A DNA stretch of 64,000 bases. Source: Burkholderiales bacterium. GTDB taxonomy: Bacteria > Pseudomonadota > Gammaproteobacteria > Burkholderiales > JAHFRG01. Both the position numbers and the translations under genes were made by a program. Positions 1 to 64,000 of this stretch are shown here, piece after piece; the stretch's first letter is position 1, and the number at the start of each line of letters is the position of its first letter. The notes under the pieces are model-generated. The model was not told the DNA's origin. It was given only the letters and a program-made list of their open reading frames with translations, and made no database searches. The stretch covers positions 30,430 through 94,429 of the forward strand of contig DATIXX010000035.1 in the NCBI GenBank assembly GCA_035518095.1, given 5' to 3'.

Positions 1-475
1 CTTGTAATTGCTGTACGTTAGTTTCGTCACTGTGGGATACGCTGCCTTGAACTTCGGCGCGCAGGCTATTTCCGCTTTGCTGTCGCTCGACGATCAGTCC
101 ACGGCTCGAGCGCGTGGCAGGCGGTACGACCACGCGAGCATTGCCGCTTGCCGCAGTACCGGACAATTGCGCTGAACCCTGTGTAGCCGACAAGCCATTA
201 TCCTGCTTCACTGTGACCAGCAGCCGGCGCGGGATAGTATCAATAGCTGCGAGCATTTGCTTGACTTCAGCGAGATTGGCGCGAGTGGTGCGTATTATGA
301 GCTGATTCTGCAGACCGGTAACCGTGCCGCCTGCTCGGTTGACAAACGGCTGCACGACGGGCAACACATCCTGGGCAGTGCGGTGCTTGAGTGTAATGAC
401 TTCAAGCTCAAGCTGTTCCGCCCAAACTGAAAGCGGCGGGCACAAGATCAAAGCCGTAAAAAATCCCGTCAACAA
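1..475 (-). CDS. secretin-like protein, N-terminal part (3' end runs off the window)
   Basis: Absent from the ORF track because there is no stop in the window. The reverse frame is open from 475 to 1, with a TTG start just after AGGGG. A signal-like LLTGFFTALILCPPLSVWA is followed by LELEVITLKHRTAQDVLPVVQPF...IIRTTRANLAEVKQMLAAID, which resembles the NolW-like N-domain of type II/III secretins. Confidence 0.45.
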   Translation of the reverse strand, partial: MLTGFFTALILCPPLSVWAEQLELEVITLKHRTAQDVLPVVQPFVNRAGGTVTGLQNQLIIRTTRANLAEVKQMLAAIDTIPRRLLVTVKQDNGLSATQGSAQLSGTAASGNARVVVPPATRSSRGLIVERQQSGNSLRAEVQGSVSHSDETNVQQLQ

Positions 476-503
476 TTTACCCCTGATGCGCCTCGTGACC
501 GCC

Positions 504-1448
504 TCAATGTTTGTGTTGTGCTTTTTGCAGCCAATGGGTTTCATATTCGCTGATCTTTTTGTTGATTTCCGGAATTGCGGCTAACGCGGCTTTCTCACCT
601 TCAATTATAGCGGCCTGTTTCTGGTCGAAGTCCGTTGCGCCGATATTTGCGACATTGGGCCGAATCACCACGTCTGCCTCAGCGAGTTCATAGGCACTCA
701 TGGAGCGGCTCATGATGCTGAATGTTTGCAGCAGGATATCAATGGTATCGTCGACTTTGGTGATTCTGGGCTGGCTGCCGACATCCACGGCAATCACGAT
801 ATCCGCACCTAGACTTTTCGCCGCCCGTACCGGAATTGGGCTGACCAACGTGCCATCCACATATTCCCGTCCATTAATGCGAACCGGTTGAAACACCCCA
901 GGGATACTGCTTGAGGCACGGACCGCAATACCGGTATTGCCGGTGCGGAATACCACCTCCTGGCCCGAGTGCAAATCGGTAGCCACCACCGCGAATGTCT
1001 TGTCGAGTTTTTCAATTGGCCGGTTATTCAGCGCCTTATTCACAAAATTTTGCAGGGATTCACCTTTAATGAATCCGCGGTCTGGAAAAACCAAATCGCC
1101 CACGCTGTCCTCATTTATTTTCATAGCGATTTTCTGCAGTTCGTCGCCGCTGTAACCGCCGGCATATAATGCGCCGGCAAGGCTGCCTGCGCTGGTTCCC
1201 ACCACAATTTCAGGCATGATGCCCTGCGCTACCAATGTTTCGATGACACCGACATGAGCAAATCCGCGCGCAGCGCCGCCGCCAAGAGCCAATGCTATCC
1301 GCGGGGGTGGCGGCGTCAAGGTCTCGGGAGCGGTTTCTGCCGGCTTGGTTTCTGCGGCGCTTGGTTTTTCAGGCGCCTGCTGCAACAGGGTGCAGCCGCA
1401 TAACAGACACGAGAGAACCAGGGCCGGGTATCTAACGGAATAAAACAT
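504..1448 (-). CDS. patatin-like phospholipase (lipoprotein-type signal)
   Basis: 314 aa. Carries the GGGAARGFAHVGV glycine-rich loop and the GTSAGS (GxSxG) nucleophile motif. The N-terminus has an LLCGC lipobox-like signal. Confidence 0.85.
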   Translation of the reverse strand: MFYSVRYPALVLSCLLCGCTLLQQAPEKPSAAETKPAETAPETLTPPPPRIALALGGGAARGFAHVGVIETLVAQGIMPEIVVGTSAGSLAGALYAGGYSGDELQKIAMKINEDSVGDLVFPDRGFIKGESLQNFVNKALNNRPIEKLDKTFAVVATDLHSGQEVVFRTGNTGIAVRASSSIPGVFQPVRINGREYVDGTLVSPIPVRAAKSLGADIVIAVDVGSQPRITKVDDTIDILLQTFSIMSRSMSAYELAEADVVIRPNVANIGATDFDQKQAAIIEGEKAALAAIPEINKKISEYETHWLQKAQHKH

Positions 1449-1484
1449 CGCCCGGGTAGTTACAATTCACCAGGTCAACCGCCA

Positions 1485-2018
1485 TTAAGGCAGCATGCGC
1501 TGAAACACTCCGTCCTTTTCCAACAACAGATGCCCCAGCGCGCCGGCAATATGGATGGCGACCAAGGTTATGAATAAATAAGAGGTATAGACGTGGATTC
1601 GGTTAAACAAATAATAGATGGCTTTGTCGTCCCACCCAAGAACCGGCAGCAGGTAGCCAAAAAATCGGATTCCGTACTTGGTAAAATTCGATTCAATAAA
1701 ACCGCTCAGCGTCATCGCCACCAAGCAAATATAGAACATGAAATGATTGGCCTTTATGGCCTTGACTTGCCAATCAGCAATTATGACCGGCAACGGGGGT
1801 GCCGCATGGGTCAGTCGCCAGCAGATGAGCCACACCAGGGGTATTGCAGCGACCAGCCCTATGGATTTATGCAAATTATAAAAATAGGCCACCGGCGGGG
1901 TGCCTTTGGGAATTCCCACCATATGCCAGCCAACACCGTAAAGCGTGAAGACCAGAACCACAAGCGACCAATGCAGCGCAATTGCAGTTGGCGGATATTT
2001 AGCCGGAGCCGAATTCAC
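1485..2018 (-). CDS. cytochrome b561 family membrane protein
   Basis: 177 aa with four hydrophobic helices. Conserved His residues (ALHWSLV, NLHKS, HIAGALGH) match the CybB-like di-heme b561 pattern. Confidence 0.7.
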   Translation of the reverse strand: MNSAPAKYPPTAIALHWSLVVLVFTLYGVGWHMVGIPKGTPPVAYFYNLHKSIGLVAAIPLVWLICWRLTHAAPPLPVIIADWQVKAIKANHFMFYICLVAMTLSGFIESNFTKYGIRFFGYLLPVLGWDDKAIYYLFNRIHVYTSYLFITLVAIHIAGALGHLLLEKDGVFQRMLP

Positions 2019-2181
2019 TTGAGAATTTAATAAGAGCCGAAGGCGAAAATTTAGTCATTTGCAATTGTACAGACCTAATGGTGCGATGCCGTTATTTTTA
2101 CGCCGACTTCGACCCTGCTTGGAAAACAGATAAAACGGCCAATTGGTATCGTTAGAGTTAATGGGCGCGCCAATCAGCAGC

Positions 2182-3210
2182 CTAAGGCCTGTCCAAGCTT
2201 CCGACAGCCTTCGGATAGGTCACGACGCCCCACGGAATTTTCAGCCCTGAAATTATCTTTACGGGCTCATAGGTTTTTGCGTCGACGACATAGAGATTAT
2301 TTGATCGGCCGCATGCGACAAGAATCCGCGCATCATCGGGAGTAAAGCTGAAGTGCCAGCATCGGGCCCCAATCGGAATGTTCTTGATGAGAGAAAAGTT
2401 CTTGGTGTTGAACACCTGCAGCTGCTTGGAGCGCGCGGCGGCCACAAATAGCCGTTTGCCTTGACGGTCAAAAGCGAGTCCGTAGGGTGCGTCGCCCGTC
2501 GGCACGGTCTTTATAATATCCAACTTGCGGCTAAGAATGAGAAGTTTGTTAGAAAACTCCAAAGTAACGGCATACATTTTCCCGTCCGGCGATACCTTGA
2601 TACCTCGGGGCCGGTTGCCATATTTGGTTGTATCGATAGTCTTGACCAGTTTGCCATTTGAGATATTGTAGACCGTAACAGTATTATCCCCTTCGTTCGT
2701 CACCAACATAAGCTTCCCGTCAGGCGAAAATTCAATGCCCTCCGTTTCGGGGCCGCTGAGCATGGTTTCGATGAGCCGCCAGTTTTCAAGATCGAGAACC
2801 GCAATTCCGGCAGGCTTCTTCTGCTCTTCCTTCCCGGATTTTTCGCCCTGCTCGCCCTCTGGGGCGCCTTCCCCCGCACTGGGCTCATAGCTCACATATG
2901 CGCGATTGTGATACACACGAATGAACTCCGGATTTTTACCTATCGCTATATGCTTTACCGCTTCGCGCGTCGCAGTATCGATGACCGATATGTTGCCGCT
3001 ATCCTTGTTGGCGGTGAGTACGTATTTTCCGTCTGGCGTTATGCCAATTCCGCGCGGCTCCTTGCCTTGAATATCGATCGTCGCGACGGGCTCCAAAGTA
3101 TCAAGATCAATCACCGTAACGCCGTCTTGTTGATTCGATACATAGGCAAAAGGCGCGGCGAATGCCGGGACGGTGATGAATGCAGCCAACAGCACAACTG
3201 TTTTCAGCAT
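2182..3210 (-). CDS. periplasmic YVTN-type beta-propeller repeat protein (PQQ-dependent-catabolism-associated type)
   Basis: 342 aa with signal peptide VPAFAAP. Repeated (T/S)PDGK ... V(T/S)N ... V(I/Y)D blades are visible. It sits in a PQQ gene neighbourhood. Confidence 0.7.
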   Translation of the reverse strand: MLKTVVLLAAFITVPAFAAPFAYVSNQQDGVTVIDLDTLEPVATIDIQGKEPRGIGITPDGKYVLTANKDSGNISVIDTATREAVKHIAIGKNPEFIRVYHNRAYVSYEPSAGEGAPEGEQGEKSGKEEQKKPAGIAVLDLENWRLIETMLSGPETEGIEFSPDGKLMLVTNEGDNTVTVYNISNGKLVKTIDTTKYGNRPRGIKVSPDGKMYAVTLEFSNKLLILSRKLDIIKTVPTGDAPYGLAFDRQGKRLFVAAARSKQLQVFNTKNFSLIKNIPIGARCWHFSFTPDDARILVACGRSNNLYVVDAKTYEPVKIISGLKIPWGVVTYPKAVGSLDRP

Positions 3211-3296
3211 GCGATAGACCCCTTATCATAAACAGACGCGGCTAAAAGCATCAGCCGCGCCAATAATACGACAACCGCTTTGGGAAAAGTTCCGCT

Positions 3297-3332
3297 TACA
3301 AAACAAAAGCGGCGCCTTTGGGGAGCGCCGCT
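3297..3332 (-). terminator. rho-independent terminator after the porin gene
   Basis: An 8-bp stem AGCGGCGC/GCGCCGCT (3308-3315 / 3325-3332) with a 9-nt loop. On the minus strand it is followed by a TTTTGTTTTG run. Confidence 0.6.
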
Positions 3333-3356
3333 CAAATTTACAGAGTCGAACTTCGA

Positions 3357-4634
3357 TCAGAAGAACAGAATCGCGCCAAGTGAGAACTGGTGCGACGCGT
3401 TCTTGCCGCCGCCAGCTGCCGTCGCTCCGGTCGCCTGGCTGCTTGAGTGGATGTCGTCATACTCTTCCACCAGGGTGATCGACTTGGTCAGACTGTATTG
3501 CAGCATTTGCGTACGCATGCGGTTGAAGTTAACCAGCGTCGCGGCGTTTGCGGCGTTTTCGTCCGCCGCATACGTCAAACGGCTGAAGCCATAGCTAAAC
3601 CCGGGTTTCCACTTGCCGAAAGCGTGTTGCACCTGGATATAACCGCCATCCGAGTTGCGCTTGTTGCCGGCAGCATCGATACCTTGGCAAAACAGGCAGG
3701 TTGTACCCACGCCTCTCGCCTGATAGAAATAGATCACCGGCTCGAAGCCATAAACATTGCCTTTGATACCCATATCGCCCGCAAGCGCGGTAAAACCATT
3801 ATTGATGGTTGGACCTACGCCATCCGCACTGTTAAGGGTGGATCTTTGCATCATACCGCTCACCCATAAGTGAATGCTTTTTATATCTTCGTTCACATTG
3901 AAATCATACGTGCCCTTCGCTTGGAACATGGGCAACGTATGGCCGGAAGCAGTCTGTCCCCCGAGAAGACCTGAATACATGGTGAGGGGCTGGAAGATAC
4001 CTGCTGAAACCTGGGCTCCGTCCCAGCTCGGGCTAATGTAAGTGATTTGCGGAATCCAGTCGGCGTAGATGTAACCAAAACCAATACGCCCCAAAGTGGT
4101 GGTTCCCGGCGCGTTCGCGGTAGTAAATGTGGAGTTGCCACCGACACCCAGCAAGGTCATATCGCTCAATATCGCGTCAGAGGCGAAAAGACCCAGGTCG
4201 CGACCAAACTTGAAGGTCCCCATGTCTTTGTCGCCGAACGTCAGGAAGTTTTGCCGCATGTTGATTTGCGAAAGCGACAGGGCACTGTTACCGGGAGAGT
4301 TAGAAATACCGGGGTAGAAACCGGCGGTAATTCCGATATCAAAACCTTCCTGCATGGTCTTGGCTGAGAATACAAATGCCGAAGGCAACAACCCGCTGTT
4401 GACCTGGGAGGCATTAGAGCCTTGCGAAGACGGAATCGGAGCCGCGCATGCCAAGCCACCCACGACCACGTTGGCATTGTTATCGCAATGAGTGTAGGTA
4501 TAAAACGCATTGACTTCGCCGCTAAACGACAAATCCCAGTCGCCTGCCTTAACATTAAAGGCATGTGCAGCGCTCGCGCCACACAACGCGAAGGCACCCG
4601 CTACGGCCATGCTTAGCTTCTTATGCTTTACCAT
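3357..4634 (-). CDS. outer-membrane porin
   Basis: 425 aa. Signal peptide ends ...SAAHA. The body is Gly/aromatic-rich with alternating beta-strand character, and the C-terminus ...LGAILFF ends in Phe. A strong SD (AAGGAGGAAG) precedes the ATG. Confidence 0.7.
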   Translation of the reverse strand: MVKHKKLSMAVAGAFALCGASAAHAFNVKAGDWDLSFSGEVNAFYTYTHCDNNANVVVGGLACAAPIPSSQGSNASQVNSGLLPSAFVFSAKTMQEGFDIGITAGFYPGISNSPGNSALSLSQINMRQNFLTFGDKDMGTFKFGRDLGLFASDAILSDMTLLGVGGNSTFTTANAPGTTTLGRIGFGYIYADWIPQITYISPSWDGAQVSAGIFQPLTMYSGLLGGQTASGHTLPMFQAKGTYDFNVNEDIKSIHLWVSGMMQRSTLNSADGVGPTINNGFTALAGDMGIKGNVYGFEPVIYFYQARGVGTTCLFCQGIDAAGNKRNSDGGYIQVQHAFGKWKPGFSYGFSRLTYAADENAANAATLVNFNRMRTQMLQYSLTKSITLVEEYDDIHSSSQATGATAAGGGKNASHQFSLGAILFF

Positions 4635-4804
4635 ATTCTTCCTCCTTAAAAGTTGAATGACTCGCGCTTAATTACTAGAGCAATCGTGCTCTATTTGAAA
4701 TCACGATGTCAAGTCCAAAAGCAACAGACTAAATTTATTGTTGCGAAAAAGATACATTTTATTGAATAATCCTTATGTTACTTTGGCTTAGCTTGATACT
4801 CGCT

Positions 4805-4820
4805 AGCAATTCTCATGCCA
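4805..4820 (-). promoter_or_regulatory. sigma-54 (-24/-12) promoter directed at the porin gene
   Basis: The reverse complement reads TGGCATG-AGAA-TTGCT. This matches TGGCACG-N4-TTGCW at all but one position, with correct GG/GC spacing. It lies about 170 nt upstream of the porin ATG and is divergent from the HK/EBP pair. Confidence 0.6.
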
Positions 4821-5164
4821 TAATTTTTCCGTGGATAATGCAGATCGCCGATTTGCTAGGCATTTGTGGAAACAAAGAAAAAATATATCCACCTTGCGCC
4901 AATGCTGCAAGGGCTCGGGATGGCGTTCAAGGAGCGTGACATTGTGTAACTGTTAGTGGATACCATAGTGGCGTAAGCTGATAAACCGGCTTGTTATCTG
5001 GGAATCACTCATCAGGCGGGAAACCAGTTAATAAACTCTCTTGGGAAAGCCTGATCTGCGCGAAATCCTAACGTCATTTAACGAGCTCGGGACGATCGGA
5101 GTAAGCATGAATCACTTTCGGGAATCGGGACGCGGAGACGTATGACTTAAGGAAAACAGTTACC

Positions 5165-6622
5165 ATGTCCCAGCCAAAATCACTCAAGCGCCTGATGCTC
5201 TTCTATGCGCTCGGCTACTTGTTGCTCGTGCTTGCCAGCGGCGCGCTCGGCGGTGCCGGGCTATACCTTTGGCACCAGTCGTCTGAAGAATCGCTGCGCA
5301 TCAATTCCATGGTGGGAGAAATTCAGGAAATGCGGGGCAACCTCTATCGCCAAGTCAAAGAGGTGTTCGATGCGGTTTTTTTAAGCGACACGGACGCCGC
5401 AAGACAGTACCAGGAGTACCAGAAGCGCATCGAGCGGCATCTCGATAACTTGGACAATGTTGCTGCGTACAACGAGGAGCACGAAGCCATTAACCGCATG
5501 CGCCAAGCCTATTACCTGATCGAAGACCAAGCCAAGGATATCGCCCGCGCGCGCGCCGGAATGTCGCTCAAGCAGAAGCGCAAGATCTTCGATACCGATC
5601 TGGAAATGGCGGGCTTCGGCCGCTATGAAGAGGCGTTTGGTGCGCTTGAACAATTGTTACAATTTGAACAGGAGGAATTGCAAAAGCGATTGGAAATCCT
5701 TTCCCAGCTTGCGCCGCTGCTACTGCTGTTGCCGATTTTCCTCGCGGTTGGTCTGTTGATACTGTCTCGACTTTTCACCCAGCGCGCCATCGTGCAGCCC
5801 CTTTCCACGGTTCAACAAGCCGCGTTAATCATGAGCCAAGGTGACCTCTCGCATAAGGTCCCCGAGAAAGGCGCGTTGGAGCTGGTGAATCTTGCAAAAG
5901 CGCTCAATCAAATGGCGGAAGATCTCGCCGCAAGTCGCGAATCATTGCTGCGCGCGGAAAAACAGGCCGCGCTTGGTGCCCTGGTGCCCGTGATGGCACA
6001 CAATATCCGCAACCCCCTGGCGAGCATACGCGCCACCGCACAGGTCATTAACGACACTGAATTGCCGGCGGAACTACGAGAAGGTTTGTCGGGAATAATC
6101 GGAACTGCGGACCGGCTCGAACGCTGGACGCATTCGCTGCTTTCGTACCTGCACCCGCTCAAGGCCCAACGCTCGCTTTGCAAGCTGCCGCAGGTCGTGG
6201 ACAATGTTTTGGAGCTGCTCAAGCCCAGGCTCACGGAAAGGGGCATACGCGTCGTGCGCAGGGGATGGAATGGCGCTAATGAGATCGGCCTCGACGTACA
6301 GCTCATCGAACAGGCGCTTCACGGCCTGCTCGCCAACGCAATAGATGCATCGCCACAACGAGGAAAACTTGAAATTCACATTGACCAAACGTCACAAGAA
6401 GTCATGCTAACGATCGCAGACCAGGGCAGTGGCATGCCATTTGTTCCTACGGCGGGCGATCTGAGTCCCGGTCCGTCCACCAAGCGATATGGCACGGGCC
6501 TGGGAATACCTTTCGCGATGAAAGTATGCGATGCGCACGGAGGCAAAATTGAATATCGTACTGCTAACCCTCACGGCACGACTGTGACACTTATCCTGCC
6601 GATACAGGCTCAGGAGGATTAA
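5165..6622 (+). CDS. membrane sensor histidine kinase (HAMP-HisKA-HATPase)
   Basis: 485 aa with two TM segments. Has an H-box MAHNIRNPL and a G-box GTGLGIP. Its stop overlaps the following regulator gene by 1 nt (TAATG). Confidence 0.85.
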   Translation: MSQPKSLKRLMLFYALGYLLLVLASGALGGAGLYLWHQSSEESLRINSMVGEIQEMRGNLYRQVKEVFDAVFLSDTDAARQYQEYQKRIERHLDNLDNVAAYNEEHEAINRMRQAYYLIEDQAKDIARARAGMSLKQKRKIFDTDLEMAGFGRYEEAFGALEQLLQFEQEELQKRLEILSQLAPLLLLLPIFLAVGLLILSRLFTQRAIVQPLSTVQQAALIMSQGDLSHKVPEKGALELVNLAKALNQMAEDLAASRESLLRAEKQAALGALVPVMAHNIRNPLASIRATAQVINDTELPAELREGLSGIIGTADRLERWTHSLLSYLHPLKAQRSLCKLPQVVDNVLELLKPRLTERGIRVVRRGWNGANEIGLDVQLIEQALHGLLANAIDASPQRGKLEIHIDQTSQEVMLTIADQGSGMPFVPTAGDLSPGPSTKRYGTGLGIPFAMKVCDAHGGKIEYRTANPHGTTVTLILPIQAQED

Positions 6623-8049
6623 TGATAGAGAACGTAATGACGGCTCAGACCCTCGCTAAGGAATTGCAGGGCGCGCCGCGCGTTTTGCTCATTGAAGATG
6701 AAAATCTGTTCGGCCGCGCGGTAAAAAAACGCCTGGAAAAAGCCGGGCATGAGTGTTTGATGGCCGCGACACTTGCGGAAGGCCGCGAACTCGCGCGTAA
6801 TGCCGCACCGGAACTGGTATTGCTGGATTTGCGGCTTCCCGACGGCAATGGGTTGGATCTACTAACTGAGCTGCGCGCCGCAGGCGAAAGCCGGCAGCCG
6901 GCAGTGATCGTGCTCACCGCCTATGGAGAAATCAGCGACGCGGTGCACGCCATGAAACTCGGTGCGGCGGATTATCTAAAAAAGCCGGTTGATCTTGACG
7001 AACTGTTGCTTGCGGTAGACAAAGTATTGCAGACATCCCGTCTGCGCCATGCGCTCGATTATTCCCGCGAACGCGACAGCCACGCTGTCGAAGGCACGCA
7101 GTTATTGGGTGACAGCGCGGCAATGCAGCGGGTACGCGAGCAAATCCTGCGCCTTGCCGAACTAGCTGGAGAAGGAGCAGAGCCTCCCCCTACCGTACTG
7201 ATACTCGGCGAAACTGGCAGCGGTAAGGACGTCGCCGCGCGCCTGCTTCATTTATTGAGCCCGCGCTCTTTGCGGCCCTTCGTGCAAGTTGATTGTGCGT
7301 CGCTGCCGCGCGATCTAATCGAAGCAGAATTGTTCGGACACGAAAAAGGTGCGTTCACCAGTGCCCACGGAGCACGCGCGGGCCTGATCGAGGCGGCTGA
7401 GGATGGCACGCTATTTCTCGACGAAATCGGCGAGCTGCCACTGGACTTGCAGGCCAAATTGCTCAACGTCATTGAGCGGCGCAAGACGCGGCGCATCGGA
7501 TCGGTCATGGAACGGCCATTCGCTGCGCGCATTATCGCCGGAACCAACCGGCAATTGCCGGAAATGATTGCGCAGGGTCTATTTCGTGCCGATCTCTATT
7601 ACCGCCTCAACGTGGTAACGCTGAATATGCCGCCATTGCGCGAGCGCGGCGAGGATACAATCCTTCTTGCTCGCCATTTCGCGGTGCAGATGAGCCGGCG
7701 TTACGGGCTACCTGATGCTTCGTTCAGTGACGAAGCCCTGAATGCGCTGCGAGCATATTCCTGGCCTGGCAATGTACGGGAGCTTAAACATTTAGTGGAA
7801 CGCGCAGTGCTATTGAGCCGGGGCGGGGCGATTTACGTTGCCGATCTCGGTTTGTCGCAAACATTTGTCCCGCCGCAGGGCGACCAGCCATTACAAGGGC
7901 TCACCCTGGAAGCCGCGGAGCGCTTGCTCATCGAGCGTGCTTTGCTAGATACGGGTGGCAACGTTTCGGAAGCGGCGCGCAGACTTGGAGTAAGCCGTAT
8001 GACGCTGCGTTACCGTATGGAGAAATACGCCCTGAAAGGCATAACCTAA
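6622..8049 (+). CDS. sigma-54-dependent response regulator (NtrC-family enhancer-binding protein)
   Basis: 475 aa. REC domain (LLDLRLPDGNG), AAA+ Walker A GETGSGKD, sigma-54 contact loop GAFTSA (a GAFTGA variant), and a C-terminal Fis-type HTH (VSEAARRLGVSRMTLRYRMEKY). Confidence 0.9.
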   Translation: MIENVMTAQTLAKELQGAPRVLLIEDENLFGRAVKKRLEKAGHECLMAATLAEGRELARNAAPELVLLDLRLPDGNGLDLLTELRAAGESRQPAVIVLTAYGEISDAVHAMKLGAADYLKKPVDLDELLLAVDKVLQTSRLRHALDYSRERDSHAVEGTQLLGDSAAMQRVREQILRLAELAGEGAEPPPTVLILGETGSGKDVAARLLHLLSPRSLRPFVQVDCASLPRDLIEAELFGHEKGAFTSAHGARAGLIEAAEDGTLFLDEIGELPLDLQAKLLNVIERRKTRRIGSVMERPFAARIIAGTNRQLPEMIAQGLFRADLYYRLNVVTLNMPPLRERGEDTILLARHFAVQMSRRYGLPDASFSDEALNALRAYSWPGNVRELKHLVERAVLLSRGGAIYVADLGLSQTFVPPQGDQPLQGLTLEAAERLLIERALLDTGGNVSEAARRLGVSRMTLRYRMEKYALKGIT

Positions 8050-8100
8050 TGCGGCGCCTCTTCTTCACCGCTGAGAATTCCCAAAGAGACGATGGATATC

Positions 8101-8116
8101 TGGCACGGGACTTGCT
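8101..8116 (+). promoter_or_regulatory. sigma-54 (-24/-12) promoter, stand-alone
   Basis: TGGCACG-GGAC-TTGCT is an exact match to TGGCACG-N4-TTGCW. It lies 52 nt after the EBP stop codon. Confidence 0.65.
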
Positions 8117-8126
8117 GCATAAGGGC

Positions 8127-8211
8127 TCGTATCGTATCTACTGATCATTCATGCTCTTGGTATTCCTCCAACTTCCTCTCTGCGCCGGGACCTAAGTCCC
8201 GGTTTTTTTTT
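8127..8211 (+). ncRNA. candidate ~85-nt sigma-54-dependent small RNA
   Basis: Bounded by the sigma-54 promoter (8101-8116) and a strong intrinsic terminator (8185-8211). No protein-coding gene follows on this strand for 5.6 kb. Contains the CU-rich stretch UAUUCCUCCAACUUCCUCUCU (8161-8181). I recognise no known RNA family. Confidence 0.45.
8185..8211 (+). terminator. rho-independent terminator
   Basis: 7-bp stem CCGGGAC/GTCCCGG with loop CTAA, followed by T9. Confidence 0.8.
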
Positions 8212-8396
8212 ACTATTTAAACGTCTAGCTGCGTACAGTCAATCGAGGGTCCTGTGGCTTTTATCCGGCTATGCGACGTAATCGTGTGCAGCTGGTGCTT
8301 GTAGTGAACCAACTTGGTTGATTTCAGCCTTCAGCTATGTTTGAAGAGCTGGGATCTGGTGCCATATGATTAGACTCGTTTCGCCCCGGCGCTGCA

Positions 8397-8425
8397 ATAA
8401 AAAAGGGCTGCTTACTCAGCAGCCC
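8397..8425 (-). terminator. rho-independent terminator after the orphan pqqA
   Basis: 7-bp stem GGGCTGC/GCAGCCC (8405-8411 / 8419-8425). A T-run follows on the minus strand (plus-strand A-run 8399-8404). It lies 23 nt past the pqqA stop. Confidence 0.7.
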
Positions 8426-8447
8426 TTCTTTCAATCTTCTTTGCGTT

Positions 8448-8522
8448 TTAGCGGGTCAGAATGTACATCGTTACTTCGAAACCGAAACGCAGATCGGTAA
8501 ACTCGGGTTTGCTCCAGGCCAT
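8448..8522 (-). CDS. pqqA: PQQ precursor peptide PqqA, second (orphan) copy
   Basis: 24 codons, below the ORF-track cutoff. Translation is [24 protein letters not shown], carrying the invariant E-x3-Y (EVTMY) cross-link motif. GGAGA lies 5 nt upstream of the ATG. 17 of 24 residues are identical to the pqqA at 13881. Confidence 0.85.
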
Positions 8523-8632
8523 GGTTCTCTCCGTTATATAAAAATTGCTTATTTAACAATACAACGGCTCCATTGTGGCCTAGCCGTGCTTCAGGCGCCA
8601 AGCAGAAAAAACTGAATCCGGCCTAATGATTT

Positions 8633-9280
8633 TCATGAGTTTTGGATCAACCCCGCGCGCATCGCAATGAGCGCCAATTCCGCCGAGTTTGATGCATTAA
8701 GCTTTTGTTTTATATTGTATAAGTGCGTACCAACGGTGCGCGGACTCAAATGCAACATGTCTGCGATTTCGGCTACGGTTTTGCCTTGGGCCAGCAGCAT
8801 AAATACCTCGAATTCTCGCGCGCTAAGCACGTCAACCAAGCTTTTCTCTCCGGAGAGCTGCTGCATTGCAAGTTGCTGCGCAATTCCCGGCTCGATAAAA
8901 GTCTTGCCCTGGGCTACTTGACGTATTGCCTGTATCAGCTCTTCCGCCGCGCTGCGCTTGGTAAGATAACCCAACGCTCCCGCTTTCAATACGCGTCTTG
9001 GATGCATAGTGTCTTCGTGTGCTGACAATACCAGAATACGCGCCGCGGGATCTTTTGCAATGATACGATTGACCGCCTCTAGGCCCCCGATCCCGGGCAT
9101 GGAGATATCCATGACCACCACATCGGGGTGCTTCTCCTGATAGATACGGTATGCCTCCTCGCCGCTCTCGGATTCCGCTACGACTTTCATGTCAGCGGCG
9201 CTTTCAAGCAGCATGCGGAATCCCATGCGCACGACTGCGTGGTCATCGACCAGCATGACTTCAATCGCCGGCGCAGCCAT
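8633..9280 (-). CDS. NarL/LuxR-family response regulator
   Basis: 215 aa. REC domain (VVVMDISMPGIGG) plus a LuxR-type HTH (LSAREFEVFMLLAQGKTVAEIADMLHLSPRTVGTHLYNIKQKL). Confidence 0.9.
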   Translation of the reverse strand: MAAPAIEVMLVDDHAVVRMGFRMLLESAADMKVVAESESGEEAYRIYQEKHPDVVVMDISMPGIGGLEAVNRIIAKDPAARILVLSAHEDTMHPRRVLKAGALGYLTKRSAAEELIQAIRQVAQGKTFIEPGIAQQLAMQQLSGEKSLVDVLSAREFEVFMLLAQGKTVAEIADMLHLSPRTVGTHLYNIKQKLNASNSAELALIAMRAGLIQNS

Positions 9281-11007
9281 TATGTCTTTCCTTCAAGCGG
9301 CAAGCTCGCTGTTACGCGGAAACCCATATCCGGAGCGCTGTCGATTCTAAAGCTGCCGTTTAACGCTTGCACCCGTTCCCGCATCCCGAGCAATCCGAAA
9401 TGACCCTCCGATGTCGCTTCCGCAGGAGTGCCTTTGCCATCATCGCATATTTCGAGTTGCAGTACGTCGCCGGCACCTTTTTCGGCCGGCCGGCGCGTTA
9501 TTGCAATTTTCACGTTGCCGGCCCGCGCGTGACGCACCACATTGGTCAAACATTCTTGGACGATGCGGTACACGGTAATAGTTATGGTTTCGCCGAGGTT
9601 ATCCAGACTTCCCGAGACCTCGAGTTGGAATTTCAGTTCGGGATGACGCAACCTCCAGGCCGCAATGCTGTCGTGCAACGTTTCGGAAAGACCCAGGTTG
9701 TCCAGCGCGCTCGGGCGCAGGCGGCTTATGATTCCATGCATCGCACCATAAATAAGTGCGGCAACACTGACGATGGTCCGCGCGCTGCTCCGCACTTCGG
9801 GTGTGCTTTCAGCGCGGTTGGCAATCGACGCGCCTATGGTTTTGATGGCGGTGACATACTGTCCAAGTTCGTCGTGTAGCTCACGCGCAAGGCTGCGCCT
9901 TTCCTCCTCGACACGGGCCTGAATAATTTGTGTCAACCTTCGATTTTCCTCAAGTTCGCGCGCGGCCTGCTGGGCGCGCTTTCTTTCGGTGTTGTCGCGC
10001 ATGCTGCATATTTCGCCGATCACATATTCATTGCGTGGATCAATCAGCGGCGCGGCGGATAGGGACACGTCCATAAGCTTGCCGTCTTTGGCAAGCCTCT
10101 GCGTCTCGACGTTCTCGATCAGACCGCGGCGCATGACTATCTCCAGATTCTCCTTGATTTCGTTTTCTCTGCCGGGGGGCGCAAGTAGGGTCGCGGAACG
10201 ACCCGTGATTTCGTCAGCAGTGTAGCCAAACAGGCGTTCCGCCGCAGGATTCCAGAACGATATATTGCCGTTAAGATCGTGAATCATTATGGCGTCACTC
10301 GATTGCTTGACAGTCAAGGCGAGTCTTCGATTCTCCACCATGCTGTCTTGTAACGCGCTTGCCATACGATTGAAAGTATGGCTGACCGAGGACAGTTCGG
10401 GCAGTGGAAACTGCGGCAGTCGCACGTCAAAATTGCCCTGTTCCATTTGCGACAATCCATCGAGAACCCGGTTCAGCGGACGCAGTGAGCGCCCTATCAG
10501 CCAGAACACCAGGACATTCACCGCTACAAAAAATGCCAGGACGATCCATATAAGGTAGCGCAAATCGTCCCATGCATCGAGCACCGAACGCGAAGCGTCG
10601 GGAGTAATTAGCAGCGTGCCTCCGGGTATTCTTAGCGTCACGACCTGGACCTTGGGAGCAACCAGCCGGGAAAACCAACCTGGAGCCCAGCGCCCTTCTT
10701 TGTAATGCGTGGGAGGCGATTCGTAGACCAGGTTTCCAAGACCGTCGTAAAGCTTGATGTCGTTGGCGCGCACGTGCCCCAGACTATTTAGGAAATCGAT
10801 AACGACTCGCCGCTGTGTCACCGGTCCCGGAAAAAACTGGCTGCTGTAGAGCACGGTGGTCAGTAATTGCACCGCGACGCGGGTGGTCCCTTCTATTTCT
10901 TCCTTCACCGACTTGCGCGTGTCATCCACGTATATGGTGCCCGTGACCGTCACGAACAACAGCATCAGAATGCTGATCAGAAGGTTGATCCGAAACCTCA
11001 GGCTCAT
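9280..11007 (-). CDS. sensor histidine kinase (HAMP-PAS-HisKA_3-HATPase, NarX-like class)
   Basis: I trimmed the ORF-track N-terminus to MSLRFRINLL..., the ATG at 11007, which forms an ATGA overlap with the pip stop. Has a TM/HAMP region, a PAS domain, the H-box ELHDELGQ and an HATPase domain. Confidence 0.85.
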   Translation of the reverse strand: MSLRFRINLLISILMLLFVTVTGTIYVDDTRKSVKEEIEGTTRVAVQLLTTVLYSSQFFPGPVTQRRVVIDFLNSLGHVRANDIKLYDGLGNLVYESPPTHYKEGRWAPGWFSRLVAPKVQVVTLRIPGGTLLITPDASRSVLDAWDDLRYLIWIVLAFFVAVNVLVFWLIGRSLRPLNRVLDGLSQMEQGNFDVRLPQFPLPELSSVSHTFNRMASALQDSMVENRRLALTVKQSSDAIMIHDLNGNISFWNPAAERLFGYTADEITGRSATLLAPPGRENEIKENLEIVMRRGLIENVETQRLAKDGKLMDVSLSAAPLIDPRNEYVIGEICSMRDNTERKRAQQAARELEENRRLTQIIQARVEEERRSLARELHDELGQYVTAIKTIGASIANRAESTPEVRSSARTIVSVAALIYGAMHGIISRLRPSALDNLGLSETLHDSIAAWRLRHPELKFQLEVSGSLDNLGETITITVYRIVQECLTNVVRHARAGNVKIAITRRPAEKGAGDVLQLEICDDGKGTPAEATSEGHFGLLGMRERVQALNGSFRIDSAPDMGFRVTASLPLEGKT

Positions 11008-11969
11008 CGCGGGCGCTCCCCCGGCACTATCGATCTGAAACGCTCGGTCGCGGCCACCAGTGCTGAGGCCAGTGCCGGCGTGGATGCTGAATGGCCGGCA
11101 TTCTCCACTATGGTAAACCGCGCTTGCGGCCAGGCGCGATGCAAAGTATACGCGGTGCCCACTGGGCACACCATGTCGAAACGGCCGTGCACAATTTCGG
11201 CCGGAATAGCGCGGATCGCAGCCAAACCCTGTAACAACTGATTCTCGGAAAGAAAACATCCATTAACCAGATAATGCGTCTGTACCCGGGCGCGCCCCAG
11301 GACGTCATTGTCATTGAGCGCGGGCTTCGCCTCTTGTTGTAGCTCACCCAGCCTCATCAACTCGCTCTCGTACGCATTCCAAGCAAGCGCGGCGGCAAGC
11401 GCCAAGCGAGTGTCCGGCTGATGTATGGCCCGGTAATAAAAACCGAGCAGGTCATTGCGCTGCGTCCCGGGCACGAACCCCGAAAACCGATCCCAGGCTT
11501 CCGGGGCGAAGAATTTCAGGCCATCACAATACCAGTCGAGTTCACGCTTACTTGCGAGAAAAATCCCGCGCAGGATCAAACCGGCCACCGCTTGCGGGTG
11601 CTGCTCGGCGTATGCAAGCGCGAGCGTAGAGCCCCACGAACCGCCGAATAGCAGCCAGCGCTCGATCTCGAGCACGGCGCGCAGTCTCTCGATATCTGCG
11701 ATCAGTGAGGACGTGCTGTTCTCGCGCAGCTCTGCAACCGGCACGCTCCGCCCACAGCCGCGTTGGTCGAACAAAACGATGCGGTAGTGTTGCGGGTTAA
11801 AGAAACGCCGCTGTCCCGGGTTGCAGCCGCTGCCCGGGCCGCCGTGCAAAAACAGCACCGGCTTGCCCGCGGTACTGCCGCATTCTTCGTAATAAACTCT
11901 GTGTCCTCCAGTTACATCGAGCATGCCTACGGCGTACGGCTCAATTTCAGGGAAAAGCGCATGGTTCAT
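11004..11969 (-). CDS. pip: prolyl aminopeptidase (proline iminopeptidase, S33 alpha/beta hydrolase)
   Basis: Starts MNHALFPEIEPY... at 11969, in an ATGA overlap with the upstream MBL stop. Has HGGPGSG and the GGSWGS nucleophile elbow. Confidence 0.85.
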   Translation of the reverse strand: MNHALFPEIEPYAVGMLDVTGGHRVYYEECGSTAGKPVLFLHGGPGSGCNPGQRRFFNPQHYRIVLFDQRGCGRSVPVAELRENSTSSLIADIERLRAVLEIERWLLFGGSWGSTLALAYAEQHPQAVAGLILRGIFLASKRELDWYCDGLKFFAPEAWDRFSGFVPGTQRNDLLGFYYRAIHQPDTRLALAAALAWNAYESELMRLGELQQEAKPALNDNDVLGRARVQTHYLVNGCFLSENQLLQGLAAIRAIPAEIVHGRFDMVCPVGTAYTLHRAWPQARFTIVENAGHSASTPALASALVAATERFRSIVPGERPR

Positions 11970-12925
11970 TTTTCGAACTCTTGCCTTTCCAACTCGCTGT
12001 ACACATGCTGCACGTTCAAAGGATGCTGCTCGGAATAAAGTGCCCAATTTCTATAAGCCGGCAGATCGTCTTGCTTCAACAGGTCGAGGACACCAACGCC
12101 AGCATTGTATTGGCGCTCTACCAGAGCAAGCAGGCGTTGCAAATAATCCAGCGTTTCCCGCATACGTTCCGGATTGGAAACCGGACCGTTGCCCGGAACC
12201 AGCTTTTTTGCCGGCTGCTGCTGCAATTGCTCGAGCGCACTAATCCAGCCTTTGATCCTGGCTTGCTGCAACACCGGTATGCAATCCAATGATACCAACC
12301 CGCCGCTGAACAACACGCCGCTTCTGCGGTCAAGTACCGCGAGATCCCCTTCCGTATGTCCCCAACCATAGTAGAGCAGGCTTAATGGGCGCCCCGCGAT
12401 AGTCAAGTCGCTGCTCTTATCCACCGTCCTATCGGGGTATGCGATTTTGGTGCCGGCCATGATTGTGTCGCCCAACACGTTTGACATATTTTCGTAGCAC
12501 TTCTCACAGCGATTGCGCATCGCCAGCAGCGTTTGACTTTGCGCAAGAATAGTTACGCCGCGCCGAGCGAAAAAATCGTTACCCAGAACATTCTCCGGAT
12601 GGGGGTGGGTGTCAATCACCAGCCGCACCGGTTTAGGGCTAATTTTCCGTATCGCCGCCATCATGAGTTTGGCGTGCGCATAATTCGGACCGGGGTCGAT
12701 TACGATTACACCGGTCGCGCCGACGATAAATCCGCTGTTCAAAATGTTCCCGCGGTTTGCCGGGGCTAGAGCTTCGCATTTGCCTATGAAAGCATAAACG
12801 TCCGGGGTGACCTGCTGCGGCACCAGCTCGCGCCCGTGCGCAGCCGGAAACAGGCCGAAGCCGAGCAACAAGGGGTAGATTACGACGCGGTTTATTTCTC
12901 GCTCAGTCGTTGAGCTTGAAAACAA
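11966..12925 (-). CDS. MBL-fold metallohydrolase, secreted (possibly the quinoprotein-relay-system zinc hydrolase type)
   Basis: 319 aa with a signal-like N-terminus. The metal motif is DTHPHPEN (an HxHxD/E variant), with a later GHTEGD. The family name is recalled from memory and needs an HMM check. Confidence 0.65.
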   Translation of the reverse strand: MFSSSTTEREINRVVIYPLLLGFGLFPAAHGRELVPQQVTPDVYAFIGKCEALAPANRGNILNSGFIVGATGVIVIDPGPNYAHAKLMMAAIRKISPKPVRLVIDTHPHPENVLGNDFFARRGVTILAQSQTLLAMRNRCEKCYENMSNVLGDTIMAGTKIAYPDRTVDKSSDLTIAGRPLSLLYYGWGHTEGDLAVLDRRSGVLFSGGLVSLDCIPVLQQARIKGWISALEQLQQQPAKKLVPGNGPVSNPERMRETLDYLQRLLALVERQYNAGVGVLDLLKQDDLPAYRNWALYSEQHPLNVQHVYSELERQEFEK

Positions 12926-13634
12926 TCGGCACCACTACAGTAAATTTGCGATCTCGCAAGGCTTCCGGGGGCAACGGCAAGGGCGCCGCCTGCTGTACCA
13001 TGTCCAGCGCTTGATTGTCGAGCACTTCATACCCGCTCGAGCGCAGGATGGTGGCATCGTCCATTTTGCCGTTTGCTGAAATGACCAGCTGAACTTGCGC
13101 GGTGCCTTGCCAGCCGCGTAACTGCGCAATAAACGGATAGCGTTGATATTTGGAGATTAAACTCGAAAGTTCCTTTCCGTAGCTGTCAAGCAATGATCTT
13201 TCCGGAACGGCTTTCGCCAAGGCCACGGGCGCGGGTGCGGTAGGTACCGGTGCGGGCGGAGCAGTTTCAGCAGGTGCGGTTGTCTGCGGCGGGGCTACGG
13301 GAGGGGTTTCAGCAGGTATCTTCTTCGGGCGTGGTGCGGCATTGGCTTCAATTCTCGGTCGTTGCGGAAGCTTGAATGCGCTCGGTGCGCGCTCAGTTAT
13401 TATCGGAGCCGGCGTGAGTTTGGGCTGAGGTTTGGCGGGTGGTGCAACAGGGGCAGGCTGTGGGCGCACAAATTGCGGCAACTGAACGCTCAGGACCGGT
13501 TGCGGTTGCAAACGATTGGTACGCCATGCTGGAACGAGAGAAAGCACCGTCGCATGGATTAGCATCGAAAGCACCAGGGCCGTAACGACCCTGCGCTGGT
13601 TGTACCATTCGATACGAAACTGGGCGTTAACCAC
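12903..13634 (-). CDS. TonB-family energy transducer
   Basis: 243 aa. An N-terminal TM anchor is followed by a long Pro-rich spacer (PQPAPVAPPAKPQPK...) and a TonB_C-like end (YPFIAQLRGWQGTAQVQLVI...VVVPIVFKL). Confidence 0.7.
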   Translation of the reverse strand: MVNAQFRIEWYNQRRVVTALVLSMLIHATVLSLVPAWRTNRLQPQPVLSVQLPQFVRPQPAPVAPPAKPQPKLTPAPIITERAPSAFKLPQRPRIEANAAPRPKKIPAETPPVAPPQTTAPAETAPPAPVPTAPAPVALAKAVPERSLLDSYGKELSSLISKYQRYPFIAQLRGWQGTAQVQLVISANGKMDDATILRSSGYEVLDNQALDMVQQAAPLPLPPEALRDRKFTVVVPIVFKLND

Positions 13635-13880
13635 GGGACAATTCAGAGGTAAAAAAACCTTAATTAAAGGTTAATGGAAACCGCAGCGTTATGCAATTGA
13701 TGCATTTCAAACTCATGATAATCATGATCCGGGTTTGCTGATTATTCCGATGTTAGACAATCAGCTCGAGTTCACAATGGTAGCAAGGTTTTCAGACGGT
13801 ATTTGTTTAAACATCAGTCTGGAATCGTGTCAGGTTAAAGTACCTGGAAACAGTAGAGCTACTAATTAAAGGAGACTGTC

Positions 13881-13955
13881 ATGCAATGGAGCAAACCAGA
13901 GTATAGCGATATGCGCTTCGGCTTCGAAGTAACGATGTATATTGCAAATCGCTAA
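13881..13955 (+). CDS. pqqA: PQQ precursor peptide PqqA
   Basis: 24 codons, below the ORF-track cutoff. Translation is [31 protein letters not shown] lies 6 nt upstream. It sits directly upstream of pqqBCDE. Confidence 0.95.
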   Translation: MQWSKPEYSDMRFGFEVTMYIANR

Positions 13956-13965
13956 TCATGCTACA

Positions 13966-13992
13966 CCGGGGGCCGCGGCGACGCGGCCCCGG
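13966..13992 (+). terminator. pqqA-pqqB intergenic GC-rich stem-loop (partial terminator/attenuator)
   Basis: CCGGGGCCGCG-GCGA-CGCGGCCCCGG is an 11-bp stem followed by only TTT. This position is typical for setting a high pqqA:pqqB transcript ratio. Confidence 0.55.
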
Positions 13993-14092
13993 TTTAAGGT
14001 CAAGAGTCCTACAGCGTTTTCCAATCAGATAAAGTAACATGAGCGGGTGCGCTGCAGGCGCGTGCGGCGGGATTGGTTTAGAGTGATAAAAC

Positions 14093-15007
14093 ATGAAAAT
14101 TCGTGTTCTTGGAGCATCGGCCGGCGGCGGATTTCCGCAGTGGAACTGCAACTGCGCTAACTGTGACGGCGTGCGCAAGGGCAAAATCAAGGCCAAGCCG
14201 CGCACCCAGTCCTCGATTGCAGTCAGCGAAAACAACCTGGACTGGATACTATTCAATGCCTCACCGGACGTTCTGACTCAAATCAAAGCATTTCCCGCGT
14301 TGCAACCGGCACGCTCAATTCGCGATACCGCAATTCGATCCATCCTCCTGATCGACAGTCAGATCGATCACACCACGGGCTTGCTAATGCTGCGGGAAGG
14401 GAAACCGCTGGAGATTTACTGCACCGAAATGGCGCGCGAAGACCTTACAACCGGGAACCCTCTGTTCAATATTCTTGAGCACTATTGCACCGCTAATTGG
14501 CACAAATTGCCCACCCAAAACGGAAATAGATTTACGGTTATTGGAGCACAGCGCTTAGGCTTCACCGCGGTACCGCTGAAGAGCAAGGCGCCGCCGTATT
14601 CGCCCCATCGCGAGAATCCTCATGAAGGCGACAATATCGGCATCCGCGTCGAGGACCCAGGCACGGGCAGGAACCTGTTTTACGCTCCGGGCCTCGGCAA
14701 AATTGAGCCGCATCTCGAAGCGTTTCTTAAAAACGCCGACTGCCTACTGGTCGACGGCACCTGCTGGACCGACGACGAACTGATCCGCCTCGGCATCTCA
14801 AAACAGAGTTCGCGCGATATGGGGCATCTGCCGCAAAGCGGCGAAGGCGGCATGATCGAACTGCTGAAAGCACTGAGCAAACCGCGCAAGATTTTGATCC
14901 ATATCAACAACACCAATCCCATACTCAACGAAGATTCAAAGGAGCGCGCCGAACTGACCGCCAACGGGATTGAAGTGGCGTATGATGGTATGGAGATCGA
15001 TTTGTGA
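14093..15007 (+). CDS. pqqB: PqqB (MBL-fold PQQ biosynthesis protein)
   Basis: 304 aa. N-terminus is [31 protein letters not shown] lies near the C-terminus. Confidence 0.95.
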
Positions 15008-15023
15008 AAATCAGGAGTTAACG

Positions 15024-15740
15024 ATGGGCGTAACTGAAAAATTACCGTGGAGTAAAGAGGAATTTGAGCACCAGCTGCGAGCCAAAGGCGACCGCTACCA
15101 CATTAATCACCCCTACCACTTGGCGATGAACAGCGGCAAGCTGAATAGAGAGCAAATCCAGGGTTGGGTATACAACCGTTTTTATTATCAAATCAGCATC
15201 CCGATCAAGGACGCCGCGATTCTCTCCAATTGCCCGGACCGCGAAGTACGCCGCGAATGGATCCAGCGCATCATCGACCACGACGGCACAAAAGGCGACG
15301 AAGGCGGCATTGAGGCGTGGATTCGTCTCGGCGAGGCGGTGGGTTTGAAGCGGCAGGAAATTACTTCATTAAAGCATGTTTTGCCGGGCGTGCGCTTCGC
15401 GGTCGACGCCTATGTCAACTTTGCCCGGTCCCGCCCGTGGCAGGAGGCGGTGACGTCATCGCTCACCGAACTTTTTGCCCCGGAAATCCACAAGAAACGG
15501 CTCGACAACTGGCCGCAGCATTATCCGTGGATCGACCTGGAGGGCTATCAGTATTTCCGCAACCGCCTGGCCCAGGCGCGCCGCGACGTTCAGTTCGCCC
15601 TAAGCTTCACGCTTGGTCAGTACACGACGCGGGAGCAGCAAGAGCGGGCCCTGGAAATCCTGCAATTCAAGCTGGATGTGCTTTGGTCAATGCTGGACGC
15701 GATGCAGATAAACTATTGCGAGGGCGGACTTAAACCATGA
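15024..15740 (+). CDS. pqqC: PqqC (pyrroloquinoline-quinone synthase)
   Basis: The start was moved to the ATG at 15024, which follows AGGAG. The sequence [32 protein letters not shown]... is typical of PqqC. Confidence 0.93.
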
Positions 15741-16030
15741 CTGGAGCAACGTCGCTCGGTCTGGATGATGTGATGGAACTCGGCCGACAGTTTCGTTTGC
15801 AATGGGAACAGGCGCAGCAGGCTTACGTACTGCTCTACCCGGAAGGCATGATCAAGTTGTCGCAGAGCGCAGGTGAAATATTGAAACGCATCGATGGAAA
15901 ACTCTCGGTTGCCGGAATTGTCAAAAATCTGGAAGGAGCATTTCCCAATGCGAACTTGCATCAAGATGTAATAAATTTTCTAGAGGTCGCTTATGAACGC
16001 GGTTGGATCCACCCCAAGCAAGCAAGCTAA
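15737..16030 (+). CDS. pqqD: PqqD (peptide chaperone for PqqE)
   Basis: 97 aa, in an ATGA overlap with pqqC. Contains [31 protein letters not shown]. Confidence 0.9.
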
Positions 16031-17162
16031 ACCGGTCAGCAATCCGCTGTGGCTGCTTGCCGAAATCACTTACAAGTGCCCGCTGCACTGTGTGTTTTGC
16101 TACAACCCGGTGGACTACACGCGCTATGGACAGGAGTTATCCACCGACGATTGGTTGCGCGTGCTGCGTCAATCGCGCGAGCTGGGCGCAACGCAACTCG
16201 GTTTTTCAGGGGGCGAGCCGCTGGGGCGGGATGATCTTGAGATCATGGTCGCCGAGGCGCACAAGCTGGGTTATTACTCCAATCTGATTACCTCCGGCGT
16301 CGGGCTCAACGAAAAGCGCATCGCGGCGTTTAAGGAAGGCGGCCTCGACCATATCCAGCTTTCCTTTCAGGATTCCACCCGCGAGCTCAATGACTTCCTG
16401 ACAAGTACTCGGACCTTCGAACTCAAGTCGAAGACCGCGGGGCTTATCAAGAAATACCAGTACCCGATGGTGCTCAATGTAGTACTGCACCGGCTCAACA
16501 TCGACCACGTCCAGCAAATCCTGGAAATGGCTGAATCGATGGAGGCGGAGTATGTCGAACTCGCCAACACCCAGTATTACGGCTGGGCGTATGTGAACCG
16601 CGACCAGCTTTTGCCCAGCAAAGAGCAGCTGCAGCGCGCTGAAGAGGTCACCAATAAGTTTCGTGAGCGGGTCGGCAAAAAGATGAAGATTTACTTCGTG
16701 GTGCCCGATTATTACGAAACCCGGCCCAAGGCCTGCATGAACGGCTGGGGCTCGGTTTTCATCACGGTGACCGCCGACGGCGTGGTGCTTCCCTGTCACG
16801 AAGCGCGCATGCTCCCGGGGCTCACCTTCCCCAATGTACGCGAACATGACATGAAGTGGATTTGGTACGACTCGCCAGGCTTTAACACCTTCCGCGGTGA
16901 TGAATGGATGAAAGAGCCGTGCCGCTCTTGCCCGGAAAAAGTGAAGGATTTCGGCGGCTGTCGTTGCCAGGCTTATATGCTCACGGGTGACGCGCGTAAT
17001 GCGGACCCGGTTTGCGATCTATCGCCCCACCACCACCTGATTGCCGAAGCTGTCGCCAAAGCACAGCGGGCCAGCATTAAACCGGCAACTACACACCCAA
17101 TACTGTTCCGCGACGACAAAAACTCGCGCGCCTTGAGCGAAAAAGCTGTCGCGCTGCCATGA
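15993..17162 (+). CDS. pqqE: PqqE (radical SAM / SPASM enzyme)
   Basis: 389 aa. Has the CPLHCVFC (CxxxCxxC) radical-SAM motif and C-terminal SPASM cysteines (CRSCPEKVKDFGGCRCQ). Confidence 0.95.
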   Translation: MNAVGSTPSKQAKPVSNPLWLLAEITYKCPLHCVFCYNPVDYTRYGQELSTDDWLRVLRQSRELGATQLGFSGGEPLGRDDLEIMVAEAHKLGYYSNLITSGVGLNEKRIAAFKEGGLDHIQLSFQDSTRELNDFLTSTRTFELKSKTAGLIKKYQYPMVLNVVLHRLNIDHVQQILEMAESMEAEYVELANTQYYGWAYVNRDQLLPSKEQLQRAEEVTNKFRERVGKKMKIYFVVPDYYETRPKACMNGWGSVFITVTADGVVLPCHEARMLPGLTFPNVREHDMKWIWYDSPGFNTFRGDEWMKEPCRSCPEKVKDFGGCRCQAYMLTGDARNADPVCDLSPHHHLIAEAVAKAQRASIKPATTHPILFRDDKNSRALSEKAVALP

Positions 17163-18112
17163 GGCGTGACATCGTTGACGCAGTGCCAGCCGTCCAGGCG
17201 GAGGGCTTGACCAAGCGTTACGGAAGCACCCTTGCGGTAGATGGATTAAACCTCGAAATCCCTGCCGGTCAGTTTTTCGGCCTGTTGGGCCCGAATGGGT
17301 CGGGCAAGACAAGCACCATTCACATGCTCTCCACGCTGATCCGCCCCAGCCAGGGGCGCGCACAGATCGTAGGACATGATGTCAGGCGCGCCGGTTTGCA
17401 GGTGCGCGCTGCGATTGGCGTGGTGTTTCAAGAATCCGCATTGGATCGCACCTTGTCGGCTGCGGAAAACCTGCGTTTTGCAGGGCTGCTGCACAATCTT
17501 CCCGTCGCGCAAATCAGGGAGCGCTCCGGCGAGTTGCTTGAACTCTTCGGTCTCAAGGAAAAACGCAACCAAGCGGTGGGAACCCTCTCCGGAGGCCAAC
17601 GCCGCGCTCTCGATATCGCGCGCGGCGTAATTCACCGCCCGCAAATCCTGTTCCTGGACGAACCCACCATTGGGCTGGACGTTCCCAACCGCCGCAAAAT
17701 ATGGCGCTTTATAGAACGCCTGCGCGCGGAGTTTAACGTGACGGTATTTCTTACCACCCATTACTTGGAAGAAGCCGCGGATTGCGACAAGGTGGCATTT
17801 ATCAAACAGGGGCGCATCGTCAAGATCGGGCCGCCGCATGATCTGATTGACGGGCTGGGAGCCTACATCATTGAGATCGAGAGTGAAAATCTGCGCGCTT
17901 TGGTAGAAAGCCTGACACCGCGCTTGGGCCCGAGCCTCATCGACGGCGACAAGGCTTGTTTCCGCTTTACCGGCAAGGACATCAGCCCGCTAGTCATGCT
18001 GCAAATCGAATTGGGCAACAAGGTGATCAGCATGCGTTGGCGCCGCCCAAACCTGAATGACGTGTTTTTATGGATCAATGAAACTGAATTATGGCAGGTC
18101 AGAAAAACCTAG
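17159..18112 (+). CDS. ABC transporter ATP-binding protein (ABC-2/DrrA-like)
   Basis: 317 aa. Walker A GPNGSGKT, signature LSGGQRR, Walker B ILFLDEPT. Its ATG overlaps the pqqE stop (ATGA at 17159-17162). Confidence 0.9.
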   Translation: MRRDIVDAVPAVQAEGLTKRYGSTLAVDGLNLEIPAGQFFGLLGPNGSGKTSTIHMLSTLIRPSQGRAQIVGHDVRRAGLQVRAAIGVVFQESALDRTLSAAENLRFAGLLHNLPVAQIRERSGELLELFGLKEKRNQAVGTLSGGQRRALDIARGVIHRPQILFLDEPTIGLDVPNRRKIWRFIERLRAEFNVTVFLTTHYLEEAADCDKVAFIKQGRIVKIGPPHDLIDGLGAYIIEIESENLRALVESLTPRLGPSLIDGDKACFRFTGKDISPLVMLQIELGNKVISMRWRRPNLNDVFLWINETELWQVRKT

Positions 18113-18936
18113 AGGAATGCCAGATAATGGTTTTACGCCCCGTTTACGCCGTGATTGAACGCGAAGTGTTGAAACTCTTCCGCCAGCGCTCCCGCTTGCT
18201 CGCGGCGATGGTGCGGCCGATGATCTGGCTGCTGGTTATCGGCGCAGGCTTTGACGCCATGCTTGGCCGTTCCGGCAATTTGAGCTACCAGTATTTTCTC
18301 GTTCCAGGAGTACTAGGAATGTCCATGCTGTTCGGCGCGATGCTCGCCGCTCTTTCCACAGTTTACGACAAGGAGTCCGGGGTGATGCGCATGCTGGTGA
18401 TTGCACCGTTCGAGCATTATTGGATTGTGATAGCCAAGACCTTAAGTGCAGCGCTTGCCGCCGCGCTCCAGGCGCTCATGGTTCTGGTGCTGCTGTTTTT
18501 GCTCGGCTACTTGAGCAATGGCGTAAGGCTGCCGCTTCTGGCTTCGGGTATCGTATGCACATCGCTGGTATGCGCCAGCCTGGGGATGCTGATCGCCGCC
18601 TGGACCCGGACGCTCGACAATTTTGCGGTGATGATGAACCTGGTGATTTTCCCGGTGTTTTTTCTATCCGGCTCGCTTTATCCGGTGCAGCATTTACCGA
18701 GCGTGCTACGATTTGTCGCCAGCATCAATCCCTACACCTATGGCGTGGATCTCCTTAAACATGCGGTGCCGGCACTGCAGGAAAGTTCCTTCCATCCGGA
18801 TTTCGGGGTTCCGCTCGATATAGCCGTACTGCTGGGCTTTGTCCTGCTTTCAACCGTGATCGCATGCCTGCGTTTCTCGCGCGACACTGCGTACGAGCCG
18901 CTGATTCACATACTGGCGCGTAAGCGCGAGGATTGA
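18091..18936 (+). CDS. ABC-2 type transporter permease
   Basis: 281 aa with six hydrophobic segments. An alternative start, MVLRPVYAV, is at 18127. Overlaps or abuts the ATPase gene. Confidence 0.8.
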   Translation: MAGQKNLEECQIMVLRPVYAVIEREVLKLFRQRSRLLAAMVRPMIWLLVIGAGFDAMLGRSGNLSYQYFLVPGVLGMSMLFGAMLAALSTVYDKESGVMRMLVIAPFEHYWIVIAKTLSAALAAALQALMVLVLLFLLGYLSNGVRLPLLASGIVCTSLVCASLGMLIAAWTRTLDNFAVMMNLVIFPVFFLSGSLYPVQHLPSVLRFVASINPYTYGVDLLKHAVPALQESSFHPDFGVPLDIAVLLGFVLLSTVIACLRFSRDTAYEPLIHILARKRED

Positions 18937-19129
18937 TCGCGGCTACGCGCGCCGGAAAAACCTCCAGATTTCGGGTTTGAAAATTTCAACCGTGTTTCCC
19001 GGCAGCTGCCGTTTTAGACCCGGCCAGAAGCACAAAAAAATCGAGCATAGCTTTTGCCTTCGGTTAGGGGAGCTCCGCAAGTCCGCACTTGTGAGCCGAT
19101 AAATTGCGTGCGAAACCGCAAAAGCTGCC

Positions 19130-20134
19130 TCACATTATCGTGCCTCGGTTATTCCGGTCTGCGCGATTGTTTGCGGTTCGGGCTTCCCGTGCCCGGCGGA
19201 TTTCGCGGCTTAATTCGAACACGGCCATGGCGTAATTGACGCTGCGGTTATAGCGTGTAATCACGTAGAAATTGTTGAGCGCAAGCCAGTACTGAGCTTC
19301 ATCACCGTCGCCCAATACGAATAAACTTGCCAGAATTTCATCGGGAATTTCCTGCTCGGGTGTAACGCCCATCTTTTGCAATTCAGCCACCGGCACGCGC
19401 GGCTTGACATCTGGCGACAGCAAAGGCGCTAATTCATCGCCGTTCTCCACCACGGCCACCGCGATCGGCTGACCGGGTTGCCAGCCGTAAGCCTTGTAGT
19501 AATTCGCGATGCTACCGATGGCATCCGCGGGGTCCTCCCACAGATTCAGCGTGCCGTCGCCGTTGAAGTCCACAGCATAGCGCCGATAGACGCTGGGAAT
19601 AAACTGCGGCAAGCCCATCGCCCCGGCATAAGAGCCTTTGATGCCCAGTGGATCGATGCGGTCTTCGCGCGTGAGCAGGAGGAACTGTTCAAGCTCCTGT
19701 TTGAAAAAACCGGCGCGCTGCGGGTAATCGAAGGCCAATGTGGTCAGGCTATCCAGCACGCGGTAAGCCCCGGTGCTCCTGCCGTAGCGCGTTTCTACGC
19801 CTATGGTCGCGACGACGATTTCTTCGGGAATGCCGTACTGCTGGCGCGCGCGCGCGAGTGCCTCCGCGTTGTCGTCCCAAAATTTAACCCCTTCGTCGAT
19901 GCGTGTCGGATTGATGAACCGTGCGCTGAAATCATCCCAGGACATTGAGGTCGCGGGCATGGAAATCGCCTCAAGGACCTCTGGATCAGGTTTTACCTGG
20001 CTGAAAATGTTGCGCAGCTCGCGTGGATTGAAATGATATTTTTCGGCCATCTTGTGGATAAAGGTTTCGATTTCAGGATCCAAACGCGCAGCATGACCGA
20101 TGCCCGGTACAAACAACACCGAGCAAAGCAGCAA
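19130..20134 (-). CDS. mltB: lytic murein transglycosylase B family
   Basis: 334 aa. Contains GVETRYG, GAMGLPQFIPS and NRSVNYAMAV. The true start is probably upstream of the TTG at 20134 (see findings). Confidence 0.85.
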   Translation of the reverse strand: MLLCSVLFVPGIGHAARLDPEIETFIHKMAEKYHFNPRELRNIFSQVKPDPEVLEAISMPATSMSWDDFSARFINPTRIDEGVKFWDDNAEALARARQQYGIPEEIVVATIGVETRYGRSTGAYRVLDSLTTLAFDYPQRAGFFKQELEQFLLLTREDRIDPLGIKGSYAGAMGLPQFIPSVYRRYAVDFNGDGTLNLWEDPADAIGSIANYYKAYGWQPGQPIAVAVVENGDELAPLLSPDVKPRVPVAELQKMGVTPEQEIPDEILASLFVLGDGDEAQYWLALNNFYVITRYNRSVNYAMAVFELSREIRRAREARTANNRADRNNRGTIM

Positions 20135-20473
20135 GGCGAAACGTTTTACCTTTGCGATTATTTGACGGCTCCTACCGTAAAGCCCGCCACAAAGCGGTCG
20201 ACAAAGGAATTATACAGTATGGCCATCGGAATCCTCACTATTAGGCACGCACCCATGAGCGAGCCCCAGAAATACACTTCGCCGCGCACCAGGAAGGTTG
20301 GCACACCGATGCTCACCGTGAGCTGCGAGGAAATTGGATATTATTGACTATTAGTGATGATTTGCATTTCCTAATATAGCTCATAAAGTCCATGCCTTAC
20401 AATTTTCCACATTGTGTAGTCATTTCTACTACAAACAGCATGACTTTTTCTCATTTTATGCGAGAATAATTTT

Positions 20474-21982
20474 ATGCCGAACGACCAACGAAAACTGGCA
20501 ACAGAAATTCACAAACTTACCTCTTACTTTGCGGGCCGGAGCGAAGCGGCACGCATTGCGTGTACTTTTGCCATGCTCGCGGCGATCGGGACTCTGGATT
20601 ATATAACTGGCGATAAATTTGACCTTGAAGTTTTATATCTGCTGCCAATCGCGCTGGTAACGTGGGCATCGGGCCGTAACGCCGGATTGGTGACCGCGCT
20701 GACCGCCAGCGGAGTTTGGTGGTTAACCGACCGCTATGTGGGTCATGATACGTTCCCGTTTTATTTTTTCTGGAGTTGGATAAGCATTATCGTCACTTTC
20801 AGTGTGGTGGTTATCATCATCGCCAAGCTGAAAGAAGCGCAAAACAAAACGCAGACTGCGCTGCACCGGAGCGAAGGGCGTTATCAAACTTTGGTCACGG
20901 CGGTGCCCTACGGCATATATGAATCTGATTTATCAGGAACAATTACCTTGGCTAATCCGGCCTTTCACCGGATACTGGAATATGCCGAAGGAGAATTGTA
21001 TGGAAAAAGAATTTACGATTTTTTTTCTTCCGACGCCGAGTGCGAAAAGGCAAAGCGCGACTTGCAAGATCATCTCGGCTTGCAACCCAACTCAACACCC
21101 TATTTCACAAAAATCAAAAAGAAAGACGGTGCGCTGGCCGACATCCAAGTAGACTGGGTTTATAAGCGCAACGAGCAGCGGGTAGTCACAGGCTTTATTT
21201 CGGTGGTTACCGACATTACCGACCGAAAGCTAGCCGAGGATCTCGCGCGGCGCCAACGCGAAAGGCTTGAGCTGACTTCACGCCTTATTGCCGCGAATGA
21301 GATTGCGTCAACGCTGGCGCACGAATTAAACCAGCCTCTTGCGGCCATCGCGAATTACAATACCGGAAGTATACGGCGGCTGTGCTCCGGCAAGTGGAAC
21401 CTGGAAGATGTGCTGGAAGCGATGGAGAAAACTCGCGCCCAGGCCGAACGCGCCGGAGGAATTATTCGTCGCGTGCGGGAGTTGGTGAACAGAAGAGAGC
21501 CAAATCGGGTGCCGAGCCGTATCAACGATATCATTAGCGACTTGGCCGGCATGCTTGAGTTCCAGGACGAGAAATCCGGTATCAAGCTGCTGCTCGATCT
21601 CGCGGCGGACCTTCCCTCGGTATCGATCGACCGTGGCATGATCGAGCAAGTCATTTTGAATCTCTTGAAAAACGCTCGCGAGGCAATGGGCGACACACCG
21701 TCTGGTAATCGGAAAATTTTGGTTCGCTCGGCCTTAAACGGAAACAACGCTGTGGAAGTTTCGATCCGCGATTACGGACATGGATTGCCCGAAGAGTTGC
21801 GCGAAAATTTATTCTTGCCGTTTTTTACCACCAAGCCGGATGGTATGGGCATGGGACTCAATATTTGCCGCTCCATAATTGAGTTCCACGACGGGAGGCT
21901 GTGGGCGAGCGCAAATCTTGGGGGCGGTAGCACGTTTAATTTTACTTTACCTGCCGCAGGCCATCAGCATGCAGGAGCTTGA
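20474..21982 (+). CDS. membrane PAS sensor histidine kinase (FixL/DctS-like HisKA)
   Basis: 502 aa. N-terminal TM bundle, a PAS domain, the H-box LAHELNQPL, and an HATPase domain (GMGMGL). Confidence 0.85.
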   Translation: MPNDQRKLATEIHKLTSYFAGRSEAARIACTFAMLAAIGTLDYITGDKFDLEVLYLLPIALVTWASGRNAGLVTALTASGVWWLTDRYVGHDTFPFYFFWSWISIIVTFSVVVIIIAKLKEAQNKTQTALHRSEGRYQTLVTAVPYGIYESDLSGTITLANPAFHRILEYAEGELYGKRIYDFFSSDAECEKAKRDLQDHLGLQPNSTPYFTKIKKKDGALADIQVDWVYKRNEQRVVTGFISVVTDITDRKLAEDLARRQRERLELTSRLIAANEIASTLAHELNQPLAAIANYNTGSIRRLCSGKWNLEDVLEAMEKTRAQAERAGGIIRRVRELVNRREPNRVPSRINDIISDLAGMLEFQDEKSGIKLLLDLAADLPSVSIDRGMIEQVILNLLKNAREAMGDTPSGNRKILVRSALNGNNAVEVSIRDYGHGLPEELRENLFLPFFTTKPDGMGMGLNICRSIIEFHDGRLWASANLGGGSTFNFTLPAAGHQHAGA

Positions 21983-22607
21983 CCCAAAAATATATATCGT
22001 AGATGACGATGAGGCGTTTCGCGATTCCTTACGCTGGTTGTTGGAGTCGAACGGCTTCGAGACCGAGCTTTTTGCCAGTGCCCAGCAATTCCTCAATTGC
22101 TTTAATTCTGCAAAGCCGGGCTGCGTGGTGCTGGACATCCGCATGCCGGGAATGACGGGCCTGGAATTACAGGAAACACTCAATAAAAAAGGAGTTCGCA
22201 CGCCGGTTATATTTGTGACGGGCCATGGTGACATTCCGATGGCGGTAAACGCGGTAAAAAGAGGTGCAATAGATTTTATTGAAAAGCCGTTTAATGAAAC
22301 TGCGATGCTGGAGCTTATTGCCAAAGCCCTGCTGCTGGACGCGCAATGGCGCGAAGCAGACAGTCAACATGCCATGATTCACTCGCGTTTAGCGAAGCTG
22401 ACCGCCAGGGAGCTTGAGGTCATGGAGTGCGTGATCGCGGGCAAATCAAATAAACTCATAGCAGAGCACTTAGGCATTACGGTCAAGACCGTAGAAGCGC
22501 ACCGCTCCAAAGTTATGGATAAAATGGAGGCCAATTCAGTTGCTGAGCTGGTTCAGTTAGTCGCCCATGAACGGCTGCGCAACCTCGACCATCAGGACCG
22601 ATTTTGA
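21969..22607 (+). CDS. FixJ/LuxR-family response regulator
   Basis: Start trimmed to MQELDPKIYIVDDDEAFRDSL, the ATG at 21969. REC domain plus HTH (LTARELEVMECVIAGKSNKLIAEHLGITVKTVEAHRSKVM). Confidence 0.9.
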   Translation: MQELDPKIYIVDDDEAFRDSLRWLLESNGFETELFASAQQFLNCFNSAKPGCVVLDIRMPGMTGLELQETLNKKGVRTPVIFVTGHGDIPMAVNAVKRGAIDFIEKPFNETAMLELIAKALLLDAQWREADSQHAMIHSRLAKLTARELEVMECVIAGKSNKLIAEHLGITVKTVEAHRSKVMDKMEANSVAELVQLVAHERLRNLDHQDRF

Positions 22608-22834
22608 CTGCCGAAACGGTTTCCTCTAAATAGCACTGCCGCACCGCCTAGTTTTCCGCAGCTTGTAATCATTCTCATTTCATGCAGCCATGCACTGGCT
22701 GGCGATTGCTTCCTATTGCGGGTTTTTCCCAATAGTAAAGACGGCCGTCTGAAATTAGCATCGCGATCTATGGCCCTAACAATCCATCCTAGTCTGGTTG
22801 AAATTTTGCTATCTCCGGATATCTTTGCTCCGCT

Positions 22835-23458
22835 ATGATTTCCCGTGCAATCGCGGTAGCGGTTTGTCTATCGATGTTTTGGAGCGCATCTGCGAGTGCA
22901 GGGGGGGGATTTCTGGGAATCGACCACCGCTGGAACAACGATGCGCACGGAATCTATAACCGTGACGTTCAAAATTTCGTGCTTTATTCCTTGGCGAGCG
23001 GGACGGTTCTTGGCGCAGTTTGGTTGGGAGGCGAATCCCGGCTTGGCAAGACGTTTTGGCAATCGCTTGACTCACAGGTGCTTGGCGCAGCGTCAGCGCA
23101 AAGCATGAAGATGATATTCACGCGCGCCCGCCCGAGTCAGGGAAACGACCCCAATGCCTGGTTTCAAGGCGGGTCCCACAACAGCTTTCCTAGCGGCGAA
23201 GTGACTGAGGTGAGCGCGGTCATCACGCCTTTTGTTTTCGAATACCATAAAGACTATCCTGCTGTTTACCTGCTCGAGCTCCTTCCGATTTACGACGGTG
23301 TTGCGCGGATGAAATCCCAGGCGCACTGGCAAACCGACGTGCTCGCCGGTTGGGCACTCGGTACGCTAACCGGCTGGTATGCCCATTCCAGGGACAATCC
23401 GCTGATACTGAACGTCCTGCCTCACGGATTTATGGTGGGCATCAAAAAATCGTTTTAA
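22835..23458 (+). CDS. PAP2-family phosphatase, secreted or membrane-associated
   Basis: 207 aa with a signal peptide. The PAP2 motifs are KMIFTRARP (KxxxxxxRP), SFPSGE (PSG(H/E)) and AHWQTDV (HxxxD). Confidence 0.7.
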   Translation: MISRAIAVAVCLSMFWSASASAGGGFLGIDHRWNNDAHGIYNRDVQNFVLYSLASGTVLGAVWLGGESRLGKTFWQSLDSQVLGAASAQSMKMIFTRARPSQGNDPNAWFQGGSHNSFPSGEVTEVSAVITPFVFEYHKDYPAVYLLELLPIYDGVARMKSQAHWQTDVLAGWALGTLTGWYAHSRDNPLILNVLPHGFMVGIKKSF

Positions 23459-23781
23459 CTGTCAGGTCTGATGCTACTTGGGAAAGGCGCATTCATTCGA
23501 CCGGAATCTCTCCATTGGAAATCGAACGGGGCGCGAACTCCGGGGCAACCTGGATTTAACGTTTCACCCGTGTCGGCGACTGGCCTGTTCGCGTCGTCTC
23601 TTAAACCTCGGCGTGTATCGGATTTTCGCGCGACTGAGTCGGACTTTTACAGGGAACGCTTAATGCCTGAAGTAAAAGTTCAAGCACCTTAAGCATAATT
23701 CGCTTCCGACCATGTTGTTCCAGGAATAATTCGGGATTCATCGATGAAACAAAAGTGAAATTGGAATGACCTATTCAAGTT

Positions 23782-23795
23782 TTGATCTAAGTCAA
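23782..23795. promoter_or_regulatory. FNR/Anr-type box (9/10)
   Basis: TTGATCTAAGTCAA, 82 nt upstream of the DUF2231 ATG. Confidence 0.6.
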
Positions 23796-23876
23796 TCATT
23801 TTTTTGCAAAGGTAATATTTAGATTGGGCCTGCGTGCTGCTCATATCCTAAGGGCGAAACAAATAAAGGTCGAACC

Positions 23877-24344
23877 ATGATTATCGATGTTGCGCGCGTC
23901 CATCCCATTCTCGTGCATTTTCCAATTGTTCTTTTCATTGTGGCCGTTGTGCTAGATATCTTTAACCTCAGCCACCGAGGTGATCTAAGTGAGGGTCAAT
24001 GCCTTCCGCTGCTCGCGTTGGGTGCTTTGTTTCTGGGCTCGTTGTTTGCTGTGGCCGCCGCGATGTTTGGCGATATTGCGCTGGACAAAGCGGTCGAGCT
24101 CGGTTTCCCCCGCGCTCCTTTGGAGCAGCACGAAGAATTCGGCCTCGCGACGATGTGGATTTTTATCGGTCTTACAGCCGTTAGGGCCGTGGCTTGGTGG
24201 CGCCGTTTTTCGTTGAACGGCTGGCCGAGCTGGGTCTTGTGTGGTCTTGGAGTAGCTGGCGTCGCGGTTCTTATTACCGCAGCGTACTTTGGCGGTGAAC
24301 TCGTATACAAGATCGGCGTCAATGTTGCGCCAGTTAAGCCGTGA
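23877..24344 (+). CDS. DUF2231-like integral membrane protein
   Basis: 155 aa with four TM helices. The N-terminus HPILVHFPIVLF is typical of that family. Confidence 0.6.
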   Translation: MIIDVARVHPILVHFPIVLFIVAVVLDIFNLSHRGDLSEGQCLPLLALGALFLGSLFAVAAAMFGDIALDKAVELGFPRAPLEQHEEFGLATMWIFIGLTAVRAVAWWRRFSLNGWPSWVLCGLGVAGVAVLITAAYFGGELVYKIGVNVAPVKP

Positions 24345-24720
24345 CTGCAAGGCATATGAAGCCGAGAATTCACGCATAGAAAGAAATCATCATCGCGGTA
24401 CCGCTACTGGTTGCCGGCTGGTTATTCGCAGGTTTATTTTATTTGATCGACAACCCTGCATTTGAAGCATGGACCGGTTCGGGGCACTATTTTACCTACG
24501 AAAGTTTAGCAGCTATCGTTCTGGTCCCATATTGTGTCGTATCCGTGGTTCGACTGCTCAGGTTCGTTTGGACCCGCATTTAATGGAAGGTGCCAAGCCG
24601 GGGCCTGGATCACGGTTGGCGTACGGGTCGATTTTTAATCACCTTTGTTGATAGCAAATAGATTTCAGTTATGTCGAGAGCTGTCGCGGCCGCAGCTCTA
24701 AAACTGCGATCGTCCTCGAA

Positions 24721-24825
24721 CGCACTGGCTACGCTAACCGGTTGATACGCCCATTCCCGAGACAATACGTTGTATCGAGTGTCCTGCCCTCACGGATTCA
24801 TCGCGGAAGTTAAAAAATCTTCTAA
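24721..24825 (+). pseudogene. relic of a PAP2 gene 3' end (degenerate copy of 23352..23458)
   Basis: Roughly 75% nucleotide identity by eye over about 105 nt, including ACGCTAACCGG, GCCCATTCC, GACAAT, GTCCTGCC-TCACGGATT and the terminal AAAAAATC..TAA. It has an in-frame TGA and a 1-nt indel, and no upstream remainder of the gene. Confidence 0.55.
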
Positions 24826-24887
24826 GCACGTCTGCCGCGAAATGATTTCCTAAACCAAATACTACCGGCGGTGGGAGCCTGCACCGC

Positions 24888-25655
24888 TTAGAATCCAATG
24901 CTCAACCCGCCGATTAGCTGGAAGCTATCCAGATCTGTGGTTGCTGTTCCATTCTCTGCGGTGCTCACCTGTGCTCGACCGCTATTAAATTTTGTCTCTG
25001 CGAACAATCCGACGTGCCGTAACACCCAGTATTGCACCCCGCCCAACACCTGATAACCAAATCCGGATTCCCTGTAAATTTGGTGGTTTTCCATATTGTC
25101 GACAGTATTTTCCGGGTGCAGGACGTAATAAGTCGGCCCGACACCGAAATACGGCTGCAGGCGGCCGTTGGGGTAAGCAGCACTGGCGAAATTCCCCGTC
25201 CAGCGGTAGATAAAGTCGAGTGCAATGGTATTCACGCCGTGGGTAATCTGGAACTGCTGCACGTACGTGTTCATGGGCACCGATTGATTGACCGGCACGC
25301 CTTTGATGGTGCCTGAAACCTGCACCACTTGGCCGGTTTGTCCGTAAACCTTATTGTGGGTGTAATCCAAGCCGAAGCCCCAGTTTGGCCAGCGTTCAAA
25401 AAAATAATTGATTCTAGCCCCGTAATAGGGCGGTGCGCTGAAAGGCTTGCTGTCCCAACTTACGTCGTGGAACGTGGCATTGGTGCCCACGGCGGGCTGT
25501 TGCAGGTGAATGTCGCTATTGAGGGTCCAAGACGAACCGCCATACACGGATAGTGTGGTTTCGGCCACAGCCACCCCGCCCCGCATGACGAGCAGCAAGG
25601 CCATAACTGCAAGCAACAAGCTTTGCAAAGATTTCAACATGCTTTGCCAGCTCAA
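24888..25655 (-). CDS. outer-membrane beta-barrel protein (family unresolved)
   Basis: 255 aa with a signal peptide. Alternating aromatic/Gly strands and a C-terminal ...GGLSIGF. Lies 56 nt downstream of mgtA on the same strand. Confidence 0.6.
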   Translation of the reverse strand: MSWQSMLKSLQSLLLAVMALLLVMRGGVAVAETTLSVYGGSSWTLNSDIHLQQPAVGTNATFHDVSWDSKPFSAPPYYGARINYFFERWPNWGFGLDYTHNKVYGQTGQVVQVSGTIKGVPVNQSVPMNTYVQQFQITHGVNTIALDFIYRWTGNFASAAYPNGRLQPYFGVGPTYYVLHPENTVDNMENHQIYRESGFGYQVLGGVQYWVLRHVGLFAETKFNSGRAQVSTAENGTATTDLDSFQLIGGLSIGF

Positions 25656-25711
25656 CTGAGATGCCGCTCAGGCTTTTAAAAATTGGCCCAATTCGCGGAA
25701 TCTGTTTTAAC

Positions 25712-28324
25712 TTAGATTAAACCAGCGTTCTTTTGGTTCGGAACTAAACGTAAATAAAAGAATCTTTTTACCCATTGCACCAGCAACAGATAGGCAGCCA
25801 CCATACCCCCCAATATCAAAAAGAACCAACCGGGAAGCTGGACAAAGCCAAAATAAGCGCCTATTGGGATGAAAGGGAGCACAGCGGCCAAAACAACAAC
25901 TGTAATCGAGCTCGCCGCCAGTAACGGGTGCGGGCGATTGGCGAAGGGACTTGCGCGCGTGCGGATCACGAAAATGACCAGGACCTGTGTCGCCAGGGAT
26001 TCGACAAACCAACCTGTCTGAAACAACGCCATGTCCGCGCGCATGATTTCCAGCAGCACGTAAAAGGTGAGAAAGTCAAACAGTGAGCTCACCGCGCCTA
26101 CGACCACCATGAAATTTCTGATGAATTTGGTATCCCAGTGGCGCGGCTTTTCGACTGCCTCGGCATCGACGCTATCCAGCGGAATCGCCACTTCCGAAAT
26201 ATCGTAAAGTATATTGTTAAGCAGTATCTGCGTCGGCAGCATCGGCAGGAAAGGCAGGAATAAGCTCGCTCCCGCCATGCTGAACATGTTGCCGAAATTT
26301 GAGCTCGTGCCCATCATGATGTACTTCATGATATTGGCGAATGTCCTGCGCCCTTCCTCGACACCGTCGTGCAATACGTTCAGATCGCGCTTTAGGAGGA
26401 TCATGTCGGCCGCATCCTTGGCCACATCCACGGCCGAGCTCACGGATAACCCGACATCGGCTGAATGCAGCGGCGGCGCGTCATTAATGCCATCGCCAAG
26501 ATAGCCCACAACATGGCCGCGCGCTCTCAAGGCCTGGATGATGCGGCTTTTTTCTCCAGGTGTCACCCGGCAAAAAAGATTCACGTATTCCACCGCTGCC
26601 TGCAGCGCGCTGTCGTCCATTGCAGCGATCTGCCCGCCCATCAACACTTCCGTTACCTTGATTCCAAGTTGCACGCACAGATGCTTTGTAACCTGCTCGT
26701 TGTCGCCAGTTATGATCTTGAGTTGCACGCGGCTTTGCGCCAGAGCTGCAAGTGCCGCGGCAGCGCTTTTTTTGGGCGGATCATAAAACGCAACAAAACC
26801 GGCGAAAACCAGTTGGCTTTCATCGTCACGTGTGGCACTTTCCCGATCGCGTGCAATCTCGCGCCAGGCGACAGCAACCGCTTTCAAGCCTTCTCCGCCA
26901 AGCGCGCCATATCGTGTTTGTATCGATTCAAGTGTGGCGGCATCAAGCTCGCGGATTGATCCTGCGCTTTCCTCATAGCGGGTCGACGTACGCATAACAT
27001 CTTCAGGAGCGCCTTTGACAACCAGGACCCGGCGCTCGCCGTTATCCAGCAAAACCGATACTCTGCGGCGCTCAAAGTCAAATGGAACTTCGTCAATCTT
27101 TTTCCACGTCGTCGTGTCAATATGCTGATGCTCCAGAATGGCGATGTCGAGCGGGTTCTTCAGCCCGCTCGCAAAATAGCTCGTCAAATAGGCGAGCTGC
27201 AGCGCCCTCGTACTTTCCTGGCCCATGGCGTCGAGGTGTTGCGCGACCCGGATGCGCGCTTCAGTGAGCGTGCCGGTCTTGTCGGTGCACAGAACATCCA
27301 TGCTGCCGAGGTTCTGGATCGACGCCAAACGTTTCACGATCACCTTTTTGTCCGCCATGCGGATCGCACCGCGGGAAAGCGTAACCGTCACCACCATGGG
27401 CAATAATTCCGGTGTAAGGCCGACGGCGAGTGCTATCGCGAACAGCAAGGACTCCAGCAATGGTCGGTGAAACAGCGCATTGACCAACAGCACAAATAAA
27501 ACCAGAAAAAAGGTAAGTCGCATGATCATCAGCCCGAAACGCCGCGTTCCAAGCTCAAAATCGGTGGGCGCTCTTCTGCGTCCGACATACTCGGCAATTT
27601 GCCCGATCGCGGTAGTACTGCCAGTTTTGCAAACCAGCATCTTCGCCGTGCCGCTGGTTACGGCGGTCCCCATAAAAAGCGCGTTTCCGGCACTCAGCAA
27701 ATCCGCATCAGCAGGAAGAGTGTCGAGCGGCCGTTTTTCGACCGGATAAGGTTCGCCGGTAAGTATCGACTGATTGACAAACAAATCTCGCGACTCGACG
27801 ACGCGCCCGTCCGCAGGGACTAGATTCCCTGCCGCCACCAGAACGACGTCGCCGGGCACGAGATGCTGTACTGGGACGGCGCGCGGGGTTGCATCGCGCA
27901 AAACCGTTGCATGTACTGCAACCATATCCCGCAGTCGCTCCGCTGCCCGCTCCGCGCGGTATTCCTGAATGAAATCCAGAGTAACGCTGAGAATGACTAT
28001 AATATTGATGATGGCGAAACCGGCAATTTCCTGGGTGAGCAACGAAACGCTGCTCGCCACCAGCAGGATAATAACCAGCGGGTTCTTGAAACGCGTCAGG
28101 AACTGAATAACGAGCGATCGCTTGGGGATGTCCTGAAACGAATTGGGCCCTGAAATGCGCAGTCGGCGGCGAGCTTCCTTGCCCGAAAGACCCTGGCGGC
28201 TCGCATCGAGTACAGTCAAACATTCGCTTAGCGGCTTGCGCCACCACGCGTCATCAACCGTGGTTGTAAGTCCTGAACTGCGGCTTCGCTGCCCGGATGC
28301 TGCAAAGAATCGGCGCCTGCTCAC
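25712..28324 (-). CDS. mgtA: magnesium-translocating P-type ATPase
   Basis: 870 aa. Contains LFVNQSILTGEPYPVEK, CTDKTGTLT and GDGINDAPPLHSADVGLSV. Collinear by eye with enterobacterial MgtA. Confidence 0.88.
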   Translation of the reverse strand: MSRRRFFAASGQRSRSSGLTTTVDDAWWRKPLSECLTVLDASRQGLSGKEARRRLRISGPNSFQDIPKRSLVIQFLTRFKNPLVIILLVASSVSLLTQEIAGFAIINIIVILSVTLDFIQEYRAERAAERLRDMVAVHATVLRDATPRAVPVQHLVPGDVVLVAAGNLVPADGRVVESRDLFVNQSILTGEPYPVEKRPLDTLPADADLLSAGNALFMGTAVTSGTAKMLVCKTGSTTAIGQIAEYVGRRRAPTDFELGTRRFGLMIMRLTFFLVLFVLLVNALFHRPLLESLLFAIALAVGLTPELLPMVVTVTLSRGAIRMADKKVIVKRLASIQNLGSMDVLCTDKTGTLTEARIRVAQHLDAMGQESTRALQLAYLTSYFASGLKNPLDIAILEHQHIDTTTWKKIDEVPFDFERRRVSVLLDNGERRVLVVKGAPEDVMRTSTRYEESAGSIRELDAATLESIQTRYGALGGEGLKAVAVAWREIARDRESATRDDESQLVFAGFVAFYDPPKKSAAAALAALAQSRVQLKIITGDNEQVTKHLCVQLGIKVTEVLMGGQIAAMDDSALQAAVEYVNLFCRVTPGEKSRIIQALRARGHVVGYLGDGINDAPPLHSADVGLSVSSAVDVAKDAADMILLKRDLNVLHDGVEEGRRTFANIMKYIMMGTSSNFGNMFSMAGASLFLPFLPMLPTQILLNNILYDISEVAIPLDSVDAEAVEKPRHWDTKFIRNFMVVVGAVSSLFDFLTFYVLLEIMRADMALFQTGWFVESLATQVLVIFVIRTRASPFANRPHPLLAASSITVVVLAAVLPFIPIGAYFGFVQLPGWFFLILGGMVAAYLLLVQWVKRFFYLRLVPNQKNAGLI

Positions 28325-28558
28325 GTTGCCGCTTACTCGTGCGGTATATTTCGCGACATCTTAACTCTCCACCGTTTCGCGATTTGAGGACTTACTTTTT
28401 TACCTATATCAAGAACGGTGAAGACCCGATAAAATATCTTTTTCCGATTCTCCCAGGTTTTCCCCGGAACGTTTATGATTTCGTGCGGGGGCGATAGCCC
28501 GCCCGGTAGATCCGCGTATTTCATTAAGTCAGGGTTAATGACTTAAGCAGCCAAACCT

Positions 28559-31237
28559 ATGAGACACTATCTCACCCCTTTGTTTGCGCCGCAAAGTGTG
28601 GCGCTAATCGGAGCCAGCGACAGGGCGCGATCCGTGGGCCGCCTGGTGTTCATGAACCTCCTACAAGGCAAATTCAAAGGCAAATTGTTTGCGGTAAATC
28701 CCGAGCACCAGGAAATACTCGGGCAGCGTTCGTATCCGACCATCCAGGCCATAGGCGAGCACGTGGAGCTTGCCGTGATTGTAACACCGCCTGCCGCGGT
28801 AGCACCCGTAATCGATTCCTGCGGGGCTGCCGGAGTGAAAGCCGCAGTCATCATTACCGCGGGATTTGCAGAAGCAGGTGAGGAAGGGCGGAAATTGCAA
28901 CGCGAGATGATGGAGCGTGCAAAAAAACACGGCATCCGCATTGTCGGCCCCAATTGCCTCGGGATCATCAGACCTTCAATCGGGCTTAATGCGACGTTCA
29001 GCAAGAGTGGAGCCAAGATCGGCAAACTTGCTCTGGTTTCGCAATCCGGGGCACTGTGTACTGCCATTCTCGACTGGGCCCAGTCCGCCGGGGTGGGATT
29101 TTCAACCGTGGTATCAATGGGCGACGCTGCAGATCTCGACTTCGGCGAGATTCTGGATTACCTGCTTGGCGACCTCGAGACAAACAGCATATTGCTCTAC
29201 ATTGAAGGCGTGCGCGATGCTCGGCGTTTCATGAGCGCGCTCCGGGCCGCAGCGCGCACCAAGCCGGTGGTGGTGATCAAAGCCGGAACGCATTTAAGCG
29301 GTTCGAAGGCCGCTGCCACCCATACCGGAGCGCTGGTCGGAAGCGACATGGTGTTTGATGCCGCGCTGCGTAGAGCGGGCACGGTGCGGGTCAAAACATA
29401 TGCTCAGCTGTTTGCTGCTGCAGAAATATTGGCATCCGGAAGCCGACCGAAAGGAAATCGTCTTGCTATTGTCACCAATGGCGGCGGTCCCGGTGTGCTC
29501 GCGGCAGATTGTGCCGCGGAAAACGGAATCGTAATGGCCAACCTGTCCCAGGAATCGATCGAGAAGCTCAATAGCGCGCTGCCGGCAAATTGGTCCCACA
29601 GGAACCCGGTAGATATTATCGGAGACGCGAATGTCGCGCGCTACGAAGCCGCAGTCAGCATCTGCCTGCAAGACCCCGAAGTTGACAGCGTGCTTGCCAT
29701 GCTGAGCCCGCAAGCCATGACCGATGCCGACTCCGTGGCACAAGGCGTGATCCGACTCTCCAAGCAAACGGACAAGACGCTTCTTGCCTGTTGGATGGGC
29801 GAGGAGGTGGTGCGATCCAGTCGCACAGCTTTTGTACGTGAAAATGTACCGACTTTTTCCACGCCGGAAAATGCGGTTGAAGCATTTGGCTATCTCGCCG
29901 CCCACCGTCGCAACCAAGAGCTGCTACTTCAAGCGCCCAGTCCGCTGTCGCAGCAACAGGCGCCGGATGTTGAGGGCGCGCAAACTCTGATCGACGGAGT
30001 GCTGGCGCAAAAGAGGAAGGTTCTCAATGAAGCCGAGGCCAAGGCCCTGCTCGCCGCGTTCCGTATTCCCGTGGCGGAAACGCTGATTGCGCGCTCCCCT
30101 GCCGATGCCCTGGTGCTTGCCGAACAAATCGGTTTCCCGGTGGCTGCGAAAATCTATTCGCCGGATATAGTTCACAAGACCGACGTCGGCGGAGTCCGAC
30201 TGCACATCATCAACGGCAGGGACCTGCTGGCTGCCTATCAGGACCTTATTGCCCAGGTCAGCAAGCTTCGCCCGCAAGCCCGCATCGAGGGCGTTGCGAT
30301 CGAACCGATGTTAAGCAAACCAAACGCCCGGGAAGTAATGATCGGGGTCAGCACCGATGCGGTTTTCGGGCCGGTAATCAGCTTTGGTGCCGGGGGCATC
30401 AAAGTGGAAATCGAACAGGACCAGTCGATCGCGCTGCCCCCTCTCAATCATTACATTATCGATAATCTCGTCAGCCGCACCCGGATCGCAAAGATGCTCG
30501 GGAAATTCCGGAATCTGCCCGAGGTCAACCGGGTTGCTCTGGAAAATGTGTTATTGCGTGTTTCTGAAATGGTCTGCGAGCTACCGGGCCTCAAGGAAAT
30601 GGATATCAATCCGCTGATCGTTGATGAGACAGGTGCGATAGTCGCGGATGCAAGAGTCGTGGTAGACCATCCGCTGCGAACCAAGGGCGGGCGGTATTCC
30701 CATATGGCCATTCATCCCTACCCGTCCTATCTCAAGAAGGAATGGTTTTTGCCCGATGCAACGTGTATCACCATCCGGCCCATACGCCCCGAAGACGCGG
30801 AGATCGAGCAGCAGTTTGTGCGCGGACTGTCATCTGAGGCGAGATACTTCCGGTTTTTCAACCCGATTCGCGAATTATCACCCGAGTTCCTGGCGCGTCT
30901 GACACAGGTTGACTACGACAGGGAAATGGCGCTGATTGCCACCGTTGCAACAGTCGGCGGAGAAACTGAAATTGGCGTGGCACGCTATAGCATCAACCCG
31001 GACGGCAGTACTTGTGAATTTGCCGTCGTCGTCGCCGACGATTGGCAGCGAAAAGGCATAGGTGCAAGGCTTGTCTCCGAACTTGCGGATTGCATTCGCG
31101 ACAAAGGCATCAAGCTGATTGAAGGTTGGGTTCTTAAACAAAATATTGGAATGCTGCAGCTGGCAAAAGAGATGGGCTTCGACATAGCCACAAGTTCCGA
31201 TGATCCGAAACTGATGTATGTAAGCAAGCAGCTTTAG
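28559..31237 (+). CDS. Pat/YfiQ-type protein acetyltransferase (ADP-forming acyl-CoA synthetase-like domains + C-terminal GNAT)
   Basis: 892 aa. CoA-binding N-terminus (SVALIGASDR...), ligase-CoA and ATP-grasp regions, and a C-terminal GNAT (WQRKGIGARLV). Confidence 0.85.
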   Translation: MRHYLTPLFAPQSVALIGASDRARSVGRLVFMNLLQGKFKGKLFAVNPEHQEILGQRSYPTIQAIGEHVELAVIVTPPAAVAPVIDSCGAAGVKAAVIITAGFAEAGEEGRKLQREMMERAKKHGIRIVGPNCLGIIRPSIGLNATFSKSGAKIGKLALVSQSGALCTAILDWAQSAGVGFSTVVSMGDAADLDFGEILDYLLGDLETNSILLYIEGVRDARRFMSALRAAARTKPVVVIKAGTHLSGSKAAATHTGALVGSDMVFDAALRRAGTVRVKTYAQLFAAAEILASGSRPKGNRLAIVTNGGGPGVLAADCAAENGIVMANLSQESIEKLNSALPANWSHRNPVDIIGDANVARYEAAVSICLQDPEVDSVLAMLSPQAMTDADSVAQGVIRLSKQTDKTLLACWMGEEVVRSSRTAFVRENVPTFSTPENAVEAFGYLAAHRRNQELLLQAPSPLSQQQAPDVEGAQTLIDGVLAQKRKVLNEAEAKALLAAFRIPVAETLIARSPADALVLAEQIGFPVAAKIYSPDIVHKTDVGGVRLHIINGRDLLAAYQDLIAQVSKLRPQARIEGVAIEPMLSKPNAREVMIGVSTDAVFGPVISFGAGGIKVEIEQDQSIALPPLNHYIIDNLVSRTRIAKMLGKFRNLPEVNRVALENVLLRVSEMVCELPGLKEMDINPLIVDETGAIVADARVVVDHPLRTKGGRYSHMAIHPYPSYLKKEWFLPDATCITIRPIRPEDAEIEQQFVRGLSSEARYFRFFNPIRELSPEFLARLTQVDYDREMALIATVATVGGETEIGVARYSINPDGSTCEFAVVVADDWQRKGIGARLVSELADCIRDKGIKLIEGWVLKQNIGMLQLAKEMGFDIATSSDDPKLMYVSKQL

Positions 31238-31274
31238 CGGCGGCTGTGAAGCGCGGCGCAGGCGTGCATTGCAA

Positions 31275-32654
31275 TTATATCAGCCTGGAATAGCGACGGT
31301 GCTCCAGGTCGGTACGCAGGTATTTGTCAAACACCATGCAGATATCGCGGATTGCGAATCGGCCGCGCTGTGTTACATTAATCCAACGTTCCTCCAGCGC
31401 GAGCAATCCGCGCCACTCCAATCCCTCAAGCTCTTGCAGCTCCGGTGCAAAGTAATTGTCGAAATCGACCACGTGGGCCTTTTCAATAGCATCCTTGGAA
31501 AGCGCGACGTGGCACATCAGAATCTGGATCACTGCGCGCCGCACCAGATCGTCTGCTGTCAGCTCAATGCCGCGCATAATCGGCAGCTGCCCGCGATCAA
31601 GACAGTCGTAATAATCCTTCAGTTCCCTGAAGTTCTGGCAATAGGTGGGACCGATTTTACCGATGGCGGATACCCCGAGCGCCACCATGTCGCAATCGGC
31701 GTAAGTGGAATAACCCTGGAAATTGCGGTGCAAACGGCCCTGGCGTTGCGCTTGCGTCAGTTCATCATCCGGCCTGGCAAAATGGTCCATGCCAATGTAA
31801 ACATAACCCGCCTCGGTCATGCGCTCGATAGCCAGGCCAAGGAGCCGCAATTTGGTCTCCGTATCGGGAAGCGCGGCTTCATTGATCCGGCGTTGTGCCT
31901 TGAATCGGTTGGGGAGATGCGCGTAGCTGTAGATTGATACTCTATCGGGATTCATTGCGATCACGCTTTCAAGCGTGCCGTCAAAACCCTCAATGTTTTG
32001 GTGCGGCAAGCCGTATATCAGATCGATGCTTACCGACTTGAACCCCTCGCCGCGCGCGCCATCGATTACGCGCATGGTTTCTTCCTTTGTCTGTACCCGG
32101 TTTACCGCTCGTTGCACGACCGGGTCGAAGTCCTGTACGCCGATGCTCGCCCGGTTGAAACCCAGTTGGGCAAGAACCGCCATCGTCTCCTCGTCTGCAG
32201 TGCGCGGATCGATTTCCACCGAATATTCGCCTTCCGGTGCCAGACGAAAATGGCTGCGGATCGCCGCCATCAGCTGGCGGACTTCTTCATGGTTGAGAAA
32301 AGTGGGCGTGCCGCCGCCCCAATGCAGTTGCACTACATCCGGGTCGTCGCGGAACAATTCGCCCTGCAGGGCGATTTCGCGAAGCAGATAGCGCAGGTAG
32401 TTCACGACTTTGCCGCGGTCGCGGGTCACGATCTTATTGCAGGCACAATAAAAGCAAGGGCTGCTGCAAAACGGAATGTGCACATAAAGTGAAAGTGGAC
32501 GAGTAATGCCGCCGATGTTGCGTTTCGCCGTCCAGACCCGGTAGGCATCGGGCCCGAACGCTTCTAGAAATCGGTCGGCGGTGGGGTACGACGTATAGCG
32601 CGGGCCGCTGCGCTCCAGCCGCCGCAATAAACCCGCATCCACAGAATCATTCAT
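31275..32654 (-). CDS. hemN: oxygen-independent coproporphyrinogen III oxidase
   Basis: Start trimmed to MNDSVDAGLLRRLERSGPRYTSYPTADRF at 32654. Has the radical-SAM motif CSSPCFYCAC. The longer ORF-track start would leave only 16 nt to the FNR box. Confidence 0.92.
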   Translation of the reverse strand: MNDSVDAGLLRRLERSGPRYTSYPTADRFLEAFGPDAYRVWTAKRNIGGITRPLSLYVHIPFCSSPCFYCACNKIVTRDRGKVVNYLRYLLREIALQGELFRDDPDVVQLHWGGGTPTFLNHEEVRQLMAAIRSHFRLAPEGEYSVEIDPRTADEETMAVLAQLGFNRASIGVQDFDPVVQRAVNRVQTKEETMRVIDGARGEGFKSVSIDLIYGLPHQNIEGFDGTLESVIAMNPDRVSIYSYAHLPNRFKAQRRINEAALPDTETKLRLLGLAIERMTEAGYVYIGMDHFARPDDELTQAQRQGRLHRNFQGYSTYADCDMVALGVSAIGKIGPTYCQNFRELKDYYDCLDRGQLPIMRGIELTADDLVRRAVIQILMCHVALSKDAIEKAHVVDFDNYFAPELQELEGLEWRGLLALEERWINVTQRGRFAIRDICMVFDKYLRTDLEHRRYSRLI

Positions 32655-32777
32655 TTCATTTCCGCAAGTCGGTACAATCAATTCTGGCCAATATGCCGGA
32701 AATTCGAATTTAGCAAATTGACCCACGTCAAGTTTGGCGCAATCACTTGAAGTAACCCGCAATTGGTCTGCTGCCAG

Positions 32778-32791
32778 TTGATCTAAATCAA
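32778..32791. promoter_or_regulatory. FNR/Anr box, perfect consensus
   Basis: TTGATCTAAATCAA lies in the hemN/copA divergent region, 124 nt from the hemN ATG. Confidence 0.8.
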
Positions 32792-32959
32792 CCTGACGCT
32801 CTTCAGGTTGAGCTATGTTTAATCAATTCTCATTTGCACGGCTGCTGAGACGGGACCGGTAAGCTAATTCCCAACGTGAATTCGGGCCCAGGCCTATAGA
32901 TTGCAAAAACAGTCTAGCAACGTGTACGCTTTATCCAAGTCACTTGACTTGCAAATTCA

Positions 32960-35347
32960 ATGATGGGCGCCATGAGGAACAATCATGCAAGCCGCGATAG
33001 CGGGCGGCATTCGGGGCACAATCACGGACATTCTGGCGCGTGTGCCGCAACGGCTCTCGATCCGGTATGCGGGATGACGGTCGACATCGCCGCGGCAAAG
33101 CATATGCATTCCTACGCCGGCCGAACCTGGTATTTCTGCAGCCGGCACTGTCTAGAAAAATTCGCGACCGCTCCGAAGGGGTTCGCAGAAAATAAACAAA
33201 CTTCAGCAGTTCCGCCGGAGCCTGCGCATGGCGCGATATACACGTGTCCGATGCATTCGCAAATCCGGCAAGCCGGACCCGGGGTCTGCCCATTGTGCGG
33301 CATGGCGCTGGAACCCGTCGTAGCGAGTGCTGAGGAACATCCCAATGCCGAGCTTAAGGACATGACGCGGCGTTTCTGGATCGGACTTTTATTAACACTC
33401 CCGGTATTTTTTCTTGCGATGGCCGAGCATCTTCTTGGGCCGCGATTCGAACGATTCCTGAGCTCCGCAGTATCCGGGTGGATTCAGTTCCTGTTCAGCA
33501 TTCCGGTCGTGCTCTGGGCGGCGTGGCCGTTCTTTGTACGCGGATGGAATTCTCTCGTTTCGCGCAACCTGAATATGTACACGTTGATCGCGCTGGGCGT
33601 CGGAGTTGCGTTTGCGTACAGTACCGTCGCGATACTCGTGCCCGGGCTGTTCCCTGCGGCTTTTCGCGACGCTTCCGGACAGGTAAGTCTTTATTTCGAG
33701 GCGCCGGCAGTCATCGCGGTGCTGGTCCTTCTCGGCGAAGTGCTGCAGCTGCGCGCGCGTGAGCAAACCAGCAGCGCAATCCGCGCACTGCTCAAGCTCG
33801 CGCCGCGATCGGCTATACGAATTCGAACCGATGGTAACGATGAGGAAGTGACGCTGGAACAGGTTCACAAAGGCGACAGCTTGCGCGTTCGCCCCGGAGA
33901 GAAAGTGCCGGTTGACGGCGTCGTCCTCGAAGGGCACAGCAGTGTCGACGAATCGTTCGTGACCGGCGAGTCCGTGCCCGTAGAAAAGCAGCCGGGGGAA
34001 AAAGTGACCGGCGGCACCGTCAATGGAACCGGAAGCTTTGTTATGCGGGCGGAACGTGTAGGTGCAGAGATGCTGCTCTCGCAAATCGTGCATATGGTTG
34101 CCGAGGCGCAGCGTACCCGCGCCCCTATCCAAAAGCTAGCTGATGTCGTGTCGTCCTATTTCGTTCCCGCAGTGGTGGGCATCGCCGCAGTGGCGTTCCT
34201 GCTTTGGTCGGTGTACGGACCGCCGCCGGCAATGAGTTTTGCTCTGGTAAGCGCCGTGTCGGTCCTGATTATCGCCTGCCCGTGCGCGCTTGGCCTGGCC
34301 ACGCCGATGTCCATCATGGTCAGCACCGGGCGCGGCGCCCAGATGGGCGTGCTTATACGCAACGCGGAAGCGCTGGAGCGCATGGAGAAAATCGACACGC
34401 TGGTCGTGGACAAGACCGGCACGTTGACTGAAGGGAAGCCGAGGCTGACCTCGGTGGTTGCGGCAGACGGCTTTACGGAAGATCAGGTGCTGCAAGTCGC
34501 ATCGAGCCTCGAACGCGGCAGCGAACATCCGCTCGCCACCGCGATTCTAACGGGTGCAAAGGAACGAAACGTGACGCCGTCGGCAGTCGAGAACTTCACG
34601 GCTGTGTTTGGACAGGGCGTCAAGGCAATTTTCCAGGGCAGGCGCGTTGCCCTGGGTAATCTGCGCTTCGCCCAATCCCTGGCCCAGATCTCGCAAAGCT
34701 TGCAGGCTAAAGCCGACTCAATGCGCCGCGGCGGCGAGACTGTCGTGTTCCTGGTAAACGAATCGCATGTTGCCGGCGTGATCGGTGTGGCTGACCCGAT
34801 TAAAGCGTCTGCTCGGGAAGCGCTGCGGGCGCTTGCTACCGAGGGAATTAAAGTCGTCATGCTGACGGGGGATAATGAAATTACTGCGCGCGCGGTGGCG
34901 CAGCGCCTGGGAATCATGGACGTCCGGGCCGACGTCCCGCCGCGGGAAAAAGGCCTGGTGGTGAAGGCGCTGCGCAAGCAAGGTCGCGCAGTGGCGATGG
35001 CGGGCGACGGCGTAAACGATGCGCCCGCTCTCGCCGAGGCTGAAGTGGGGATCGCAATGGGCACCGGCGCCGAGGTGGCGATCCAGAGCGCAGGCATTAC
35101 TCTGGTGAAAGGTGATTTAGGCGGCATCGTGCGCGCGCGGCGCCTTTCCCGCGCAACCATGCGCAACATCCGCCAAAATTTGTTCCTCGCCTTTGTCTAC
35201 AACAGCATCGGGGTGCCAATCGCCGCCGGCGTCCTGTTTCCCTTTACCGGCTTATTGCTGAACCCGATGATCGCCGCTGCGGCAATGAGCGCAAGCTCGG
35301 TCTCGGTCGTTCTCAACGCGCTTCGGCTGCGCACGGCGAAGATTTAG
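32960..35347 (+). CDS. copA: copper(I)-translocating P1B-type ATPase with YHS/TRASH-type N-terminal metal domains
   Basis: 795 aa. His-rich N-terminus, DPVCGMTVD (YHS/TRASH-like), CPMH...CPLCGM, TM CPC motif ([12 protein letters not shown]), DKTGTLT, SEHPLA and [10 protein letters not shown]. Confidence 0.88.
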
Positions 35348-35358
35348 CACGCATCACC

Positions 35359-36750
35359 TTGTCAACAGCGCGCCGGTTGCGGGATGCAAACTTGGGAATC
35401 CAGTTTCTTGGAGCCACTGGAACGGTAACCGGCTCGAAATACCTCCTGAGCCGCGGTTCCAAACGCTACCTGATTGATTGCGGATTATTCCAGGGCTACA
35501 AACAATTGCGGCTGAGAAACTGGGACCCGCTGCCCGTCGATCCAAGAGTAATCAACGCGGTGGTCCTCACCCATGCACATATTGATCACAGCGGTTATCT
35601 GCCGCTGCTCGCCAAAAACGGCTTCAGCGGCAAGATTTACTGCACCCATGCCACCCGCGAGCTGTGCGCGATTTTGCTCCCCGACAGCGGACATTTGCAT
35701 GAGGAAGAAGCCGAGTACGCAAATCGCCACGGGTTTTCCAAACACAAACCTGCATTGCCCCTCTACACAAAGGACGATGCCTGGCGTTGCCTGCAGCTTT
35801 TCGCGCCGCTTGATTTCGACTTGGAATGGCTTCTTGACGAAGAATTAAAGGTGCGATTTATTCCTTCAGGGCATATTCTCGGTTCAGCGTTCATATCCAT
35901 TCGCAGCCCGGAAACTTCGATTCTGTTTTCCGGCGATATCGGGCGTCCGAACGACATCGTGATGCGTCCGCCCAAACTGATCGAAGCCGCTGACTATTTG
36001 GTCGTTGAATCTACCTACGGCGATCGTCGGCATGATCCAGCCGATCCGCGGCTGAAGCTCGCCGAGATTATCAATCGTACAGCGGGACGCGGCGGGGTTG
36101 TCATTATTCCCGCATTTGCGGTGGGCCGTGCCCAAACCCTTCTTTATTACATCAACCTGTTGAAAACCGAAAAATCAATACCCGACCTTCCCGTATTTCT
36201 CAACAGCCCGATGGCAGTCGACGTGACCCAGTTGTTTCGCAACCATCTCGGCGAACATAGGTTGACTCCCGAACAGTGCGATGCAATGTGCACGACCGCC
36301 CACATCGTCAACAGTGCGGAGGAATCCAAGAGTCTCAATGACAAGCGCGGACCCATGATCATCATCGCAGCAAGCGGCATGGCTACGGGCGGCCGGGTCG
36401 TGCATCACCTGAAATCATTTGCTCCTGACCCGCGCAATACCATTCTTTTCTCCGGCTTCCAGGCAGGCGGCACACGCGGCGCGGCTATTCTTGCCGGGGC
36501 CGAGTCAGTGAAAATCCACGGCGCGTATGTACCAATACGCGCCGAGGTAGCACTAATCAACAACCTATCTGCGCATGCCGATTGTTTGGAGATTATGGCT
36601 TGGTTGAAAGGCTTCAGTAATCCTCCCAAACGCACTTTTGTGACACACGGCGAACCCGCAGCGGCGGACGCCCTGCGCCATCGGATCGAGGAAGGGCTCG
36701 GTTGGAGCTGCCGTGTTCCGGATTATCTCGAAGCGGATCTGCTTGCTTGA
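35359..36750 (+). CDS. MBL-fold beta-CASP family hydrolase (RNA-metabolising type)
   Basis: 463 aa. Contains VLTHAHIDHSGYLP, beta-CASP-like motifs and a C-terminal HGEP. Starts 11 nt after copA. Confidence 0.75.
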   Translation: MSTARRLRDANLGIQFLGATGTVTGSKYLLSRGSKRYLIDCGLFQGYKQLRLRNWDPLPVDPRVINAVVLTHAHIDHSGYLPLLAKNGFSGKIYCTHATRELCAILLPDSGHLHEEEAEYANRHGFSKHKPALPLYTKDDAWRCLQLFAPLDFDLEWLLDEELKVRFIPSGHILGSAFISIRSPETSILFSGDIGRPNDIVMRPPKLIEAADYLVVESTYGDRRHDPADPRLKLAEIINRTAGRGGVVIIPAFAVGRAQTLLYYINLLKTEKSIPDLPVFLNSPMAVDVTQLFRNHLGEHRLTPEQCDAMCTTAHIVNSAEESKSLNDKRGPMIIIAASGMATGGRVVHHLKSFAPDPRNTILFSGFQAGGTRGAAILAGAESVKIHGAYVPIRAEVALINNLSAHADCLEIMAWLKGFSNPPKRTFVTHGEPAAADALRHRIEEGLGWSCRVPDYLEADLLA

Positions 36751-36820
36751 TCGAGCGGCGCTCCCGAAAAGCAGATGGTAGGAATCACCAGCCGCTACTC
36801 TTCGGTTTTCACGGCTTAAG

Positions 36821-37441
36821 CTACTTTGATTGAAGATAGTAGGCAACGGCCTCCATTTCGTCCCGCGTCATGTTTTTCGTAATGCCGATCATGACGGCGG
36901 AGTATGGCCGTAACCGGGTGCGAAATATCTGCAGCTGTGCGAACAAATAGGCGGCATGCTGTCCAGCAAGTCGCGGGAACACCGCTACCCCTTCTCCATT
37001 TTCGCCGTGGCATGACGAGCACGCTGCCAAATTTTTCGAAGGTATTCCGTTTAAGTAGATACTTTTGCCTTTCTCAATGAGCCTGGGCTTCTCAATTTTT
37101 CCTGGAGAAGGGGTCTGAGATTCGTAGTAGTCAGCCAAGCCCGTTATGGTATCGTCATCCAGCAGTGCCGAAACCCCCCACATGTAGGCTTGGGGACTGG
37201 CTTCGAGTCGGGTCTGGCCTCTGAACAGCTTGAGCTGCTGTGCAGTATACAAAGCCGACTGGCCCGCAAGACTTGGAGTTTGGGGAACCTGGCTGTGGCC
37301 GCCCTCACCATGGCAGACCGCACAGATGCGAACGACGCGGTCTACGTGATCCTCCACATTCGTATTGGTCTTGTCCGCCCACCCCAAATAGGAAATCAGG
37401 ATAAAACAGATCCCTGTCGCAATCGCAACAGTCTTGTCCAT
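36821..37441 (-). CDS. di-heme cytochrome c4
   Basis: 206 aa with a signal peptide and two CxxCH motifs (CAVCHG, CSSCHG). Confidence 0.8.
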   Translation of the reverse strand: MDKTVAIATGICFILISYLGWADKTNTNVEDHVDRVVRICAVCHGEGGHSQVPQTPSLAGQSALYTAQQLKLFRGQTRLEASPQAYMWGVSALLDDDTITGLADYYESQTPSPGKIEKPRLIEKGKSIYLNGIPSKNLAACSSCHGENGEGVAVFPRLAGQHAAYLFAQLQIFRTRLRPYSAVMIGITKNMTRDEMEAVAYYLQSK

Positions 37442-37511
37442 CCCGATTTTTTAATATTGAAACAAGCGGCTGTTTTGCAACGGTCGTACGTTCAGCCCTG
37501 AAAGCGAAAAC

Positions 37512-37844
37512 TCACACTTTCTTGACGTAGGCCGAGCACCAGCCCGTGTCGTGGACCAGCTTGCCGCCAAAGATAGGACATGGGCCCCATTCAGCTCCGG
37601 GTTTGCCCTGGTACAGCTGGCAATTCGAGCATTGCTCACCGGCCATGTATTTTGAAAATTTTGCTTTGTCGACTTTGGTAGCATCGAGCTTGTATCCCAG
37701 GCTTGCCGCTGCCGGATCGGTCTCATTTACGTGCTCCTGTGCTGCTGATGTACCGGCGCGCAGACCCATCGCGACAGAAGCGACTGCAAGTGTGCCAATT
37801 CTCAGGAAATCACGACGCCGAATATTGGTGCGAGTTTGCTTCAT
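37512..37844 (-). CDS. hip: high-potential iron-sulfur protein (HiPIP), Tat-exported
   Basis: 110 aa. Twin-arginine signal (RRRDFLRIG). Cys pattern is CSNCQLY...GPCPIFGG...GWCSAY. Confidence 0.9.
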   Translation of the reverse strand: MKQTRTNIRRRDFLRIGTLAVASVAMGLRAGTSAAQEHVNETDPAAASLGYKLDATKVDKAKFSKYMAGEQCSNCQLYQGKPGAEWGPCPIFGGKLVHDTGWCSAYVKKV

Positions 37845-37882
37845 TGCTCTTTTCTCCTTACCGTAAATTACACAACACCAGC

Positions 37883-38200
37883 CTACAAGGATTCCAGGTA
37901 CGCTGCAAGGGCCCGCTTTTGATCATCCGTGAGGTTCACGGCAATGCCGTGCATGATCGTAGACTTGCGCAGATTTTCCTGAATCACGGTAAGCTGACGC
38001 ACCCGGTATTGGGCATGCTGACCGGCTAAACGAGGAAATATGGCCGCCCCCTGGGCATCTTGCCCATGGCAACTCGCGCAGGCCGGAATATTTTGGGAGG
38101 GAATGCCGTTGTGGAACAGCTTTTTGCCTTGGGCAATGAGTGCGGCCGGAGCTGTCTCATTATAGCTACCAAAATGACGATTCTTTATACCTAAATAACT
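37883..38200 (-). pseudogene. truncated cytochrome c4-like gene (second heme domain only; no start, no signal peptide)
   Basis: A reverse frame is open across 105 codons with no ATG, GTG or TTG near its 5' end. It encodes ...LIAQGKKLFHNGIPSQNIPACASCHGQDAQGAAIFPRLAGQHAQY...LTDDQKRALAAYLESL, paralogous to the C-terminal half of 36821..37441. Confidence 0.6.
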
Positions 38201-38428
38201 TTATCTAGAGCGACTCCTCGCAAGAAATTACTGATAATTATTTTCATTCTCAATCAGGTCTCACGTGCTATCTATAAATTATATGAATCCTGTTCATCGA
38301 ATCGATCAGGCGTATGGTTCGAGCTCTTCGTAAAAAATGCTTTTGCTAGTCGACATAAATGATTCTAACTTCCATTAGCCGGGATGAAATCAAATTTCAA
38401 AATGAATACTTTCAAATACAGACGATAA

Positions 38429-38857
38429 ATGAAAATTCTTCTCGCAGTGGATGGTTCGCCGCATTCGGACAAGGCCACTAAAGCCTTGATTAAACATGCG
38501 GCGCTTTACAACAAAGCGCCCGAAATCTTTTTACTCTATGTCCATCTGCCGGTACCAAATTTGCCCGGCATGCACAGGGTGATCAGCCGGAACGCAATCA
38601 AGCGGTATTACCGGGAGGAATCGGAGGAAGCGCTGGCAAACAGCGGACGATTGCTGAATCGTGCAAAGATCATACATCGCGCCCTAATGTTCGTTGGCCC
38701 GGTTGCTGAAACCATCATCGAGCAGGCCAAAGCGCGAAACTGCGATCTAATCTACATGGGAACGCGCGGTATGGGAGGATTGAAAAATATGCTGCTAGGT
38801 TCCACCGCCGTCAAAGTGCTGCGCCTTGCAACGATTCCTGTTGTTTTGGTGAAATAG
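38429..38857 (+). CDS. universal stress protein (UspA family)
   Basis: 142 aa. Contains MKILLAVDGSPHS and GTRGMGGLKNMLLGSTAVKVL. Confidence 0.85.
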   Translation: MKILLAVDGSPHSDKATKALIKHAALYNKAPEIFLLYVHLPVPNLPGMHRVISRNAIKRYYREESEEALANSGRLLNRAKIIHRALMFVGPVAETIIEQAKARNCDLIYMGTRGMGGLKNMLLGSTAVKVLRLATIPVVLVK

Positions 38858-38925
38858 TCTATTCCCTAGCGGCGCGAGCGTTTTTAATTGTCGAATTTAC
38901 CCCATAACCCCCGCACAGAATTAGC

Positions 38926-39363
38926 TCACTTCGCGGGCCTCGCGGAGGCTTCTTTCATAATGTCGGCCAGAAAAGCGAAGGCTGCACTCCACGCCTTTCG
39001 CACATCCGGCGTGAAATCGCTTCCGACAACATTTGACAGCGTGTCCATCATCGCCTGTTCAAACGGCTGATAGTGGCGATCCCGCACTCCGTACATTGCG
39101 TGGCGCTTGCCCAGGTCGAAGATGATCGGAACAATTTTGTCCTGGATGTCGAGGCTATTCACAACCATATCGAGCATCAGAAACAGTGCCTTGCCCTGCT
39201 CCCGCATGTTGCCCCAAAAAAGCTGCCTGGCATTGGGATCGAGTTCAAACAGGCGCTGGTAAAACATTTCCCCTACTTGATCCGGCATGGCCGCCAGCTT
39301 ATCGAACGAGGTCTTAACAAGTTGGATTTCCTCTGGCGTCATAAAATCCTCGAAATCGTCCAT
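38926..39363 (-). CDS. single-domain globin
   Basis: 145 aa. Contains FYQRLFELDPNARQLF and the proximal-His region LGKRHAMYGV. Confidence 0.7.
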   Translation of the reverse strand: MDDFEDFMTPEEIQLVKTSFDKLAAMPDQVGEMFYQRLFELDPNARQLFWGNMREQGKALFLMLDMVVNSLDIQDKIVPIIFDLGKRHAMYGVRDRHYQPFEQAMMDTLSNVVGSDFTPDVRKAWSAAFAFLADIMKEASARPAK

Positions 39364-39381
39364 ATATGAACAGGCGGTTTT

Positions 39382-39585
39382 TTATTCCAGAATAAAACTT
39401 ATTTTAGCGTTAATCCGGTACTTCATAATCTTGTTGTTTTCCACCTTGGCCTCAAAGTCTTTAATATAAATCGACTTGATGCCGCTAAGCGTCTTTCCGG
39501 CACGCATCACCGCGTTTTGCGCAGCATCCTCCCAGCTTTTATTCGACTCCGCCAATACTTCTATGACTTTCAGCATATCTGCCAT
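39382..39585 (-). CDS. dodecin-family flavin-binding protein
   Basis: 67 aa. Contains LKVIEVLAESNKSWEDAAQNAV...KISFILE, the typical dodecin pattern. Confidence 0.75.
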   Translation of the reverse strand: MADMLKVIEVLAESNKSWEDAAQNAVMRAGKTLSGIKSIYIKDFEAKVENNKIMKYRINAKISFILE

Positions 39586-39635
39586 GACTGAACTCCTCTT
39601 CCTAAGTTAAAGCTTCCAAGAAAAGCTGCTATTTT

Positions 39636-40076
39636 TCACCTGCACACCAGCACCGGAATCTTGCTGTGCGTTAATACTTTGTTGGTTTCGCTTCCCAGGA
39701 TCATTGCACCAAGGCCTTTCCATCCGTGCGAGGCCATGAAGATCAGGTTGCAATTTTTTCTTTGCGCTGTGCTAATGATCGCCTTATAAGGCTGGTCGCT
39801 TACCACATGCACAGCTCCAAACCTGACCCGCGCGGCTGCAGCCGCCTTGCCCGCGGCGTCAAGAATTTTCCTGGCGCGCAGTTTGCTGTCTTTTTCATAT
39901 TCTCGCTTGGTGTCGATAACCATCAGGGGTTCATCGGCGAAAAACACATGAAAGGTGGGCGTCACGGTGATGAAAGTTATTCCTGCCCCGATCGATTTTG
40001 CAAATGCCACGCCTTGTTTGACGGCTTTTTGCGAAAGACTCGAGCCGTCGGTCGGTATCAGTATGTGCTTGTACAT
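39636..40076 (-). CDS. universal stress protein (UspA family)
   Basis: 146 aa. Contains MYKHILIPTDGS and ASHGWKGLGAMILGSETNKVL. Confidence 0.85.
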   Translation of the reverse strand: MYKHILIPTDGSSLSQKAVKQGVAFAKSIGAGITFITVTPTFHVFFADEPLMVIDTKREYEKDSKLRARKILDAAGKAAAAARVRFGAVHVVSDQPYKAIISTAQRKNCNLIFMASHGWKGLGAMILGSETNKVLTHSKIPVLVCR

Positions 40077-40184
40077 TGGGCCCTCTTTTAAGTGTTAAAT
40101 TGCCAATCCGGCATTACCTTTGGCTTCTTTTGCCGCTTCAAGAAAGTTGCTTTAATTATCAGTTGCGCGCTCGGCGGATTGCCT

Positions 40185-40198
40185 TGATCCAAATCAAA
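40185..40198. promoter_or_regulatory. FNR/Anr box, perfect consensus
   Basis: TTGATCCAAATCAA lies between the usp-dodecin-globin operon (ATG 40076) and the hybrid kinase (TTG 40333). Confidence 0.8.
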
Positions 40199-40332
40199 TC
40201 AGCTGCCTTTTTTTACCCGGAGATCGCGCAACCAGGCGCTAGCTATGGGCAGCGAACGGACTGCGCTTTGGCCGCTCACTCTCCCATCCTATACAATAGT
40301 AATGGTGGAGTAAGTGCTGAAGGAGGCAAAAA

Positions 40333-42069
40333 TTGCCAAGGAAAAAGCATTCAGTGCATAACGCAAGATCTAGAAAATCAACCAAAAATAAATCCTCTGG
40401 AAAGGTCAAATCGCTTGGCGATGCGGCGCTGCGCAGCCGCGAAGAGATTTGGGACGCGTTTTTTGAATCCGCCGCCGACGCAATCGTCGTTGTTGACCCG
40501 CAGGGTTCGATCGTCCAGGCCAACGCGCAGGTGCATGCCCTGTTCGGCTATCGTCGCGAGGAGCTCATTGGAAATCCGGTAGAAATCCTGCTGCCTGAGC
40601 GTTTTCGGGATGGCCACGTTGGCCATCGCATGGACTTCGCCGCTCAGCCGCGCACTCGTGCAATGGGCTCGGGCCTGGAGCTTTACGGCCGGCGCAAGGA
40701 CGGAAGCGAATTCCCGGTAGACATCATGCTGAGCGCGAAAAACTCCTTGCGGAAAAACCTTGTCATCGCCGCTATTCGCGATGTCAGCGAACAAAAACGG
40801 GTTGAACACGCGCTGCGTGAGGCCCGCACAAAGCTGGCGTTAAAGGTGGAGCAGCGCACCCGCGAACTAACCGAAGTCAACCGAGCGTTGCGCGATGAAA
40901 TAGCGGGGCGTACCCGCGCCGAGGAAGCGCTGCTCCAGGCTCAGAAATTGGAGGCGGTCGGACAGTTAACCGGGGGCGTAGCTCACGATTTCAACAACCT
41001 GCTTACCGTAATCAGCGGCAACCTGCAGATGCTTCGGGAGCGTGTCGCGCAAGCCCCAGTGTTGCGCGAGCTTGCTGACGCTGCGGCGAACGCTGCGGCG
41101 CGCGGCGCTGAACTAACGCGAAAACTGCTCGCTTTTTCCCGCAGGCAGCCGCTGCAGCCTCGGGAAGTAGATCTCGGCGAGCTGGTGCAAAACATGACCG
41201 ACATGCTGCGAAGGACATTAGGGGAATCCATCCGCATTGAAACGGCGGTTCGACCCGGGTTGGCAAAAGCAATTGCCGATCCGGGCGGGCTGGAAAACGC
41301 CCTGCTCAATCTCGCGCTCAATGCACGCGATGCGATGCCGCAAGGTGGACGGCTTACCATTGAGACCGCGGCTGTCGCGCCTGATGCCGCATCCGATATT
41401 GAGGGGAGCGATTTGGTGCCCGGTGAATACGCGATGCTTACAGTGACAGACACCGGCAGCGGGATGTCCCCGGAAGTAATAAAGCGGGCATTCGAGCCGT
41501 TTTTCACCACCAAAGCCGCTGGAAAAGGCAGTGGGCTGGGCTTGGCGTCGGTCTACGGCTTTGTCAAACAATCGGGCGGACATGTCAAGATCTTCAGCGA
41601 GCTTTCGCGAGGCACCACGGTACAACTCTATTTGCCACTGGCAAAAGGTTACGAGGAAGCTCTCGCGCAGGATTATGCGTTCAGTGGTACACCGCAAGCT
41701 GCCGGCGAAACAGTGCTGCTGGTCGAGGATGACGAAGGCGTGCGCGACCTCGCCAGCGTATTCCTGCGTGACCTCGGTTATGTGGTACTCGAAGCGGCGG
41801 ACGCACAACAAGCGCTTGTAGAGCTGGAAAAAGGACGCGATATCGATTTATTGTTTACCGACCTGGTGATGCCCGGCGCGATGAATGGATTGGAGCTTGG
41901 GCGCGAAGCCTTGCGCCGCAGACCTTCGATGAAAGTCTTGTATACGTCCGGCTATATTGAAAATAGCGTGGTGCAAGACCGGAAGTTTGAGGACAGCACA
42001 CAACTCATCAGCAAACCCTATACTCGGGAAGCGCTCGGCAGGCACATCCGCCGTATTCTCGAACAATAA
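40333..42069 (+). CDS. hybrid sensor histidine kinase (PAS-HisKA-HATPase-REC), cytoplasmic
   Basis: 578 aa. A TTG start lies 6 nt after AGGAGG. Has a PAS domain, the H-box GGVAHDFNNLL, a G-box GSGLGL, and a C-terminal REC (LLFTDLVMPG). Confidence 0.88.
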   Translation: MPRKKHSVHNARSRKSTKNKSSGKVKSLGDAALRSREEIWDAFFESAADAIVVVDPQGSIVQANAQVHALFGYRREELIGNPVEILLPERFRDGHVGHRMDFAAQPRTRAMGSGLELYGRRKDGSEFPVDIMLSAKNSLRKNLVIAAIRDVSEQKRVEHALREARTKLALKVEQRTRELTEVNRALRDEIAGRTRAEEALLQAQKLEAVGQLTGGVAHDFNNLLTVISGNLQMLRERVAQAPVLRELADAAANAAARGAELTRKLLAFSRRQPLQPREVDLGELVQNMTDMLRRTLGESIRIETAVRPGLAKAIADPGGLENALLNLALNARDAMPQGGRLTIETAAVAPDAASDIEGSDLVPGEYAMLTVTDTGSGMSPEVIKRAFEPFFTTKAAGKGSGLGLASVYGFVKQSGGHVKIFSELSRGTTVQLYLPLAKGYEEALAQDYAFSGTPQAAGETVLLVEDDEGVRDLASVFLRDLGYVVLEAADAQQALVELEKGRDIDLLFTDLVMPGAMNGLELGREALRRRPSMKVLYTSGYIENSVVQDRKFEDSTQLISKPYTREALGRHIRRILEQ

Positions 42070-42083
42070 TTGGCGCCCTACGC

Positions 42084-42500
42084 TTAAGCCTTGGTCTTAG
42101 CCATCCCCAGCCGGACACACGCCAGCAGGCGCCGGTTATCAAAAGGCTTGCTGAAGTAACCGAGAGCATTGATGTCTTTGGCCCGGCTCGAGGTCAACAG
42201 ATCTCCGCGGCCGCTTACAAATATAATCGTCAGCCGCGCATGGCGCGCCTGGAGCGTTTCTGCAAGTTCGAGCCCGTTCATCGCGCCGGGCAGATCAAGG
42301 TCCAGCACGAGGCAGCCGTCTTGGGGCAGGCTATAATCGGCAAGAAACCCCTCAGCGCTGGACCAGGTTTGCACATTGAATCCGTCCGCTTCGATGAGCG
42401 TTCTTAGCAGGTCGAGCACAGCTCGGTCATCATCCACTACAAAGACGGTAGTCAAGCGGGCGCCCTCGCTCATGTCCATATGGGCCCTTTCTCGAATCAA
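42084..42500 (-). CDS. single-domain response regulator (receiver only)
   Basis: About 130 aa. Contains VFVVDDD and LVLDLDLPGAMNG. Start is either the TTG at 42500 (TTGA overlap with the fnr stop) or the ATG at 42479. Confidence 0.8.
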   Translation of the reverse strand: MIRERAHMDMSEGARLTTVFVVDDDRAVLDLLRTLIEADGFNVQTWSSAEGFLADYSLPQDGCLVLDLDLPGAMNGLELAETLQARHARLTIIFVSGRGDLLTSSRAKDINALGYFSKPFDNRRLLACVRLGMAKTKA

Positions 42501-43315
42501 GCGACCGCATGTAGCGTTCCCCCACGCGCATCGTGACGCGCAGCGCGCCGCGCAGGTTTGCGCATGCTTGCGTCGTTTTTGCCTATTAATTTCCTCAAGC
42601 CCGGTATGTCCTTGAGATAGATGTCGCGTTTATCTGCGGTTATCAATTCCTCGTCCTGAAGCCTTGAAAAAACACGGCTCACGGTTTCGATGGTGAGGCC
42701 AAGATAGCTGCCGATTTCTCCTCGGGTCATGCGCAGGCAAAAATTGCTCGCCGAGTAACCCCGCGTCAGATAGCGCTTTGAAAGCTGAAGCAGGAACGTT
42801 GCGACGCGCTCTTCTGCGCTCATCGCGCCCAGCAGCAGCATCACCCCGTGATCGCGCACAATCTCCCGGCTCATGATCCTATGGAAATGGCGCTGCAAAG
42901 AAGGAATGTCGCGCACCAGCCGCTCCAGCTCGTAAAACGGCAGTTCGCACAGCTCGCTGTCCTCCAGCGCCACCGCGTTCACGGTATGAAAATCGGAACT
43001 AATTCCATCGAGGCCCATTATTTCGCCCGCCATATAAAAACCCATGACCTGTTCACGTCCGTCATCATGCAGCACAGAAGTCTTGAACGAACCCGCTTTA
43101 ACCGCGAAAATACAGGACAGCGGCGTCCCGGCATGGAAGACATAACAGCCGCGCTTGACGGGGCGCCTATGCCGAATCAAGTCGCCAAATTTCCCGAGCT
43201 CGTTTTCTTCGGCACGGGAAAGTAGACACAAATCATCCAGGCTGCAAACTGCGCAGCCCAATTGAGTATTGCAAGGGAAAGCGGTAACGTCATGCAGCGC
43301 GGTCGGGGTAGCCAT
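42497..43315 (-). CDS. fnr: FNR-type [4Fe-4S] oxygen-sensing CRP-family regulator
   Basis: 272 aa. Has the N-terminal CAVCSLDDLC (C-x2-C-x5-C) plus a central Cys in SELCELPF, aligning with E. coli FNR C20/C23/C29/C122. The recognition helix is ETVSRVFSR (the E--SR residues that read TTGAT). There is a basic C-terminal tail of about 25 aa. Confidence 0.9.
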   Translation of the reverse strand: MATPTALHDVTAFPCNTQLGCAVCSLDDLCLLSRAEENELGKFGDLIRHRRPVKRGCYVFHAGTPLSCIFAVKAGSFKTSVLHDDGREQVMGFYMAGEIMGLDGISSDFHTVNAVALEDSELCELPFYELERLVRDIPSLQRHFHRIMSREIVRDHGVMLLLGAMSAEERVATFLLQLSKRYLTRGYSASNFCLRMTRGEIGSYLGLTIETVSRVFSRLQDEELITADKRDIYLKDIPGLRKLIGKNDASMRKPARRAARHDARGGTLHAVA

Positions 43316-43536
43316 GAAATCCTCCAGTTCGAAACAAAGGTGTTTTCAGTCGTTGCATCAGCTCAACTGCTATCAGTGGCAGGTTTTCCATCTTGTTGTA
43401 TCTAGGCTATGATTTTTCGCGCAAAGCCTCTCTTTGGAAGCCACACAGGCAGACTAAGGCAAATTTGTAAACCGCAAATAACAGAAATGACAGATTTTGA
43501 AACAATGTGTAACAACATCCTGATTTAGCGTAATCC

Positions 43537-44247
43537 GTGCCACCGAGCAAACACATCTTGGTCGTGGATGATGAACCGGCGATCTGTGAGCTGGTGCAAA
43601 GCTATCTTTGCTCGGAAGGATTCCAGGTCAGCACCGCAAAAGACGGCGAGGCGATGCGCCGGGTCATGGATTCGGGGCCGGTCGATCTGGTCATACTTGA
43701 TCTTGTGCTTCCCGGCGACGATGGATTTTCGCTGACCCGATATTTGCGGGAGCACTCCGATGTCGGGATCATCATATTGACGGGCAAAGGAGAAACGGTC
43801 GACCGGGTCGTGGGATTAGAAATGGGCGCAGACGATTATCTGCCCAAGCCTTTCGAGTTGCGCGAGCTCCTCGCGCGGGTGCGCAGCGTTTTACGTCGCG
43901 TGGGTACAAGCCGCAACCACGCCAACGCGGCTAATGTCGCGCGCTTCGCAGGTTGGCGGCTGGATTTTTCAAGCCGGCGGTTATATTCCCCGGACAACGT
44001 AGATACCCCCCTTACTGCAGGAGAATTTGATTTGCTGGCGGTTTTCGTGACTCATCCGAACCGGATACTGAGCCGGGATGAACTCCTGGATCTCACGCGC
44101 GGGCGCGCGGCAGGACCGTTTGACCGCACCATCGATGTGCAGGTGGGCCGTTTGCGGCAAAAGATCGAGCCCGACGCGCAACATCCCACATTGATCAAGA
44201 CGATAAGGACCGCGGGTTACTTGTTTACGCCCCCGGTGAAGAGCTAA
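43537..44247 (+). CDS. OmpR/PhoB-family response regulator (no cognate kinase adjacent)
   Basis: 236 aa with a GTG start. REC domain (LVILDLVLPGDDG) plus a winged-helix domain (LTAGEFDLL...IKTIRTAGY). Confidence 0.9.
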   Translation: MPPSKHILVVDDEPAICELVQSYLCSEGFQVSTAKDGEAMRRVMDSGPVDLVILDLVLPGDDGFSLTRYLREHSDVGIIILTGKGETVDRVVGLEMGADDYLPKPFELRELLARVRSVLRRVGTSRNHANAANVARFAGWRLDFSSRRLYSPDNVDTPLTAGEFDLLAVFVTHPNRILSRDELLDLTRGRAAGPFDRTIDVQVGRLRQKIEPDAQHPTLIKTIRTAGYLFTPPVKS

Positions 44248-45176
44248 ACAGTGTACTGCGTATCAAAAAACCTGTAGCCGTTGCCGCCGGCTTTCTTGGC
44301 CTCGTACATGGCGCGGTCCGCAAAAGCGAGCAGCCGTTCAGGGTCGTTTCCATCCTTCGGGTACAGCGCGATGCCCACGCTGGTTTTGATATTCACTTTC
44401 ACCCCGTAAAAATTGTAGGACTGGCCGATTCGGGTCACCAGCTTTTCGCCAAGCGCCTGGGCTGCCTGCGGATTTTCAATGTCGGTCTGAACGATGACGA
44501 ACTCGTCGCCTCCGAGGCGCGCCACCATATCCGTCTTGCGCACCGAAGCGTTTAGCCGTTCCGCTATCGCCTTTAGCAACCGATCACCGACCCGATGACC
44601 GAGCCTATCGTTTACGTTCTTGAATCCATCCATATCTAGAAAAAGAATTCCAACCAAGCGCCCGGCACGTTGCGCCACAGAAACCGCGTCCTCGAGGAAC
44701 TTAAGCAGCAATTCGCGGTTGGCAAGGCCGGTCAGGCTGTCGTGATAAGCGAGAAAATGCGTGCGCTCGATTTCCTTTTCCCGCGATGTCAGATCGTGCT
44801 GGATGGCGATGAAGTGGGTAACGTTGCCCGTTTCGTCCATCAGCGGCGTAATGATTTCTTCTACAACGAAAAGCGCGCCGTCCTTCCTGCGCTCCACCAT
44901 CTTGCCGCGCCAAACCCTGCCGGAGCAAATTGTCTCCCACATCTCTTTGTAAAAGCGCGGGTCCTGGCGGCCGGACTTCAGAAAGCTCGCTTTGCGACCC
45001 AGTACTTCTTGCTCCGAATAGCCGCTCAATTGCCAAAAAGCGCTGTTGGACCAGACGATGAAACCCCGGGAATCTGTGATAAAGATCGCGTTTGCGACCT
45101 TGGCAAGCGCATCGGCCAGCAGATCCTGCTGAACACTGCTTAGCGCGTTGTTTTGAGTGCGCTTGACCTTAGTCAT
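44244..45176 (-). CDS. PAS-GGDEF diguanylate cyclase
   Basis: 310 aa. A PAS domain followed by RLGGDEFVIV and an intact RxxD-like region. Confidence 0.88.
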   Translation of the reverse strand: MTKVKRTQNNALSSVQQDLLADALAKVANAIFITDSRGFIVWSNSAFWQLSGYSEQEVLGRKASFLKSGRQDPRFYKEMWETICSGRVWRGKMVERRKDGALFVVEEIITPLMDETGNVTHFIAIQHDLTSREKEIERTHFLAYHDSLTGLANRELLLKFLEDAVSVAQRAGRLVGILFLDMDGFKNVNDRLGHRVGDRLLKAIAERLNASVRKTDMVARLGGDEFVIVQTDIENPQAAQALGEKLVTRIGQSYNFYGVKVNIKTSVGIALYPKDGNDPERLLAFADRAMYEAKKAGGNGYRFFDTQYTV

Positions 45177-45202
45177 AAAAATGGACGGTTGGGAGTGTCT
45201 GT

Positions 45203-45216
45203 TTGATCCAGGTCAA
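45203..45216. promoter_or_regulatory. FNR/Anr-type box (9/10)
   Basis: TTGATCCAGGTCAA lies between the GGDEF gene and hsp20, 123 nt upstream of the hsp20 ATG. Confidence 0.6.
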
Positions 45217-45338
45217 AAACTGCCTGTGACTTTTGGATTATATTTTAAATACGCGAAACAAGTGGTCGTTTGCAGCCGTTTACGGTGCAGTGCTTGTTTC
45301 CCCACATTTTATTTAATTATTTTGATGAGGAGCAAACC

Positions 45339-45773
45339 ATGGCTGGCAATATCACACGTTACGATCCGCTTTCAATGATGGATACCGATCTTGATGACTG
45401 GTTCAAGGGTTTTTTTCTGCGCCCAATTAGTCTGCAGGGGCAGCCGTCGCTGCAGATAAAGATGGATGTTAGCGAGAATGACAAGGCCTACAAAGTACGC
45501 GCCGAAATTCCGGGCGTGAAGAAGGAAGACATCGCTGTCAACATCGACGAAAAACAGGTCGCGATCAGCGCGGAAGTAAAAGAGGAAAAGGAAAAGAAAG
45601 ACGGCGAAAAGGTGGTTCACAAGGAGCGCTATTACGGCAACGTGTTCCGCAGTTTCACGCTTCCCCAGGATGTCGACGAAAAGGCCGCACAGGCTCACTA
45701 TGAGGACGGCGTGCTGGAACTCACCCTGCCCAAAAGACCGGCAAGCAAAGCAAAACAGCTGACTATTTCCTGA
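45339..45773 (+). CDS. Hsp20/alpha-crystallin small heat-shock protein
   Basis: Start trimmed to the ATG at 45339, which follows GAGGAG. Contains the alpha-crystallin core (DVSENDKAYKVRAEIPGVKKEDIAV...FTLPQDVD...GVLELTLPK). Confidence 0.9.
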   Translation: MAGNITRYDPLSMMDTDLDDWFKGFFLRPISLQGQPSLQIKMDVSENDKAYKVRAEIPGVKKEDIAVNIDEKQVAISAEVKEEKEKKDGEKVVHKERYYGNVFRSFTLPQDVDEKAAQAHYEDGVLELTLPKRPASKAKQLTIS

Positions 45774-45781
45774 GCTTTTAG

Positions 45782-45809
45782 GCGCCGGCAATTAGCCGGC
45801 GCATTTATT
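45782..45809 (+). terminator. rho-independent terminator after hsp20
   Basis: 8-bp stem GCGCCGGC/GCCGGCGC with loop AATTA, followed by ATTTATT. Confidence 0.7.
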
Positions 45810-46043
45810 GTAGTTAAGCTAGGCGATAGTGGTGCCATCGCGCGGGTGATTGCGGGCAAAAATTGTCTTGAAGCTGACCGGAGGCAAAGCCGGGGCGGTG
45901 AAATTCACAATTGCGAGCGCGACCGGATGTCTCGAAGCACTTCGTCGTGCGCAAGCTGGAAGCGAATTTGATTTCCGCGAGAAGGGGGAGCGTACTAATA
46001 TTGTCAAAGCCTTTTGGCATTAAATCGTGGCATTCTCGCCGCC

Positions 46044-46057
46044 TTGATCGGTATCAG
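46044..46057. promoter_or_regulatory. FNR-like box (9/10)
   Basis: TTGATCGGTATCAG, 64 nt upstream of the adh ATG. Confidence 0.45.
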
Positions 46058-46120
46058 TTAAGCTTGGCGCATTACGGGCCACAAAATTAGACCGAGAAGG
46101 TCTTTCCGCCGGAGAGCGCG

Positions 46121-47140
46121 ATGCGCGCGATGATCCTTGGTGCGCCTCACGAAAGATTGCATTTATCGGAATTGCCGGTCCCGACGCCGGGACCCGGCCA
46201 AGTCCTGGTGCGGGTTCACGCCTGCGGCGTTTGTAGAACCGACCTGCACGTGGTGGATGGCGACCTTACCGAGGGCAAACGGCCCATCATACCCGGCCAT
46301 GAAATAGTCGGAAACGTTGCCGCGAAAGGCGAAGGCGTAGAGCGTTTTGCGTTAGGCGAGCGGGTCGGCGTGCCCTGGCTGGGTTATACCTGCGGCAGCT
46401 GCGGTTACTGTCGTACCGGGCGGGAAAACCTGTGCGACAAGGCGCGCTTCACCGGATATGACATCGACGGCGGCTATGCCGAATACACGGTTGCGGACCA
46501 GCGCTACTGTTTTCCCATACCAAAGGAATATAGCGACGTAGAAGCGGCTCCCCTGCTTTGCGCAGGCTTGATCGGCTATCGTTCGCTGGTCGCGGCAGGC
46601 GATGCAAAACGGCTTGGCATTTACGGCTTCGGCGCCGCGGCGCATATTATTGCGCAGGTCGCGCGCTATCAAGGCCGCGATGTTTTCGCCTTCACCCGCC
46701 GGGAAGACCACGCGGCGCAAGCCCTGGCACGCAGGCTCGGCGCAGCGTGGGCCGGGAGTTCCGATGAACGCGCCCCGCAAGAACTTGATGCCGCCATTTT
46801 GTTTGCGCCGGTCGGCAGCCTAATTCCAGCAGCGCTGAATGCTGTCGCAAAAGGCGGTGTCGTGGTGTGCGCCGGAATCCATATGAGCGATATTCCCAGT
46901 TTCCCTTACCATGATCTCTGGGGTGAACGGGTGATTCGTTCCGTTGCCAACCTCACGCGGCATGACGGCGAGGAGTTTCTCAAACTTTGTCCCCGGGTAC
47001 CGGTGCGCGCTGAAGTAGAGCTTTTTGTACTGGAGCGCGCCAATGAAGCCTTGGCAAAACTTCGCGAAGGCAAGATTAGCGGCGCCGCAGTGCTGGACCT
47101 GGGGGCGCCCGCGCGGGGCATGCCGCCCGGCCCTGATTAG
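46121..47140 (+). CDS. zinc-dependent alcohol dehydrogenase
   Basis: 339 aa. Contains CGVCRTDLH, GHEIVG, a structural-zinc Cys cluster (CGSCGYCRTGRENLC) and GFGAAAH. Confidence 0.88.
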   Translation: MRAMILGAPHERLHLSELPVPTPGPGQVLVRVHACGVCRTDLHVVDGDLTEGKRPIIPGHEIVGNVAAKGEGVERFALGERVGVPWLGYTCGSCGYCRTGRENLCDKARFTGYDIDGGYAEYTVADQRYCFPIPKEYSDVEAAPLLCAGLIGYRSLVAAGDAKRLGIYGFGAAAHIIAQVARYQGRDVFAFTRREDHAAQALARRLGAAWAGSSDERAPQELDAAILFAPVGSLIPAALNAVAKGGVVVCAGIHMSDIPSFPYHDLWGERVIRSVANLTRHDGEEFLKLCPRVPVRAEVELFVLERANEALAKLREGKISGAAVLDLGAPARGMPPGPD

Positions 47141-47145
47141 AGAAA

Positions 47146-49704
47146 ATGGACTCGAAACAGGAATTCGCGATTCCCTCCGGCCTAAAGCGCGCAGAAGCTG
47201 CGCTCAGATTGCGGAGCGACGGTCCCAATGAGCTGCCATCCCGCAAGACCTCCGGACTGCTTGCCATCGCTTTGCAAGTAATGCGGGAACCCATGTTTCT
47301 GCTGCTGGGTGCCGCGGGTGCAATTTACTGCATTCTTGGCGACCTGCATGAAGCCCTTATTCTGCTCTCCTTCGTAGTGATGATCATGGGCATCACCATC
47401 TACCAGGAGCGCAAGACTGAGCGCGCGCTCGAAGCACTGCGTGATCTGTCGAGCCCGCGCGCGCTCGTCGTTCGCGACGGAACGCAGCAGCGCATTCCCG
47501 GCCGCGAAGTGGTGCGCGGCGATCTTCTTATTTTAAATGAGGGCGACCGCGTCGCGGCGGACGCGGTGTTGCTGTCCTGCAACGATCTTCGCGTCGACGA
47601 GTCGCTGCTGACAGGAGAATCAGTGCCGGTCAGCAAAATTCCCTGGGACGGCACGCAGCAACTGCAGCGCCCCGGCGGTGACAACCTGCCGTTCATCTTC
47701 TCCGGTACCTTGCTGGTGCAGGGCAAGGGAACAGCCGAGGTGTTGACCACCGGCGCGGCCACCGAAATCGGCAAGATCGGCAAAGTGCTGCAGACCATAA
47801 CCGCGGAATCGACGCCGCTGCAGCAGAAAACCGGAACTTTTGTTCGCAAGCTTGCGATTGCCGGGTTGCTTCTGTCTGCAACGGTAGTGATTTTGTACGG
47901 ACTTAACCGCGGCGACTGGCTGGCTGGCACGCTCGCAGGCATAACCCTGGCGATGGCACTTCTGCCGCAGGAATTCCCGGTAGTTGTCACCGTGTTTCTT
48001 GCGTTAGGTGCCTGGCGCATTTCGCATCAACGGGTTCTGACACGCAACATTCCCGCGATCGAAGCGCTGGGTTCCACTACTGTTTTATGCGTGGACAAAA
48101 CCGGCACACTTACGTTAAATCGTATGAAGGTGCGCAAGCTATACGCAGGCGGCGGATTCCTCGATATCCAACCTGACCCCGCGGGCGAGCTTCCCGAGCA
48201 ATTTCACGAGCTGGTGGAATATGGAATCCTGGCAAGCGAAATCGAACCTTTCGATCCAATGGAGAAAGCGCTGATGGACCTCGGCCAGCGCTTTCTTTCG
48301 CAGACCGAGCATCTGCATTATGACTGGGCGCTGAAACACGAATACGCGCTGACTCCGGAGTTGCTTGCCCACACGCACGCATGGAAAACGCCCGAAGGAC
48401 ACGGCTACATCGTGGCCACCAAGGGTGCGCCTGAAGCTATCGCCGATCTTTGCCACCTGCCTGAAAACCGGCGCGATGACCTGGCCGGAAAAGTGAAGCA
48501 AATGGCGACCGAAGGTTTGCGCGTGCTGGGTGTGGCGCGGGCGCGTTTCGATGGCCCGCGCTGGCCTGACGGACAGCACGACTTCGACTTTGAATTGGTT
48601 GGGCTGGTAGGACTCGCCGACCCGGTGCGACCCACTGTCGCGGCTGCGCTCGCCGACTGCTACAGTGCGGGCATCCGCGTGGTGATGATTACGGGCGATT
48701 ATCCCGGCACCGCGCAGGCCATCGCACGGCAAATCGGCCTTGCGCAGCACGATCAAATAATCACCGGCTCGGAGCTCGACGGTATGGGCGATGCGGAGCT
48801 GCAGCAGCGTATTCGCAACGTCAACGTCTTCGCGCGGGTCGTGCCGGAACAGAAATTACGCATAGTTAGCGCTTTTAAAGCGAATGGAGAAATCGTGGCC
48901 ATGACCGGCGATGGAGTAAACGATGCGCCTGCGCTCAAAGCCGCCCATATCGGCGTAGCGATGGGCGCACGCGGCACCGATGTTGCGCGCGAGGCCGCTT
49001 CTCTCACCCTGCTTGATGACGATTTCGCCTCTATTGTTGGCGCCATGCGCATGGGGCGACGCATCTACGATAACATCCGTCATGCGATGACCTACATAAT
49101 GGCCGTGCATGTGCCCACCGCCGGCATGTCGCTTTTTCCGCTGCTTCTGGGCTGGCCATTAATGTTGTTCCCGGTGCATATTGTATTCCTCGAATTCGTT
49201 ATCGACCCGGCTTGCTCGATTGCATTTGAGGCGGAACCCGGTGAAAAGGATCTGATGCAACGCCGGCCACGCGACCCGCGCGCGCCCCTGTTCAGCGGCC
49301 TCGCTTTGTCGTTGAGCTTGCTGCAGGGAGTAGGCCTGTTGATCATCGTTGGCGCGGTCTACGCCTACTCGCTGGGTTCGGGTGCCTCGGGCAATGAGGC
49401 GCGCGCGCTCGCGTTCACGACCATAGTTTTGGGCAATCTCGGGCTCATCCTCGCCAACCGTTCTCATGTACGCCCTTTGTTGACCGTGCTGCGCACGCCC
49501 AATGCGGCGTTGTGGTGGATTGTGTGCGGAACACTTATCGGCCTCGCGCTGGTGATGCTCTTCCCGCCGCTGCGCGACGTATTTCGGTTCGCCCCGCTGC
49601 ACCCGCGCGAGATGATGATAAGCGCTGCGGCAACCTTTATAGCGATATTGTGGTTTGAGCTGGTCAAGCGTTTCCCCGAAATAAGCGGATTCGGAAACAG
49701 TTAA
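47146..49704 (+). CDS. P2-type cation-transporting ATPase (Ca2+/unknown cation)
   Basis: 852 aa. Contains [17 protein letters not shown] and [22 protein letters not shown]. Starts 5 nt after adh. Confidence 0.85.
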   Translation: MDSKQEFAIPSGLKRAEAALRLRSDGPNELPSRKTSGLLAIALQVMREPMFLLLGAAGAIYCILGDLHEALILLSFVVMIMGITIYQERKTERALEALRDLSSPRALVVRDGTQQRIPGREVVRGDLLILNEGDRVAADAVLLSCNDLRVDESLLTGESVPVSKIPWDGTQQLQRPGGDNLPFIFSGTLLVQGKGTAEVLTTGAATEIGKIGKVLQTITAESTPLQQKTGTFVRKLAIAGLLLSATVVILYGLNRGDWLAGTLAGITLAMALLPQEFPVVVTVFLALGAWRISHQRVLTRNIPAIEALGSTTVLCVDKTGTLTLNRMKVRKLYAGGGFLDIQPDPAGELPEQFHELVEYGILASEIEPFDPMEKALMDLGQRFLSQTEHLHYDWALKHEYALTPELLAHTHAWKTPEGHGYIVATKGAPEAIADLCHLPENRRDDLAGKVKQMATEGLRVLGVARARFDGPRWPDGQHDFDFELVGLVGLADPVRPTVAAALADCYSAGIRVVMITGDYPGTAQAIARQIGLAQHDQIITGSELDGMGDAELQQRIRNVNVFARVVPEQKLRIVSAFKANGEIVAMTGDGVNDAPALKAAHIGVAMGARGTDVAREAASLTLLDDDFASIVGAMRMGRRIYDNIRHAMTYIMAVHVPTAGMSLFPLLLGWPLMLFPVHIVFLEFVIDPACSIAFEAEPGEKDLMQRRPRDPRAPLFSGLALSLSLLQGVGLLIIVGAVYAYSLGSGASGNEARALAFTTIVLGNLGLILANRSHVRPLLTVLRTPNAALWWIVCGTLIGLALVMLFPPLRDVFRFAPLHPREMMISAAATFIAILWFELVKRFPEISGFGNS

Positions 49705-49723
49705 TATCTGCAGAGGCGCGCGC

Positions 49724-50761
49724 GTGCAAAAGCTTCCCACAGTAAAACGCGATACCGAGTTCGCGCTTTCGGCGAAAGTCGCTTTCTTGAAACAAGCGCA
49801 GGTTTATCCGGAACCGACATCCGATGTAAAAACCGTGGAAACCCACCGGTCATGGGTTTTCCTGACTAATCAGTACGCCTACAAATTAAAAAAGCCGGTG
49901 CGCTCCGCATTCATGGACTCGAGCACGGTTGCCGCGAGAAAGTATTACTGCGAGGAAGAGGTGCGGCTCAACCGGCGTTTGGCGGGTGATGTCTATATCG
50001 CGACAATCCCATTGACCGCGGACCGCGCTGATAAGCTCGAATTGAACGGCGTAGGACCCGCCGTAGACTGGTTGGTGAAAATGCGCCGTTTGCCCGCCCA
50101 CCGCATGCTCGACATTGTTATCCTGGGCAAGCAAATCGAGGACAGGCAGACGCGTGCGGTTGCGGAAAAGCTGGCCAGATTCTACCAGGCCTCAGCGCCG
50201 GTGAGCATCGCCGCGATCGATTACTGGTCCGGGTTTGAACGCGACGTCCGCGCCAATCTCGGCGAGCTCAGCCGCCCGGTGTTTGGCATGCCTAAAGAGT
50301 TAATCGAAGCACCGTGCGCCGCCCAGTTGAATTTGCTAAGCTCGGCCCCGGCCATGTTTGACCAGAGAGTTCGCGATGGAAGAATCATAGAAGGCCACGG
50401 CGATCTTCGGCCGGAACATATATGCCTGCTGGAACCGGAGCCTGTCATTATCGATTGTCTGGAGTTCAACCGCGAGCTGCGGACCCTGGATGCGGCGGCC
50501 GACCTGGCTTTTCTCGCGCAGGAGTGCGAACGTTTAGGCGCTCCACAAGTCGGGAAAATCATTTTGGACGTATATAGTGATGTGACGCATGATCGTCCAT
50601 CGCCGGTATTGCTGAGCTTCTACAAGAGTTTTTGGGCCTGCGTGCGCGCCAAGCTTTGCGTCTGGCATCTCATCGATCCGATATGCCGCGACCCCGCGAA
50701 ATGGTCGCAACTGGCGATGGAATATTTGGCGCGCGCCGGAAACTATGCCGGGGGTTTTTGA
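49724..50761 (+). CDS. protein-kinase-fold (APH/ChoK-like phosphotransferase) protein, function unknown
   Basis: 345 aa with a GTG start 19 nt after the ATPase gene. Catalytic-loop-like GHGDLRPEHICL, with a downstream DCLEF. Confidence 0.5.
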   Translation: MQKLPTVKRDTEFALSAKVAFLKQAQVYPEPTSDVKTVETHRSWVFLTNQYAYKLKKPVRSAFMDSSTVAARKYYCEEEVRLNRRLAGDVYIATIPLTADRADKLELNGVGPAVDWLVKMRRLPAHRMLDIVILGKQIEDRQTRAVAEKLARFYQASAPVSIAAIDYWSGFERDVRANLGELSRPVFGMPKELIEAPCAAQLNLLSSAPAMFDQRVRDGRIIEGHGDLRPEHICLLEPEPVIIDCLEFNRELRTLDAAADLAFLAQECERLGAPQVGKIILDVYSDVTHDRPSPVLLSFYKSFWACVRAKLCVWHLIDPICRDPAKWSQLAMEYLARAGNYAGGF

Positions 50762-50806
50762 CATGCCTGTTGCGTTTGCGACCGCATTGCGCCACAGCAT
50801 GACTGA

Positions 50807-51829
50807 TCACGATTGAAGCAGGTCTACAATCGATCCACCAGTGTGTATTCTCTCGATGGCATCCGCAAAGAGCTTGGCCGAATCCAAAATAGTCAGTTTT
50901 TCCTGAACCAACTGAACTTCCAGCCACAGCGGCGGCACGGTGTCGGTGATTACGATTGCATCAATCGGGGCAGCGCGCAGAATCGCGTTGGCATCCTGGG
51001 AAAATAGTCCGTGCGTCGCAGCTGCGTAGACTTGTTTTGCGCCGGCCAAACGGCACGCGGTGGCCGCCCGCGCAATCGTCGTGCCGCTGCTGATGAGGTC
51101 GTCAATGATCACCACCGAGCTGTTTTTCACTTCCGCGACCAGCGTTTCGCCGCTCACCGTGCCCAGCGCCCGGTATTTCTCCATGAAACCGCCGGCGACA
51201 TTGCGTGCCAGCCGGCGCATTAACGCCAAGCGGAATCTTTCGGCCCGTTTCACGCCGCCGACATCCGGCGAAAGCACCACAACTTCGTCCGCGGCCAACA
51301 GCTTCGCAAAGTGCTCGACAAACAGTTGTGCGGCTTCCAAATGATCGGTGCGGCAGCGGAACGCGTTCTGGTAGGCGGAAATGTTATGAACATCCATGGT
51401 CAAGACGCGATCTGCGCCGACGGCTTCAAACATGCCGGCAACGTAGCGTGTCGTTACCGGATCGCGCGGCTGAGACTTCCAGTCTTTGCGAGCGTAACAA
51501 AGGTACGGTACTACTGCGGTTACACGTGACGCGGACGCGTCTTTGACGGCGCCAAGAAAAAACAATAACCGGCAAAGCTTGTCATTAACGCTTTGCTGGC
51601 GGTCTCGGTAGAGCGACTGAATGACGAACACGTCCTTGCCGCGAACGTTTGCCAGCGCTCGCGATTTATGCTCGCCGTCCACAAATTCCCGTTCCTCGTG
51701 CGCGGTGAGGGAAATACCGAGATGCCGGCTGATCGATGCGCCAAAATCATGGCTCGCATTAAGCGCAAACAAGCAAGCGCTATCCAGGCCCATGTCCGAT
51801 CCCTGTTTCACATAAAGGCATAAGGCCAA
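50807..51829 (-). CDS. ribose-phosphate pyrophosphokinase-like phosphoribosyltransferase
   Basis: About 330 aa. Prs-like N-terminal half ([28 protein letters not shown]) and a PRTase P-loop ([13 protein letters not shown]). An alternative start, MGLDS, is at 51793. Confidence 0.75.
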
Positions 51830-51945
51830 CCCCCTCTACGCCTCAAATTACAATTTCCTGACCGCGACCCCGGGTCGATGTTCTTCACTGCCTGTTTTTC
51901 GTTAACCTTCGCAACTTCGTTACTATTCTTGATTCGCTGCAAAAG

Positions 51946-52440
51946 CTAACGGGCACCGCCTTTCGCAGATGGCGATGCGCCTTTGACGAGGCTTGCCTCG
52001 CGGTGAACCAGTACCGGGACGGGGCTGTGGGTGATCACCTTGACAGTTTCGCTGCCAAGCACGACAGCGGAAACGCCTTTTTTGCCGTGCGACGCCATGT
52101 AAATAAGATCGCAGCCCTTATTCCTCGCGGTTTTGATGATGTCCGCGTAAGGCGAATCGCCCGCAATGCAAAAGCATTGGCTTCGAACGCCAGCTCTTGC
52201 AGCCGTTTGTTCAATCTGCGCGACATATTGCTTGGCATGCTCATTAAACATGGCTTTCAGCCGCGCGCGTGGTTTCGAGGCACCGTGCGCCCAGCCTTTC
52301 AAAAGCGTAGCTCGAAAACTTGGCGTTACATGCAAACCGGTCACACGAGCACCGATCGCCTTTGCAAATTCAATTCCGCTTTCCACCGCCCTCTCGGATA
52401 ATGGCGAGCCGTCTGTCGGCAATAAAATGTGCTTGTACAT
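51946..52440 (-). CDS. universal stress protein (UspA family)
   Basis: Start trimmed to MYKHILLPTDGS, the ATG at 52440 that follows GAGG. Contains ASHGKKGVSAVVLGSETVKVI. Confidence 0.85.
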   Translation of the reverse strand: MYKHILLPTDGSPLSERAVESGIEFAKAIGARVTGLHVTPSFRATLLKGWAHGASKPRARLKAMFNEHAKQYVAQIEQTAARAGVRSQCFCIAGDSPYADIIKTARNKGCDLIYMASHGKKGVSAVVLGSETVKVITHSPVPVLVHREASLVKGASPSAKGGAR

Positions 52441-52516
52441 GACAACCTCGTTTCGATTTACGCCTTTCGGCACGGCATTTCAACGCTTGCGTGCCTTGCT
52501 CAGCCTAGAGGTTGGG

Positions 52517-52684
52517 CTATCGTCCGCGGGCGTGTTCCAACCTGATACCAACCAGCTCAAGCGCGATTGCGACAGCGAACAGCACTAAGCCCCACCATAC
52601 CTCCGGCGCGAGCCACATCAGCACCGCGCCTAACACCAACAATGCCGCAGCTAGCGCGCGTCTTTTTTTCCGGTTCCTGATCAT
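52517..52684 (-). CDS. hypothetical 55-aa membrane peptide
   Basis: Below the ORF-track cutoff. Translation is MIRNRKKRRALAAALLVLGAVLMWLAPEVWWGLVLFAVAIALELVGIRLEHARGR: a basic N-terminus followed by two hydrophobic helices. It sits in the operon between the Zn-ribbon gene and usp. Confidence 0.35.
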   Translation of the reverse strand: MIRNRKKRRALAAALLVLGAVLMWLAPEVWWGLVLFAVAIALELVGIRLEHARGR

Positions 52685-52778
52685 GTGCAGTCCGTCGGCG
52701 GTGTTAAGTCAGCGAAGAGTCGGTTTGGACACAGGTATCTCCTTTTGCGCTGATAAGCCACCGGCTCCAGGTATAAAT

Positions 52779-53276
52779 TTACCCCGTCCAGTTGACGCGC
52801 ACCGTGTACTCGTCCGGGCTGTACTTCACATCAAGGTCGCCGCGGTATGCACGGCGCACCGCTTCGCCGATACGGCGCGGAAGATGCACGTCCGTGGTTG
52901 TAATTACGATCTTATCCGGCTGGTCTTCTATTTCCATAATCCGGTGCAGCGGGTGGTCCGATTTTTCCTTAGTTTCCTCGTGCCGAACAAGGCGCATCAG
53001 TTCCTCGCGGCGACTGGTCATCGCTTCGCCACTCAGGGTGACGTAACCCGCGGGGAAGTGATCGCGCGTTCTGTGGCATGCTGGACAGACATAATCCCGC
53101 GCGTCAGTGGGACGTGGCAATCTCTGCCAGCGGCCTTGATGGAACACGATACCGCAGCTGGGGCACGCCGACGGCTCTGGCGGCTTGGCGCGCGCCTGAT
53201 ACGGGTCGTGCACGACTTCCTCAATCTGGCGATCGAGATGATGGTGGCGATGGGCTCTAGGTTCTTTTCTGCTCAT
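52779..53276 (-). CDS. conserved hypothetical zinc-ribbon protein
   Basis: 165 aa with paired CxxC motifs (CPSCG...CPACH). Preferred over the antisense 263-aa ORF (52512..53303), which is Arg/Ala-rich and of low complexity. Confidence 0.55.
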   Translation of the reverse strand: MSRKEPRAHRHHHLDRQIEEVVHDPYQARAKPPEPSACPSCGIVFHQGRWQRLPRPTDARDYVCPACHRTRDHFPAGYVTLSGEAMTSRREELMRLVRHEETKEKSDHPLHRIMEIEDQPDKIVITTTDVHLPRRIGEAVRRAYRGDLDVKYSPDEYTVRVNWTG

Positions 53277-53294
53277 GGCAACTCTTTTTGCCGG

Positions 53295-53660
53295 CTATTT
53301 TGAATCGGTCTCGCTTCCGCTGCGTTGCGGTTCTCTATGGTGTTTCACCGCGCCGCGCGTGCGCCGACTGCTGTCTTCCAACTGGCGGCACGCAGCGTCA
53401 AAAGCGTCGCGCAACGCGACATAGACATCCTCGTGGGCATCGCGATTGACAGCTATCGTGTCGCCGGGCACATTTAAATCAATCCTCACATTGAAGCGAT
53501 TGCCTTGATGTTTATGCTTGTGAGGCTGTTCCACTGTGACGTGGCAGCGCAGCACCTGCGGATGAAATGAATCCAGCTTCTGGGCTTTTTCTCGGATATG
53601 CGTCTCGAGCGCATCCGAGTGACTGATCCCGTGAAAGACGATTTGCAATGGTGTTTGCAC
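53295..53660 (-). CDS. hpf: ribosome hibernation factor (HPF/RaiA family)
   Basis: Contains QIVFHGISHSDALETHIREKAQKLDSFHP...VTVEQPHKHKHQGNRFNVRIDLNVPG. The likely start is the GTG at 53660, just after the CBS stop. The ORF-track ATG at 53720 would overlap the CBS gene by 50 nt. Confidence 0.78.
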   Translation of the reverse strand: MQTPLQIVFHGISHSDALETHIREKAQKLDSFHPQVLRCHVTVEQPHKHKHQGNRFNVRIDLNVPGDTIAVNRDAHEDVYVALRDAFDAACRQLEDSSRRTRGAVKHHREPQRSGSETDSK

Positions 53661-53670
53661 GGTCCGTAAC

Positions 53671-54129
53671 TCAGACACTGATTCGTCTCGTTTCTTGCTC
53701 CCGTTTGTGCTCGCGCGCAACCATGGTCGCGAGCGCGGACAGTTCCTCAGCGAGCAGAATCAGGAGATCATCGGCCGCAACGACGCCGACAAGCGCGCCT
53801 GCGTCGTCGGTTACCGGCAGGCGCCGTACGCCTTTCAGCCGCATGAGCTCCGCTGTTTCCGCCACTCCGGCATCCTCGCGCACTGCCAAAAGTTCTTGGC
53901 CCATCACGTCCCCCACCTGAATCGCATCCGGGTTAAGCCCAAGCGCCACGACCGCGACCACGATATCCCGATCCGTCAGAATTCCCGCCGGAATACGTTT
54001 CCCGTTGGGTTCGTCTACAATCACCAGGCTTCCAATGTGCGACTCGCGCATTAAACTTGCGGCTGCCTTTATAGTGGTGTCCCTGCGCGCGAACACCACC
54101 TCCCGGCTGCAGATTTCTCCAATTGCCAT
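53671..54129 (-). CDS. CBS-domain pair protein
   Basis: 152 aa with two CBS repeats (ICSREVVFA...GSLVIVD; VGDVMGQELLAV...RRLPVTDD). Confidence 0.85.
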   Translation of the reverse strand: MAIGEICSREVVFARRDTTIKAAASLMRESHIGSLVIVDEPNGKRIPAGILTDRDIVVAVVALGLNPDAIQVGDVMGQELLAVREDAGVAETAELMRLKGVRRLPVTDDAGALVGVVAADDLLILLAEELSALATMVAREHKREQETRRISV

Positions 54130-54183
54130 GATATCTCCCTCTAAAAACCAAATTCATTATGCTCGCACCCGCAGCATGCCGCT

Positions 54184-54197
54184 TTGATCTAAATCAA
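54184..54197. promoter_or_regulatory. FNR/Anr box, perfect consensus
   Basis: TTGATCTAAATCAA, the same 14-mer as at 32778. It lies 55 nt upstream of the CBS gene ATG. Confidence 0.8.
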
Positions 54198-54260
54198 AAC
54201 GGTATAAGCATCATGAGGTAGCGGGTGGACATTACGCAACAAGCGGTCCTCGGTAGCTTT

Positions 54261-55514
54261 TTATTCTCTCACAATATTGACGAGTATCAAGCCCAATGCC
54301 GTCGCGATCGACAAGGTATAAAAGACAGCGGGCCAGTTACCGGTTAATTGTAAAAGCCCGCCGATCACAATCCCTTGCAACCCAGCCCCAATATAGTTAA
54401 ACAGGTCGACGACGCCAACCGCAGTCGCGGCCATCCTGCGCCCGCCGAAATCGCATGCTGCAGCAAACAAATCACCGATCGCGCCCAGCGCGAAAAAGCC
54501 GCCGAGCACCAGCAGCGCGAAAGAGCCGTGGAGACCGATCTCCCTGATGCCAAAATGCGCCATCGCAAGCATAATCGCGATGAAACACCCCATGTAGATA
54601 TTTAGCACCTGAAAGCGCTTGGCACGGAAGAATCTGTCGGCTATCCATCCCGCGGCAAGCGGCCCCAACATTATTCCAAGAGGCAGCGCTACAGTCGCAG
54701 CGGGTATATTCGAGAGGGGGACGCCCGATGTTTCGGCGTAATAAAGGGGAATCCAGGTGAGAAGCCCGTAGCGTCCCACGTGCATCAGCATGGATGCCGC
54801 CGCATACAGCATAAATTTCCAGTTCGAGAAGAGAATTTTCCACGCCTTGACTCCGCGAGTTTCCTCAGGCGTGTAATGCTCCGCTTTGGCGGAGATCGAA
54901 TCGGTCAGCGTCTCTTGGTAGGGAGGAAAATTGGCGTCCTGGGGCCTGCTGCGCACGACCAAAAACATGACTATCGTTATTGGCAACGTGAATAACAAAA
55001 CCGGATACGCAAAAGCAGCGCGCCAGCCGTAATGTGTTACGAAATAACCGGTAATAAGCCAAACCACCAGCGTTGAAACTCCGGTCGACGCCGCGTAGAG
55101 TCCCGTTGCAAAGCCGCGCTTGGATTTCGGATACCACTGACTGATCATGCCGTTGGTCGATGCGTAAGCCTGCCCCTGAATGAAACCGTTCACAAAAAGC
55201 GCGCCCAAGATGAAATTAAGATTGGATAAGCCGGCGATCACGATATTCATGACGGTCGTCCCGATTCCGCCGATGGTATCCATGATGCGAGCGCCGTATT
55301 TGTCGGCCAACCGTCCGCTGAGAAACACGCCCAATGCATAGGCCCAAAGGATCGTGCTTGCGCCGAGTCCGGCGTTGAACTTGGTGATATTCAGGTCGCT
55401 GATGATCCAGGGGATGCAAAAGCTCCAGTCAAGGCGTCCCAGATAATAAAAGCTGTACCATGCCGCGGCCATGACCGTAATACGCCAGAAGCGGTAGCGG
55501 TCATAGGCAAGCAT
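54261..55514 (-). CDS. MFS transporter (organophosphate:Pi antiporter/GlpT-like by eye)
   Basis: 12 TM helices. Starts MLAYDRYRFWRITVMAAAWYSFYYLGR, the ATG at 55514. The ORF track extends to 55682, adding a non-membrane, Arg-rich leader. Confidence 0.75.
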   Translation of the reverse strand: MLAYDRYRFWRITVMAAAWYSFYYLGRLDWSFCIPWIISDLNITKFNAGLGASTILWAYALGVFLSGRLADKYGARIMDTIGGIGTTVMNIVIAGLSNLNFILGALFVNGFIQGQAYASTNGMISQWYPKSKRGFATGLYAASTGVSTLVVWLITGYFVTHYGWRAAFAYPVLLFTLPITIVMFLVVRSRPQDANFPPYQETLTDSISAKAEHYTPEETRGVKAWKILFSNWKFMLYAAASMLMHVGRYGLLTWIPLYYAETSGVPLSNIPAATVALPLGIMLGPLAAGWIADRFFRAKRFQVLNIYMGCFIAIMLAMAHFGIREIGLHGSFALLVLGGFFALGAIGDLFAAACDFGGRRMAATAVGVVDLFNYIGAGLQGIVIGGLLQLTGNWPAVFYTLSIATALGLILVNIVRE

Positions 55515-55899
55515 TTGCTGCTCGCTCAGTCCAAGCCCCTCGAATTCAGGAAAGCGCGAGCGATTTGTGGGCTCCAATCGCCTTCTCCTTAAGGATTTAA
55601 GCGTGCGAGCGCGCAGCTTGATTTCAATACTGGATAATTTGCATGACGCGGAATCATTCGATCGCCTACATTCTGGAATCAATATCCGGGTTGCGGTGTG
55701 AGCAGTTTTTCCGCAAGGGTATGTGCGAGCGTGTGTTTACTTTTACGTCACTCGTTTAGCGTTGCACCGAGTCGATCCGTGTTTTGCTGTCAACCAGATT
55801 AATTGTAATTCCCACCTTAGTTGCAAAAGATGTATCCGCCCCGCTGTCGACTTAGAGGAATTGCAGTTACCTCGATGATGGCGTGAAGCACCGGCTGAA

Positions 55900-56343
55900 C
55901 TATCCCCGGACAATCAGGATAGGCGCATTGGCGATGCGAATAAATTCCTCCGCCACGCTTCCCATCAAAAGATACTCGAAACCGACTCTCCCATGCGTTC
56001 CCATAACCACCAGGTCCGCGTGCCACTTAGCTGCCTCTTCTCCAAGCACGGCCGCGACGCGGCCTTTTTTTGCATCGAGCAATCCTGTTTCCGGTTCCAC
56101 GCCAGACTTGCGGGCCGTATCGGCAGCCTTGTCCAGCAAGGTTTGGCCCAAATGGTGCAGTTTTTTTGAAAGTTCTTCGACATCGATAATGCCTTCCAGG
56201 TCATCATCGCTTGGCAGGCCGACATTCACCACGTGAACAATGCGCAATTTTGACTTCATTTCGGAAGCAAGCTTGATCGACTCTGCTAAAGCGTGTGCCG
56301 CCGTGCTGCTGCTGTCGAAAGGCAGTAGTATTCTTTTGTACAT
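55900..56343 (-). CDS. universal stress protein (UspA family)
   Basis: 147 aa. Contains MYKRILLPFDSS and GTHGRVGFEYLLMGSVAEEFI. Confidence 0.85.
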   Translation of the reverse strand: MYKRILLPFDSSSTAAHALAESIKLASEMKSKLRIVHVVNVGLPSDDDLEGIIDVEELSKKLHHLGQTLLDKAADTARKSGVEPETGLLDAKKGRVAAVLGEEAAKWHADLVVMGTHGRVGFEYLLMGSVAEEFIRIANAPILIVRG

Positions 56344-56572
56344 TGGATTTCCCCATGAAGAATTGTAATTTACTACGGTCTTGGCGAATCCTTGTCAGTC
56401 TGCGATATTTGCGCTCCCCGCGCACAAAACCGGGGGAACCGAAGCTGCGCTTGAAGAAATATTATCATAGGCTCAGCCCAAACGCCGTTGTGCATTACGG
56501 AAAAAACACGGGCATCCGCTTGTGGCATTTACCAAATATATAGGGTCGCCTTGTTGCAGCACATGCAGCGAA

Positions 56573-59317
56573 TCATTGCACGCCATCGCTAGGCGACAAT
56601 GTTCCCCTTTTTTTCTGCAGCGACCGCTTCTTCCAGAATGCAGGGATATCGGAACGGTAACGGCGCTGAACCAGATTGGCCACCAATCCGGTCCAGCCGG
56701 TCTGGTGCATCGCGCCCAAGCCTAATCCGGTCTCGCCGTGGAAGTACTCGTTGAACAGCAGCAGATCTTTCCAGTGCGGATCATGCTGGAACGGGCTATC
56801 CGGGGGCAAAGCCGGAACCCGTCCGTTTTCATCGCGTCGAAACATGTCAACCAGGCGTTCGGAAATCAGGTTGGCGATTTCTTTTAGCGTCATCTCTTGG
56901 TTGCTAACGCAGGGTACCGGCACCTTGAAGCTGTCGCCGAGATAGCGGTGGAATTTCTCAATCGCCTGGATCAAAGTGTAATTGGTTGGCATCCAGATCG
57001 GGCCGCGCCAATTGGAATTTCCGCCGAAAAGGCCGCTGTTGGACTCCCCGGGCACGTATTCGATAAGCGCTTGGCCGATGCCGGGAAGCACGCCGAGGTC
57101 GCGGCGCTTGGCGTGAATGCGCGAGACGCTGCGGATGCCGTAGCGCGAAAGGAACTCGTGTTCGGAGAGTAGGCGCATTAAGATTCGCGGCAACCACTCA
57201 GTATTGACCAGCGCCAACAAATGCTCGCCGCGTGCATTCGTCGCAACAGGGCAAGAACTTACTTTGTGGCCGTCGTAGTGGCCGCGGTAATGTTTTCCCA
57301 GAATCTTCTCAAAGCGCGGGGCCTTATCGAGCAGCCGCTTGTCCACGACTTCGCAGGCAAAAAGCGGAATAATTCCTACCCAGGAAAACACGTCGATGGG
57401 GCGCCACATGCCGTCCGGCGTAACCACTTGGTCCTTGAAAAAGCCATCCTTATCGTCCCACAGCGAAATGCGGCTTCCGGCATGGCCGGCAATGGCGTTC
57501 GCCATCGCCAGGAACTGCTCATAGCACTGAATCGCCACGTCCTCATAGTCTGATTGTTCTGCGGTGAGCTCCAGCGCCAGCAGAGTCATGTTTAGAGCGA
57601 ACATCGCCATCCAACCGGTCGCGTCGGCCTGCTTGAGCGCGTAACCTGGCGGCAGCGGCTGCGAGCGGTCATAGACTGAGATGTTGTCCAGACCAAGAAA
57701 ACCGCCTTCAAAAACATTGTGACCGTCGGAATCCTTGCGGTTCAGCCACCACGTGTAATTCATAAGCAGCTTATGGGTAACCCGTTGCAGGAAACGCAAA
57801 TCACCTTCGCCGCGTTGCACCCGCTCCGCGCGGAACACTTTCAGCGCAGCCATCGCCAGCACCGGCGGGTTGACATCGCCGAATGCCCACTCATAGGCTG
57901 GAATTTGGCCGTTGGGGTGCAGATAATATTCTTTTAGTAAAAGCTCGATCTGGTCCTTGGCGAAATCCACGTCCACCAGCGCCAGCGCGGCAGTATGAAA
58001 CGCGAGGTCCCAGGCGGCGAACCACGGGTATTCCCATTTGTCGGGCATCGATATGACATGCGCCGCCCTGAGATGACGCCAGCTGCGGTTGCGTCCTCCT
58101 TTGCGGCTTTCCGGCGGTCGCAGCGCATCGCCGTCGAGCCAGCGTGCCACGTCGTAATGAAAGAACTGCTTGCTCCAGATCATTCCCGCCAGTGCCTGAC
58201 GCAGGATATTGTGGTCCTGGGCGCTCGCTTCGGGCAAAAGCTCGTCGTAGAACACTGCTGCTTCCGACTCGCGCTGCGAGAAGATTATTTCCCGCCTGGC
58301 GAACGGTGAATCCAGCATGCGCGCCGCAAGCGTGAGCCCTATTCTCGCTGACTGGCCCGGCTCCACCTTCAGCACATGCCACGCGGCGAATTTGGTGCCT
58401 CGTTTTTCAGGATTCACCGCCGTTTTTTCCATGCCGATCACACAACGGTGGAACGCATCCTTGACATAAGGCGTCGGGTTCGGCAATCCCCAAAGGCGCT
58501 CCGCGTTGCTTTCGTTTTCGGTGTACAGGGTCTCCGCTTTATGCCGACCGTATAGAAAATAATCGCCCAACGCCTCATGGTGCGCCTGCACCGCCCACAT
58601 TGCGTCTTTGGGCGCCGCTATTTCACGCAGTGCGGGCATCGCGCCCGGCTCGCCCCACGACCAGGTATTGCGGAACCAGAGTTGCGGCAGCACGTGCAGC
58701 GCCGCGCTTTCCGGGCCACGGTTTGCGAAGATAATGCGAATATGAATCTCATCCGGGCTTGCTTTTGCATAGCGCACTTCCACGTCCCAGTAGCGGTTGT
58801 CGCGGAACACACCTGTGTCCAGCAAGTTAAATGGCGGGTCCTGGCGCGAGCGGCGCGCGTTCTCCTCGACCAGCCGGCGGTACGGATATTCCGCCTGCGG
58901 ATACTTATAGAGGTAACGCATGTAGCTATGTGAGGGCGTCGCATCCAAATAGAAGTAATATTCCTTTACGTCCTCGCCGTGGTTGCCCTGATTACCGGTA
59001 AGCCCAAACGCGCGCTCCTTGAGAATCGGATCGCGCCCGTTCCATAAGGCAAGCGCAAAACACAATCGTTGCTGCTCGTCACAGATGCCGCCCATGCCGT
59101 CTTCGCTCCAGCGGTAAACGCGCGAACGAGATTGATCGTGATCCAAATATTCCCATGCGGTGCCGCCCGGGCTGTAATCCTCGCGCACGGTCCCCCAGGC
59201 GCGTTCCGCCAGATAAGGACCCCACAGTCGCCAGTTTTCGCGCCCTTCATGCTGGGCGTTCAGCCGTTGACGCTCTTCATTTAAAGCAACATTCGATGCG
59301 TTCATCTCCTGATCCAT
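56573..59317 (-). CDS. GH63-like (MGH1/glucosidase-type) glycoside hydrolase
   Basis: 914 aa. The N-terminus NWRLWGPYLAERAWGTVREDYS...AWEYL and an (alpha/alpha)6-type C-terminal half match my recollection of this family. The family call needs an HMM check. Confidence 0.65.
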   Translation of the reverse strand: MDQEMNASNVALNEERQRLNAQHEGRENWRLWGPYLAERAWGTVREDYSPGGTAWEYLDHDQSRSRVYRWSEDGMGGICDEQQRLCFALALWNGRDPILKERAFGLTGNQGNHGEDVKEYYFYLDATPSHSYMRYLYKYPQAEYPYRRLVEENARRSRQDPPFNLLDTGVFRDNRYWDVEVRYAKASPDEIHIRIIFANRGPESAALHVLPQLWFRNTWSWGEPGAMPALREIAAPKDAMWAVQAHHEALGDYFLYGRHKAETLYTENESNAERLWGLPNPTPYVKDAFHRCVIGMEKTAVNPEKRGTKFAAWHVLKVEPGQSARIGLTLAARMLDSPFARREIIFSQRESEAAVFYDELLPEASAQDHNILRQALAGMIWSKQFFHYDVARWLDGDALRPPESRKGGRNRSWRHLRAAHVISMPDKWEYPWFAAWDLAFHTAALALVDVDFAKDQIELLLKEYYLHPNGQIPAYEWAFGDVNPPVLAMAALKVFRAERVQRGEGDLRFLQRVTHKLLMNYTWWLNRKDSDGHNVFEGGFLGLDNISVYDRSQPLPPGYALKQADATGWMAMFALNMTLLALELTAEQSDYEDVAIQCYEQFLAMANAIAGHAGSRISLWDDKDGFFKDQVVTPDGMWRPIDVFSWVGIIPLFACEVVDKRLLDKAPRFEKILGKHYRGHYDGHKVSSCPVATNARGEHLLALVNTEWLPRILMRLLSEHEFLSRYGIRSVSRIHAKRRDLGVLPGIGQALIEYVPGESNSGLFGGNSNWRGPIWMPTNYTLIQAIEKFHRYLGDSFKVPVPCVSNQEMTLKEIANLISERLVDMFRRDENGRVPALPPDSPFQHDPHWKDLLLFNEYFHGETGLGLGAMHQTGWTGLVANLVQRRYRSDIPAFWKKRSLQKKRGTLSPSDGVQ

Positions 59318-59355
59318 GGCAATCCGTTTCGCGGATTACTTTATTCTCGGCGGCT

Positions 59356-61428
59356 TTATTTAACCGCCAACGGCGTGTTTCCGGTCGCAGTTCGCGGTTT
59401 TTTCGCCCGCTCAAGCTGCAGCCAGGTTTCCAGTACGCAGCCGACAGACCATGCCTGGCACGGAGCGCCGCGCGGCGTATGCGGCGGCGCGCCGTCGAAA
59501 ATTTCGCTGATATTGCCAAGCGCCGCATCCAATAGATGATCCTCAAGCGGCTCGAGCCGCCGCTGTGCCGCCTTTGCGTCGCCGTGCACGCGGTATTCAG
59601 CCAAAACATAATGACCCAGCAGCCACGCCCACACCGGCCCTTGATGGTAACCCCCGTCGCGCACCATCACGCCACCGACGTAATAGGGGTGAAAATCCGG
59701 GTGCGAGGGAGAGAGCGAACGCAGTCCATAAGAACTAAGCAATTCCCTGCCGCAAAGCCGAACGACGCCGATTTGCGTGTCTTTATGCAGCGGGCTGTAC
59801 GGCAGACTCACCGCAAAGATCTGATTCGGGCGTACCGTGCTATCGGTTCCCTGCGGTCCGTCAAGCACGTCGTAAAGCCCGCCGTTTTCGCGATTGATGA
59901 ATCGCGAGAAACCATACCGCGTGCGCGCCGCCAGTTCCTGATAAATTTGCGCAGGCTGTTTGAGGTCGGTGGCGAATTGGGCCATGGATTGGAGTGCGTT
60001 ATACCACAGCGCGTTGATTTCCACCGGCTTGCCGATGCGCGGCGTCACAACCCGGTCGCCCACTTTGGCGTCCATCCAAGTGAGTTGTACCCCCGGTTCG
60101 CCTGCGCGCAACAGCGCATCTGCATCCATGCCAATTTCGTAGCGCGTGCCGTCGCGATAGCAGCGGATGATTTCCTGCAGTACCGGGAAAACCGCGCGCA
60201 GCGCCAATGCGTCGCGCGTGGCGGCGATATAGGCGCGCCAAGCCTCGATATACCATAAAGCGGCGTCTACTGTATTGTATTCCGGAGTGTCCCCCGCATT
60301 GGGAAAAACGTTGGGCAGCATGCCGCGTACTATAAAGTGCGCGAACGTTTGCAGAATGTTGCGCGCACAGTCGAATTGGCCCGTGGCCAGCGTTATGCCC
60401 GGCAGCGCGATCATGGTATCGCGCCCCCAGTCACCAAACCACGGATAGCCAGCAATGACCGACTGCCCATCAGGAAAGTCCGGTAGCGGCCGCGCAAAAA
60501 TAAACGTATTGGCCGCGAGTGCCATCTGATCCACCCATTGCGGCGCATCGATAAGTTCCGGCACCTGTACCTTGGCACGCCGGAGCAGTTCCGCATCTCG
60601 CCAGTGAAAGCGGCGCATTGCATCTTCGATAGCAGGTGAAGCCTGTTCGCTGAGGCTTGCGACAAAGCCCGCCCATTCCCCAGAGCGCAGTTCGAACGTT
60701 GCAACGCCTACGCACAAGTGGCTGTCGCGATCGGGCAGCCCGCGTTCGCGCTCAACGGGCAAATCGAAATTCTCGTACCAGTCATGGCGGCTTTCGATAC
60801 TCCCGCAGCAGGCGCGGAAATGCAGAGTAAACCAGTTGGGATGCCTCACTTTCAGACTTTGTGTTTGGCACTCGATCACCGGACTGAATTGCCCGGGCCG
60901 CGTGTTGACATGGTGATCGCGCGCGTTAATCAAGAGCTTGACCGAAAGCATGAGTTGTGTTTGCGGGGGCAGGGGATTCGGCTCGAGGCGGTAGGCTACG
61001 TATGTCGCGTTGGCTCCAGGCTCAAGCCAGATGCGCTGCTCGATCACATACTCGCCTATGGCGTAGCGCCAAACCGGCATGCGTCCGTCGAGATGGAAGG
61101 ATTCGATGTGCACGAAACCTTGCGGCTCCACCGCCCCGCTACTCCAGCGGTTGGTGGCGAGCGGCCAATCGCGCCGGCCGTCGTTCATTGTCGCATCGGC
61201 TTTGGCGAACACCAGATAGCGCCCGAGCGGCGGATTGACAGGCGCTATCAACAGTCCATGATAACGGCGCGTGAGAGTGCCGGCGATGGTGCCCGCGGCG
61301 TAACCGCCAAGTCCGTTGCCGAGCCACCATTCGCGGCGCTCGGCTTCAGCGAGATTTCCGCAAATTTCGCGCCCAAAACGAATGAAATTGGGCAGGAATG
61401 TTTTCAACATTGGAGCAGCCATGCTCAA
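59356..61428 (-). CDS. glycogen debranching enzyme (amylo-alpha-1,6-glucosidase, GDE_N + GDE_C)
   Basis: 690 aa. Contains EWWLGNGLGGYA..TRRYHGLL, GYPWFGDWGRDTMI and QAWSVG. Confidence 0.82.
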   Translation of the reverse strand: MSMAAPMLKTFLPNFIRFGREICGNLAEAERREWWLGNGLGGYAAGTIAGTLTRRYHGLLIAPVNPPLGRYLVFAKADATMNDGRRDWPLATNRWSSGAVEPQGFVHIESFHLDGRMPVWRYAIGEYVIEQRIWLEPGANATYVAYRLEPNPLPPQTQLMLSVKLLINARDHHVNTRPGQFSPVIECQTQSLKVRHPNWFTLHFRACCGSIESRHDWYENFDLPVERERGLPDRDSHLCVGVATFELRSGEWAGFVASLSEQASPAIEDAMRRFHWRDAELLRRAKVQVPELIDAPQWVDQMALAANTFIFARPLPDFPDGQSVIAGYPWFGDWGRDTMIALPGITLATGQFDCARNILQTFAHFIVRGMLPNVFPNAGDTPEYNTVDAALWYIEAWRAYIAATRDALALRAVFPVLQEIIRCYRDGTRYEIGMDADALLRAGEPGVQLTWMDAKVGDRVVTPRIGKPVEINALWYNALQSMAQFATDLKQPAQIYQELAARTRYGFSRFINRENGGLYDVLDGPQGTDSTVRPNQIFAVSLPYSPLHKDTQIGVVRLCGRELLSSYGLRSLSPSHPDFHPYYVGGVMVRDGGYHQGPVWAWLLGHYVLAEYRVHGDAKAAQRRLEPLEDHLLDAALGNISEIFDGAPPHTPRGAPCQAWSVGCVLETWLQLERAKKPRTATGNTPLAVK

Positions 61429-61715
61429 TCCTTGAGTCGGCGTTCGCTGTTACTCAAATGGCCGGCTACGCGCGGCGCTCAAGCATAATTGGCACTGCCG
61501 GATTGCCGCGGCCTGAACGCGGCAACGCGCTGCCGTCCAAAGCGTATAACTTTTCCCTGCTATGCACTTTGCCGCTAGGGTTGTCCCTTGCACAATTGCG
61601 CCGATGGCGATGTCGGGATCTTGTGTAGCGTTATTGTTCCGGCCCGGCGAATGCGACACCCAAATATTTATGTGCGAATCCCGGTCTCGTCAGGCTGCGG
61701 AACTGGGCATTCACT

Positions 61716-62543
61716 TCACTCAATCGCGAGAAGTATGACCTCGATGTCCTCGGTGATCTCTTCCTGACGCATCTGGTTCTGGCGCCTGGTGAGAACTTCG
61801 AGTTTTTCTTCAACCTTATTTATCGCGCGGTCCATATGCTCGAGACGCTTCTGGTTCTCCAACAACAACGAATCGTAATACATACCATGCAGCAGGGCGT
61901 ATAAGTACTGGTCGGCCAGTGCTAATAATAATTGCTGCGGCGGCAATGTCAGATAAGGCGGATAAGCCTGCAGCCGGGGTGGTTGCGGCAATTCGGGAAC
62001 CGGCAGCAGGCGGCGTGACTCGATACTCCGTTCCCGATAAAGCAGCACGGTGAACCCGACCGACTGCGTTTTATCGCCGTCGTCCAGCAAGGACCTGAAA
62101 TCATCAAGCAAACGGTTGAGTACCGTCGGCACTTCATCCGCCACGCTCGCGCCCTCGATGACGCGCGGCGCCGGAGTTCTTTCACCCCAAGTTTGCGCAA
62201 GCCGATTACCGATCATAATCATTTCCAGCGGCAGCGATGAGCCGTTGACAGTGGCCTCGATGGCGCTGACCAGGCGCGCGTTAAAATCGCCGCAGAATCC
62301 GCGTTCGGCTCCAATTACGCACAGCACATCACGCTGCGGGACCACGGATGACACATCGGGACGATAAAAGGCGGTGAAATCCGCTAACGCGGTTTCAATG
62401 ACTTGCACGGCCGAGCGCTGCGCTTCGATAAATGTGCTTATGCGCCTTGTCTCCACGAGTGCCAGCGACTTCATCGCGCGCAGAATTTCCTCTATCTCGC
62501 CAAGCGAAGATATGCGGCTAAGAATTTCGCGCCGTTTGGTCAA
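61716..62543 (-). CDS. atpG: ATP synthase gamma subunit, alternate (N-type) operon
   Basis: Starting at the TTG at 62543 gives [29 protein letters not shown], collinear with E. coli [28 protein letters not shown]. That start forms a TTGA overlap with the alpha stop. No beta gene follows. Confidence 0.8.
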
Positions 62544-64000
62544 ACGGGGTCTCCGCTCAGCCACGCACGCACGGCGTCGACCCATTGTCTACGCTCCGCG
62601 TTAAGCGTCAATGCCGACTGATCCACGCCGCGGCGCAAATTTTGCAGCGCGTTTTCCAGCGTGTCTTTTTGCAGTCCGTTCAGCATGCCCTCGTTGAAAG
62701 CGACCAGCCAGGCGAGATGATATTCGATGGGCAAGGGATCGAGCCGCTGTTGCTTGAGAATTTCGCGCAACAGTTGTCCGCGCGCGATGCGCTCCTGCAT
62801 CGATGCTTCAAGTTTGGCGCCGAAGCGCGTGAAGACTTCCAGCTCCAGGAACTGCAGGTAATCCAGTTTCATCCGGCCGGCTTCGCGCTTGATGGCATCG
62901 GTCTGCGCTTTGCCGCCGATGCGTGAAACCGAGCGAGTGATGTCAATCGCGGGTCGCACGCCGCGTGCGAACAGGCCGGGGTCAAGATAAATCTGTCCGT
63001 CGGTGATCGAAATCAGGTTGGTGGGGATATAGGCCGCGATCTCGCCCTCTTCCGTCTCCACGATCGGCAGCGCGGTCATCGAGCCGCCCCCGCGACTTGC
63101 GGCAAGCGCTATCGAGCGTTCAAGAAGGCGCGCGTGCAGGTAAAAGATATCTCCTGGAAATGCCTCGCGGCCCGGCGCCCGCCGCAGCAGCAGCGAAAGT
63201 TCACGGTAGCTGCGCGCATGCGTGGTCAAATCATCGTACACAATCAGCGTGTCATGCCCGCTATGGGTCCATTCCTCCGCTATGGCGCAGCCTGCGAACG
63301 GCGCGAGGTATTTAAGCCCTGGCGTGGCGGTCGCTTCTGCAACAACCACTGTCGAATAGTCGAGCGCGCGGTTGCGCCGCAGAATATTGACGGTCTGCAC
63401 AACTGTCGAGCGTTTTTGACCGATCAACACATATACGCAACGCACGTTGCGACCGCGCTGATGCACCACTGCGTCGAGGGCGAGCGCGCTTTTGCCGGTG
63501 CCGTTGTCCCCTATGATCAGTTGCCGCTGCCCTTTGCCGATCGGCAACATGGTGTCGACGATCTTGCTGCCTGTGTAAAGCGGGCGCGTCACGAAATCGC
63601 GCTCCACGATTCTGGGCGATTTGACGTCCAGAGCGCGCCGCGCAACGCAAACGGGGTCGCGCTGGCCGTCGAGCGGCCGACCCAGCGGATCGATCACCCG
63701 ACCCAGCAGGGGATCGCCGACGCCGACATCAAGGTTTCGCCCGGATAACAGCACCCCCGTGCCTGCCTTGACCGAGTTGGTCTGCCGCAACATGATGGCG
63801 CCGATCACGTCAGGCAGGAGGCAAAACACGACGGCGTCACTGCCGTCTTCGAAAGTAAGCAACTCTTCGATGCGCGCCGACGGCAGTCCTTTGATCCAGG
63901 CGATGCCGTCGCCGACCGAGTTTAACTCGCCGCGCTCAAAGACGCGGAGGCCGAAGCGGTAGCGCGTAATTGCCTGTTCCTGGAGCGCAAGCGGCGATTC
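62540..64000 (-). CDS. atpA: ATP synthase alpha subunit, alternate (N-type) operon; 5' end at or beyond the window edge
   Basis: Walker A GDNGTGKS. The frame stays open past the ORF-track TTG (63862) up to 64000 ([40 protein letters not shown]...). Confidence 0.88.

Follow-up and report, generated by a model that had tools for sequence, protein, structure and literature searches.

A candidate sigma-54-dependent small RNA gene conserved beside an enhancer-binding regulator in uncultured Betaproteobacteria

Few connections from two-component signalling to post-transcriptional control are as well understood as Qrr, GlmY, CrcZ, and NrsZ. For Qrr (LuxO, Vibrio) and GlmY (GlrK/GlrR, Enterobacteriaceae), a phosphorylated NtrC-family regulator and sigma-54 drive the synthesis of a short Hfq-type sRNA encoded beside the regulator genes, and CrcZ/CrcY of Pseudomonas and Azotobacter, which depend on CbrA/CbrB and RpoN, represent sigma-54 sRNAs located directly downstream of cbrB, the gene for an enhancer-binding protein (EBP). 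To our knowledge, nearly all examples of sRNAs that are driven by sigma-54 and an EBP and lie next to their activator come from Gammaproteobacteria. NrsZ of Pseudomonas aeruginosa is encoded in the spacer that separates ntrC from PA5126, two genes arranged tail-to-tail, and requires both RpoN and NtrC (PMC4253122). Here, we describe a locus of this familiar type whose putative RNA belongs to an undescribed family, being unrelated in sequence, found in uncultured soil and peat Betaproteobacteria, and conserved across a whole EBP clade.

The window, i.e., the whole stretch of DNA that was analysed (64 kb), contains the following features in and around the predicted RNA gene.

3357-4634, minus strand: divergent general porin, 425 aa, with its own sigma-54 promoter (4820-4805)
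5165-6622, plus strand: sensor histidine kinase (HAMP, HisKA, HATPase; two transmembrane segments)
6622-8049, plus strand: sigma-54 enhancer-binding response regulator (Pfam Response_reg, Sigma54_activat, AAA_lid_14, HTH_8)
8101-8116, plus strand: sigma-54 (-24/-12) promoter TGGCACGGGACTTGCT, an exact consensus match
8127-8211, plus strand: predicted small RNA, approximately 85 nt (variable 5' hairpin, unpaired core, terminator)
8150-8184, plus strand: conserved core of two blocks (A and B), near-invariant in 6 loci of subgroup G1
8151-8195, plus strand: 14-codon mini-ORF MLLVFLQLPLCAGT (ATG...TAA)
8185-8211, plus strand: intrinsic terminator CCGGGAC-CTAA-GTCCCGG-T9 (8 pairs, 6 of them G-C; 4-nt loop)
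8296-8311 and 8315-8330, strand-neutral: two tandem dyads, TGCTTGTAGTGAACCA and TGGTTGATTTCAGCCT, a putative EBP enhancer (UAS)
8448-8522, minus strand: pqqA copy 1 (24 aa), convergent with the sRNA gene; candidate target
13881 and 14093, plus strand: second pqqA and pqqB, respectively, of a PQQ island

The preliminary description had placed a two-component sensor and an NtrC-family activator beside the unit, and the domains detected in both proteins agree with this. The kinase stop codon overlaps the EBP start, and we take the kinase to be the cognate partner of the EBP. Its periplasmic domain spans approximately 145 aa, in which no recognisable ligand or metal motif was found. The EBP, which presumably activates the sRNA promoter, retains the receiver Asp, Walker A, and Walker B, and its sigma-54 contact loop reads GAFTSA instead of GAFTGA, a variant typical of the clade.

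The promoter (TGGCACG-GGAC-TTGCT) lies 52 nt past the EBP stop codon (8049), exactly where it had been read. It presents the -24 GG and -12 GC elements at the spacing of sigma-54 promoters (TGGCAC-N5-TTGCW), and the exact pattern TGGCACGN4TTGCT occurred once in the 64 kb, compared with 0.02 expected occurrences. Transcription is predicted to start at approximately 8127. The terminator also consists of the parts attributed to it, namely, CCGGGAC (8185-8191), CTAA, GTCCCGG (8196-8202), and T9 (8203-8211), and is the sole plus-strand terminator-like site in 4000-9500. No second terminator was found between the EBP stop codon and 8185, and because that stretch holds none, the sRNA terminator also ends the kinase-EBP operon. 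This arrangement, in which the promoter sits at or within the 3' end of the preceding gene and the terminator serves that gene's mRNA as well, is that of 'type I' 3'UTR-embedded sRNAs; MicL and DapZ are such sRNAs with their own promoters. The unit had been called self-contained, and it does possess its own promoter and terminator, with the next plus-strand gene, the second pqqA, approximately 5.7 kb away; however, the terminator is shared with the operon, and the dyads beyond it belong to the unit as well.

Orthologous loci were retrieved using the EBP protein, without bias toward the unit (the window, L086, L088, L090, L092, L094-L096, and L141-L143), and a metagenome pattern scan contributed L102, L109, and L122. 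The scan yielded 43 matches, 39 of which were chance or unrelated occurrences, and the family members among them were L102, L109, L122, and L125; look-alikes in other contexts (L117 and L132) were excluded from the family. All family members came from uncultured organisms. The promoter, CU-rich stretch, and terminator were kept downstream of orthologous kinase/EBP pairs in 13 distinct loci with EBP identities of 67-100%, in line with the expectation of the preliminary description for a functional unit. In 13/13 loci, the short unit was located directly 3' of the EBP stop codon, and the CU-rich stretch was unpaired in most members' predicted folds. In the G1 alignment, the promoter, the core with the terminator, and the dyads formed islands of 95-100% conservation between flanking spacers that were saturated with changes. 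The unit was missing beside EBPs of 66% identity or less (L097 and L001-L005), and no copy was found when L001-L005 were searched for it. A GTDB genome scan with the EBP, which was dominated by the universal FGHEKGAF motif, gave best matches of 56-60% identity (Methylophilaceae) without the unit. The unit co-occurred with this EBP clade only. Within sequence comparison, we regard it as the decisive evidence against chance that orthologous loci conserve the promoter, CU-rich core, and terminator in an identical place.

The promoter was kept at the same place after the EBP stop codon in 12/13 loci. Its form was CTGGCACG[GC]GA[CGT]TTGCT in G1, TGGCACGnGCnTTGCG in G2, and TGGCACAGACATTGCA, CGGCACATTAATTGCT, or TGGCATAATCTTTGCT in G3 (L141-L143), where it overlaps the stop codon of the EBP gene or lies immediately next to it. 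The terminator was strong across the family (7-8 G-C-rich pairs, U7-U9), and its helix was 85.7% paired across 13 family sequences, with compensatory changes in 3/7 pairs. The site could in principle be just the terminator of the kinase-EBP operon, accompanied by a chance or non-functional sigma-54-like sequence and giving rise to no separate RNA. The operon needs a terminator anyway, and the promoter of L095 is degenerate (-24 element TAGCAC). Nevertheless, we consider this highly improbable, given the rarity of the exact consensus (0.02 per window) and the persistence of the promoter in 12 of the 13 loci amid randomised neighbouring spacers.

The predicted 85-nt RNA begins with a variable 5' hairpin (approximately 8129-8154) and has a folding energy of -18.2 kcal/mol (z = -2.45). 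The CU-rich body, UAUUCCUCCAACUUCCUCUCU, was located at 8161-8181 as previously read. The CU core of the window RNA had a mean unpaired probability of 0.98 in the predicted fold; the corresponding values of the CU stretch in other family RNAs were 0.42-0.99, with partial sequestration in G2 (0.42-0.58). A covariance model (R1) detected a single copy within the window (95.9 bits). The A block of the core, CAUGCUCUUGGUAUUCCUCCA here and CAUGGUWGUUCUCCA in the remaining G1 loci, is antisense to an SD-spacer-AUG sequence, and the B block, ACUUCCUCUCUGCG, is anti-SD. The B block is common to the G2, L095, and G3 RNAs, and the A block recurs in G2 genomes in another small RNA gene, which is located upstream of the kinase gene. 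The two sequence blocks are therefore carried by one RNA here and distributed over two small RNA genes in related genomes, an example of seed-module shuffling in which the sister genomes place the blocks on two differently promoted RNAs.

The unit combines three features of base-pairing (Hfq-type) sRNA genes: its own promoter and a U-tailed Rho-independent terminator, a conserved single-stranded seed, and no conserved coding potential. The last point bears on the mini-ORF, for which coding-type conservation had been named as the sign of a micropeptide rather than an sRNA; instead, its frame, start, and presence varied between loci. In 5/6 G1 loci, a short ORF could be read in frame up to a stop in the loop of the terminator, but the mini-ORF has no Shine-Dalgarno sequence, its start position shifts between loci (12-14 codons), a 1-nt core deletion in L122 causes a frameshift and loss of the stop codon, the ORF is missing from G2 and G3, and substitutions do not track codon positions. 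We give hardly any credence to a micropeptide encoded at 8151-8195. A small gene on the minus strand was also rejected, as the ORFs after the antisense 'GGAGAAC..ATG' ranged from 3 to 27 codons and were unrelated (MNDQ, MSVIET, and MRV, each ending at a stop codon).

The preliminary description did not recognise any described RNA family, and none was matched when the whole window and 8 related loci were searched against Rfam 15 at the gathering threshold. Qrr, GlmY/GlmZ, CrcZ, and NrsZ, insofar as curated, were also absent from the matches of a permissive search (E ≤ 10) over 7950-8700, which gave only generic sub-threshold matches such as ncS16 (RF02866; 23.2 bits, E = 0.043, threshold 48). 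Betaproteobacterial sRNAs typically have unpaired CU-rich stretches that cover ribosome-binding sites (PMC5688073). Like the window RNA, ncS16 (Bc_KC_sr1) of Burkholderia cenocepacia is betaproteobacterial, measures approximately 80 nt, and carries, just before its terminator, an unpaired CU-rich stretch with a predicted role in covering ribosome-binding sites, and its predicted targets are enriched for outer-membrane components (PMC5688073). The 23.2-bit alignment spans precisely the CU stretch and the terminator. However, ncS16 is transcribed from a start site of its own within the ompA 3'UTR (PMC5688073), and neither a sigma-54 promoter nor a linkage to an EBP has been reported for it, whereas the window unit follows an EBP gene. 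The likeness is confined to generic features, and the score (23.2 vs 48 bits) falls short of RF02866 membership.

The layout had been compared with LuxO/Qrr and GlrKR/GlmY. The general kind is right, but NrsZ or CrcZ (after cbrB) offers a better fit than GlmY. The NrsZ gene likewise occupies a tail-to-tail spacer, following ntrB-ntrC, and has a consensus RpoN promoter and a dependence on the adjacent EBP that we infer for the present locus (PMC4253122). In contrast to the window RNA, NrsZ is longer, is processed to forms of approximately 40 and 140 nt, and contains repeated stem-loops; it activates rhlA, whereas the CU-rich anti-SD stretch belongs to the window RNA. NrsZ is also associated with another EBP subfamily and another bacterial class, and the two RNAs are not similar in sequence or by Rfam search. 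CrcZ is approximately 400 nt long and sequesters Hfq/Crc on A-rich motifs, while the window RNA has no such motifs and no Rfam match to it. The seed and structure of Qrr and GlmY differ from those of the window RNA, again with no Rfam match, and their activator sites are upstream of the promoter; the window has its only family-specific dyads on the downstream side. GlmY, moreover, acts as a protein decoy and not by SD pairing.

An alternative is that the RNA is made but acts otherwise, by protein titration (as CsrB/RsmZ and CrcZ do), as a sponge, or solely as part of the EBP mRNA, whose 3'UTR it would be, e.g., in autoregulation. The same sequence does form the operon 3'UTR, with no terminator between the EBP stop codon and the unit, the G3 promoter overlaps the EBP stop codon, and target searches yielded no identified target. 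On the other hand, direct reading of 8127-8211 revealed neither repeated GGA loops (CsrA/RsmA type) nor A-rich CA motifs (Hfq/Crc type), a single unpaired CU-rich stretch just 5' of a U-tailed terminator is the usual anatomy of base-pairing sRNAs, and the presence of a conserved sigma-54 promoter dedicated to the RNA speaks for its independent synthesis. Such other modes of action appear quite unlikely.

The tandem dyads start and end approximately 85-120 nt beyond the terminator, corresponding to approximately 190-220 bp downstream of the promoter. Their family consensus is TGGTTGAATTCAACCA, with a background frequency of 0.065 per kb, and a weight matrix trained without the G1 sites ranked 8315-8330 best in the 64 kb. 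The pair was found in 12/12 loci with sites 19-23 bp apart, located 55-90 nt past the sRNA terminator across loci and approximately 10 nt past it in L095. In Methylophilaceae with a homologous EBP (L002-L005), tandem dyads lie approximately 100-120 bp upstream of the sigma-54 promoters of TonB-dependent receptor genes. Because the same dyads precede these receptor promoters beside a homologous EBP, those at 8296-8330 are probably the enhancer of the EBP. The linkage of EBP and dyads was seen in two arrangements, one of which, at the TonB-receptor promoters, shows canonical enhancer geometry. No EBP-family dyad was found upstream of the sRNA promoter. An enhancer downstream of its promoter is unusual in nature, and the dyads could serve solely the gene that follows them in relatives. 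The present locus may show an enhancer that works on a promoter from the downstream side, with the transcript stopping just short of it.

The genes that follow the dyads bring in a further reading, according to which the unit represents the leader or attenuator of a downstream TonB-dependent receptor gene, or a relic thereof, and the short RNA is a by-product; the sigma-54 promoter would in fact belong to the receptor gene found next in relatives, the terminator would then be conditional or leaky, and the window lineage would have lost the receptor gene while the leader stayed. A TonB receptor gene follows the unit in L090, L092, L095, L142, and L143. In all of these except L095, it starts 170-220 nt past the terminator, and no other sigma-54 promoter was found between it and the dyads; the same receptor family is driven directly by sigma-54 from the dyads in Methylophilaceae and L095. 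However, the unit, with its near-invariant core, was kept in four G1 lineages that have no following plus-strand gene and in which pqqA follows on the opposite strand (the window, L086, L088, and L122), and it was also kept before unrelated genes, namely, an RND pump gene in L094 and cytochrome/beta-propeller genes in L141. The terminator is strong, the probable enhancer would fall inside the transcribed leader, and L095 retains the CU-rich stretch and the terminator although its receptor gene has a separate promoter downstream of the dyads. We consider an attenuator unlikely.

Overall, the unit likely represents a genuine regulatory RNA gene of approximately 85 nt whose product acts as a base-pairing translational repressor under the control of the EBP and sigma-54. 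In the proposed mechanism, the kinase would phosphorylate the EBP, and an EBP oligomer would bind the tandem dyads, loop back, and open the promoter complex at 8101-8116. RNA polymerase with sigma-54 would start near 8127 and stop in the U-run at 8203-8211, yielding an RNA whose expression would depend on RpoN and the EBP. The anti-(SD+AUG) block of the core and the CUUCCUC anti-SD block would then pair with the ribosome-binding sites of targets, and this pairing, probably with Hfq, would block the translation of the target mRNAs.

Two neighbouring genes serve as target leads: the pqqA copy that converges on the sRNA gene and the porin gene on the divergent side. The label 'porin' given in the preliminary description is appropriate: homologues are named 'predicted porin', and the alignment-based AlphaFold model (pTM 0.74) matched the known porins BpsOmp38, DcaP, PorB, and OmpF at E~1e-15. 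No Pfam or NCBIfam match was found for the 425-aa protein itself, and few homologues reach PF13609. The gene also has a sigma-54 promoter as described, with one mismatch to the consensus and kept in the four closest loci. Together with an upstream dyad, GTGACATTGTGTAAC (4936-4950), this promoter was kept in the window, L086, L088, and L090. An enhancer common to the porin and sRNA promoters was rejected, as the porin dyad differs from the EBP-family dyad and the latter is absent from the spacer. The suggestion that the porin mRNA exemplifies the sRNA targets did not hold up, since its pairing is a generic anti-SD match of 8 bp, its start ranked 172/1489 among candidate starts, and inspection revealed no obvious co-variation across subgroups; it was therefore set aside as a specific target. 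Energy-only target prediction over all candidate starts was rejected as uninformative, with long loop-rich artefacts dominating.

The first pqqA copy has its own terminator (8399-8425, minus strand). Its peptide motif was present in all G1 loci, and the gene was called PF08042 PqqA in L088 and L092. The initiation region, GGAGA[GA]AACCAUGG, can form a duplex with the A block in 5/6 loci (-19 to -22.5 kcal/mol), although this was no better than the pairing of 9-29% of SD-bearing starts; in the window, where four substitutions in the A block weaken the match, it pairs only weakly. Since 7-34/80 SD-bearing starts paired as well as or better than pqqA, it is not statistically set apart from other SD-bearing starts and was retained as a lead only, not as an established target.

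The locus lies within the PQQ island, a context that suggests a signal related to PQQ-dependent alcohol oxidation or lanthanide-type metal uptake. The closest named relatives of the EBP include Methylobacillus flagellatus ABE49522.1, probably Mfla_1254, which is 64% identical to the EBP of the window and 63% identical to the receptor-linked EBP of L005. Mfla_1253, a TonB receptor for lanthanide uptake, and the sigma-54 regulator Mfla_1254, encoded after it, are both induced by La3+ (PMC9988556). The adjoining TonB receptor family is also homologous, and in L002-L005 the family dyads precede the sigma-54 promoter of the receptor gene. In contrast to the present locus, the EBP of M. flagellatus has no adjacent kinase, and no sRNA has been described there. 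No homologue of the lanthanide-type TonB receptor was found within the 64 kb of the window.

From this context, the RNA might form the post-transcriptional arm of a lanthanide/PQQ switch, although we regard this extension as doubtful. The kinase and EBP would sense metal or quinoprotein status, a shared enhancer beyond the terminator of the RNA would activate both the uptake receptor (where present) and the sRNA, and the sRNA would block the translation of pqqA and/or an envelope protein such as the porin. If true, the 'lanthanome' would gain its first sRNA, and the locus would offer a natural example of a downstream enhancer acting on a sigma-54 promoter; should the connection to PQQ and lanthanides be borne out, the RNA would be the first riboregulator in the pathway. 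The tandem consensus described above provides a defined motif for this EBP family, which includes the lanthanum-induced regulator of Methylobacillus.

Re-reading of the window sequence confirmed, element by element, what had been described preliminarily as a candidate small RNA (sRNA) of about 85 nt (8127-8211, plus strand) lying behind the gene for a sigma-54 enhancer-binding response regulator (EBP) and its kinase. The exact promoter pattern matched once in the window, against 0.02 matches expected, and the terminator was the sole one detected on the plus strand in 4000-9500. The predicted 85-nt RNA folded better than shuffled sequences (z = -2.45), with its CU-rich centre predicted to be unpaired.

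Features of the regulator and sRNA locus
5165-6622, plus: HAMP/HisKA/HATPase kinase (domain matches)
6622-8049, plus: NtrC-family regulator (EBP), a receiver/AAA+/HTH_8 sigma-54 activator (domain matches); gene end at 8049
8101-8116, plus: sigma-54 promoter TGGCACG-GGAC-TTGCT (sequence)
8161-8181, plus: CU-rich stretch UAUUCCUCCAACUUCCUCUCU (sequence)
8185-8211, plus: terminator CCGGGAC-CTAA-GTCCCGG followed by nine T (sequence)

The EBP retains the receiver Asp and the Walker A and B motifs, and its sigma-54 contact loop (residues about 243-248) reads GAFTSA, not GAFTGA, a variant typical of the clade. Among 120 homologues (P0001-P0120), GAFTSA occurred 46 times, GAYTGA 41, GAFTNA 9 and GAFTGA only 8 times, and the fifth loop position differed by clade.

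Related loci were fetched via the EBP protein, and retrieval was thus unbiased towards the RNA; a metagenome DNA-pattern scan was added later. Several soil/peat metagenome contigs (L081-L085) carried an identical EBP with identical local sequence, the closest named EBP relatives were 'Burkholderiales bacterium' MAGs, and the locus was found in no cultured organism. The promoter, CU-rich stretch and terminator stood at or just past the EBP stop in all 13 distinct loci (EBP identity 67-100%), which sorted into three sequence subgroups and one intermediate.

Subgroups of the 13 loci carrying the unit
G1 (EBP 80-100%): window, L086, L088, L090, L092, L122; promoter CTGGCACG.GA.TTGCT, then about 45 variable nt, often hairpin-forming; 3' part CAUGGUWGUUCUCCAACUUCCUC, N6, CCGGGAC..GUCCCGG-U7-9
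G2 (EBP 70-72%): L094, L096, L102, L109; shorter body with GCUUCCUCUAGCG
G3 (EBP 67-68%): L141-L143; GUGACGCCUCCUU; promoter adjoining the EBP stop or overlapping with it
L095 (EBP 70%): intermediate; -24 element degenerate

The G1 alignment covered roughly the first 250 nt past the EBP stop. It showed three islands of 95-100% conservation, namely the promoter, the core with the terminator, and a pair of dyads, and the stretches between them were substitution-saturated. Across subgroups, the terminator helix was 85.7% paired, with compensatory changes in three of its seven pairs; in predicted folds, the CU stretch of G1 and G3 is unpaired and that of G2 partly sequestered. The unit was absent beside the more distant EBPs of Methyloversatilis (66%) and Methylophilaceae (56-60%). 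This distribution answers in its favour the doubt that promoter or terminator might be missing at orthologous loci, since all 13 carry the unit, with a degenerate promoter in L095. The promoter, short RNA and terminator very probably form a functional, selected element. That the structure past the EBP stop is a mere operon terminator is a very improbable reading, disfavoured by the conservation of promoter and core.

Two loci departed from this layout. In L092, repeated units totalling about 400 nt (...AGCGAAGCAATCTCG..., CGCAATGAC...; 2165-2560), which look like a REP/MITE-like array, separate the EBP stop from the sRNA promoter, and the distance between promoter and EBP gene is therefore unconstrained. 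In L095, the kinase gene is broken into three called ORFs (1530-2974) and the -24 element of the sRNA promoter (4449-4464) reads TAGCAC, either because the sRNA arm is decaying in that lineage or because the MAG is poorly assembled.

A micropeptide encoded by the 14-codon ORF at 8151-8195 is barely credible. The ORF is open in the window, as had been pointed out, and coding-type conservation was lacking: no Shine-Dalgarno (SD) sequence precedes it, its start shifts from locus to locus, a 1-nt deletion disrupts its frame in L122, and G2 and G3 lack it. The minus strand was also inspected for genes because the conserved block, when reverse-complemented, gives GGAGAAC.ACC-ATG; direct reading yielded MNDQ*, MSVIET*, MRV* and an unrelated 27-mer, and a minus-strand gene was rejected. 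The impression that the sequence belongs to no described RNA family held in Rfam 15: neither the window nor any of eight related loci had a match reaching the gathering threshold. The best permissive match, Burkholderia ncS16, scores 23.2 bits where the threshold is 48 and spans the CU stretch and terminator only. Located in the ompA 3'UTR (PMC5688073), ncS16 is an analogue of the window's RNA and not a relative.

Every locus carried two tandem dyads, 19-23 bp apart, which the sRNA terminator precedes by 55-90 nt, or by about 10 nt in L095; their consensus is TGGTTGAATTCAACCA, with a perfect palindrome, TGGTTCATATGAACCA, in L102. With G1 sites left out of its training, a weight matrix selected 8296-8311 and 8315-8330 in the window, the latter being the best site in 64 kb, against a background frequency of 0.065 per kb. 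In Methylophilaceae loci with the 56-60% EBP homologue, where the EBP gene directly follows a TonB-dependent receptor gene, the same dyads lie about 100-120 bp upstream of the receptor gene's sigma-54 promoters (TGGAAC/TGGAAT/TGGTAC-N5-TTGC), which is textbook enhancer geometry. In L095, they also precede the receptor gene's sigma-54 promoter (consensus TGGCACACTGCTTGCG at 4661). From this geometry, the L095 layout and the constant linkage to EBP and sRNA, we infer that the dyads are binding sites of the window's EBP family.

The dyads accompany the EBP and sRNA regardless of the following gene, and no TonB receptor of the family found after the unit in relatives is present in the window. This dyad and context evidence disfavours the explanation that the unit is a leader or attenuator for the receptor gene, or the relic of one, which we regard as improbable. 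As for the sRNA, its promoter is the only sigma-54 promoter near the dyads in the window's clade, 150-230 bp upstream of them (about 90-110 bp in L095); it is directed towards them, and the terminator is positioned to end transcription ahead of them. The weight-matrix scan of the porin-kinase spacer and of the sequence preceding the sRNA promoter found no such dyads. NtrC-type enhancers can act from downstream positions. Natural cases are uncommon, so a downstream enhancer of the sRNA promoter is only plausible from this arrangement; dependence of the unit on the EBP through the dyads is rather likely. The L141 locus has one dyad pair following the sRNA (5125-5160) and a second directly upstream of a TonB receptor gene at 6542 (6362-6395), which points to several sites of EBP action in this locus.

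The conserved core (8150-8184) consists of an A block (anti-SD plus AUG) and a CUUCCUC B block (anti-SD), both borne by the window's G1 RNA. A covariance model built from G1 RNAs matched the window once. In G2 genomes it also detected, at about 30 bits, a further small RNA gene, whose homology to the RNA in the window covers the latter's 5' two-thirds. This gene is on the plus (kinase) strand, flanked by the genes for the porin and the kinase (L094 1858-1932, L096 1794-1869, L109 106-181). It has a -10-like box (TATACT) and no sigma-54 promoter, and includes a hairpin (GCGUG..CACG), the block UUCAUGAUAGUUCUCCA and a terminator ending in U8. In G2, the A and B blocks thus reside on two differently promoted RNAs flanking the kinase-EBP operon.

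The sRNA probably acts in trans as an anti-SD repressor; that the RNA has another function is a slim chance, which the evidence disfavours. Direct targeting of either the porin or pqqA is unlikely. The pairing CUUCCUCU-GGAGGAAG proposed for the porin start does comprise 7 Watson-Crick pairs and 1 wobble, and proved generic, the porin ranking 172nd among 1489 candidate starts. Translation of the convergent pqqA copy would initiate in GGAGA[GA]AACCAUGG; in five of the six G1 loci, CAUGGUWGUUCUCC can pair with both the SD and the AUG of this region, at energies of -19 to -22.5 kcal/mol. Shuffled cores matched this energy in 0-3 of 300 trials, and 7-23 of 80 other SD-bearing starts paired equally well in those loci. 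With four substitutions in its A block, the window has an ordinary pqqA match (-15.6 kcal/mol; 34 of 80 starts as good). In L090, the terminator is directly followed by TTGGAGGAAGTC (5093-5125), which can form 8 bp with the seed ACUUCCUC of the same RNA. The other loci do not conserve this match, which may be a cis element or accidental.

The divergent 425-aa gene product has a signal peptide, a C-terminal ...LFF, homologues annotated as porins and a structure model (pTM 0.74) matching general porins at E~1e-15. Its sigma-54 promoter (4805-4820, minus) is conserved in G1, 186-244 nt upstream of the ATG, and none was recognisable in G2 or L095. A conserved dyad, GTGACATTGTGTAAC (4936-4950), upstream of the promoter by about 135 nt, differs from the EBP-family dyads. 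Within the long 5'UTR (4635-4790), the blocks TGTTGCTTTTnnGCAACA and TTGACAC are kept even in G2.

The sRNA locus is situated in a quinoprotein island, a potentially interesting physiological setting.

Quinoprotein-island genes
8448-8522, minus: pqqA copy 1, isolated, convergent with the sRNA; 24 codons, too short for the ORF list
8633-11259, minus: GerE-type response regulator and PAS kinase, adjoining pqqA copy 1
13881-13955, plus: pqqA copy 2, ahead of pqqBCDE
Others: pqqB, pqqC, pqqE; quinoprotein-relay metallohydrolase; TonB protein; ABC ATPase of a PQQ-dependent alcohol dehydrogenase system; PQQ-associated beta-propeller

The receptors following the unit in relatives and those of Methylophilaceae form one family (43-58% identity). 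Methylobacillus flagellatus encodes the La3+-induced sigma-54 regulator Mfla_1254 after the lanthanide-uptake TonB receptor Mfla_1253 (PMC9988556). In this species, the homologue of the EBP in the window is ABE49522.1 (64% identity), which, judging by accession number, may be Mfla_1254. Given this homologue and the quinoprotein context, we hypothesise that the signal is possibly metal, lanthanide or quinoprotein status.

NrsZ, CrcZ, Qrr and GlmY share the scheme of an NtrC-family regulator acting with sigma-54 on a small RNA gene beside the regulator genes, and the NrsZ gene likewise lies in a tail-to-tail arrangement behind ntrC. Membership in these families or ncS16 was rejected, as no covariance model matched and seeds and architecture differ. 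The window's predicted sRNA is a new family of a well-known class, a real and well-conserved finding with only uncultured carriers; what is unusual is its probable downstream enhancer and its modular seed. Unrelated look-alikes, each combining a sigma-54 promoter of consensus type with a terminator and a CU-rich stretch (CUCUUCCUCCAACCUCCUCC or CCUCCUCCUUCCUCC), occurred in L117 (89-182, minus), a contig with no EBP gene, and in L132 (3112-3214, minus), convergent with an EBP gene of 45% identity; sigma-54 anti-SD sRNAs may thus be more widespread.

Follow-up and report, generated by a model that had tools for sequence, protein, structure and literature searches.

The 64,000-nucleotide stretch of DNA analysed here (the window) carries a PQQ biosynthesis operon, with pqqA, B, C, D and E following one another in this order on one strand, and directly behind it the genes for an ATPase and a permease of the ABC-2 class. 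PqqB, PqqC, PqqD and PqqE all scored above the cut-offs of their NCBIfam equivalog models. The features are listed below, with scores and model cut-offs in brackets:

13881-13955, plus strand: pqqA, precursor peptide gene (24 aa, with the E-x3-Y pair), read from the sequence
13965-13993, plus strand: attenuator-type hairpin, a G+C-rich stem-loop between pqqA and pqqB
14093-15007, plus strand: pqqB (TIGR02108, 426.8 bits; cut-off 245)
15024-15740, plus strand: pqqC (TIGR02111, 375.7 bits; cut-off 240)
15737-16030, plus strand: pqqD (NF002535, 114 bits; cut-off 101)
15993-17162, plus strand: pqqE, radical SAM/SPASM protein (TIGR02109, 527.4 bits; cut-off 381)
17159-17162, plus strand: ATGA junction, with the ATPase start codon over the pqqE stop codon
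17159-18112, plus strand: ABC ATPase of 317 aa, nucleotide-binding domain plus a DrrA-type C-terminal domain of ~80 aa
18113-18126, plus strand: 14-nt spacer with an AGGA ribosome-binding motif inside
18127-18936, plus strand: ABC-2 permease of 269 aa, six predicted transmembrane helices and a modelled type V exporter fold

For pqqC we adopted the start called on identical contigs, and the same type of PqqA peptide precedes pqqB in related loci. The stem-loop between pqqA and pqqB has a folding energy of -25.9 kcal/mol (z -3.2), with one of 200 shuffled sequences folding equally well.

As the initial annotation had stated, pqqE and the ATPase gene meet in an ATGA overlap: the ORFs at 15993-17162 and 17159-18112 share four nucleotides, with the ATG at 17159-17161 and the TGA at 17160-17162. 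It had also let the permease gene either overlap or abut the ATPase gene; the second version held, with the permease starting 14 nt after the ATPase stop, and the first did not. Although the longest permease ORF begins at 18091 and would overlap the ATPase gene by 22 nt, we placed the start at 18127 because most of the 120 permease homologues listed are 269 aa long (nearly all full-length ones measure 263-277 aa) and because all four metagenome contigs with an identical ATPase have their permease called from the equivalent position. The AGGA motif stands 11 nt 5′ of this start.

Together, these tight junctions agree with the earlier view of pqqA-B-C-D-E-ATPase-permease as a single unit. Our scan of positions 13600-19200 returned no promoter-like sites and no terminator-like sites at the pqqE-ATPase and ATPase-permease junctions, and we infer that pqqE is cotranscribed and translationally coupled with the transporter genes. 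The transporter genes would then share their transcript with pqqABCDE, with ribosomes that finish pqqE most likely re-initiating on the overlapping ATPase start codon. A hairpin with the AUGA in its loop was considered as a structured element at this junction and dismissed, as it folded no better than shuffled sequences (z -0.46); a candidate terminator after the permease gene was likewise unconvincing (z 0.19).

The ATPase matched PF00005 with 108.2 bits (cut-off 25) and retains intact Walker A (GPNGSGKT, residues 44-51), Q-loop (89-92), signature (LSGG, 143-146), Walker B (ILFLDE, 163-168) and H-loop (TTH, 199-201) motifs, by which it is predicted to be catalytically competent. It matches the Thermotoga maritima structure 4yer over its full length, and its nucleotide-binding domain is nearest in sequence to 4yer and to ABCA-type domains. 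The permease matched PF01061 (ABC2_membrane) with 116.2 bits (cut-off 26.9). Its AlphaFold2 model (pLDDT 81, pTM 0.82) retrieved KpsM as the best Foldseek match (TM 0.68, probability 1.00), followed by ABCH, ABCG, Wzm, TarG and NosY, and each of the 24 matches at E ≤0.001 was a type V transporter. With an ABC2_membrane protein, a separate ABC_tran ATPase bearing competent motifs and six helices in the modelled permease, the pair is predicted to have the fold of a type V (ABC-2) exporter. The permease fold is common to KpsMT, Wzm-Wzt, TarGH, ABCG1/G2/G5-G8, ABCH and NosFY (TM 0.53-0.68); since the solved type V exporters move polymers, lipids, sterols or mature enzymes and are only 11-22% identical to the present pair, they do not indicate a substrate here.

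We scanned 185,579 species genomes with a permease profile and found a relative in 368. From the best 80 of these 368, 73 had enough upstream DNA for a pqqE test, and pqqB-C-D-E lay immediately 5′ of the ATPase gene in every one of these 73 species-level loci. The spacing between pqqE and the ATPase gene was -4 nt in 25 of 71 measurable loci, +16 nt in 20 and at most 35 nt in 58, and that between ATPase and permease genes was -4, -1, +1 or +2 nt in 58 of 79. Operons often contain 4-nt overlaps, and a single one says little by itself; it is rather the conservation of the pqqE linkage that exceeds chance. Its presence in 73 of 73 loci from other species rules out chance synteny as well as a junction unique to this strain, a possibility that the initial annotation had raised. 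Moreover, the divergence of PqqE or PqqC correlated with that of the ATPase or the permease across loci (Pearson 0.68-0.77), which fits inheritance as one module. The named sources comprise Burkholderiales/Betaproteobacteria MAGs, six Steroidobacteraceae and six Entotheonella/Tectimicrobiota (including Candidatus Entotheonella). The window itself stems from a soil bacterium, and the arrangement recurs in several phyla, among dozens of uncultured species. The Steroidobacteraceae and Entotheonella loci encode a PQQ dehydrogenase ~4-8 kb 5′ of the pqq genes; our scan of large ORFs in the 64-kb window returned none.

The genes flanking the operon are the following:

11004-11969, minus strand: prolyl aminopeptidase, S33 (TIGR01249, 362 bits; cut-off 260)
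11966-12925, minus strand: SoxH-like metallo-beta-lactamase (TIGR04558, 226 bits, under the cut-off of 300)
12903-13634, minus strand: TonB-C-domain protein, divergent from pqqA (TIGR01352, 73.6 bits)
19130-20134, minus strand: mltB, convergent, the next gene 3′ of the permease gene

The aminopeptidase, which may be a peptidase that trims PqqA, is kept at its position in 33 loci, and a homologue of the TonB-C-domain protein holds the same position in 35 fetched loci. The metallo-beta-lactamase is kin to hydrolases of the 'quinoprotein relay system' and also lies 5′ of the pqq genes in the closest relatives. Downstream, mltB is the neighbour of the permease gene, in keeping with the earlier observation that no binding-protein gene is adjacent.

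The pair had been called PedB/PedC-like. PedA1A2BC is a system of Pseudomonas putida that has homologues in Azospirillum, Shinella and Variovorax. Growth depends on it when lanthanide concentrations are low, and its genetics tie it to lanthanide-dependent growth, not to PQQ supply (PMC12997753); its reported role is lanthanide uptake. That paper and plasmid loci bear out what the initial annotation said of Ped, namely a binding protein, a YVTN propeller, quinoprotein neighbours and a link to lanthanide growth, and canonical Ped loci encode both the PedA1 binding protein and the PedA2 propeller with the ATPase and permease. The likeness itself stood in part: among curated families PedC (TIGR03861) comes closest to the permease, scoring 155.5 bits against 143.2 for drrB (TIGR01247; cut-off 223.05), but this is below the PedC cut-off of 241.35, and the ATPase reached 208.5 bits with PedB (TIGR03864; cut-off 302.25), second to the drrA model (TIGR01188). 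Genuine PedB and PedC proteins from Variovorax, Azospirillum, Shinella and Salipiger, run as positive controls, passed these cut-offs with 314-347 bits (PedB; Variovorax 314, Azospirillum 347) and 352-428 bits (PedC). Entotheonella and Steroidobacteraceae members of the present clade scored 213.7-215.5 against PedB, and clade members 157-174 against PedC. We therefore rejected membership of the PedB/PedC families. The present ATPase is also ~80 aa longer than PedB, which has no DrrA-type C-terminal domain.

Could the pair nevertheless handle a lanthanide or other metal for PQQ dehydrogenases, as a reduced form of PedB/PedC whose binding protein and propeller are absent or unlinked? We consider this unlikely. 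The family ranking for both proteins, an identity of 34-41% to genuine PedC and 34-39% to genuine PedB, and the lanthanide phenotype of PedA1A2BC would all suit such a role. A Variovorax boronicumulans plasmid, moreover, carries a complete PedB-A2-A1-C set that overlaps pqqE, which means that one operon can serve both metal handling and PQQ synthesis. The same locus qualifies the initial annotation, which had the transporter attached to the biosynthesis operon instead of a Ped context: attached it is, but so is a canonical Ped set. Like Ped, the present system is an ABC-2 ATPase and permease pair linked to PQQ biology; unlike PedA1A2BC in general, it sits on the pqq operon rather than in a dehydrogenase cluster and lacks PedA1 and PedA2, with neither a binding-protein nor a propeller gene between or beside the transporter genes here or in the 80 clade loci. 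Both proteins fall far under cut-offs that the positive controls pass, and a neighbour-joining tree of 66 taxa separated the Ped clade from the present clade (99% and 97% bootstrap). It would be unusual, too, for an importer to have an exporter fold and no binding protein.

The window does contain a YVTN beta-propeller gene (2182-3210), which speaks for metal handling, and its distance of 14 kb from the transporter had been given correctly. However, the protein scored 168.5 bits against the PedA2 cut-off of 287.3, its neighbours are a cytochrome b561 and an uncharacterised gene, and no match to it was present up to 10 kb from the transporter in the fetched clade loci; we thus discarded it as a distant partner.

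More distant relatives extend the association with pqq genes. In Actinomycetota (a Conexibacter sp. MAG, an 'Actinobacteria' MAG and a contig of 74% G+C), the order is pqq(A)BCDE-ATPase-fused double permease-M19 dipeptidase. Other variants read pqqBCDE-ATPase-permease-M17 peptidase (L096), pqqE-ATPase-permease (L091) and pqqCD-pqqE-ATPase-permease-pqqB (L100); the last of these places the pair inside the operon, between pqqE and pqqB, which points to biosynthesis and not to metal. Contigs L089, L092 and L101 were too short to show the upstream region, and L098/L099 ends before pqqE. Operons of Burkholderia, Thiodictyon, Acinetobacter and Methylovirgula stop at pqqE or a dipeptidase. As Acinetobacter has pqqABCDE-dipeptidase with the pair absent, the actinobacterial pair sits between genes that are direct pqq-operon neighbours elsewhere. 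The PQQ dehydrogenases encoded beside the actinobacterial operons have signal peptides of the lipoprotein type (…LLAACGGG, …LALAACGSG), which requires PQQ to cross the membrane in these organisms, taken as single-membrane bacteria.

The peptidases in these variants bear on a second reading, in which the pair would export a by-product of PqqA processing (peptide fragments or a reactive intermediate) in a housekeeping or self-protective capacity of the DrrAB type. The ATPase is overall closest to the DrrA model, which also covers its C-terminal domain (284 bits; residues 19-304 of the protein matched by model positions 1-298 of 302), peptidases accompany the transporter (M19 or M17 directly behind it in some variants, S33 upstream in the window), and several systems that make peptide natural products use ABC-2 pumps to export peptides. 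Yet we judge this improbable: short unmodified fragments are as a rule broken down inside the cell and would have no evident need for export, intermediates should stay in the cell because the last step, by PqqC, is cytoplasmic, and the adjacent peptidases show no sign of export, the inspected N-termini looking cytoplasmic. It would also leave the extracytoplasmic PQQ enzymes beside the operon unexplained. The present pair shares with DrrA/DrrB the architecture of an ABC-2 exporter of two genes that has no binding protein, and the ATPases have the C-terminal domain in common; DrrAB, too, is encoded alongside the genes that make its cargo, a planar quinone. That cargo is an antibiotic, as opposed to the small anionic cofactor proposed here, the hosts differ, and the scores of 284 bits (TIGR01188; cut-off 312.45) and 143.2 bits (TIGR01247) led us to reject the pair as DrrAB.

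A third reading dispenses with small-molecule transport and has the transporter power the maturation of extracytoplasmic quinoproteins, for instance cofactor insertion, in the manner of CcmAB for haem or NosFY-NosD for the copper-sulfide centre of nitrous oxide reductase. NosY is among the structural matches to the permease model, precomputed Pfam matches on many members of the permease family include CcmB (PF03379), and the Ped relatives encode a periplasmic propeller and a binding protein in their operon much as NosD accompanies NosFY. We hold this to be very unlikely, given that the present operon has no periplasmic partner and none is conserved with it, and that the likeness to NosY and CcmB is one of common fold only (TM ~0.56; 15-19% identity). 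In addition, PQQ binds non-covalently, and apo-enzymes load free PQQ in vitro.

The interpretation we favour is export of the cofactor. The product of the cytoplasmic enzyme PqqC, PQQ is a tricyclic anionic quinone, and it is outside the cytoplasm that apo-quinoproteins receive it. The invariant pqqE linkage within the clade, the tight junctions and the recurrence in well-separated relatives argue for a dedicated exporter, as do the extracytoplasmic PQQ enzymes encoded beside the operon in several lineages and, at the level of prediction, an exporter architecture with competent ATPase motifs and no binding protein. Where a natural-product cluster of peptide origin ends in an ABC-2 pair, the pair usually exports what the cluster makes, as with McbEF and SagGHI. 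The genes at 17159-18112 and 18127-18936 would thus form a homodimeric type V exporter of two ATPase and two permease subunits that most likely moves finished PQQ over the cytoplasmic membrane into the periplasm, and the pump may also prevent a build-up of the redox-active quinone in the cytoplasm. We infer both the direction of transport and the substrate, the latter from gene context alone. Against export stand the ties of the nearest characterised relatives, PedA1A2BC, to lanthanide growth, the lack of a PQQ dehydrogenase among the large ORFs scanned in the window, and a bootstrap value of only 58%, in a simple neighbour-joining tree, for the branch that joins the Ped clade, the present clade and the actinobacterial clade. 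P. putida without PedA1A2BC reportedly still uses its Ca-dependent PQQ enzyme. Furthermore, Escherichia coli given only the pqq genes of other bacteria releases PQQ and most PQQ producers do without the pair, so a dedicated exporter cannot be generally required. On balance, we regard the pair as a strong candidate for the pump that takes PQQ out of the cytoplasm, and put the chances that it is dedicated to exporting PQQ, or else a late product of the pathway, at about even.

A broader version of PQQ export would unite the present clade, the actinobacterial fused-permease forms and PedBC as one branch of machinery for extracytoplasmic PQQ delivery or PQQ-enzyme maturation that arose in pqq operons, with the lanthanide phenotype of PedA1A2BC secondary or indirect and the window pair a minimal PQQ exporter. 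We find this version unlikely.

That the route of PQQ to the periplasm is not settled, as the initial annotation stated, matches the literature searched, in which we found no established protein for the export step. META1p2359 of Methylorubrum extorquens, an ABC exporter, was proposed as a hypothesis to bring PQQ to the periplasm (PMC7391723), and candidate PQQ-export proteins of G. oxydans are cited in PMC12124388; these were the only two leads. Like the present pair, META1p2359 is an ABC exporter without a binding protein and a candidate for PQQ, but it is a fused ATPase-membrane protein rather than an ABC-2 pair, is encoded away from the pqq genes and was found by a growth phenotype and not by gene context. 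PqqU, a TonB-dependent PQQ importer of the outer membrane, and PqqT, a periplasmic PQQ-binding protein (PMC12124388), are likewise dedicated to PQQ transport or binding; they act in uptake, however, and their folds are unrelated to those of the pair. We found no description of the pqqE-ABC-2 arrangement in the literature searched on PQQ export, on pqqE together with ABC transporters and on actinobacterial pqq clusters, nor in NCBIfam.

A two-gene candidate makes the question of how PQQ crosses the membrane directly testable. If confirmed, the exporter would complete the PQQ pathway, help to engineer PQQ overproduction and whole-cell quinoprotein catalysts, and prompt a second look at what PedA1A2BC transports; should the pair handle metals or by-products instead, it would represent a new accessory function of pqq operons.

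Genes farther from the operon are conserved as well. Downstream, slyD, bcp, cupin, bamC and dapA genes (named by eye from their sequences) are shared within a group of ~65% identity; as housekeeping genes mostly on the opposite strand, they were put down to lineage synteny and set aside as partners. Upstream, two signalling genes are kept in 41-45 loci and are possible regulators:

8633-9280, minus strand: LuxR-type response regulator
9280-11007, minus strand: HAMP-PAS-HisKA_3 sensor kinase

The window harbors a complete PQQ biosynthesis operon on its plus strand, whose pqqB, pqqC, pqqD and pqqE products each score above the respective NCBIfam equivalog cut-off, followed by an ABC-2 ATPase gene and a permease gene (hereafter, the pair):

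13881–13955, plus strand: pqqA
3′ of pqqA: strong, G+C-rich hairpin (−25.9 kcal/mol, z −3.2)
14093–15007, plus strand: pqqB
15024–15740, plus strand: pqqC
15737–16030, plus strand: pqqD
15993–17162, plus strand: pqqE (stop codon TGA, 17160–17162)
17159–18112, plus strand: ABC ATPase, 317 aa (ATG, 17159–17161, overlapping the pqqE stop)
18127–18936, plus strand: ABC-2 permease (predicted start)

These coordinates bear out the ATGA overlap between pqqE and the ATPase gene described in the initial annotation. The permease gene was said there to overlap or abut the ATPase gene, of which only the latter held. While the longest permease ORF could begin at 18091, most of the 120 permease homologs listed measure 269 aa, the gene calls of all four metagenome contigs encoding an identical ATPase use the start equivalent to 18127, and an AGGA motif lies 11 nt 5′ of this position. 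Together, this argues for 18127, not 18091, as the true start, predicting a 269-aa permease that begins 14 nt past the ATPase stop. Downstream of the permease follows a convergent mltB gene and, as previously noted, no binding-protein gene adjoins the pair. A consensus scan of 13600–19200 returned no promoter-like sites, and no terminator-like sites at the pqqE–ATPase or ATPase–permease junction. With its close junctions, the earlier view of the pqq genes and the pair as one operon unit was upheld; the pair would be co-transcribed with pqqA–E and its translation coupled to that of pqqE. An identical-protein look-up traced identical proteins to soil-type metagenome assemblies (ENA, JGI).

Taken alone, a single 4-nt overlap has little meaning. 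We therefore turned to a profile of 26 aligned permease homologs and scanned one genome per species (185,579 species), finding a relative encoded in 368 species. The best 80 of these 368 (58–93% identity) were examined as loci; their named sources comprise Burkholderiales/Betaproteobacteria MAGs—among them the closest named relatives, which are Burkholderiales MAGs—as well as six Steroidobacteraceae MAGs and six Candidatus Entotheonella/Tectimicrobiota genomes. Searching these 80 loci with the window proteins (tblastn) recovered the order pqqB-C-D-E-ATPase-permease wherever upstream DNA sufficed, with pqqE directly before the ATPase gene in 73 of 73 testable loci (seven of the 80 were left out of this count because contig ends cut them off). 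The strict count is 72/73, yet in the sole apparent exception, locus L020, the pqqE C-terminus is present at the contig edge. Of 71 loci, 25 have a −4 nt spacing between pqqE and the ATPase gene (the ATGA type) and 20 a spacing of +16 nt, while 58 in all stay at or below 35 nt. From ATPase to permease, the distance is −4, −1, +1 or +2 nt in 58 of the 79 loci.

Since order and spacing are kept across loci, the junction is not unique to this strain. Across loci, PqqE and PqqC divergence parallels that of the ATPase and permease (Pearson 0.68–0.77), which is compatible with inheritance as one module. Some loci deviate between ATPase and permease: L005 and L006 (permease 90–93% identical) carry an extra gene (9187–9993 in L005) for a 268-aa protein that, judged by sequence, resembles a secreted protein with tandem repeats (cupin-like), and L017 and L018 one at 9435–10004 for a 189-aa protein resembling a hotdog-fold thioesterase. 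On one metagenome contig (L090), ATPase and permease were called as a single fused protein (P0123, 669 aa), which probably reflects a frameshift from sequencing and not a genuine fusion, as the contig name indicates 2x coverage.

Beyond this window clade, we searched 1.84 billion cluster representatives, ran a second homolog search and then inspected gene contexts, which uncovered more distant relatives in the following loci:

L093, 74% G+C contig: pqqBCDE, ATPase (323 aa, DrrA C-domain), fused double permease (610 aa), M19 dipeptidase; PQQ dehydrogenase adjoining
L094, Conexibacter sp. MAG: layout as in L093
L095, "Actinobacteria" MAG: layout as in L093, plus pqqA, with 4-nt overlaps at both junctions
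L096, metagenome contig: pqqBCDE, ATPase, permease (335 aa), M17 aminopeptidase; 754-aa PQQ dehydrogenase nearby
L091, metagenome contig: pqqE, short ATPase, permease
L100, metagenome contig (Logan ERR11594406): pqqC-D fusion, pqqE, ATPase (4-nt overlap), permease, pqqB

In L100, the pair thus lies inside a pqq operon of rearranged order; its pqqB is followed by a PhD/PIN toxin–antitoxin pair and, last, pqqA. The actinobacterial form (L093, L094 and L095) has its permease halves fused into a pseudo-heterodimer of 559–610 aa, and the M19 dipeptidase behind it is the same kind of gene that directly follows pqqE in Acinetobacter (L104). The PQQ dehydrogenases beside the actinobacterial operons bear lipoprotein signal sequences and are predicted lipoproteins, arguing that they act outside the cytoplasmic membrane. 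Within the window clade, Steroidobacteraceae and Entotheonella encode a PQQ dehydrogenase ~4–8 kb upstream of the pqq genes. The pair was absent from the control pqq operons of cultured Burkholderia multivorans, Candidatus Thiodictyon, Acinetobacter lwoffii and Methylovirgula; in A. lwoffii, pqqABCDE is followed by a dipeptidase gene. Recurrence in distant relatives, together with absence from these controls, marks the pqqE-attached pair as a minority, yet recurrent, arrangement. At L098/L099, a 40%-identical permease and its ATPase sit beside an 882-aa protein with faint PQQ-repeat matches, and the contig ends before the expected pqqE.

Neither protein passes any model in NCBIfam release 20, and public names among the homologs listed are generic (e.g., "ABC transporter permease"). 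The ATPase contains an ABC_tran domain with all catalytic motifs; among NCBIfam models, it matches the DrrA subfamily best (residues 19–304, including the C-terminal domain; 284 bits, cut-off 312), it reaches 208.5 bits against the PQQ-system ATPase model TIGR03864 (cut-off 302), and it is matched over its full length by the T. maritima ATPase 4yer, with a nucleotide-binding domain nearest in sequence to those of the ABCA type. The permease has an ABC2_membrane domain, its best models being PedC (155.5 bits, cut-off 241) and DrrB (143 bits, cut-off 223). Its nearest solved chain by sequence is KpsM (8tsh), which its AlphaFold2 model (pLDDT 81, pTM 0.82) matches at TM 0.68, ahead of ABCH, ABCG1/G5/G8/G2/G25, Wzm, TarG and NosY; the modeled fold is that of a type V exporter. 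R23, R30, Q115, N165, N171 and Y185 are conserved polar residues that may contribute to a substrate path.

The pair had initially been likened to PedB/PedC. As positive controls, we used canonical Ped transporters from annotated plasmids: in Azospirillum lipoferum and in Shinella sp. HZN7, genes for a binding protein, a YVTN propeller, an ATPase and a permease occur together, adjoining those for PQQ-dependent dehydrogenases, PedF and the "quinoprotein relay", while the Salipiger abyssi locus contains ATPase and permease. Control PedB (314–347 bits) and PedC (352–428 bits) proteins passed their cut-offs, whereas Entotheonella and Steroidobacteraceae members of the window clade scored like the window proteins (214–216 bits for PedB, 157–174 bits for PedC), which are 34–41% identical to the controls. 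A neighbor-joining tree (100 bootstraps) resolved three clades: the window clade, with 97% support, the Ped clade, with 99%, and the actinobacterial clade joined by L096, with 98%. The grouping of all three against other ABC-2 permeases had 58% support.

Clade separation and sub-cut-off scores thus place the pair, on sequence grounds, as a relative of PedBC outside that family, and Ped membership was rejected. PedA1 and PedA2, both part of canonical Ped, are also lacking from the pair: the window's propeller (2182–3210) reaches 168.5 bits against a PedA2 cut-off of 287.3, and nothing matching it turned up in related loci within 10 kb of the transporter. This propeller gene is part of a minus-strand stretch (1485–4634), where it lies between a cytochrome b561 gene (1485–2018) and a 425-aa ORF (3357–4634) with no Pfam or NCBIfam match. 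The proposed contrast—Ped near dehydrogenases, the pair on the biosynthesis operon—needs qualifying in view of a Variovorax boronicumulans plasmid, where a full PedB-PedA2-PedA1-PedC set directly follows pqqBCDE and pedB overlaps pqqE by 7 nt. This locus (L085; plasmid NZ_CP138497.1, record 35897–42857), with PedF and an aldehyde dehydrogenase upstream, comes from a cultured strain, EBFNA2, and offers a tractable organism for asking why Ped-type transporters attach to PQQ synthesis.

What might the pair do? It holds a fixed place behind, and once within, the pqq genes in no fewer than three phyla, and its junctions are of the sort usual for coupled translation; it is an exporter-fold ABC-2 system with competent ATPase motifs and no binding protein; and extracytoplasmic PQQ enzymes are encoded near the operon in several lineages. 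ABC-2 pumps at the end of clusters for peptide-derived products usually export the product, and DrrAB, whose ATPase shares its C-terminal domain with the window ATPase, pumps a planar quinone. On this comparative evidence, the pair may well export the product of the PQQ pathway, a proposal we regard as evenly balanced, and its candidate status stands. PQQ would be the natural candidate substrate because PqqC completes it, from AHQQ, in the cytoplasm, because as an anion it should not pass a membrane without help, and because its place of use is outside; pumping it out would also reduce the cytoplasm's exposure to a redox-cycling quinone. Against PQQ export, most PQQ producers lack the pair and E. 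coli, which has no pqq genes of its own, releases PQQ without it when given foreign ones. Among the rivals, we consider export of PqqA-derived by-products or intermediates unlikely, and a maturation function like that of CcmAB or NosFY, in which no small molecule would be transported, seems more doubtful still. Also counting against PQQ export, canonical PedA1A2BC is tied to lanthanide use, not PQQ supply (PMC12997753); a Ped-like metal role for the pair is about as unlikely as by-product export.

In the literature searched, we found no description of an ABC-2 pair attached to pqqE. The 2025 PqqU paper states that PQQ "is transported to the periplasm" and nothing further (PMC12124388); on transporters, it cites a G. 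oxydans omics study. A transposon study in M. extorquens hypothesized that META1p2359, an unrelated fused ABC transporter, exports PQQ and that a leucyl aminopeptidase processes it (PMC7391723). The transporter type is ordinary; its fixed coupling to PQQ synthesis and implied substrate are not previously described in that literature or in NCBIfam release 20. The finding recasts a gap in a well-studied cofactor pathway as a hypothesis about two genes, which simple experiments could settle.

Divergent from pqqA, the minus strand (8633–13634) encodes a TonB-C-domain protein, a SoxH-like metallo-beta-lactamase (below the "quinoprotein relay" cut-off), a prolyl aminopeptidase, a HAMP-PAS-HisKA_3 kinase and a LuxR-type regulator; most of this set recurs upstream of pqq in 33–45 related loci. 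The missing enzyme that trims PqqA could be this aminopeptidase, and kinase and LuxR-type protein could regulate the pqq operon. Elsewhere, the 64-kb window contains three P-type ATPase genes (25712–28324, minus strand; 32960–35347 and 47146–49704, plus strand)—one of heavy-metal type with YHS and HMBD domains, two of cation-ATPase type—and, at 28559–31237, a gene for an 892-aa protein in which an ADP-forming acyl-CoA synthetase is joined to a GNAT domain.

Follow-up and report, generated by a model that had tools for sequence, protein, structure and literature searches.

An FNR-boxed gene cluster, probably of the lxa low-oxygen type, in an uncultured soil betaproteobacterium

Genes of the cluster and its flanks

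The 64-kb stretch of DNA analysed here (the window) carries between positions 23782 and 56343 a gene cluster, the island, interspersed with FNR-type boxes (Table 1). Protein family assignments were computed directly, as were the site statistics, site conservation and promoter geometry reported below. Matches to Pfam and NCBIfam bear out the inventory of a preliminary description of the locus, except that there are four USPs and not five. The start of HemN was corrected to 32654, which differs from the longest-ORF start, and the BCAM0308-family protein was assigned to a minus-strand 165-aa reading frame, which is 80% identical in the related locus L003 when compared to 52% for the overlapping plus-strand frame.

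On the left flank, the kinase/regulator pair is syntenic with the cluster in the metagenome relative L057, and the FixJ-like regulator scores 243.7 against the FixJ model NF006900 (cut-off 255). On the right, the boundary first proposed appears too narrow; the boxed cluster seems to extend past 56343 and to take in an N-type ATPase operon and, outside the window, glgP. On the same metagenome contig (L143) this operon goes on with the ATPase_gene1 marker; 9/10 boxes precede the first gene of the operon, at a distance of 226 nt, and glgP, at 186 nt, both boxes lying outside the window.

Table 1. Genes, probable operons and sites in the window. Box scores are matches to TTGAT-N4-ATCAA; hexamer distances run from the box centre.
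Feature	Position	Strand	Remarks
Histidine kinase (FixL-type kinase core) and FixJ-like response regulator (REC, GerE)	20474-22607	+	left flank
FNR box TTGATCTAAGTCAA (9/10)	23782-23795		DUF2231 gene 88 nt downstream; -10-like TAGATT begins at 32 nt
DUF2231 membrane protein	23877-24344	+	Pfam PF09990, E 5e-14
Mg-ATPase/outer-membrane pair, probable operon	24888-28324	-	intergenic gap 56 nt
Outer-membrane beta-barrel protein	24888-25655	-	OMP_b-brl
MgtA-type Mg P-type ATPase	25712-28324	-	TIGR01524, 895 bits (cut-off 611)
FNR box TTTACCTATATCAA (8/10)	28399-28412		between the Mg-ATPase and Pat genes, which diverge
Pat-type protein (ADP-forming acyl-CoA synthetase-like and GNAT acetyltransferase domains)	28559-31237	+	Pfam ATP-grasp_5, Succ_CoA_lig, CoA_binding, Acetyltransf_1; NCBIfam
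HemN, oxygen-independent coproporphyrinogen III oxidase	31275-32654	-	TIGR00538, 573 bits (cut-off 325)
FNR-like box TTGACCCACGTCAA (8/10), hemN-proximal	32718-32731		hemN ATG 70 nt downstream; CATATT at exactly 30 nt, hemN side
Perfect FNR box TTGATCTAAATCAA	32778-32791		faces Cu-ATPase operon, 60 bp from hemN-proximal box; TATGTT at 30 nt, plus side
Cu-ATPase/beta-CASP pair, probable operon	32960-36750	+	two genes
Cu-type P1B ATPase (YHS, HMBD)	32960-35347	+	TIGR01511, 600 bits (cut-off 397)
Beta-CASP metallo-beta-lactamase-fold RNase-like protein	35359-36750	+	Beta-Casp, RMMBL
Dihaem cytochrome c	36821-37441	-	Pfam Cytochrom_C
HiPIP	37512-37844	-	Pfam HIPIP
USP1	38429-38857	+	Pfam; no box
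USP2-dodecin-globin, probable operon	38926-40076	-	intergenic gaps 50 and 18 nt
Single-domain globin	38926-39363	-	Pfam Globin
Dodecin	39382-39585	-	Pfam Dodecin
USP2	39636-40076	-	Pfam Usp
Perfect FNR box TTGATCCAAATCAA	40184-40197		precedes USP2 operon; GATAAT at 31 nt, USP2 side
Hybrid histidine kinase (PAS, HisKA, HATPase, REC)	40333-42069	+	Pfam; FixL/DosP-like PAS
Single-domain receiver	42084-42500	-	overlaps fnr
fnr	42497-43315	-	4-nt overlap with receiver gene
Direct repeats TGTTACA N3 TGTTTCA ... GTTAT ... GTTTACA	43466-43515	-	conserved; between fnr and OmpR-type gene
OmpR/PhoB-family response regulator	43537-44247	+	Pfam Response_reg, Trans_reg_C; NCBIfam; divergent from fnr
PAS-GGDEF diguanylate cyclase	44244-45176	-	Pfam
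FNR box TTGATCCAGGTCAA (9/10)	45203-45216		Hsp20 downstream; TATATT at 30 nt, Hsp20 side
Hsp20/alpha-crystallin	45270-45773	+	Pfam
FNR box TTGATCGGTATCAG (9/10)	46044-46057		ADH operon downstream; CAAAAT at 32 nt
ADH operon (probable)	46121-50761	+	three genes; intergenic gaps 5 and 19 nt
Zn-ADH	46121-47140	+	first gene
Type II P-type ATPase	47146-49704	+	second gene
345-aa protein	49724-50761	+	weak, sub-threshold APH-family match
PRPP-synthetase-like protein	50807-51829	-	Pfam; TIGR01251
Weak FNR-like site TTGATTCGCTGCAA (8/10)	51929-51942		precedes PRPP-synthetase-like gene
USP3	51946-52473	-	no box
CBS-HPF-BCAM0308, probable operon	52779-54129	-	three genes, Pfam
BCAM0308-family NMD3-like zinc-ribbon protein	52779-53276	-	NF040826 lxa_BCAM0308, 198 bits (cut-off 100)
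HPF	53295 to about 53660	-	Pfam
CBS-pair protein	53671-54129	-	Pfam
Perfect FNR box TTGATCTAAATCAA	54184-54197		precedes CBS operon; CATAAT at 30 nt
MFS transporter, sugar-phosphate type	54261-55682	-	no box upstream
USP4	55900-56343	-	no box upstream
GH63-like hydrolase, glycogen debranching enzyme, 3' genes of N-type ATPase operon	56573-64000	-	right flank, probable extension of cluster; Pfam

FNR-type boxes in the intergenic DNA

The box TTGAT-N4-ATCAA is common to FNR, Anr, FixK and Dnr paralogues. In the whole window it occurs four times without mismatch, when compared to 0.07 per shuffled window, and 11 times with up to one mismatch (2.1 in shuffles). FNR-type sites show strong enrichment in the cluster's intergenic DNA and are restricted to it; its 4468 bp hold 3 perfect sites, 6 with up to one mismatch and 9 with up to two; the shuffle means are 0.006, 0.146 and 2.05, and none of 2000 shuffles reached the observed counts. 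Intergenic DNA elsewhere in the window (4347 bp) holds 0, 1 and 1 such sites, and the 28.3 kb of island coding DNA hold 0, 2 and 7.

All sites quoted in the preliminary description were found, namely three perfect intergenic ones (that given at 40185 begins at 40184), with an identical 14-mer at 32778 and 54184, the 9/10 sites 23782, 45203 and 46044, and two 8/10 ones at 28399 and 51929. Its list omitted the 32718 box, a 9/10 site at 54277 in the 3'-terminal part of the MFS gene, and a fourth perfect site at 14894. The latter lies in frame within pqqB and was rejected as a regulatory box, since the L-I-H-I-N codons of PqqB account for it and no regulatory explanation is needed.

Start codons lie 60-176 nt downstream of the box centres. 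In eight promoters, those of Hsp20, CBS, USP2, the Cu-ATPase gene, hemN, Pat, ADH and DUF2231, the first base of a -10-like hexamer is 30-32 nt away from the centre of the box, and at most sites the layout of box and hexamer is the geometry of a predicted class II (FNR-activated) promoter. The -10 elements of the 51929 and 23782 sites are weak or offset, and a search near 51929 found no good hexamer.

The boxes stand out as phylogenetic footprints in the syntenic loci L001-L006 (FNR 74-78% identical) and L057 (Pat protein 84% identical). Conservation in orthologous loci had been named beforehand as a point on which the proposal could fail; in these alignments the boxes are conserved, with the exception of the 32778 box in L057. 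The Hsp20 box and its TATAAT-like element are unchanged in five loci (alignment A1), as is TTTGATTTGGATCAA at the USP2 box amid divergent flanks (alignment A2). The 54184 box and CATAAT are kept in L003 across a divergent spacer, and the 46044 box aligns with TTTGATCTGGGTCAA in L004 and L006. In L057 the 28399 box is kept as TTGACCTATATCAA, with a TATCTT hexamer retained 30 nt from the box centre in the Pat/Mg-ATPase intergene, and the 32718 box aligns with TTGATCTAGGTCAA; the position of the perfect 32778 box is degenerate there, which points to site turnover. USP1 is unboxed here, but its L005 orthologue carries a perfect box, and in the distant locus L008 a 9/10 box at 17696 lies just upstream of a PRPP-synthetase homologue (tblastn match). 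The reading of the palindromes as artefacts of chance or composition that regulate nothing, for which the pqqB site speaks, can be regarded as effectively refuted by the shuffles, by boxes that stay invariant while their flanks diverge and by the steady spacing from boxes to -10 hexamers.

The earlier description of the cluster as a single FNR-wired unit finds no support: only about 10 of the 19 inferred transcription units are boxed. No box was found upstream of USP1, USP3 and USP4 (three of the four USPs), the MFS transporter gene, HiPIP-cytochrome c (nearest best site with 3 mismatches) or fnr.

The island FNR and its regulatory neighbours

The island encodes a bona fide FNR, which can be aligned along its entire length with that of Aliivibrio fischeri (5cvr, E 6e-53). 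As anticipated from the initial reading, four cysteines (C21, C24, C30 and C123) match the cluster ligands in this alignment, and the recognition helix has the E--SR pattern (ETVSR aligned with ETISR in A. fischeri). The protein falls 4.6 bits short of the NCBIfam Fnr subfamily NF008365 (223.4, cut-off 228) and is 50-58% identical to hemN-linked housekeeping FNRs. The fnr/receiver module is syntenic in L001-L006. Upstream of fnr, the repeat blocks are unchanged in 7 loci (alignment A4); the paired repeat occurs only once in the window and is possibly a response-regulator site of the OmpR type. The PAS domain of the hybrid kinase matches the haem domain of Rhizobium meliloti FixL (1d06, E 4.5e-14) and DosP, and the His of its PERFRDGH motif occupies what we take to be the proximal-His position, by hand alignment with the FixL sequence.

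The main reader of these boxes could be another CRP/FNR protein encoded elsewhere (a housekeeping FNR/Anr, FixK or Dnr), with the cluster FNR specialised or subordinate as in hierarchical multi-Fnr systems, a possibility that we consider rather doubtful. Such a hierarchy is reported for Herbaspirillum seropedicae, whose three Fnr proteins interact (PMC5934665). In Burkholderia cenocepacia anr1 and anr2, the regulators with a demonstrated part in anoxic survival, are distinct from BCAM0287, which the lxa locus itself encodes, anr2 being the BCAM0049 orthologue, outside that locus (PMC9104464; PMC3721108). The island fnr, moreover, is unboxed. However, every feature for reading TTGAT is present in the cluster FNR, which is kept in synteny with boxed promoters in six related genomes; given its likeness to hemN-linked housekeeping FNRs, it could be the main FNR in its own right.

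Proposed response and comparison with known systems

We read the locus, with a probability of about 0.8 on the sequence evidence, as an lxa-type low-oxygen response cluster of an uncultured soil betaproteobacterium, for which we infer binding, oxygen dependence, a regulatory cascade and a survival phenotype. When oxygen falls, the cluster FNR, possibly together with other genomic FNR paralogues, would retain its [4Fe-4S] cluster and dimerise, and the dimer would bind TTGAT-N4-ATCAA boxes whose centres precede the transcription start sites by about 41.5 bp. About ten promoters would be activated, with products in six groups: stress and chaperone proteins (USP2, Hsp20); ribosome hibernation (CBS-pair protein, HPF, NMD3-like BCAM0308 protein); oxygen-independent haem synthesis (HemN); the oxygen-binding globin with dodecin; ion homeostasis (Mg-, Cu- and type II P-type ATPases); and Zn-ADH and the PRPP-synthetase-like protein (redox, nucleotide salvage) with the beta-CASP RNase-like protein and the Pat-type acetyltransferase. 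Transcription of fnr would probably be set not by FNR but by a two-component layer, formed by the hybrid kinase with its FixL-like PAS domain, the OmpR-type regulator, with its candidate repeat site upstream of fnr, and the co-transcribed single-domain receiver. The receiver could serve as a feedback element like FixT, which is the precedent (PMC7078487).

Alternatively, and in our judgement with well below even odds, the cluster may be mainly a hot spot of micro-oxic respiration and adaptation grown around an ancestral hemN-fnr locus, rather than a system dedicated to dormancy or anoxic persistence. An adjoining hemN and fnr, in many cases with a Cu-ATPase at a distance of a few kb, is the common arrangement in more than 40 betaproteobacterial loci (L007-L052). 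L008 is intermediate in form: its hemN-fnr pair precedes Hsp20, HPF, CBS, APH-like and PRPP-synthetase-like genes, and the locus has seven boxes. HiPIP, cytochrome c, globin and Cu-ATPase fit low-oxygen respiration, but the respiratory HiPIP-cytochrome c pair is unboxed, while the most tightly boxed genes (HPF, BCAM0308 protein, CBS-pair protein, Hsp20, USPs) are in keeping with growth arrest, and in B. cenocepacia the counterpart promotes survival rather than growth (PMC3721108).

The lxa-type reading is the one we prefer. The B. cenocepacia lxa locus has an Anr/FNR-like motif at 17 intergenic points and its own Anr-like regulator adjoining a two-component system; it is induced at low oxygen, its deletion mutants survive anoxia less well, and its parallel with the DosR regulon has already been drawn (Sass et al. 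2013, PMC3721108), so that the arrangement can no longer be called only partly described, as it had been. Later work on that species showed that anoxic survival is lost altogether when two anr genes are deleted together (PMC9104464), and a review draws the Anr/Lxa/DosR parallel (PMC12071387). The resemblance to lxa proposed earlier is borne out by a Burkholderia stagnalis locus of lxa-like gene content, with 15 TTGAT-N4-ATCAA-type sites in 41 kb, adjacent kinase, regulator and FNR genes, and homologues of the island beta-CASP (58% identity), Hsp20 (50%), FNR (43%) and CBS (41%) proteins as well as USPs; the island also encodes an NCBIfam lxa_BCAM0308 equivalog. Since the island FNR is closer to hemN-linked FNRs than to the B. 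stagnalis lxa-like FNR, the cluster is not a simple lxa orthologue. It is a relative of the Burkholderia lxa locus, well supported as such and not new in kind.

FNR boxes and predicted promoters of the cluster

The preliminary description, made from the sequence alone, had pointed to a cluster of low-oxygen and stress genes (23782-56343) with intergenic FNR boxes of the form TTGAT-N4-ATCAA, an observation that is borne out by site counts against shuffled sequences and by the intergenic enrichment of the sites. For the whole window, shuffled sequences would give 0.07 perfect sites and 2.1 sites with one mismatch or none; the observed numbers are 4 and 11. Box sites concentrate in the intergenic DNA of the cluster. 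On the corrected gene map these 4468 bp hold 3 perfect sites, 6 with at most one mismatch and 9 with at most two (shuffle means 0.006, 0.146 and 2.05); the corresponding counts are 0, 1 and 1 for the 4347 bp of intergenic DNA in the rest of the window, and 0, 2 and 7 for the 28.3 kb of cluster coding DNA. The three perfect sites reported earlier are all present, the first and the third sharing one 14-mer, although the middle one starts at 40184 and not at 40185; sites matching nine (9/10) or eight of the ten fixed positions were likewise found as quoted. The fourth perfect site, which had been overlooked, lies inside pqqB and reads in frame as TTG ATC CAT ATC AAC (L-I-H-I-N). It was dropped as a regulatory site and is most likely a coding coincidence, since it consists of pqqB codons and has no -10 element.

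Two independent lines, conservation and geometry, argue that the predicted boxes are functional. When the Hsp20/GGDEF and USP2/kinase intergenic regions are aligned, 5 loci keep the boxes unchanged amid diverging flanks. Among related loci, the CBS box and its CATAAT hexamer are kept in L003, the ADH box in L004 and L006, and the Pat box with its TATCTT hexamer in L057. In the hemN/Cu-ATPase region the conserved L057 box pairs with the site at 32718 rather than with the perfect site at 32778; thus there are two boxes 60 bp apart, with some turnover. As to geometry, a -10-like hexamer, conserved in several cases, begins 30-32 nt from the box centre at 8 promoters: at 30 nt for Hsp20 (TATATT), CBS (CATAAT), hemN (CATATT), Cu-ATPase (TATGTT) and Pat (TATCTT), at 31 nt for USP2 (GATAAT), and at 32 nt for ADH (CAAAAT) and DUF2231 (TAGATT). 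At class II FNR-activated promoters the box is centred near -41.5 from the transcription start, and the spacing at these predicted promoters would fit that mode of activation. Two candidate targets were rejected. The box at 40184 was assigned to USP2 because its geometry is poor toward the hybrid kinase, and the box at 45203 to Hsp20 because its centre is only 33 nt from the start codon of the GGDEF gene.

The claim of a single FNR-wired unit goes too far, as a box is present in only about 10 of the 19 inferred transcription units of the cluster. Upstream of the USP1, USP3, USP4, MFS, HiPIP-cytochrome c, fnr and OmpR-regulator genes the best site has at least 3 mismatches; the USP1 orthologue in the syntenic locus L005 does carry a perfect box. 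A search for a second motif common to the box-less promoters (USP1, USP3, USP4, MFS, fnr and the left flank) returned nothing convincing.

Positions of sites and features in the window and in related contigs
Feature	Position	Observation
425-aa ORF	3357-4634 (-)	Gene-like codon bias, no Pfam match; also called as a gene on independent metagenome contigs
NarL/FixJ-type regulators	8633-9280; 21879-22607	
9/10 site TTGATGCATTTCAA	13697-13710	458-bp divergent region, TonB-like gene/pqq operon; no suitably placed -10 hexamer, outside the cluster context
Perfect site TTGATCCATATCAA	14894-14907	
Left-flank membrane PAS kinase and FixJ-like regulator	20474-22607	Directly left of the first box; synteny with the cluster in L057
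hemN	32654	Corrected start
Box TTGACCCACGTCAA	32718	
Perfect intergenic sites	32778; 40184; 54184	
Conserved block GTACGCTTTATCCAAGTCACTTGAC	32930-32960	Just upstream of the Cu-ATPase start; strongly conserved with L057; inverted repeat AAGTCA/TGACTT
Hybrid kinase	40333-42069	
Single-domain receiver	42084-42500	
Direct repeats	43466-43515	TGTTACA, TGTTTCA, GTTAT, GTTTACA
Convergent PRPP-synthetase-like (~340 aa) and 345-aa genes	49724-51829	345-aa member with at most a weak APH-family match
Same convergent pair, distant betaproteobacterial locus	L008:15552-17700	FNR boxes
Same-sized pair, alphaproteobacterial MAG	L140:9107-11235	No boxes; 345-aa member without Pfam match, likeness by size
Rejected 263-aa ORF	52512-53303 (+)	No family match
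165-aa zinc-ribbon protein	52779-53276 (-)	Directly downstream of HPF; two CxxC pairs
Last genes of the N-type ATPase operon in the window	61716-64000	
Probable rightward extension	56573-64000 and beyond	N-type ATPase, glgP, glycogen debranching enzyme, GH63-like hydrolase
9/10 boxes beyond the right end	L143:4517-4530; L143:1738-1751	About 4 and 7 kb out

The conserved block upstream of the Cu-ATPase gene could be a candidate site of another regulator, for example a metal sensor.

The cluster FNR and possible control of its gene

The cluster FNR aligns end to end with Aliivibrio fischeri FNR (5cvr, E 6e-53). Its residues C21, C24, C30 and C123 sit on the [4Fe-4S] ligand cysteines of 5cvr, three N-terminal and one central, and ETVSR of the recognition helix stands opposite ETISR, so that the E--SR motif reading TTGAT is present. 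The NCBIfam Fnr model NF008365 is matched over its full length, with 223.4 bits against a cut-off of 228. The exact protein sequence was matched only on metagenome-derived contigs; the nearest genomes are Burkholderiales/Betaproteobacteria MAGs with syntenic clusters (L001-L006) and FNRs 74-78% identical, while hemN-linked FNRs (L007-L052) are 50-58% identical.

The fnr gene overlaps the single-domain receiver gene by 4 nt, and the two form a translationally coupled operon convergent with the hybrid kinase gene. The divergent region between fnr and the OmpR-type regulator gene contains direct repeats that are conserved in 7 loci, the paired repeat occurring once in the window, and these constitute a candidate response-regulator site. 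Two-component control of fnr is suggested by the lack of an FNR box at this gene together with the conserved repeats upstream. The PAS domain of the hybrid kinase matches the haem-PAS of FixL (1d06, E 4.5e-14) and of DosP (E 1e-9). In a hand alignment to the FixL sequence, His presumably occupies the proximal-His position, and Leu presumably falls where the distal Arg220 of FixL would be. The receiver encoded with fnr is a stand-alone domain (Pfam Response_reg only) and by eye looks like the FixJ receiver. Joining these parts, we propose that kinase, regulator, FNR and receiver could form a cascade.

Gene content, boundaries and possible spread

The earlier gene inventory stands by Pfam and NCBIfam, except that there are four USPs (universal stress proteins) and not five. 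Besides these it comprises a DUF2231 membrane protein, an MgtA-type ATPase with an outer-membrane barrel protein, a Pat-type fusion of acyl-CoA-synthetase-like and GNAT domains, HemN, a Cu-type ATPase with a beta-CASP hydrolase, a HiPIP with a dihaem cytochrome c, one probable operon of USP2, dodecin and a single-domain globin, the hybrid kinase, the single-domain receiver, FNR, the OmpR-type regulator, a PAS-GGDEF protein, Hsp20, a PRPP-synthetase-like protein, an MFS transporter and a CBS-pair protein with HPF. There is also a Zn-ADH with a type II P-type ATPase and a 345-aa protein whose APH-family match is weak and below threshold. Scanning the window with Rfam and for tRNAs gave no RNA genes.

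One correction of the gene map concerns the region downstream of HPF, where a 263-aa plus-strand ORF was dropped as a gene because it has no family match and overlaps a conserved minus-strand ORF of 165 aa; compared with L003, the latter shows 80% identity and the plus-strand frame 52%. The 165-aa protein is an equivalog of NF040826, lxa_BCAM0308 (198 bits, cut-off 100), and many of its homologues carry a Pfam NMD3 match and the JGI name 'NMD protein affecting ribosome stability'. Its occurrence with HPF in one FNR-boxed operon suggests that this NMD3-like, BCAM0308-family protein may be an uncharacterised ribosome-hibernation partner of HPF.

The term 'island', in the sense of a mobile element, is not supported, since no integrase was seen in the window and the GC content shows no sharp break. 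The right boundary proposed earlier probably does not mark the end of the boxed region. The metagenome contig runs on past the right end of the window (L143). There, a 9/10 box (TTGATGCAGGTCAA) lies 226 nt upstream of the first gene of an N-type ATPase operon with the ATPase_gene1 marker, and TAATAT stands 29 nt from the centre of this box; another 9/10 box precedes glgP by 186 nt. The operon and glgP, along with the genes for the glycogen debranching enzyme and the GH63-like hydrolase, probably extend the cluster rightward. To the left, L141 (16.9 kb, overlapping the left end of the window and reaching about 10 kb beyond) contains zero box sites. In window-equivalent coordinates the boxed region probably begins at 23.8 kb and ends at roughly 70.8 kb, a length of about 47 kb. 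In the left flank, the kinase core is of the FixL type, matching engineered fusion kinases based on the FixL kinase module with E 1e-55, and the FixJ-like regulator reaches 243.7 bits (cut-off 255). In Burkholderia, the ATP synthase cluster of chromosome II is reportedly induced in hypoxia (PMC4187911); the structure paper on the N-type ATPase contains no oxygen-regulation data (PMC5376962).

Close homologues of the beta-CASP protein (at most 67% identity) occur on mobilizable plasmids, namely Acidovorax sp. T1 p1-T1 and Legionella plasmids. On p1-T1 the gene stands in an array with a heavy-metal ATPase, an MFS transporter, a thymidine-phosphorylase-family protein, a ribose-phosphate pyrophosphokinase, a gene annotated as xylulose 5-phosphate 3-epimerase and acetate kinase. 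Pat was dropped as a marker of the cluster, because 79 of 80 metagenome loci with this gene represent unrelated contexts and only L057 was informative.

FNR boxes are present in the cluster and in Burkholderia; near the same genes in Oryzomicrobium or in an alphaproteobacterial MAG we found none. Parts of the gene set appear to travel horizontally. We tentatively give about one chance in four to the reading that the cluster is one case of a portable, modular anoxia-survival kit, wired in each lineage to the local O2 sensor. Such a kit could contain the USPs, Hsp20, the CBS-pair protein, HPF, the NMD3-like BCAM0308 protein, the beta-CASP hydrolase, the PRPP-synthetase-like protein with its 345-aa partner, and the P-type ATPases. 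In the present lineage it would be fused to hemN-fnr, with the haem-PAS kinase and the Fe-S FNR in series and a FixT-like brake, and it would extend to glycogen breakdown and to an N-type ATPase burning ATP so that the membrane stays energised without respiration.

Comparison with known low-oxygen systems

The FixL-FixJ-FixK-FixT cascade of Alphaproteobacteria resembles the cluster in having a FixL-like PAS kinase and a CRP/FNR-family output regulator, and the left flank adds a FixL-type kinase core and a FixJ-like regulator. FixK is not known to carry the FNR Fe-S cysteines, whereas the putative output regulator of the cluster keeps them, and the regulator divergent from fnr is OmpR-type and not FixJ-type. 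The single-domain receiver encoded with fnr can be likened to FixT of Caulobacter, which inhibits FixL by feedback (PMC7078487), but lacks the 4-Cys motif of FixT since it has just two cysteines.

The mycobacterial DosR regulon shares cargo types with the cluster, namely USPs, alpha-crystallin, a CBS-pair protein and a cation P-type ATPase. By sequence, Rv2626c ranks in the top five PDB matches of the cluster CBS-pair protein (E 3e-12), and the DosR regulon also includes an HPF-like factor and phosphoribosyltransferase-type enzymes. However, regulator and operator are unrelated, as DosR is a NarL-type protein with its own palindrome and the cluster has FNR; only two NarL/FixJ-type regulators were seen in the window. 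The resemblance would be one of cargo only, an analogy and not membership.

The Anr regulon of Pseudomonas aeruginosa has the same box (TTGATNNNNATCAA) and the same [4Fe-4S] sensor class, and it includes hemN, the USPs PA3309 and PA4352, and alcohol dehydrogenases. Anr-dependent USPs are needed for anoxic survival in this species (PMC3721108, PMC12071387). In contrast to the physically clustered predicted targets described here, the Anr regulon is dispersed on the chromosome and includes denitrification and arginine fermentation; no anaerobic respiration genes were seen in the cluster.

The closest comparator is the lxa (low-oxygen-activated) locus of Burkholderia cenocepacia described by Sass et al. 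2013, 50 genes (BCAM0275a-BCAM0323) with an Anr/FNR-like motif at 17 intergenic points and with its own Anr-like regulator, BCAM0287, adjoining a regulator and a kinase (BCAM0287-0289) (PMC3721108). Its cargo includes six USPs, Hsp20, Zn-ADH, a metal-dependent RNase, a cation ATPase and a cytochrome c, and lxa is strongly induced at low O2, its deletion mutants showing lowered anoxic survival (PMC3721108); loss of both anr copies abolishes it (PMC9104464). Likewise, the cluster spans tens of kb with many intergenic Anr/FNR-type motifs (TGA-N6-TCA core), encodes its own Anr-like CRP/FNR regulator beside a response regulator and a kinase, and carries multiple USPs, Hsp20, Zn-ADH, a metallo-beta-lactamase-fold RNase, a cation ATPase, a cytochrome c and the BCAM0308-family marker protein. 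The lxa-like locus retrieved from B. stagnalis, a member of the cepacia complex, carries, over 41 kb, 15 sites that differ from the box at one position at most, the same motif density as the cluster, and has adjacent kinase, regulator and FNR genes; its homologues include beta-CASP (58%), Hsp20 (50%), FNR (43%) and CBS (41%) proteins, as well as USPs and an APH-like protein.

Orthology or synteny with BCAM0275a-BCAM0323 was not found, the homologues being 27-58% identical and gene order not being conserved. PHA synthase and reductase, acetate kinase and phosphotransacetylase, class II ribonucleotide reductase, ribokinase, phospholipid-binding proteins and nitroreductase are present in lxa but absent from the cluster, which in turn has HemN, Cu-ATPase, an MgtA-type ATPase, Pat, HiPIP, globin with dodecin, HPF, the PRPP-synthetase-like protein and PAS-GGDEF, and adjoins N-ATPase and glycogen-breakdown genes. 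The cluster FNR has its nearer relatives among hemN-linked FNRs, the lxa-type FNR of the B. stagnalis locus being more distant, and the hosts differ too, an uncultured soil lineage of about 55% GC compared with about 65% in that locus. In the intermediate arrangement of the distant betaproteobacterial locus L008, Hsp20, HPF, CBS, APH-like and PRPP-synthetase-like genes come after hemN-fnr, and there are seven boxes. Because order and cargo differ and the FNR is nearer to the hemN-linked proteins, we infer from these gene comparisons that the cluster is of the same kind as lxa, with families in common, and not an orthologous copy.

The preliminary description was right about this kind, yet it overstated the novelty, as lxa had been explicitly compared with the DosR regulon in its original report (PMC3721108) and a 2025 review again draws the Anr/Lxa/DosR parallel (PMC12071387). 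The cluster does not reveal a new kind of system. It provides a comparative basis for sorting core from accessory genes, the candidate core being USPs, Hsp20, the CBS-HPF-BCAM0308 operon, the beta-CASP protein and P-type ATPases, and it offers testable leads in the link between ribosome hibernation and the NMD3-like protein, two-component control of fnr and FNR control of the N-type ATPase. Altogether, low-oxygen clusters of the lxa type, wired to FNR, are not confined to the Burkholderia cepacia complex and occur, with different cargo, in uncultured soil and groundwater Betaproteobacteria as well.
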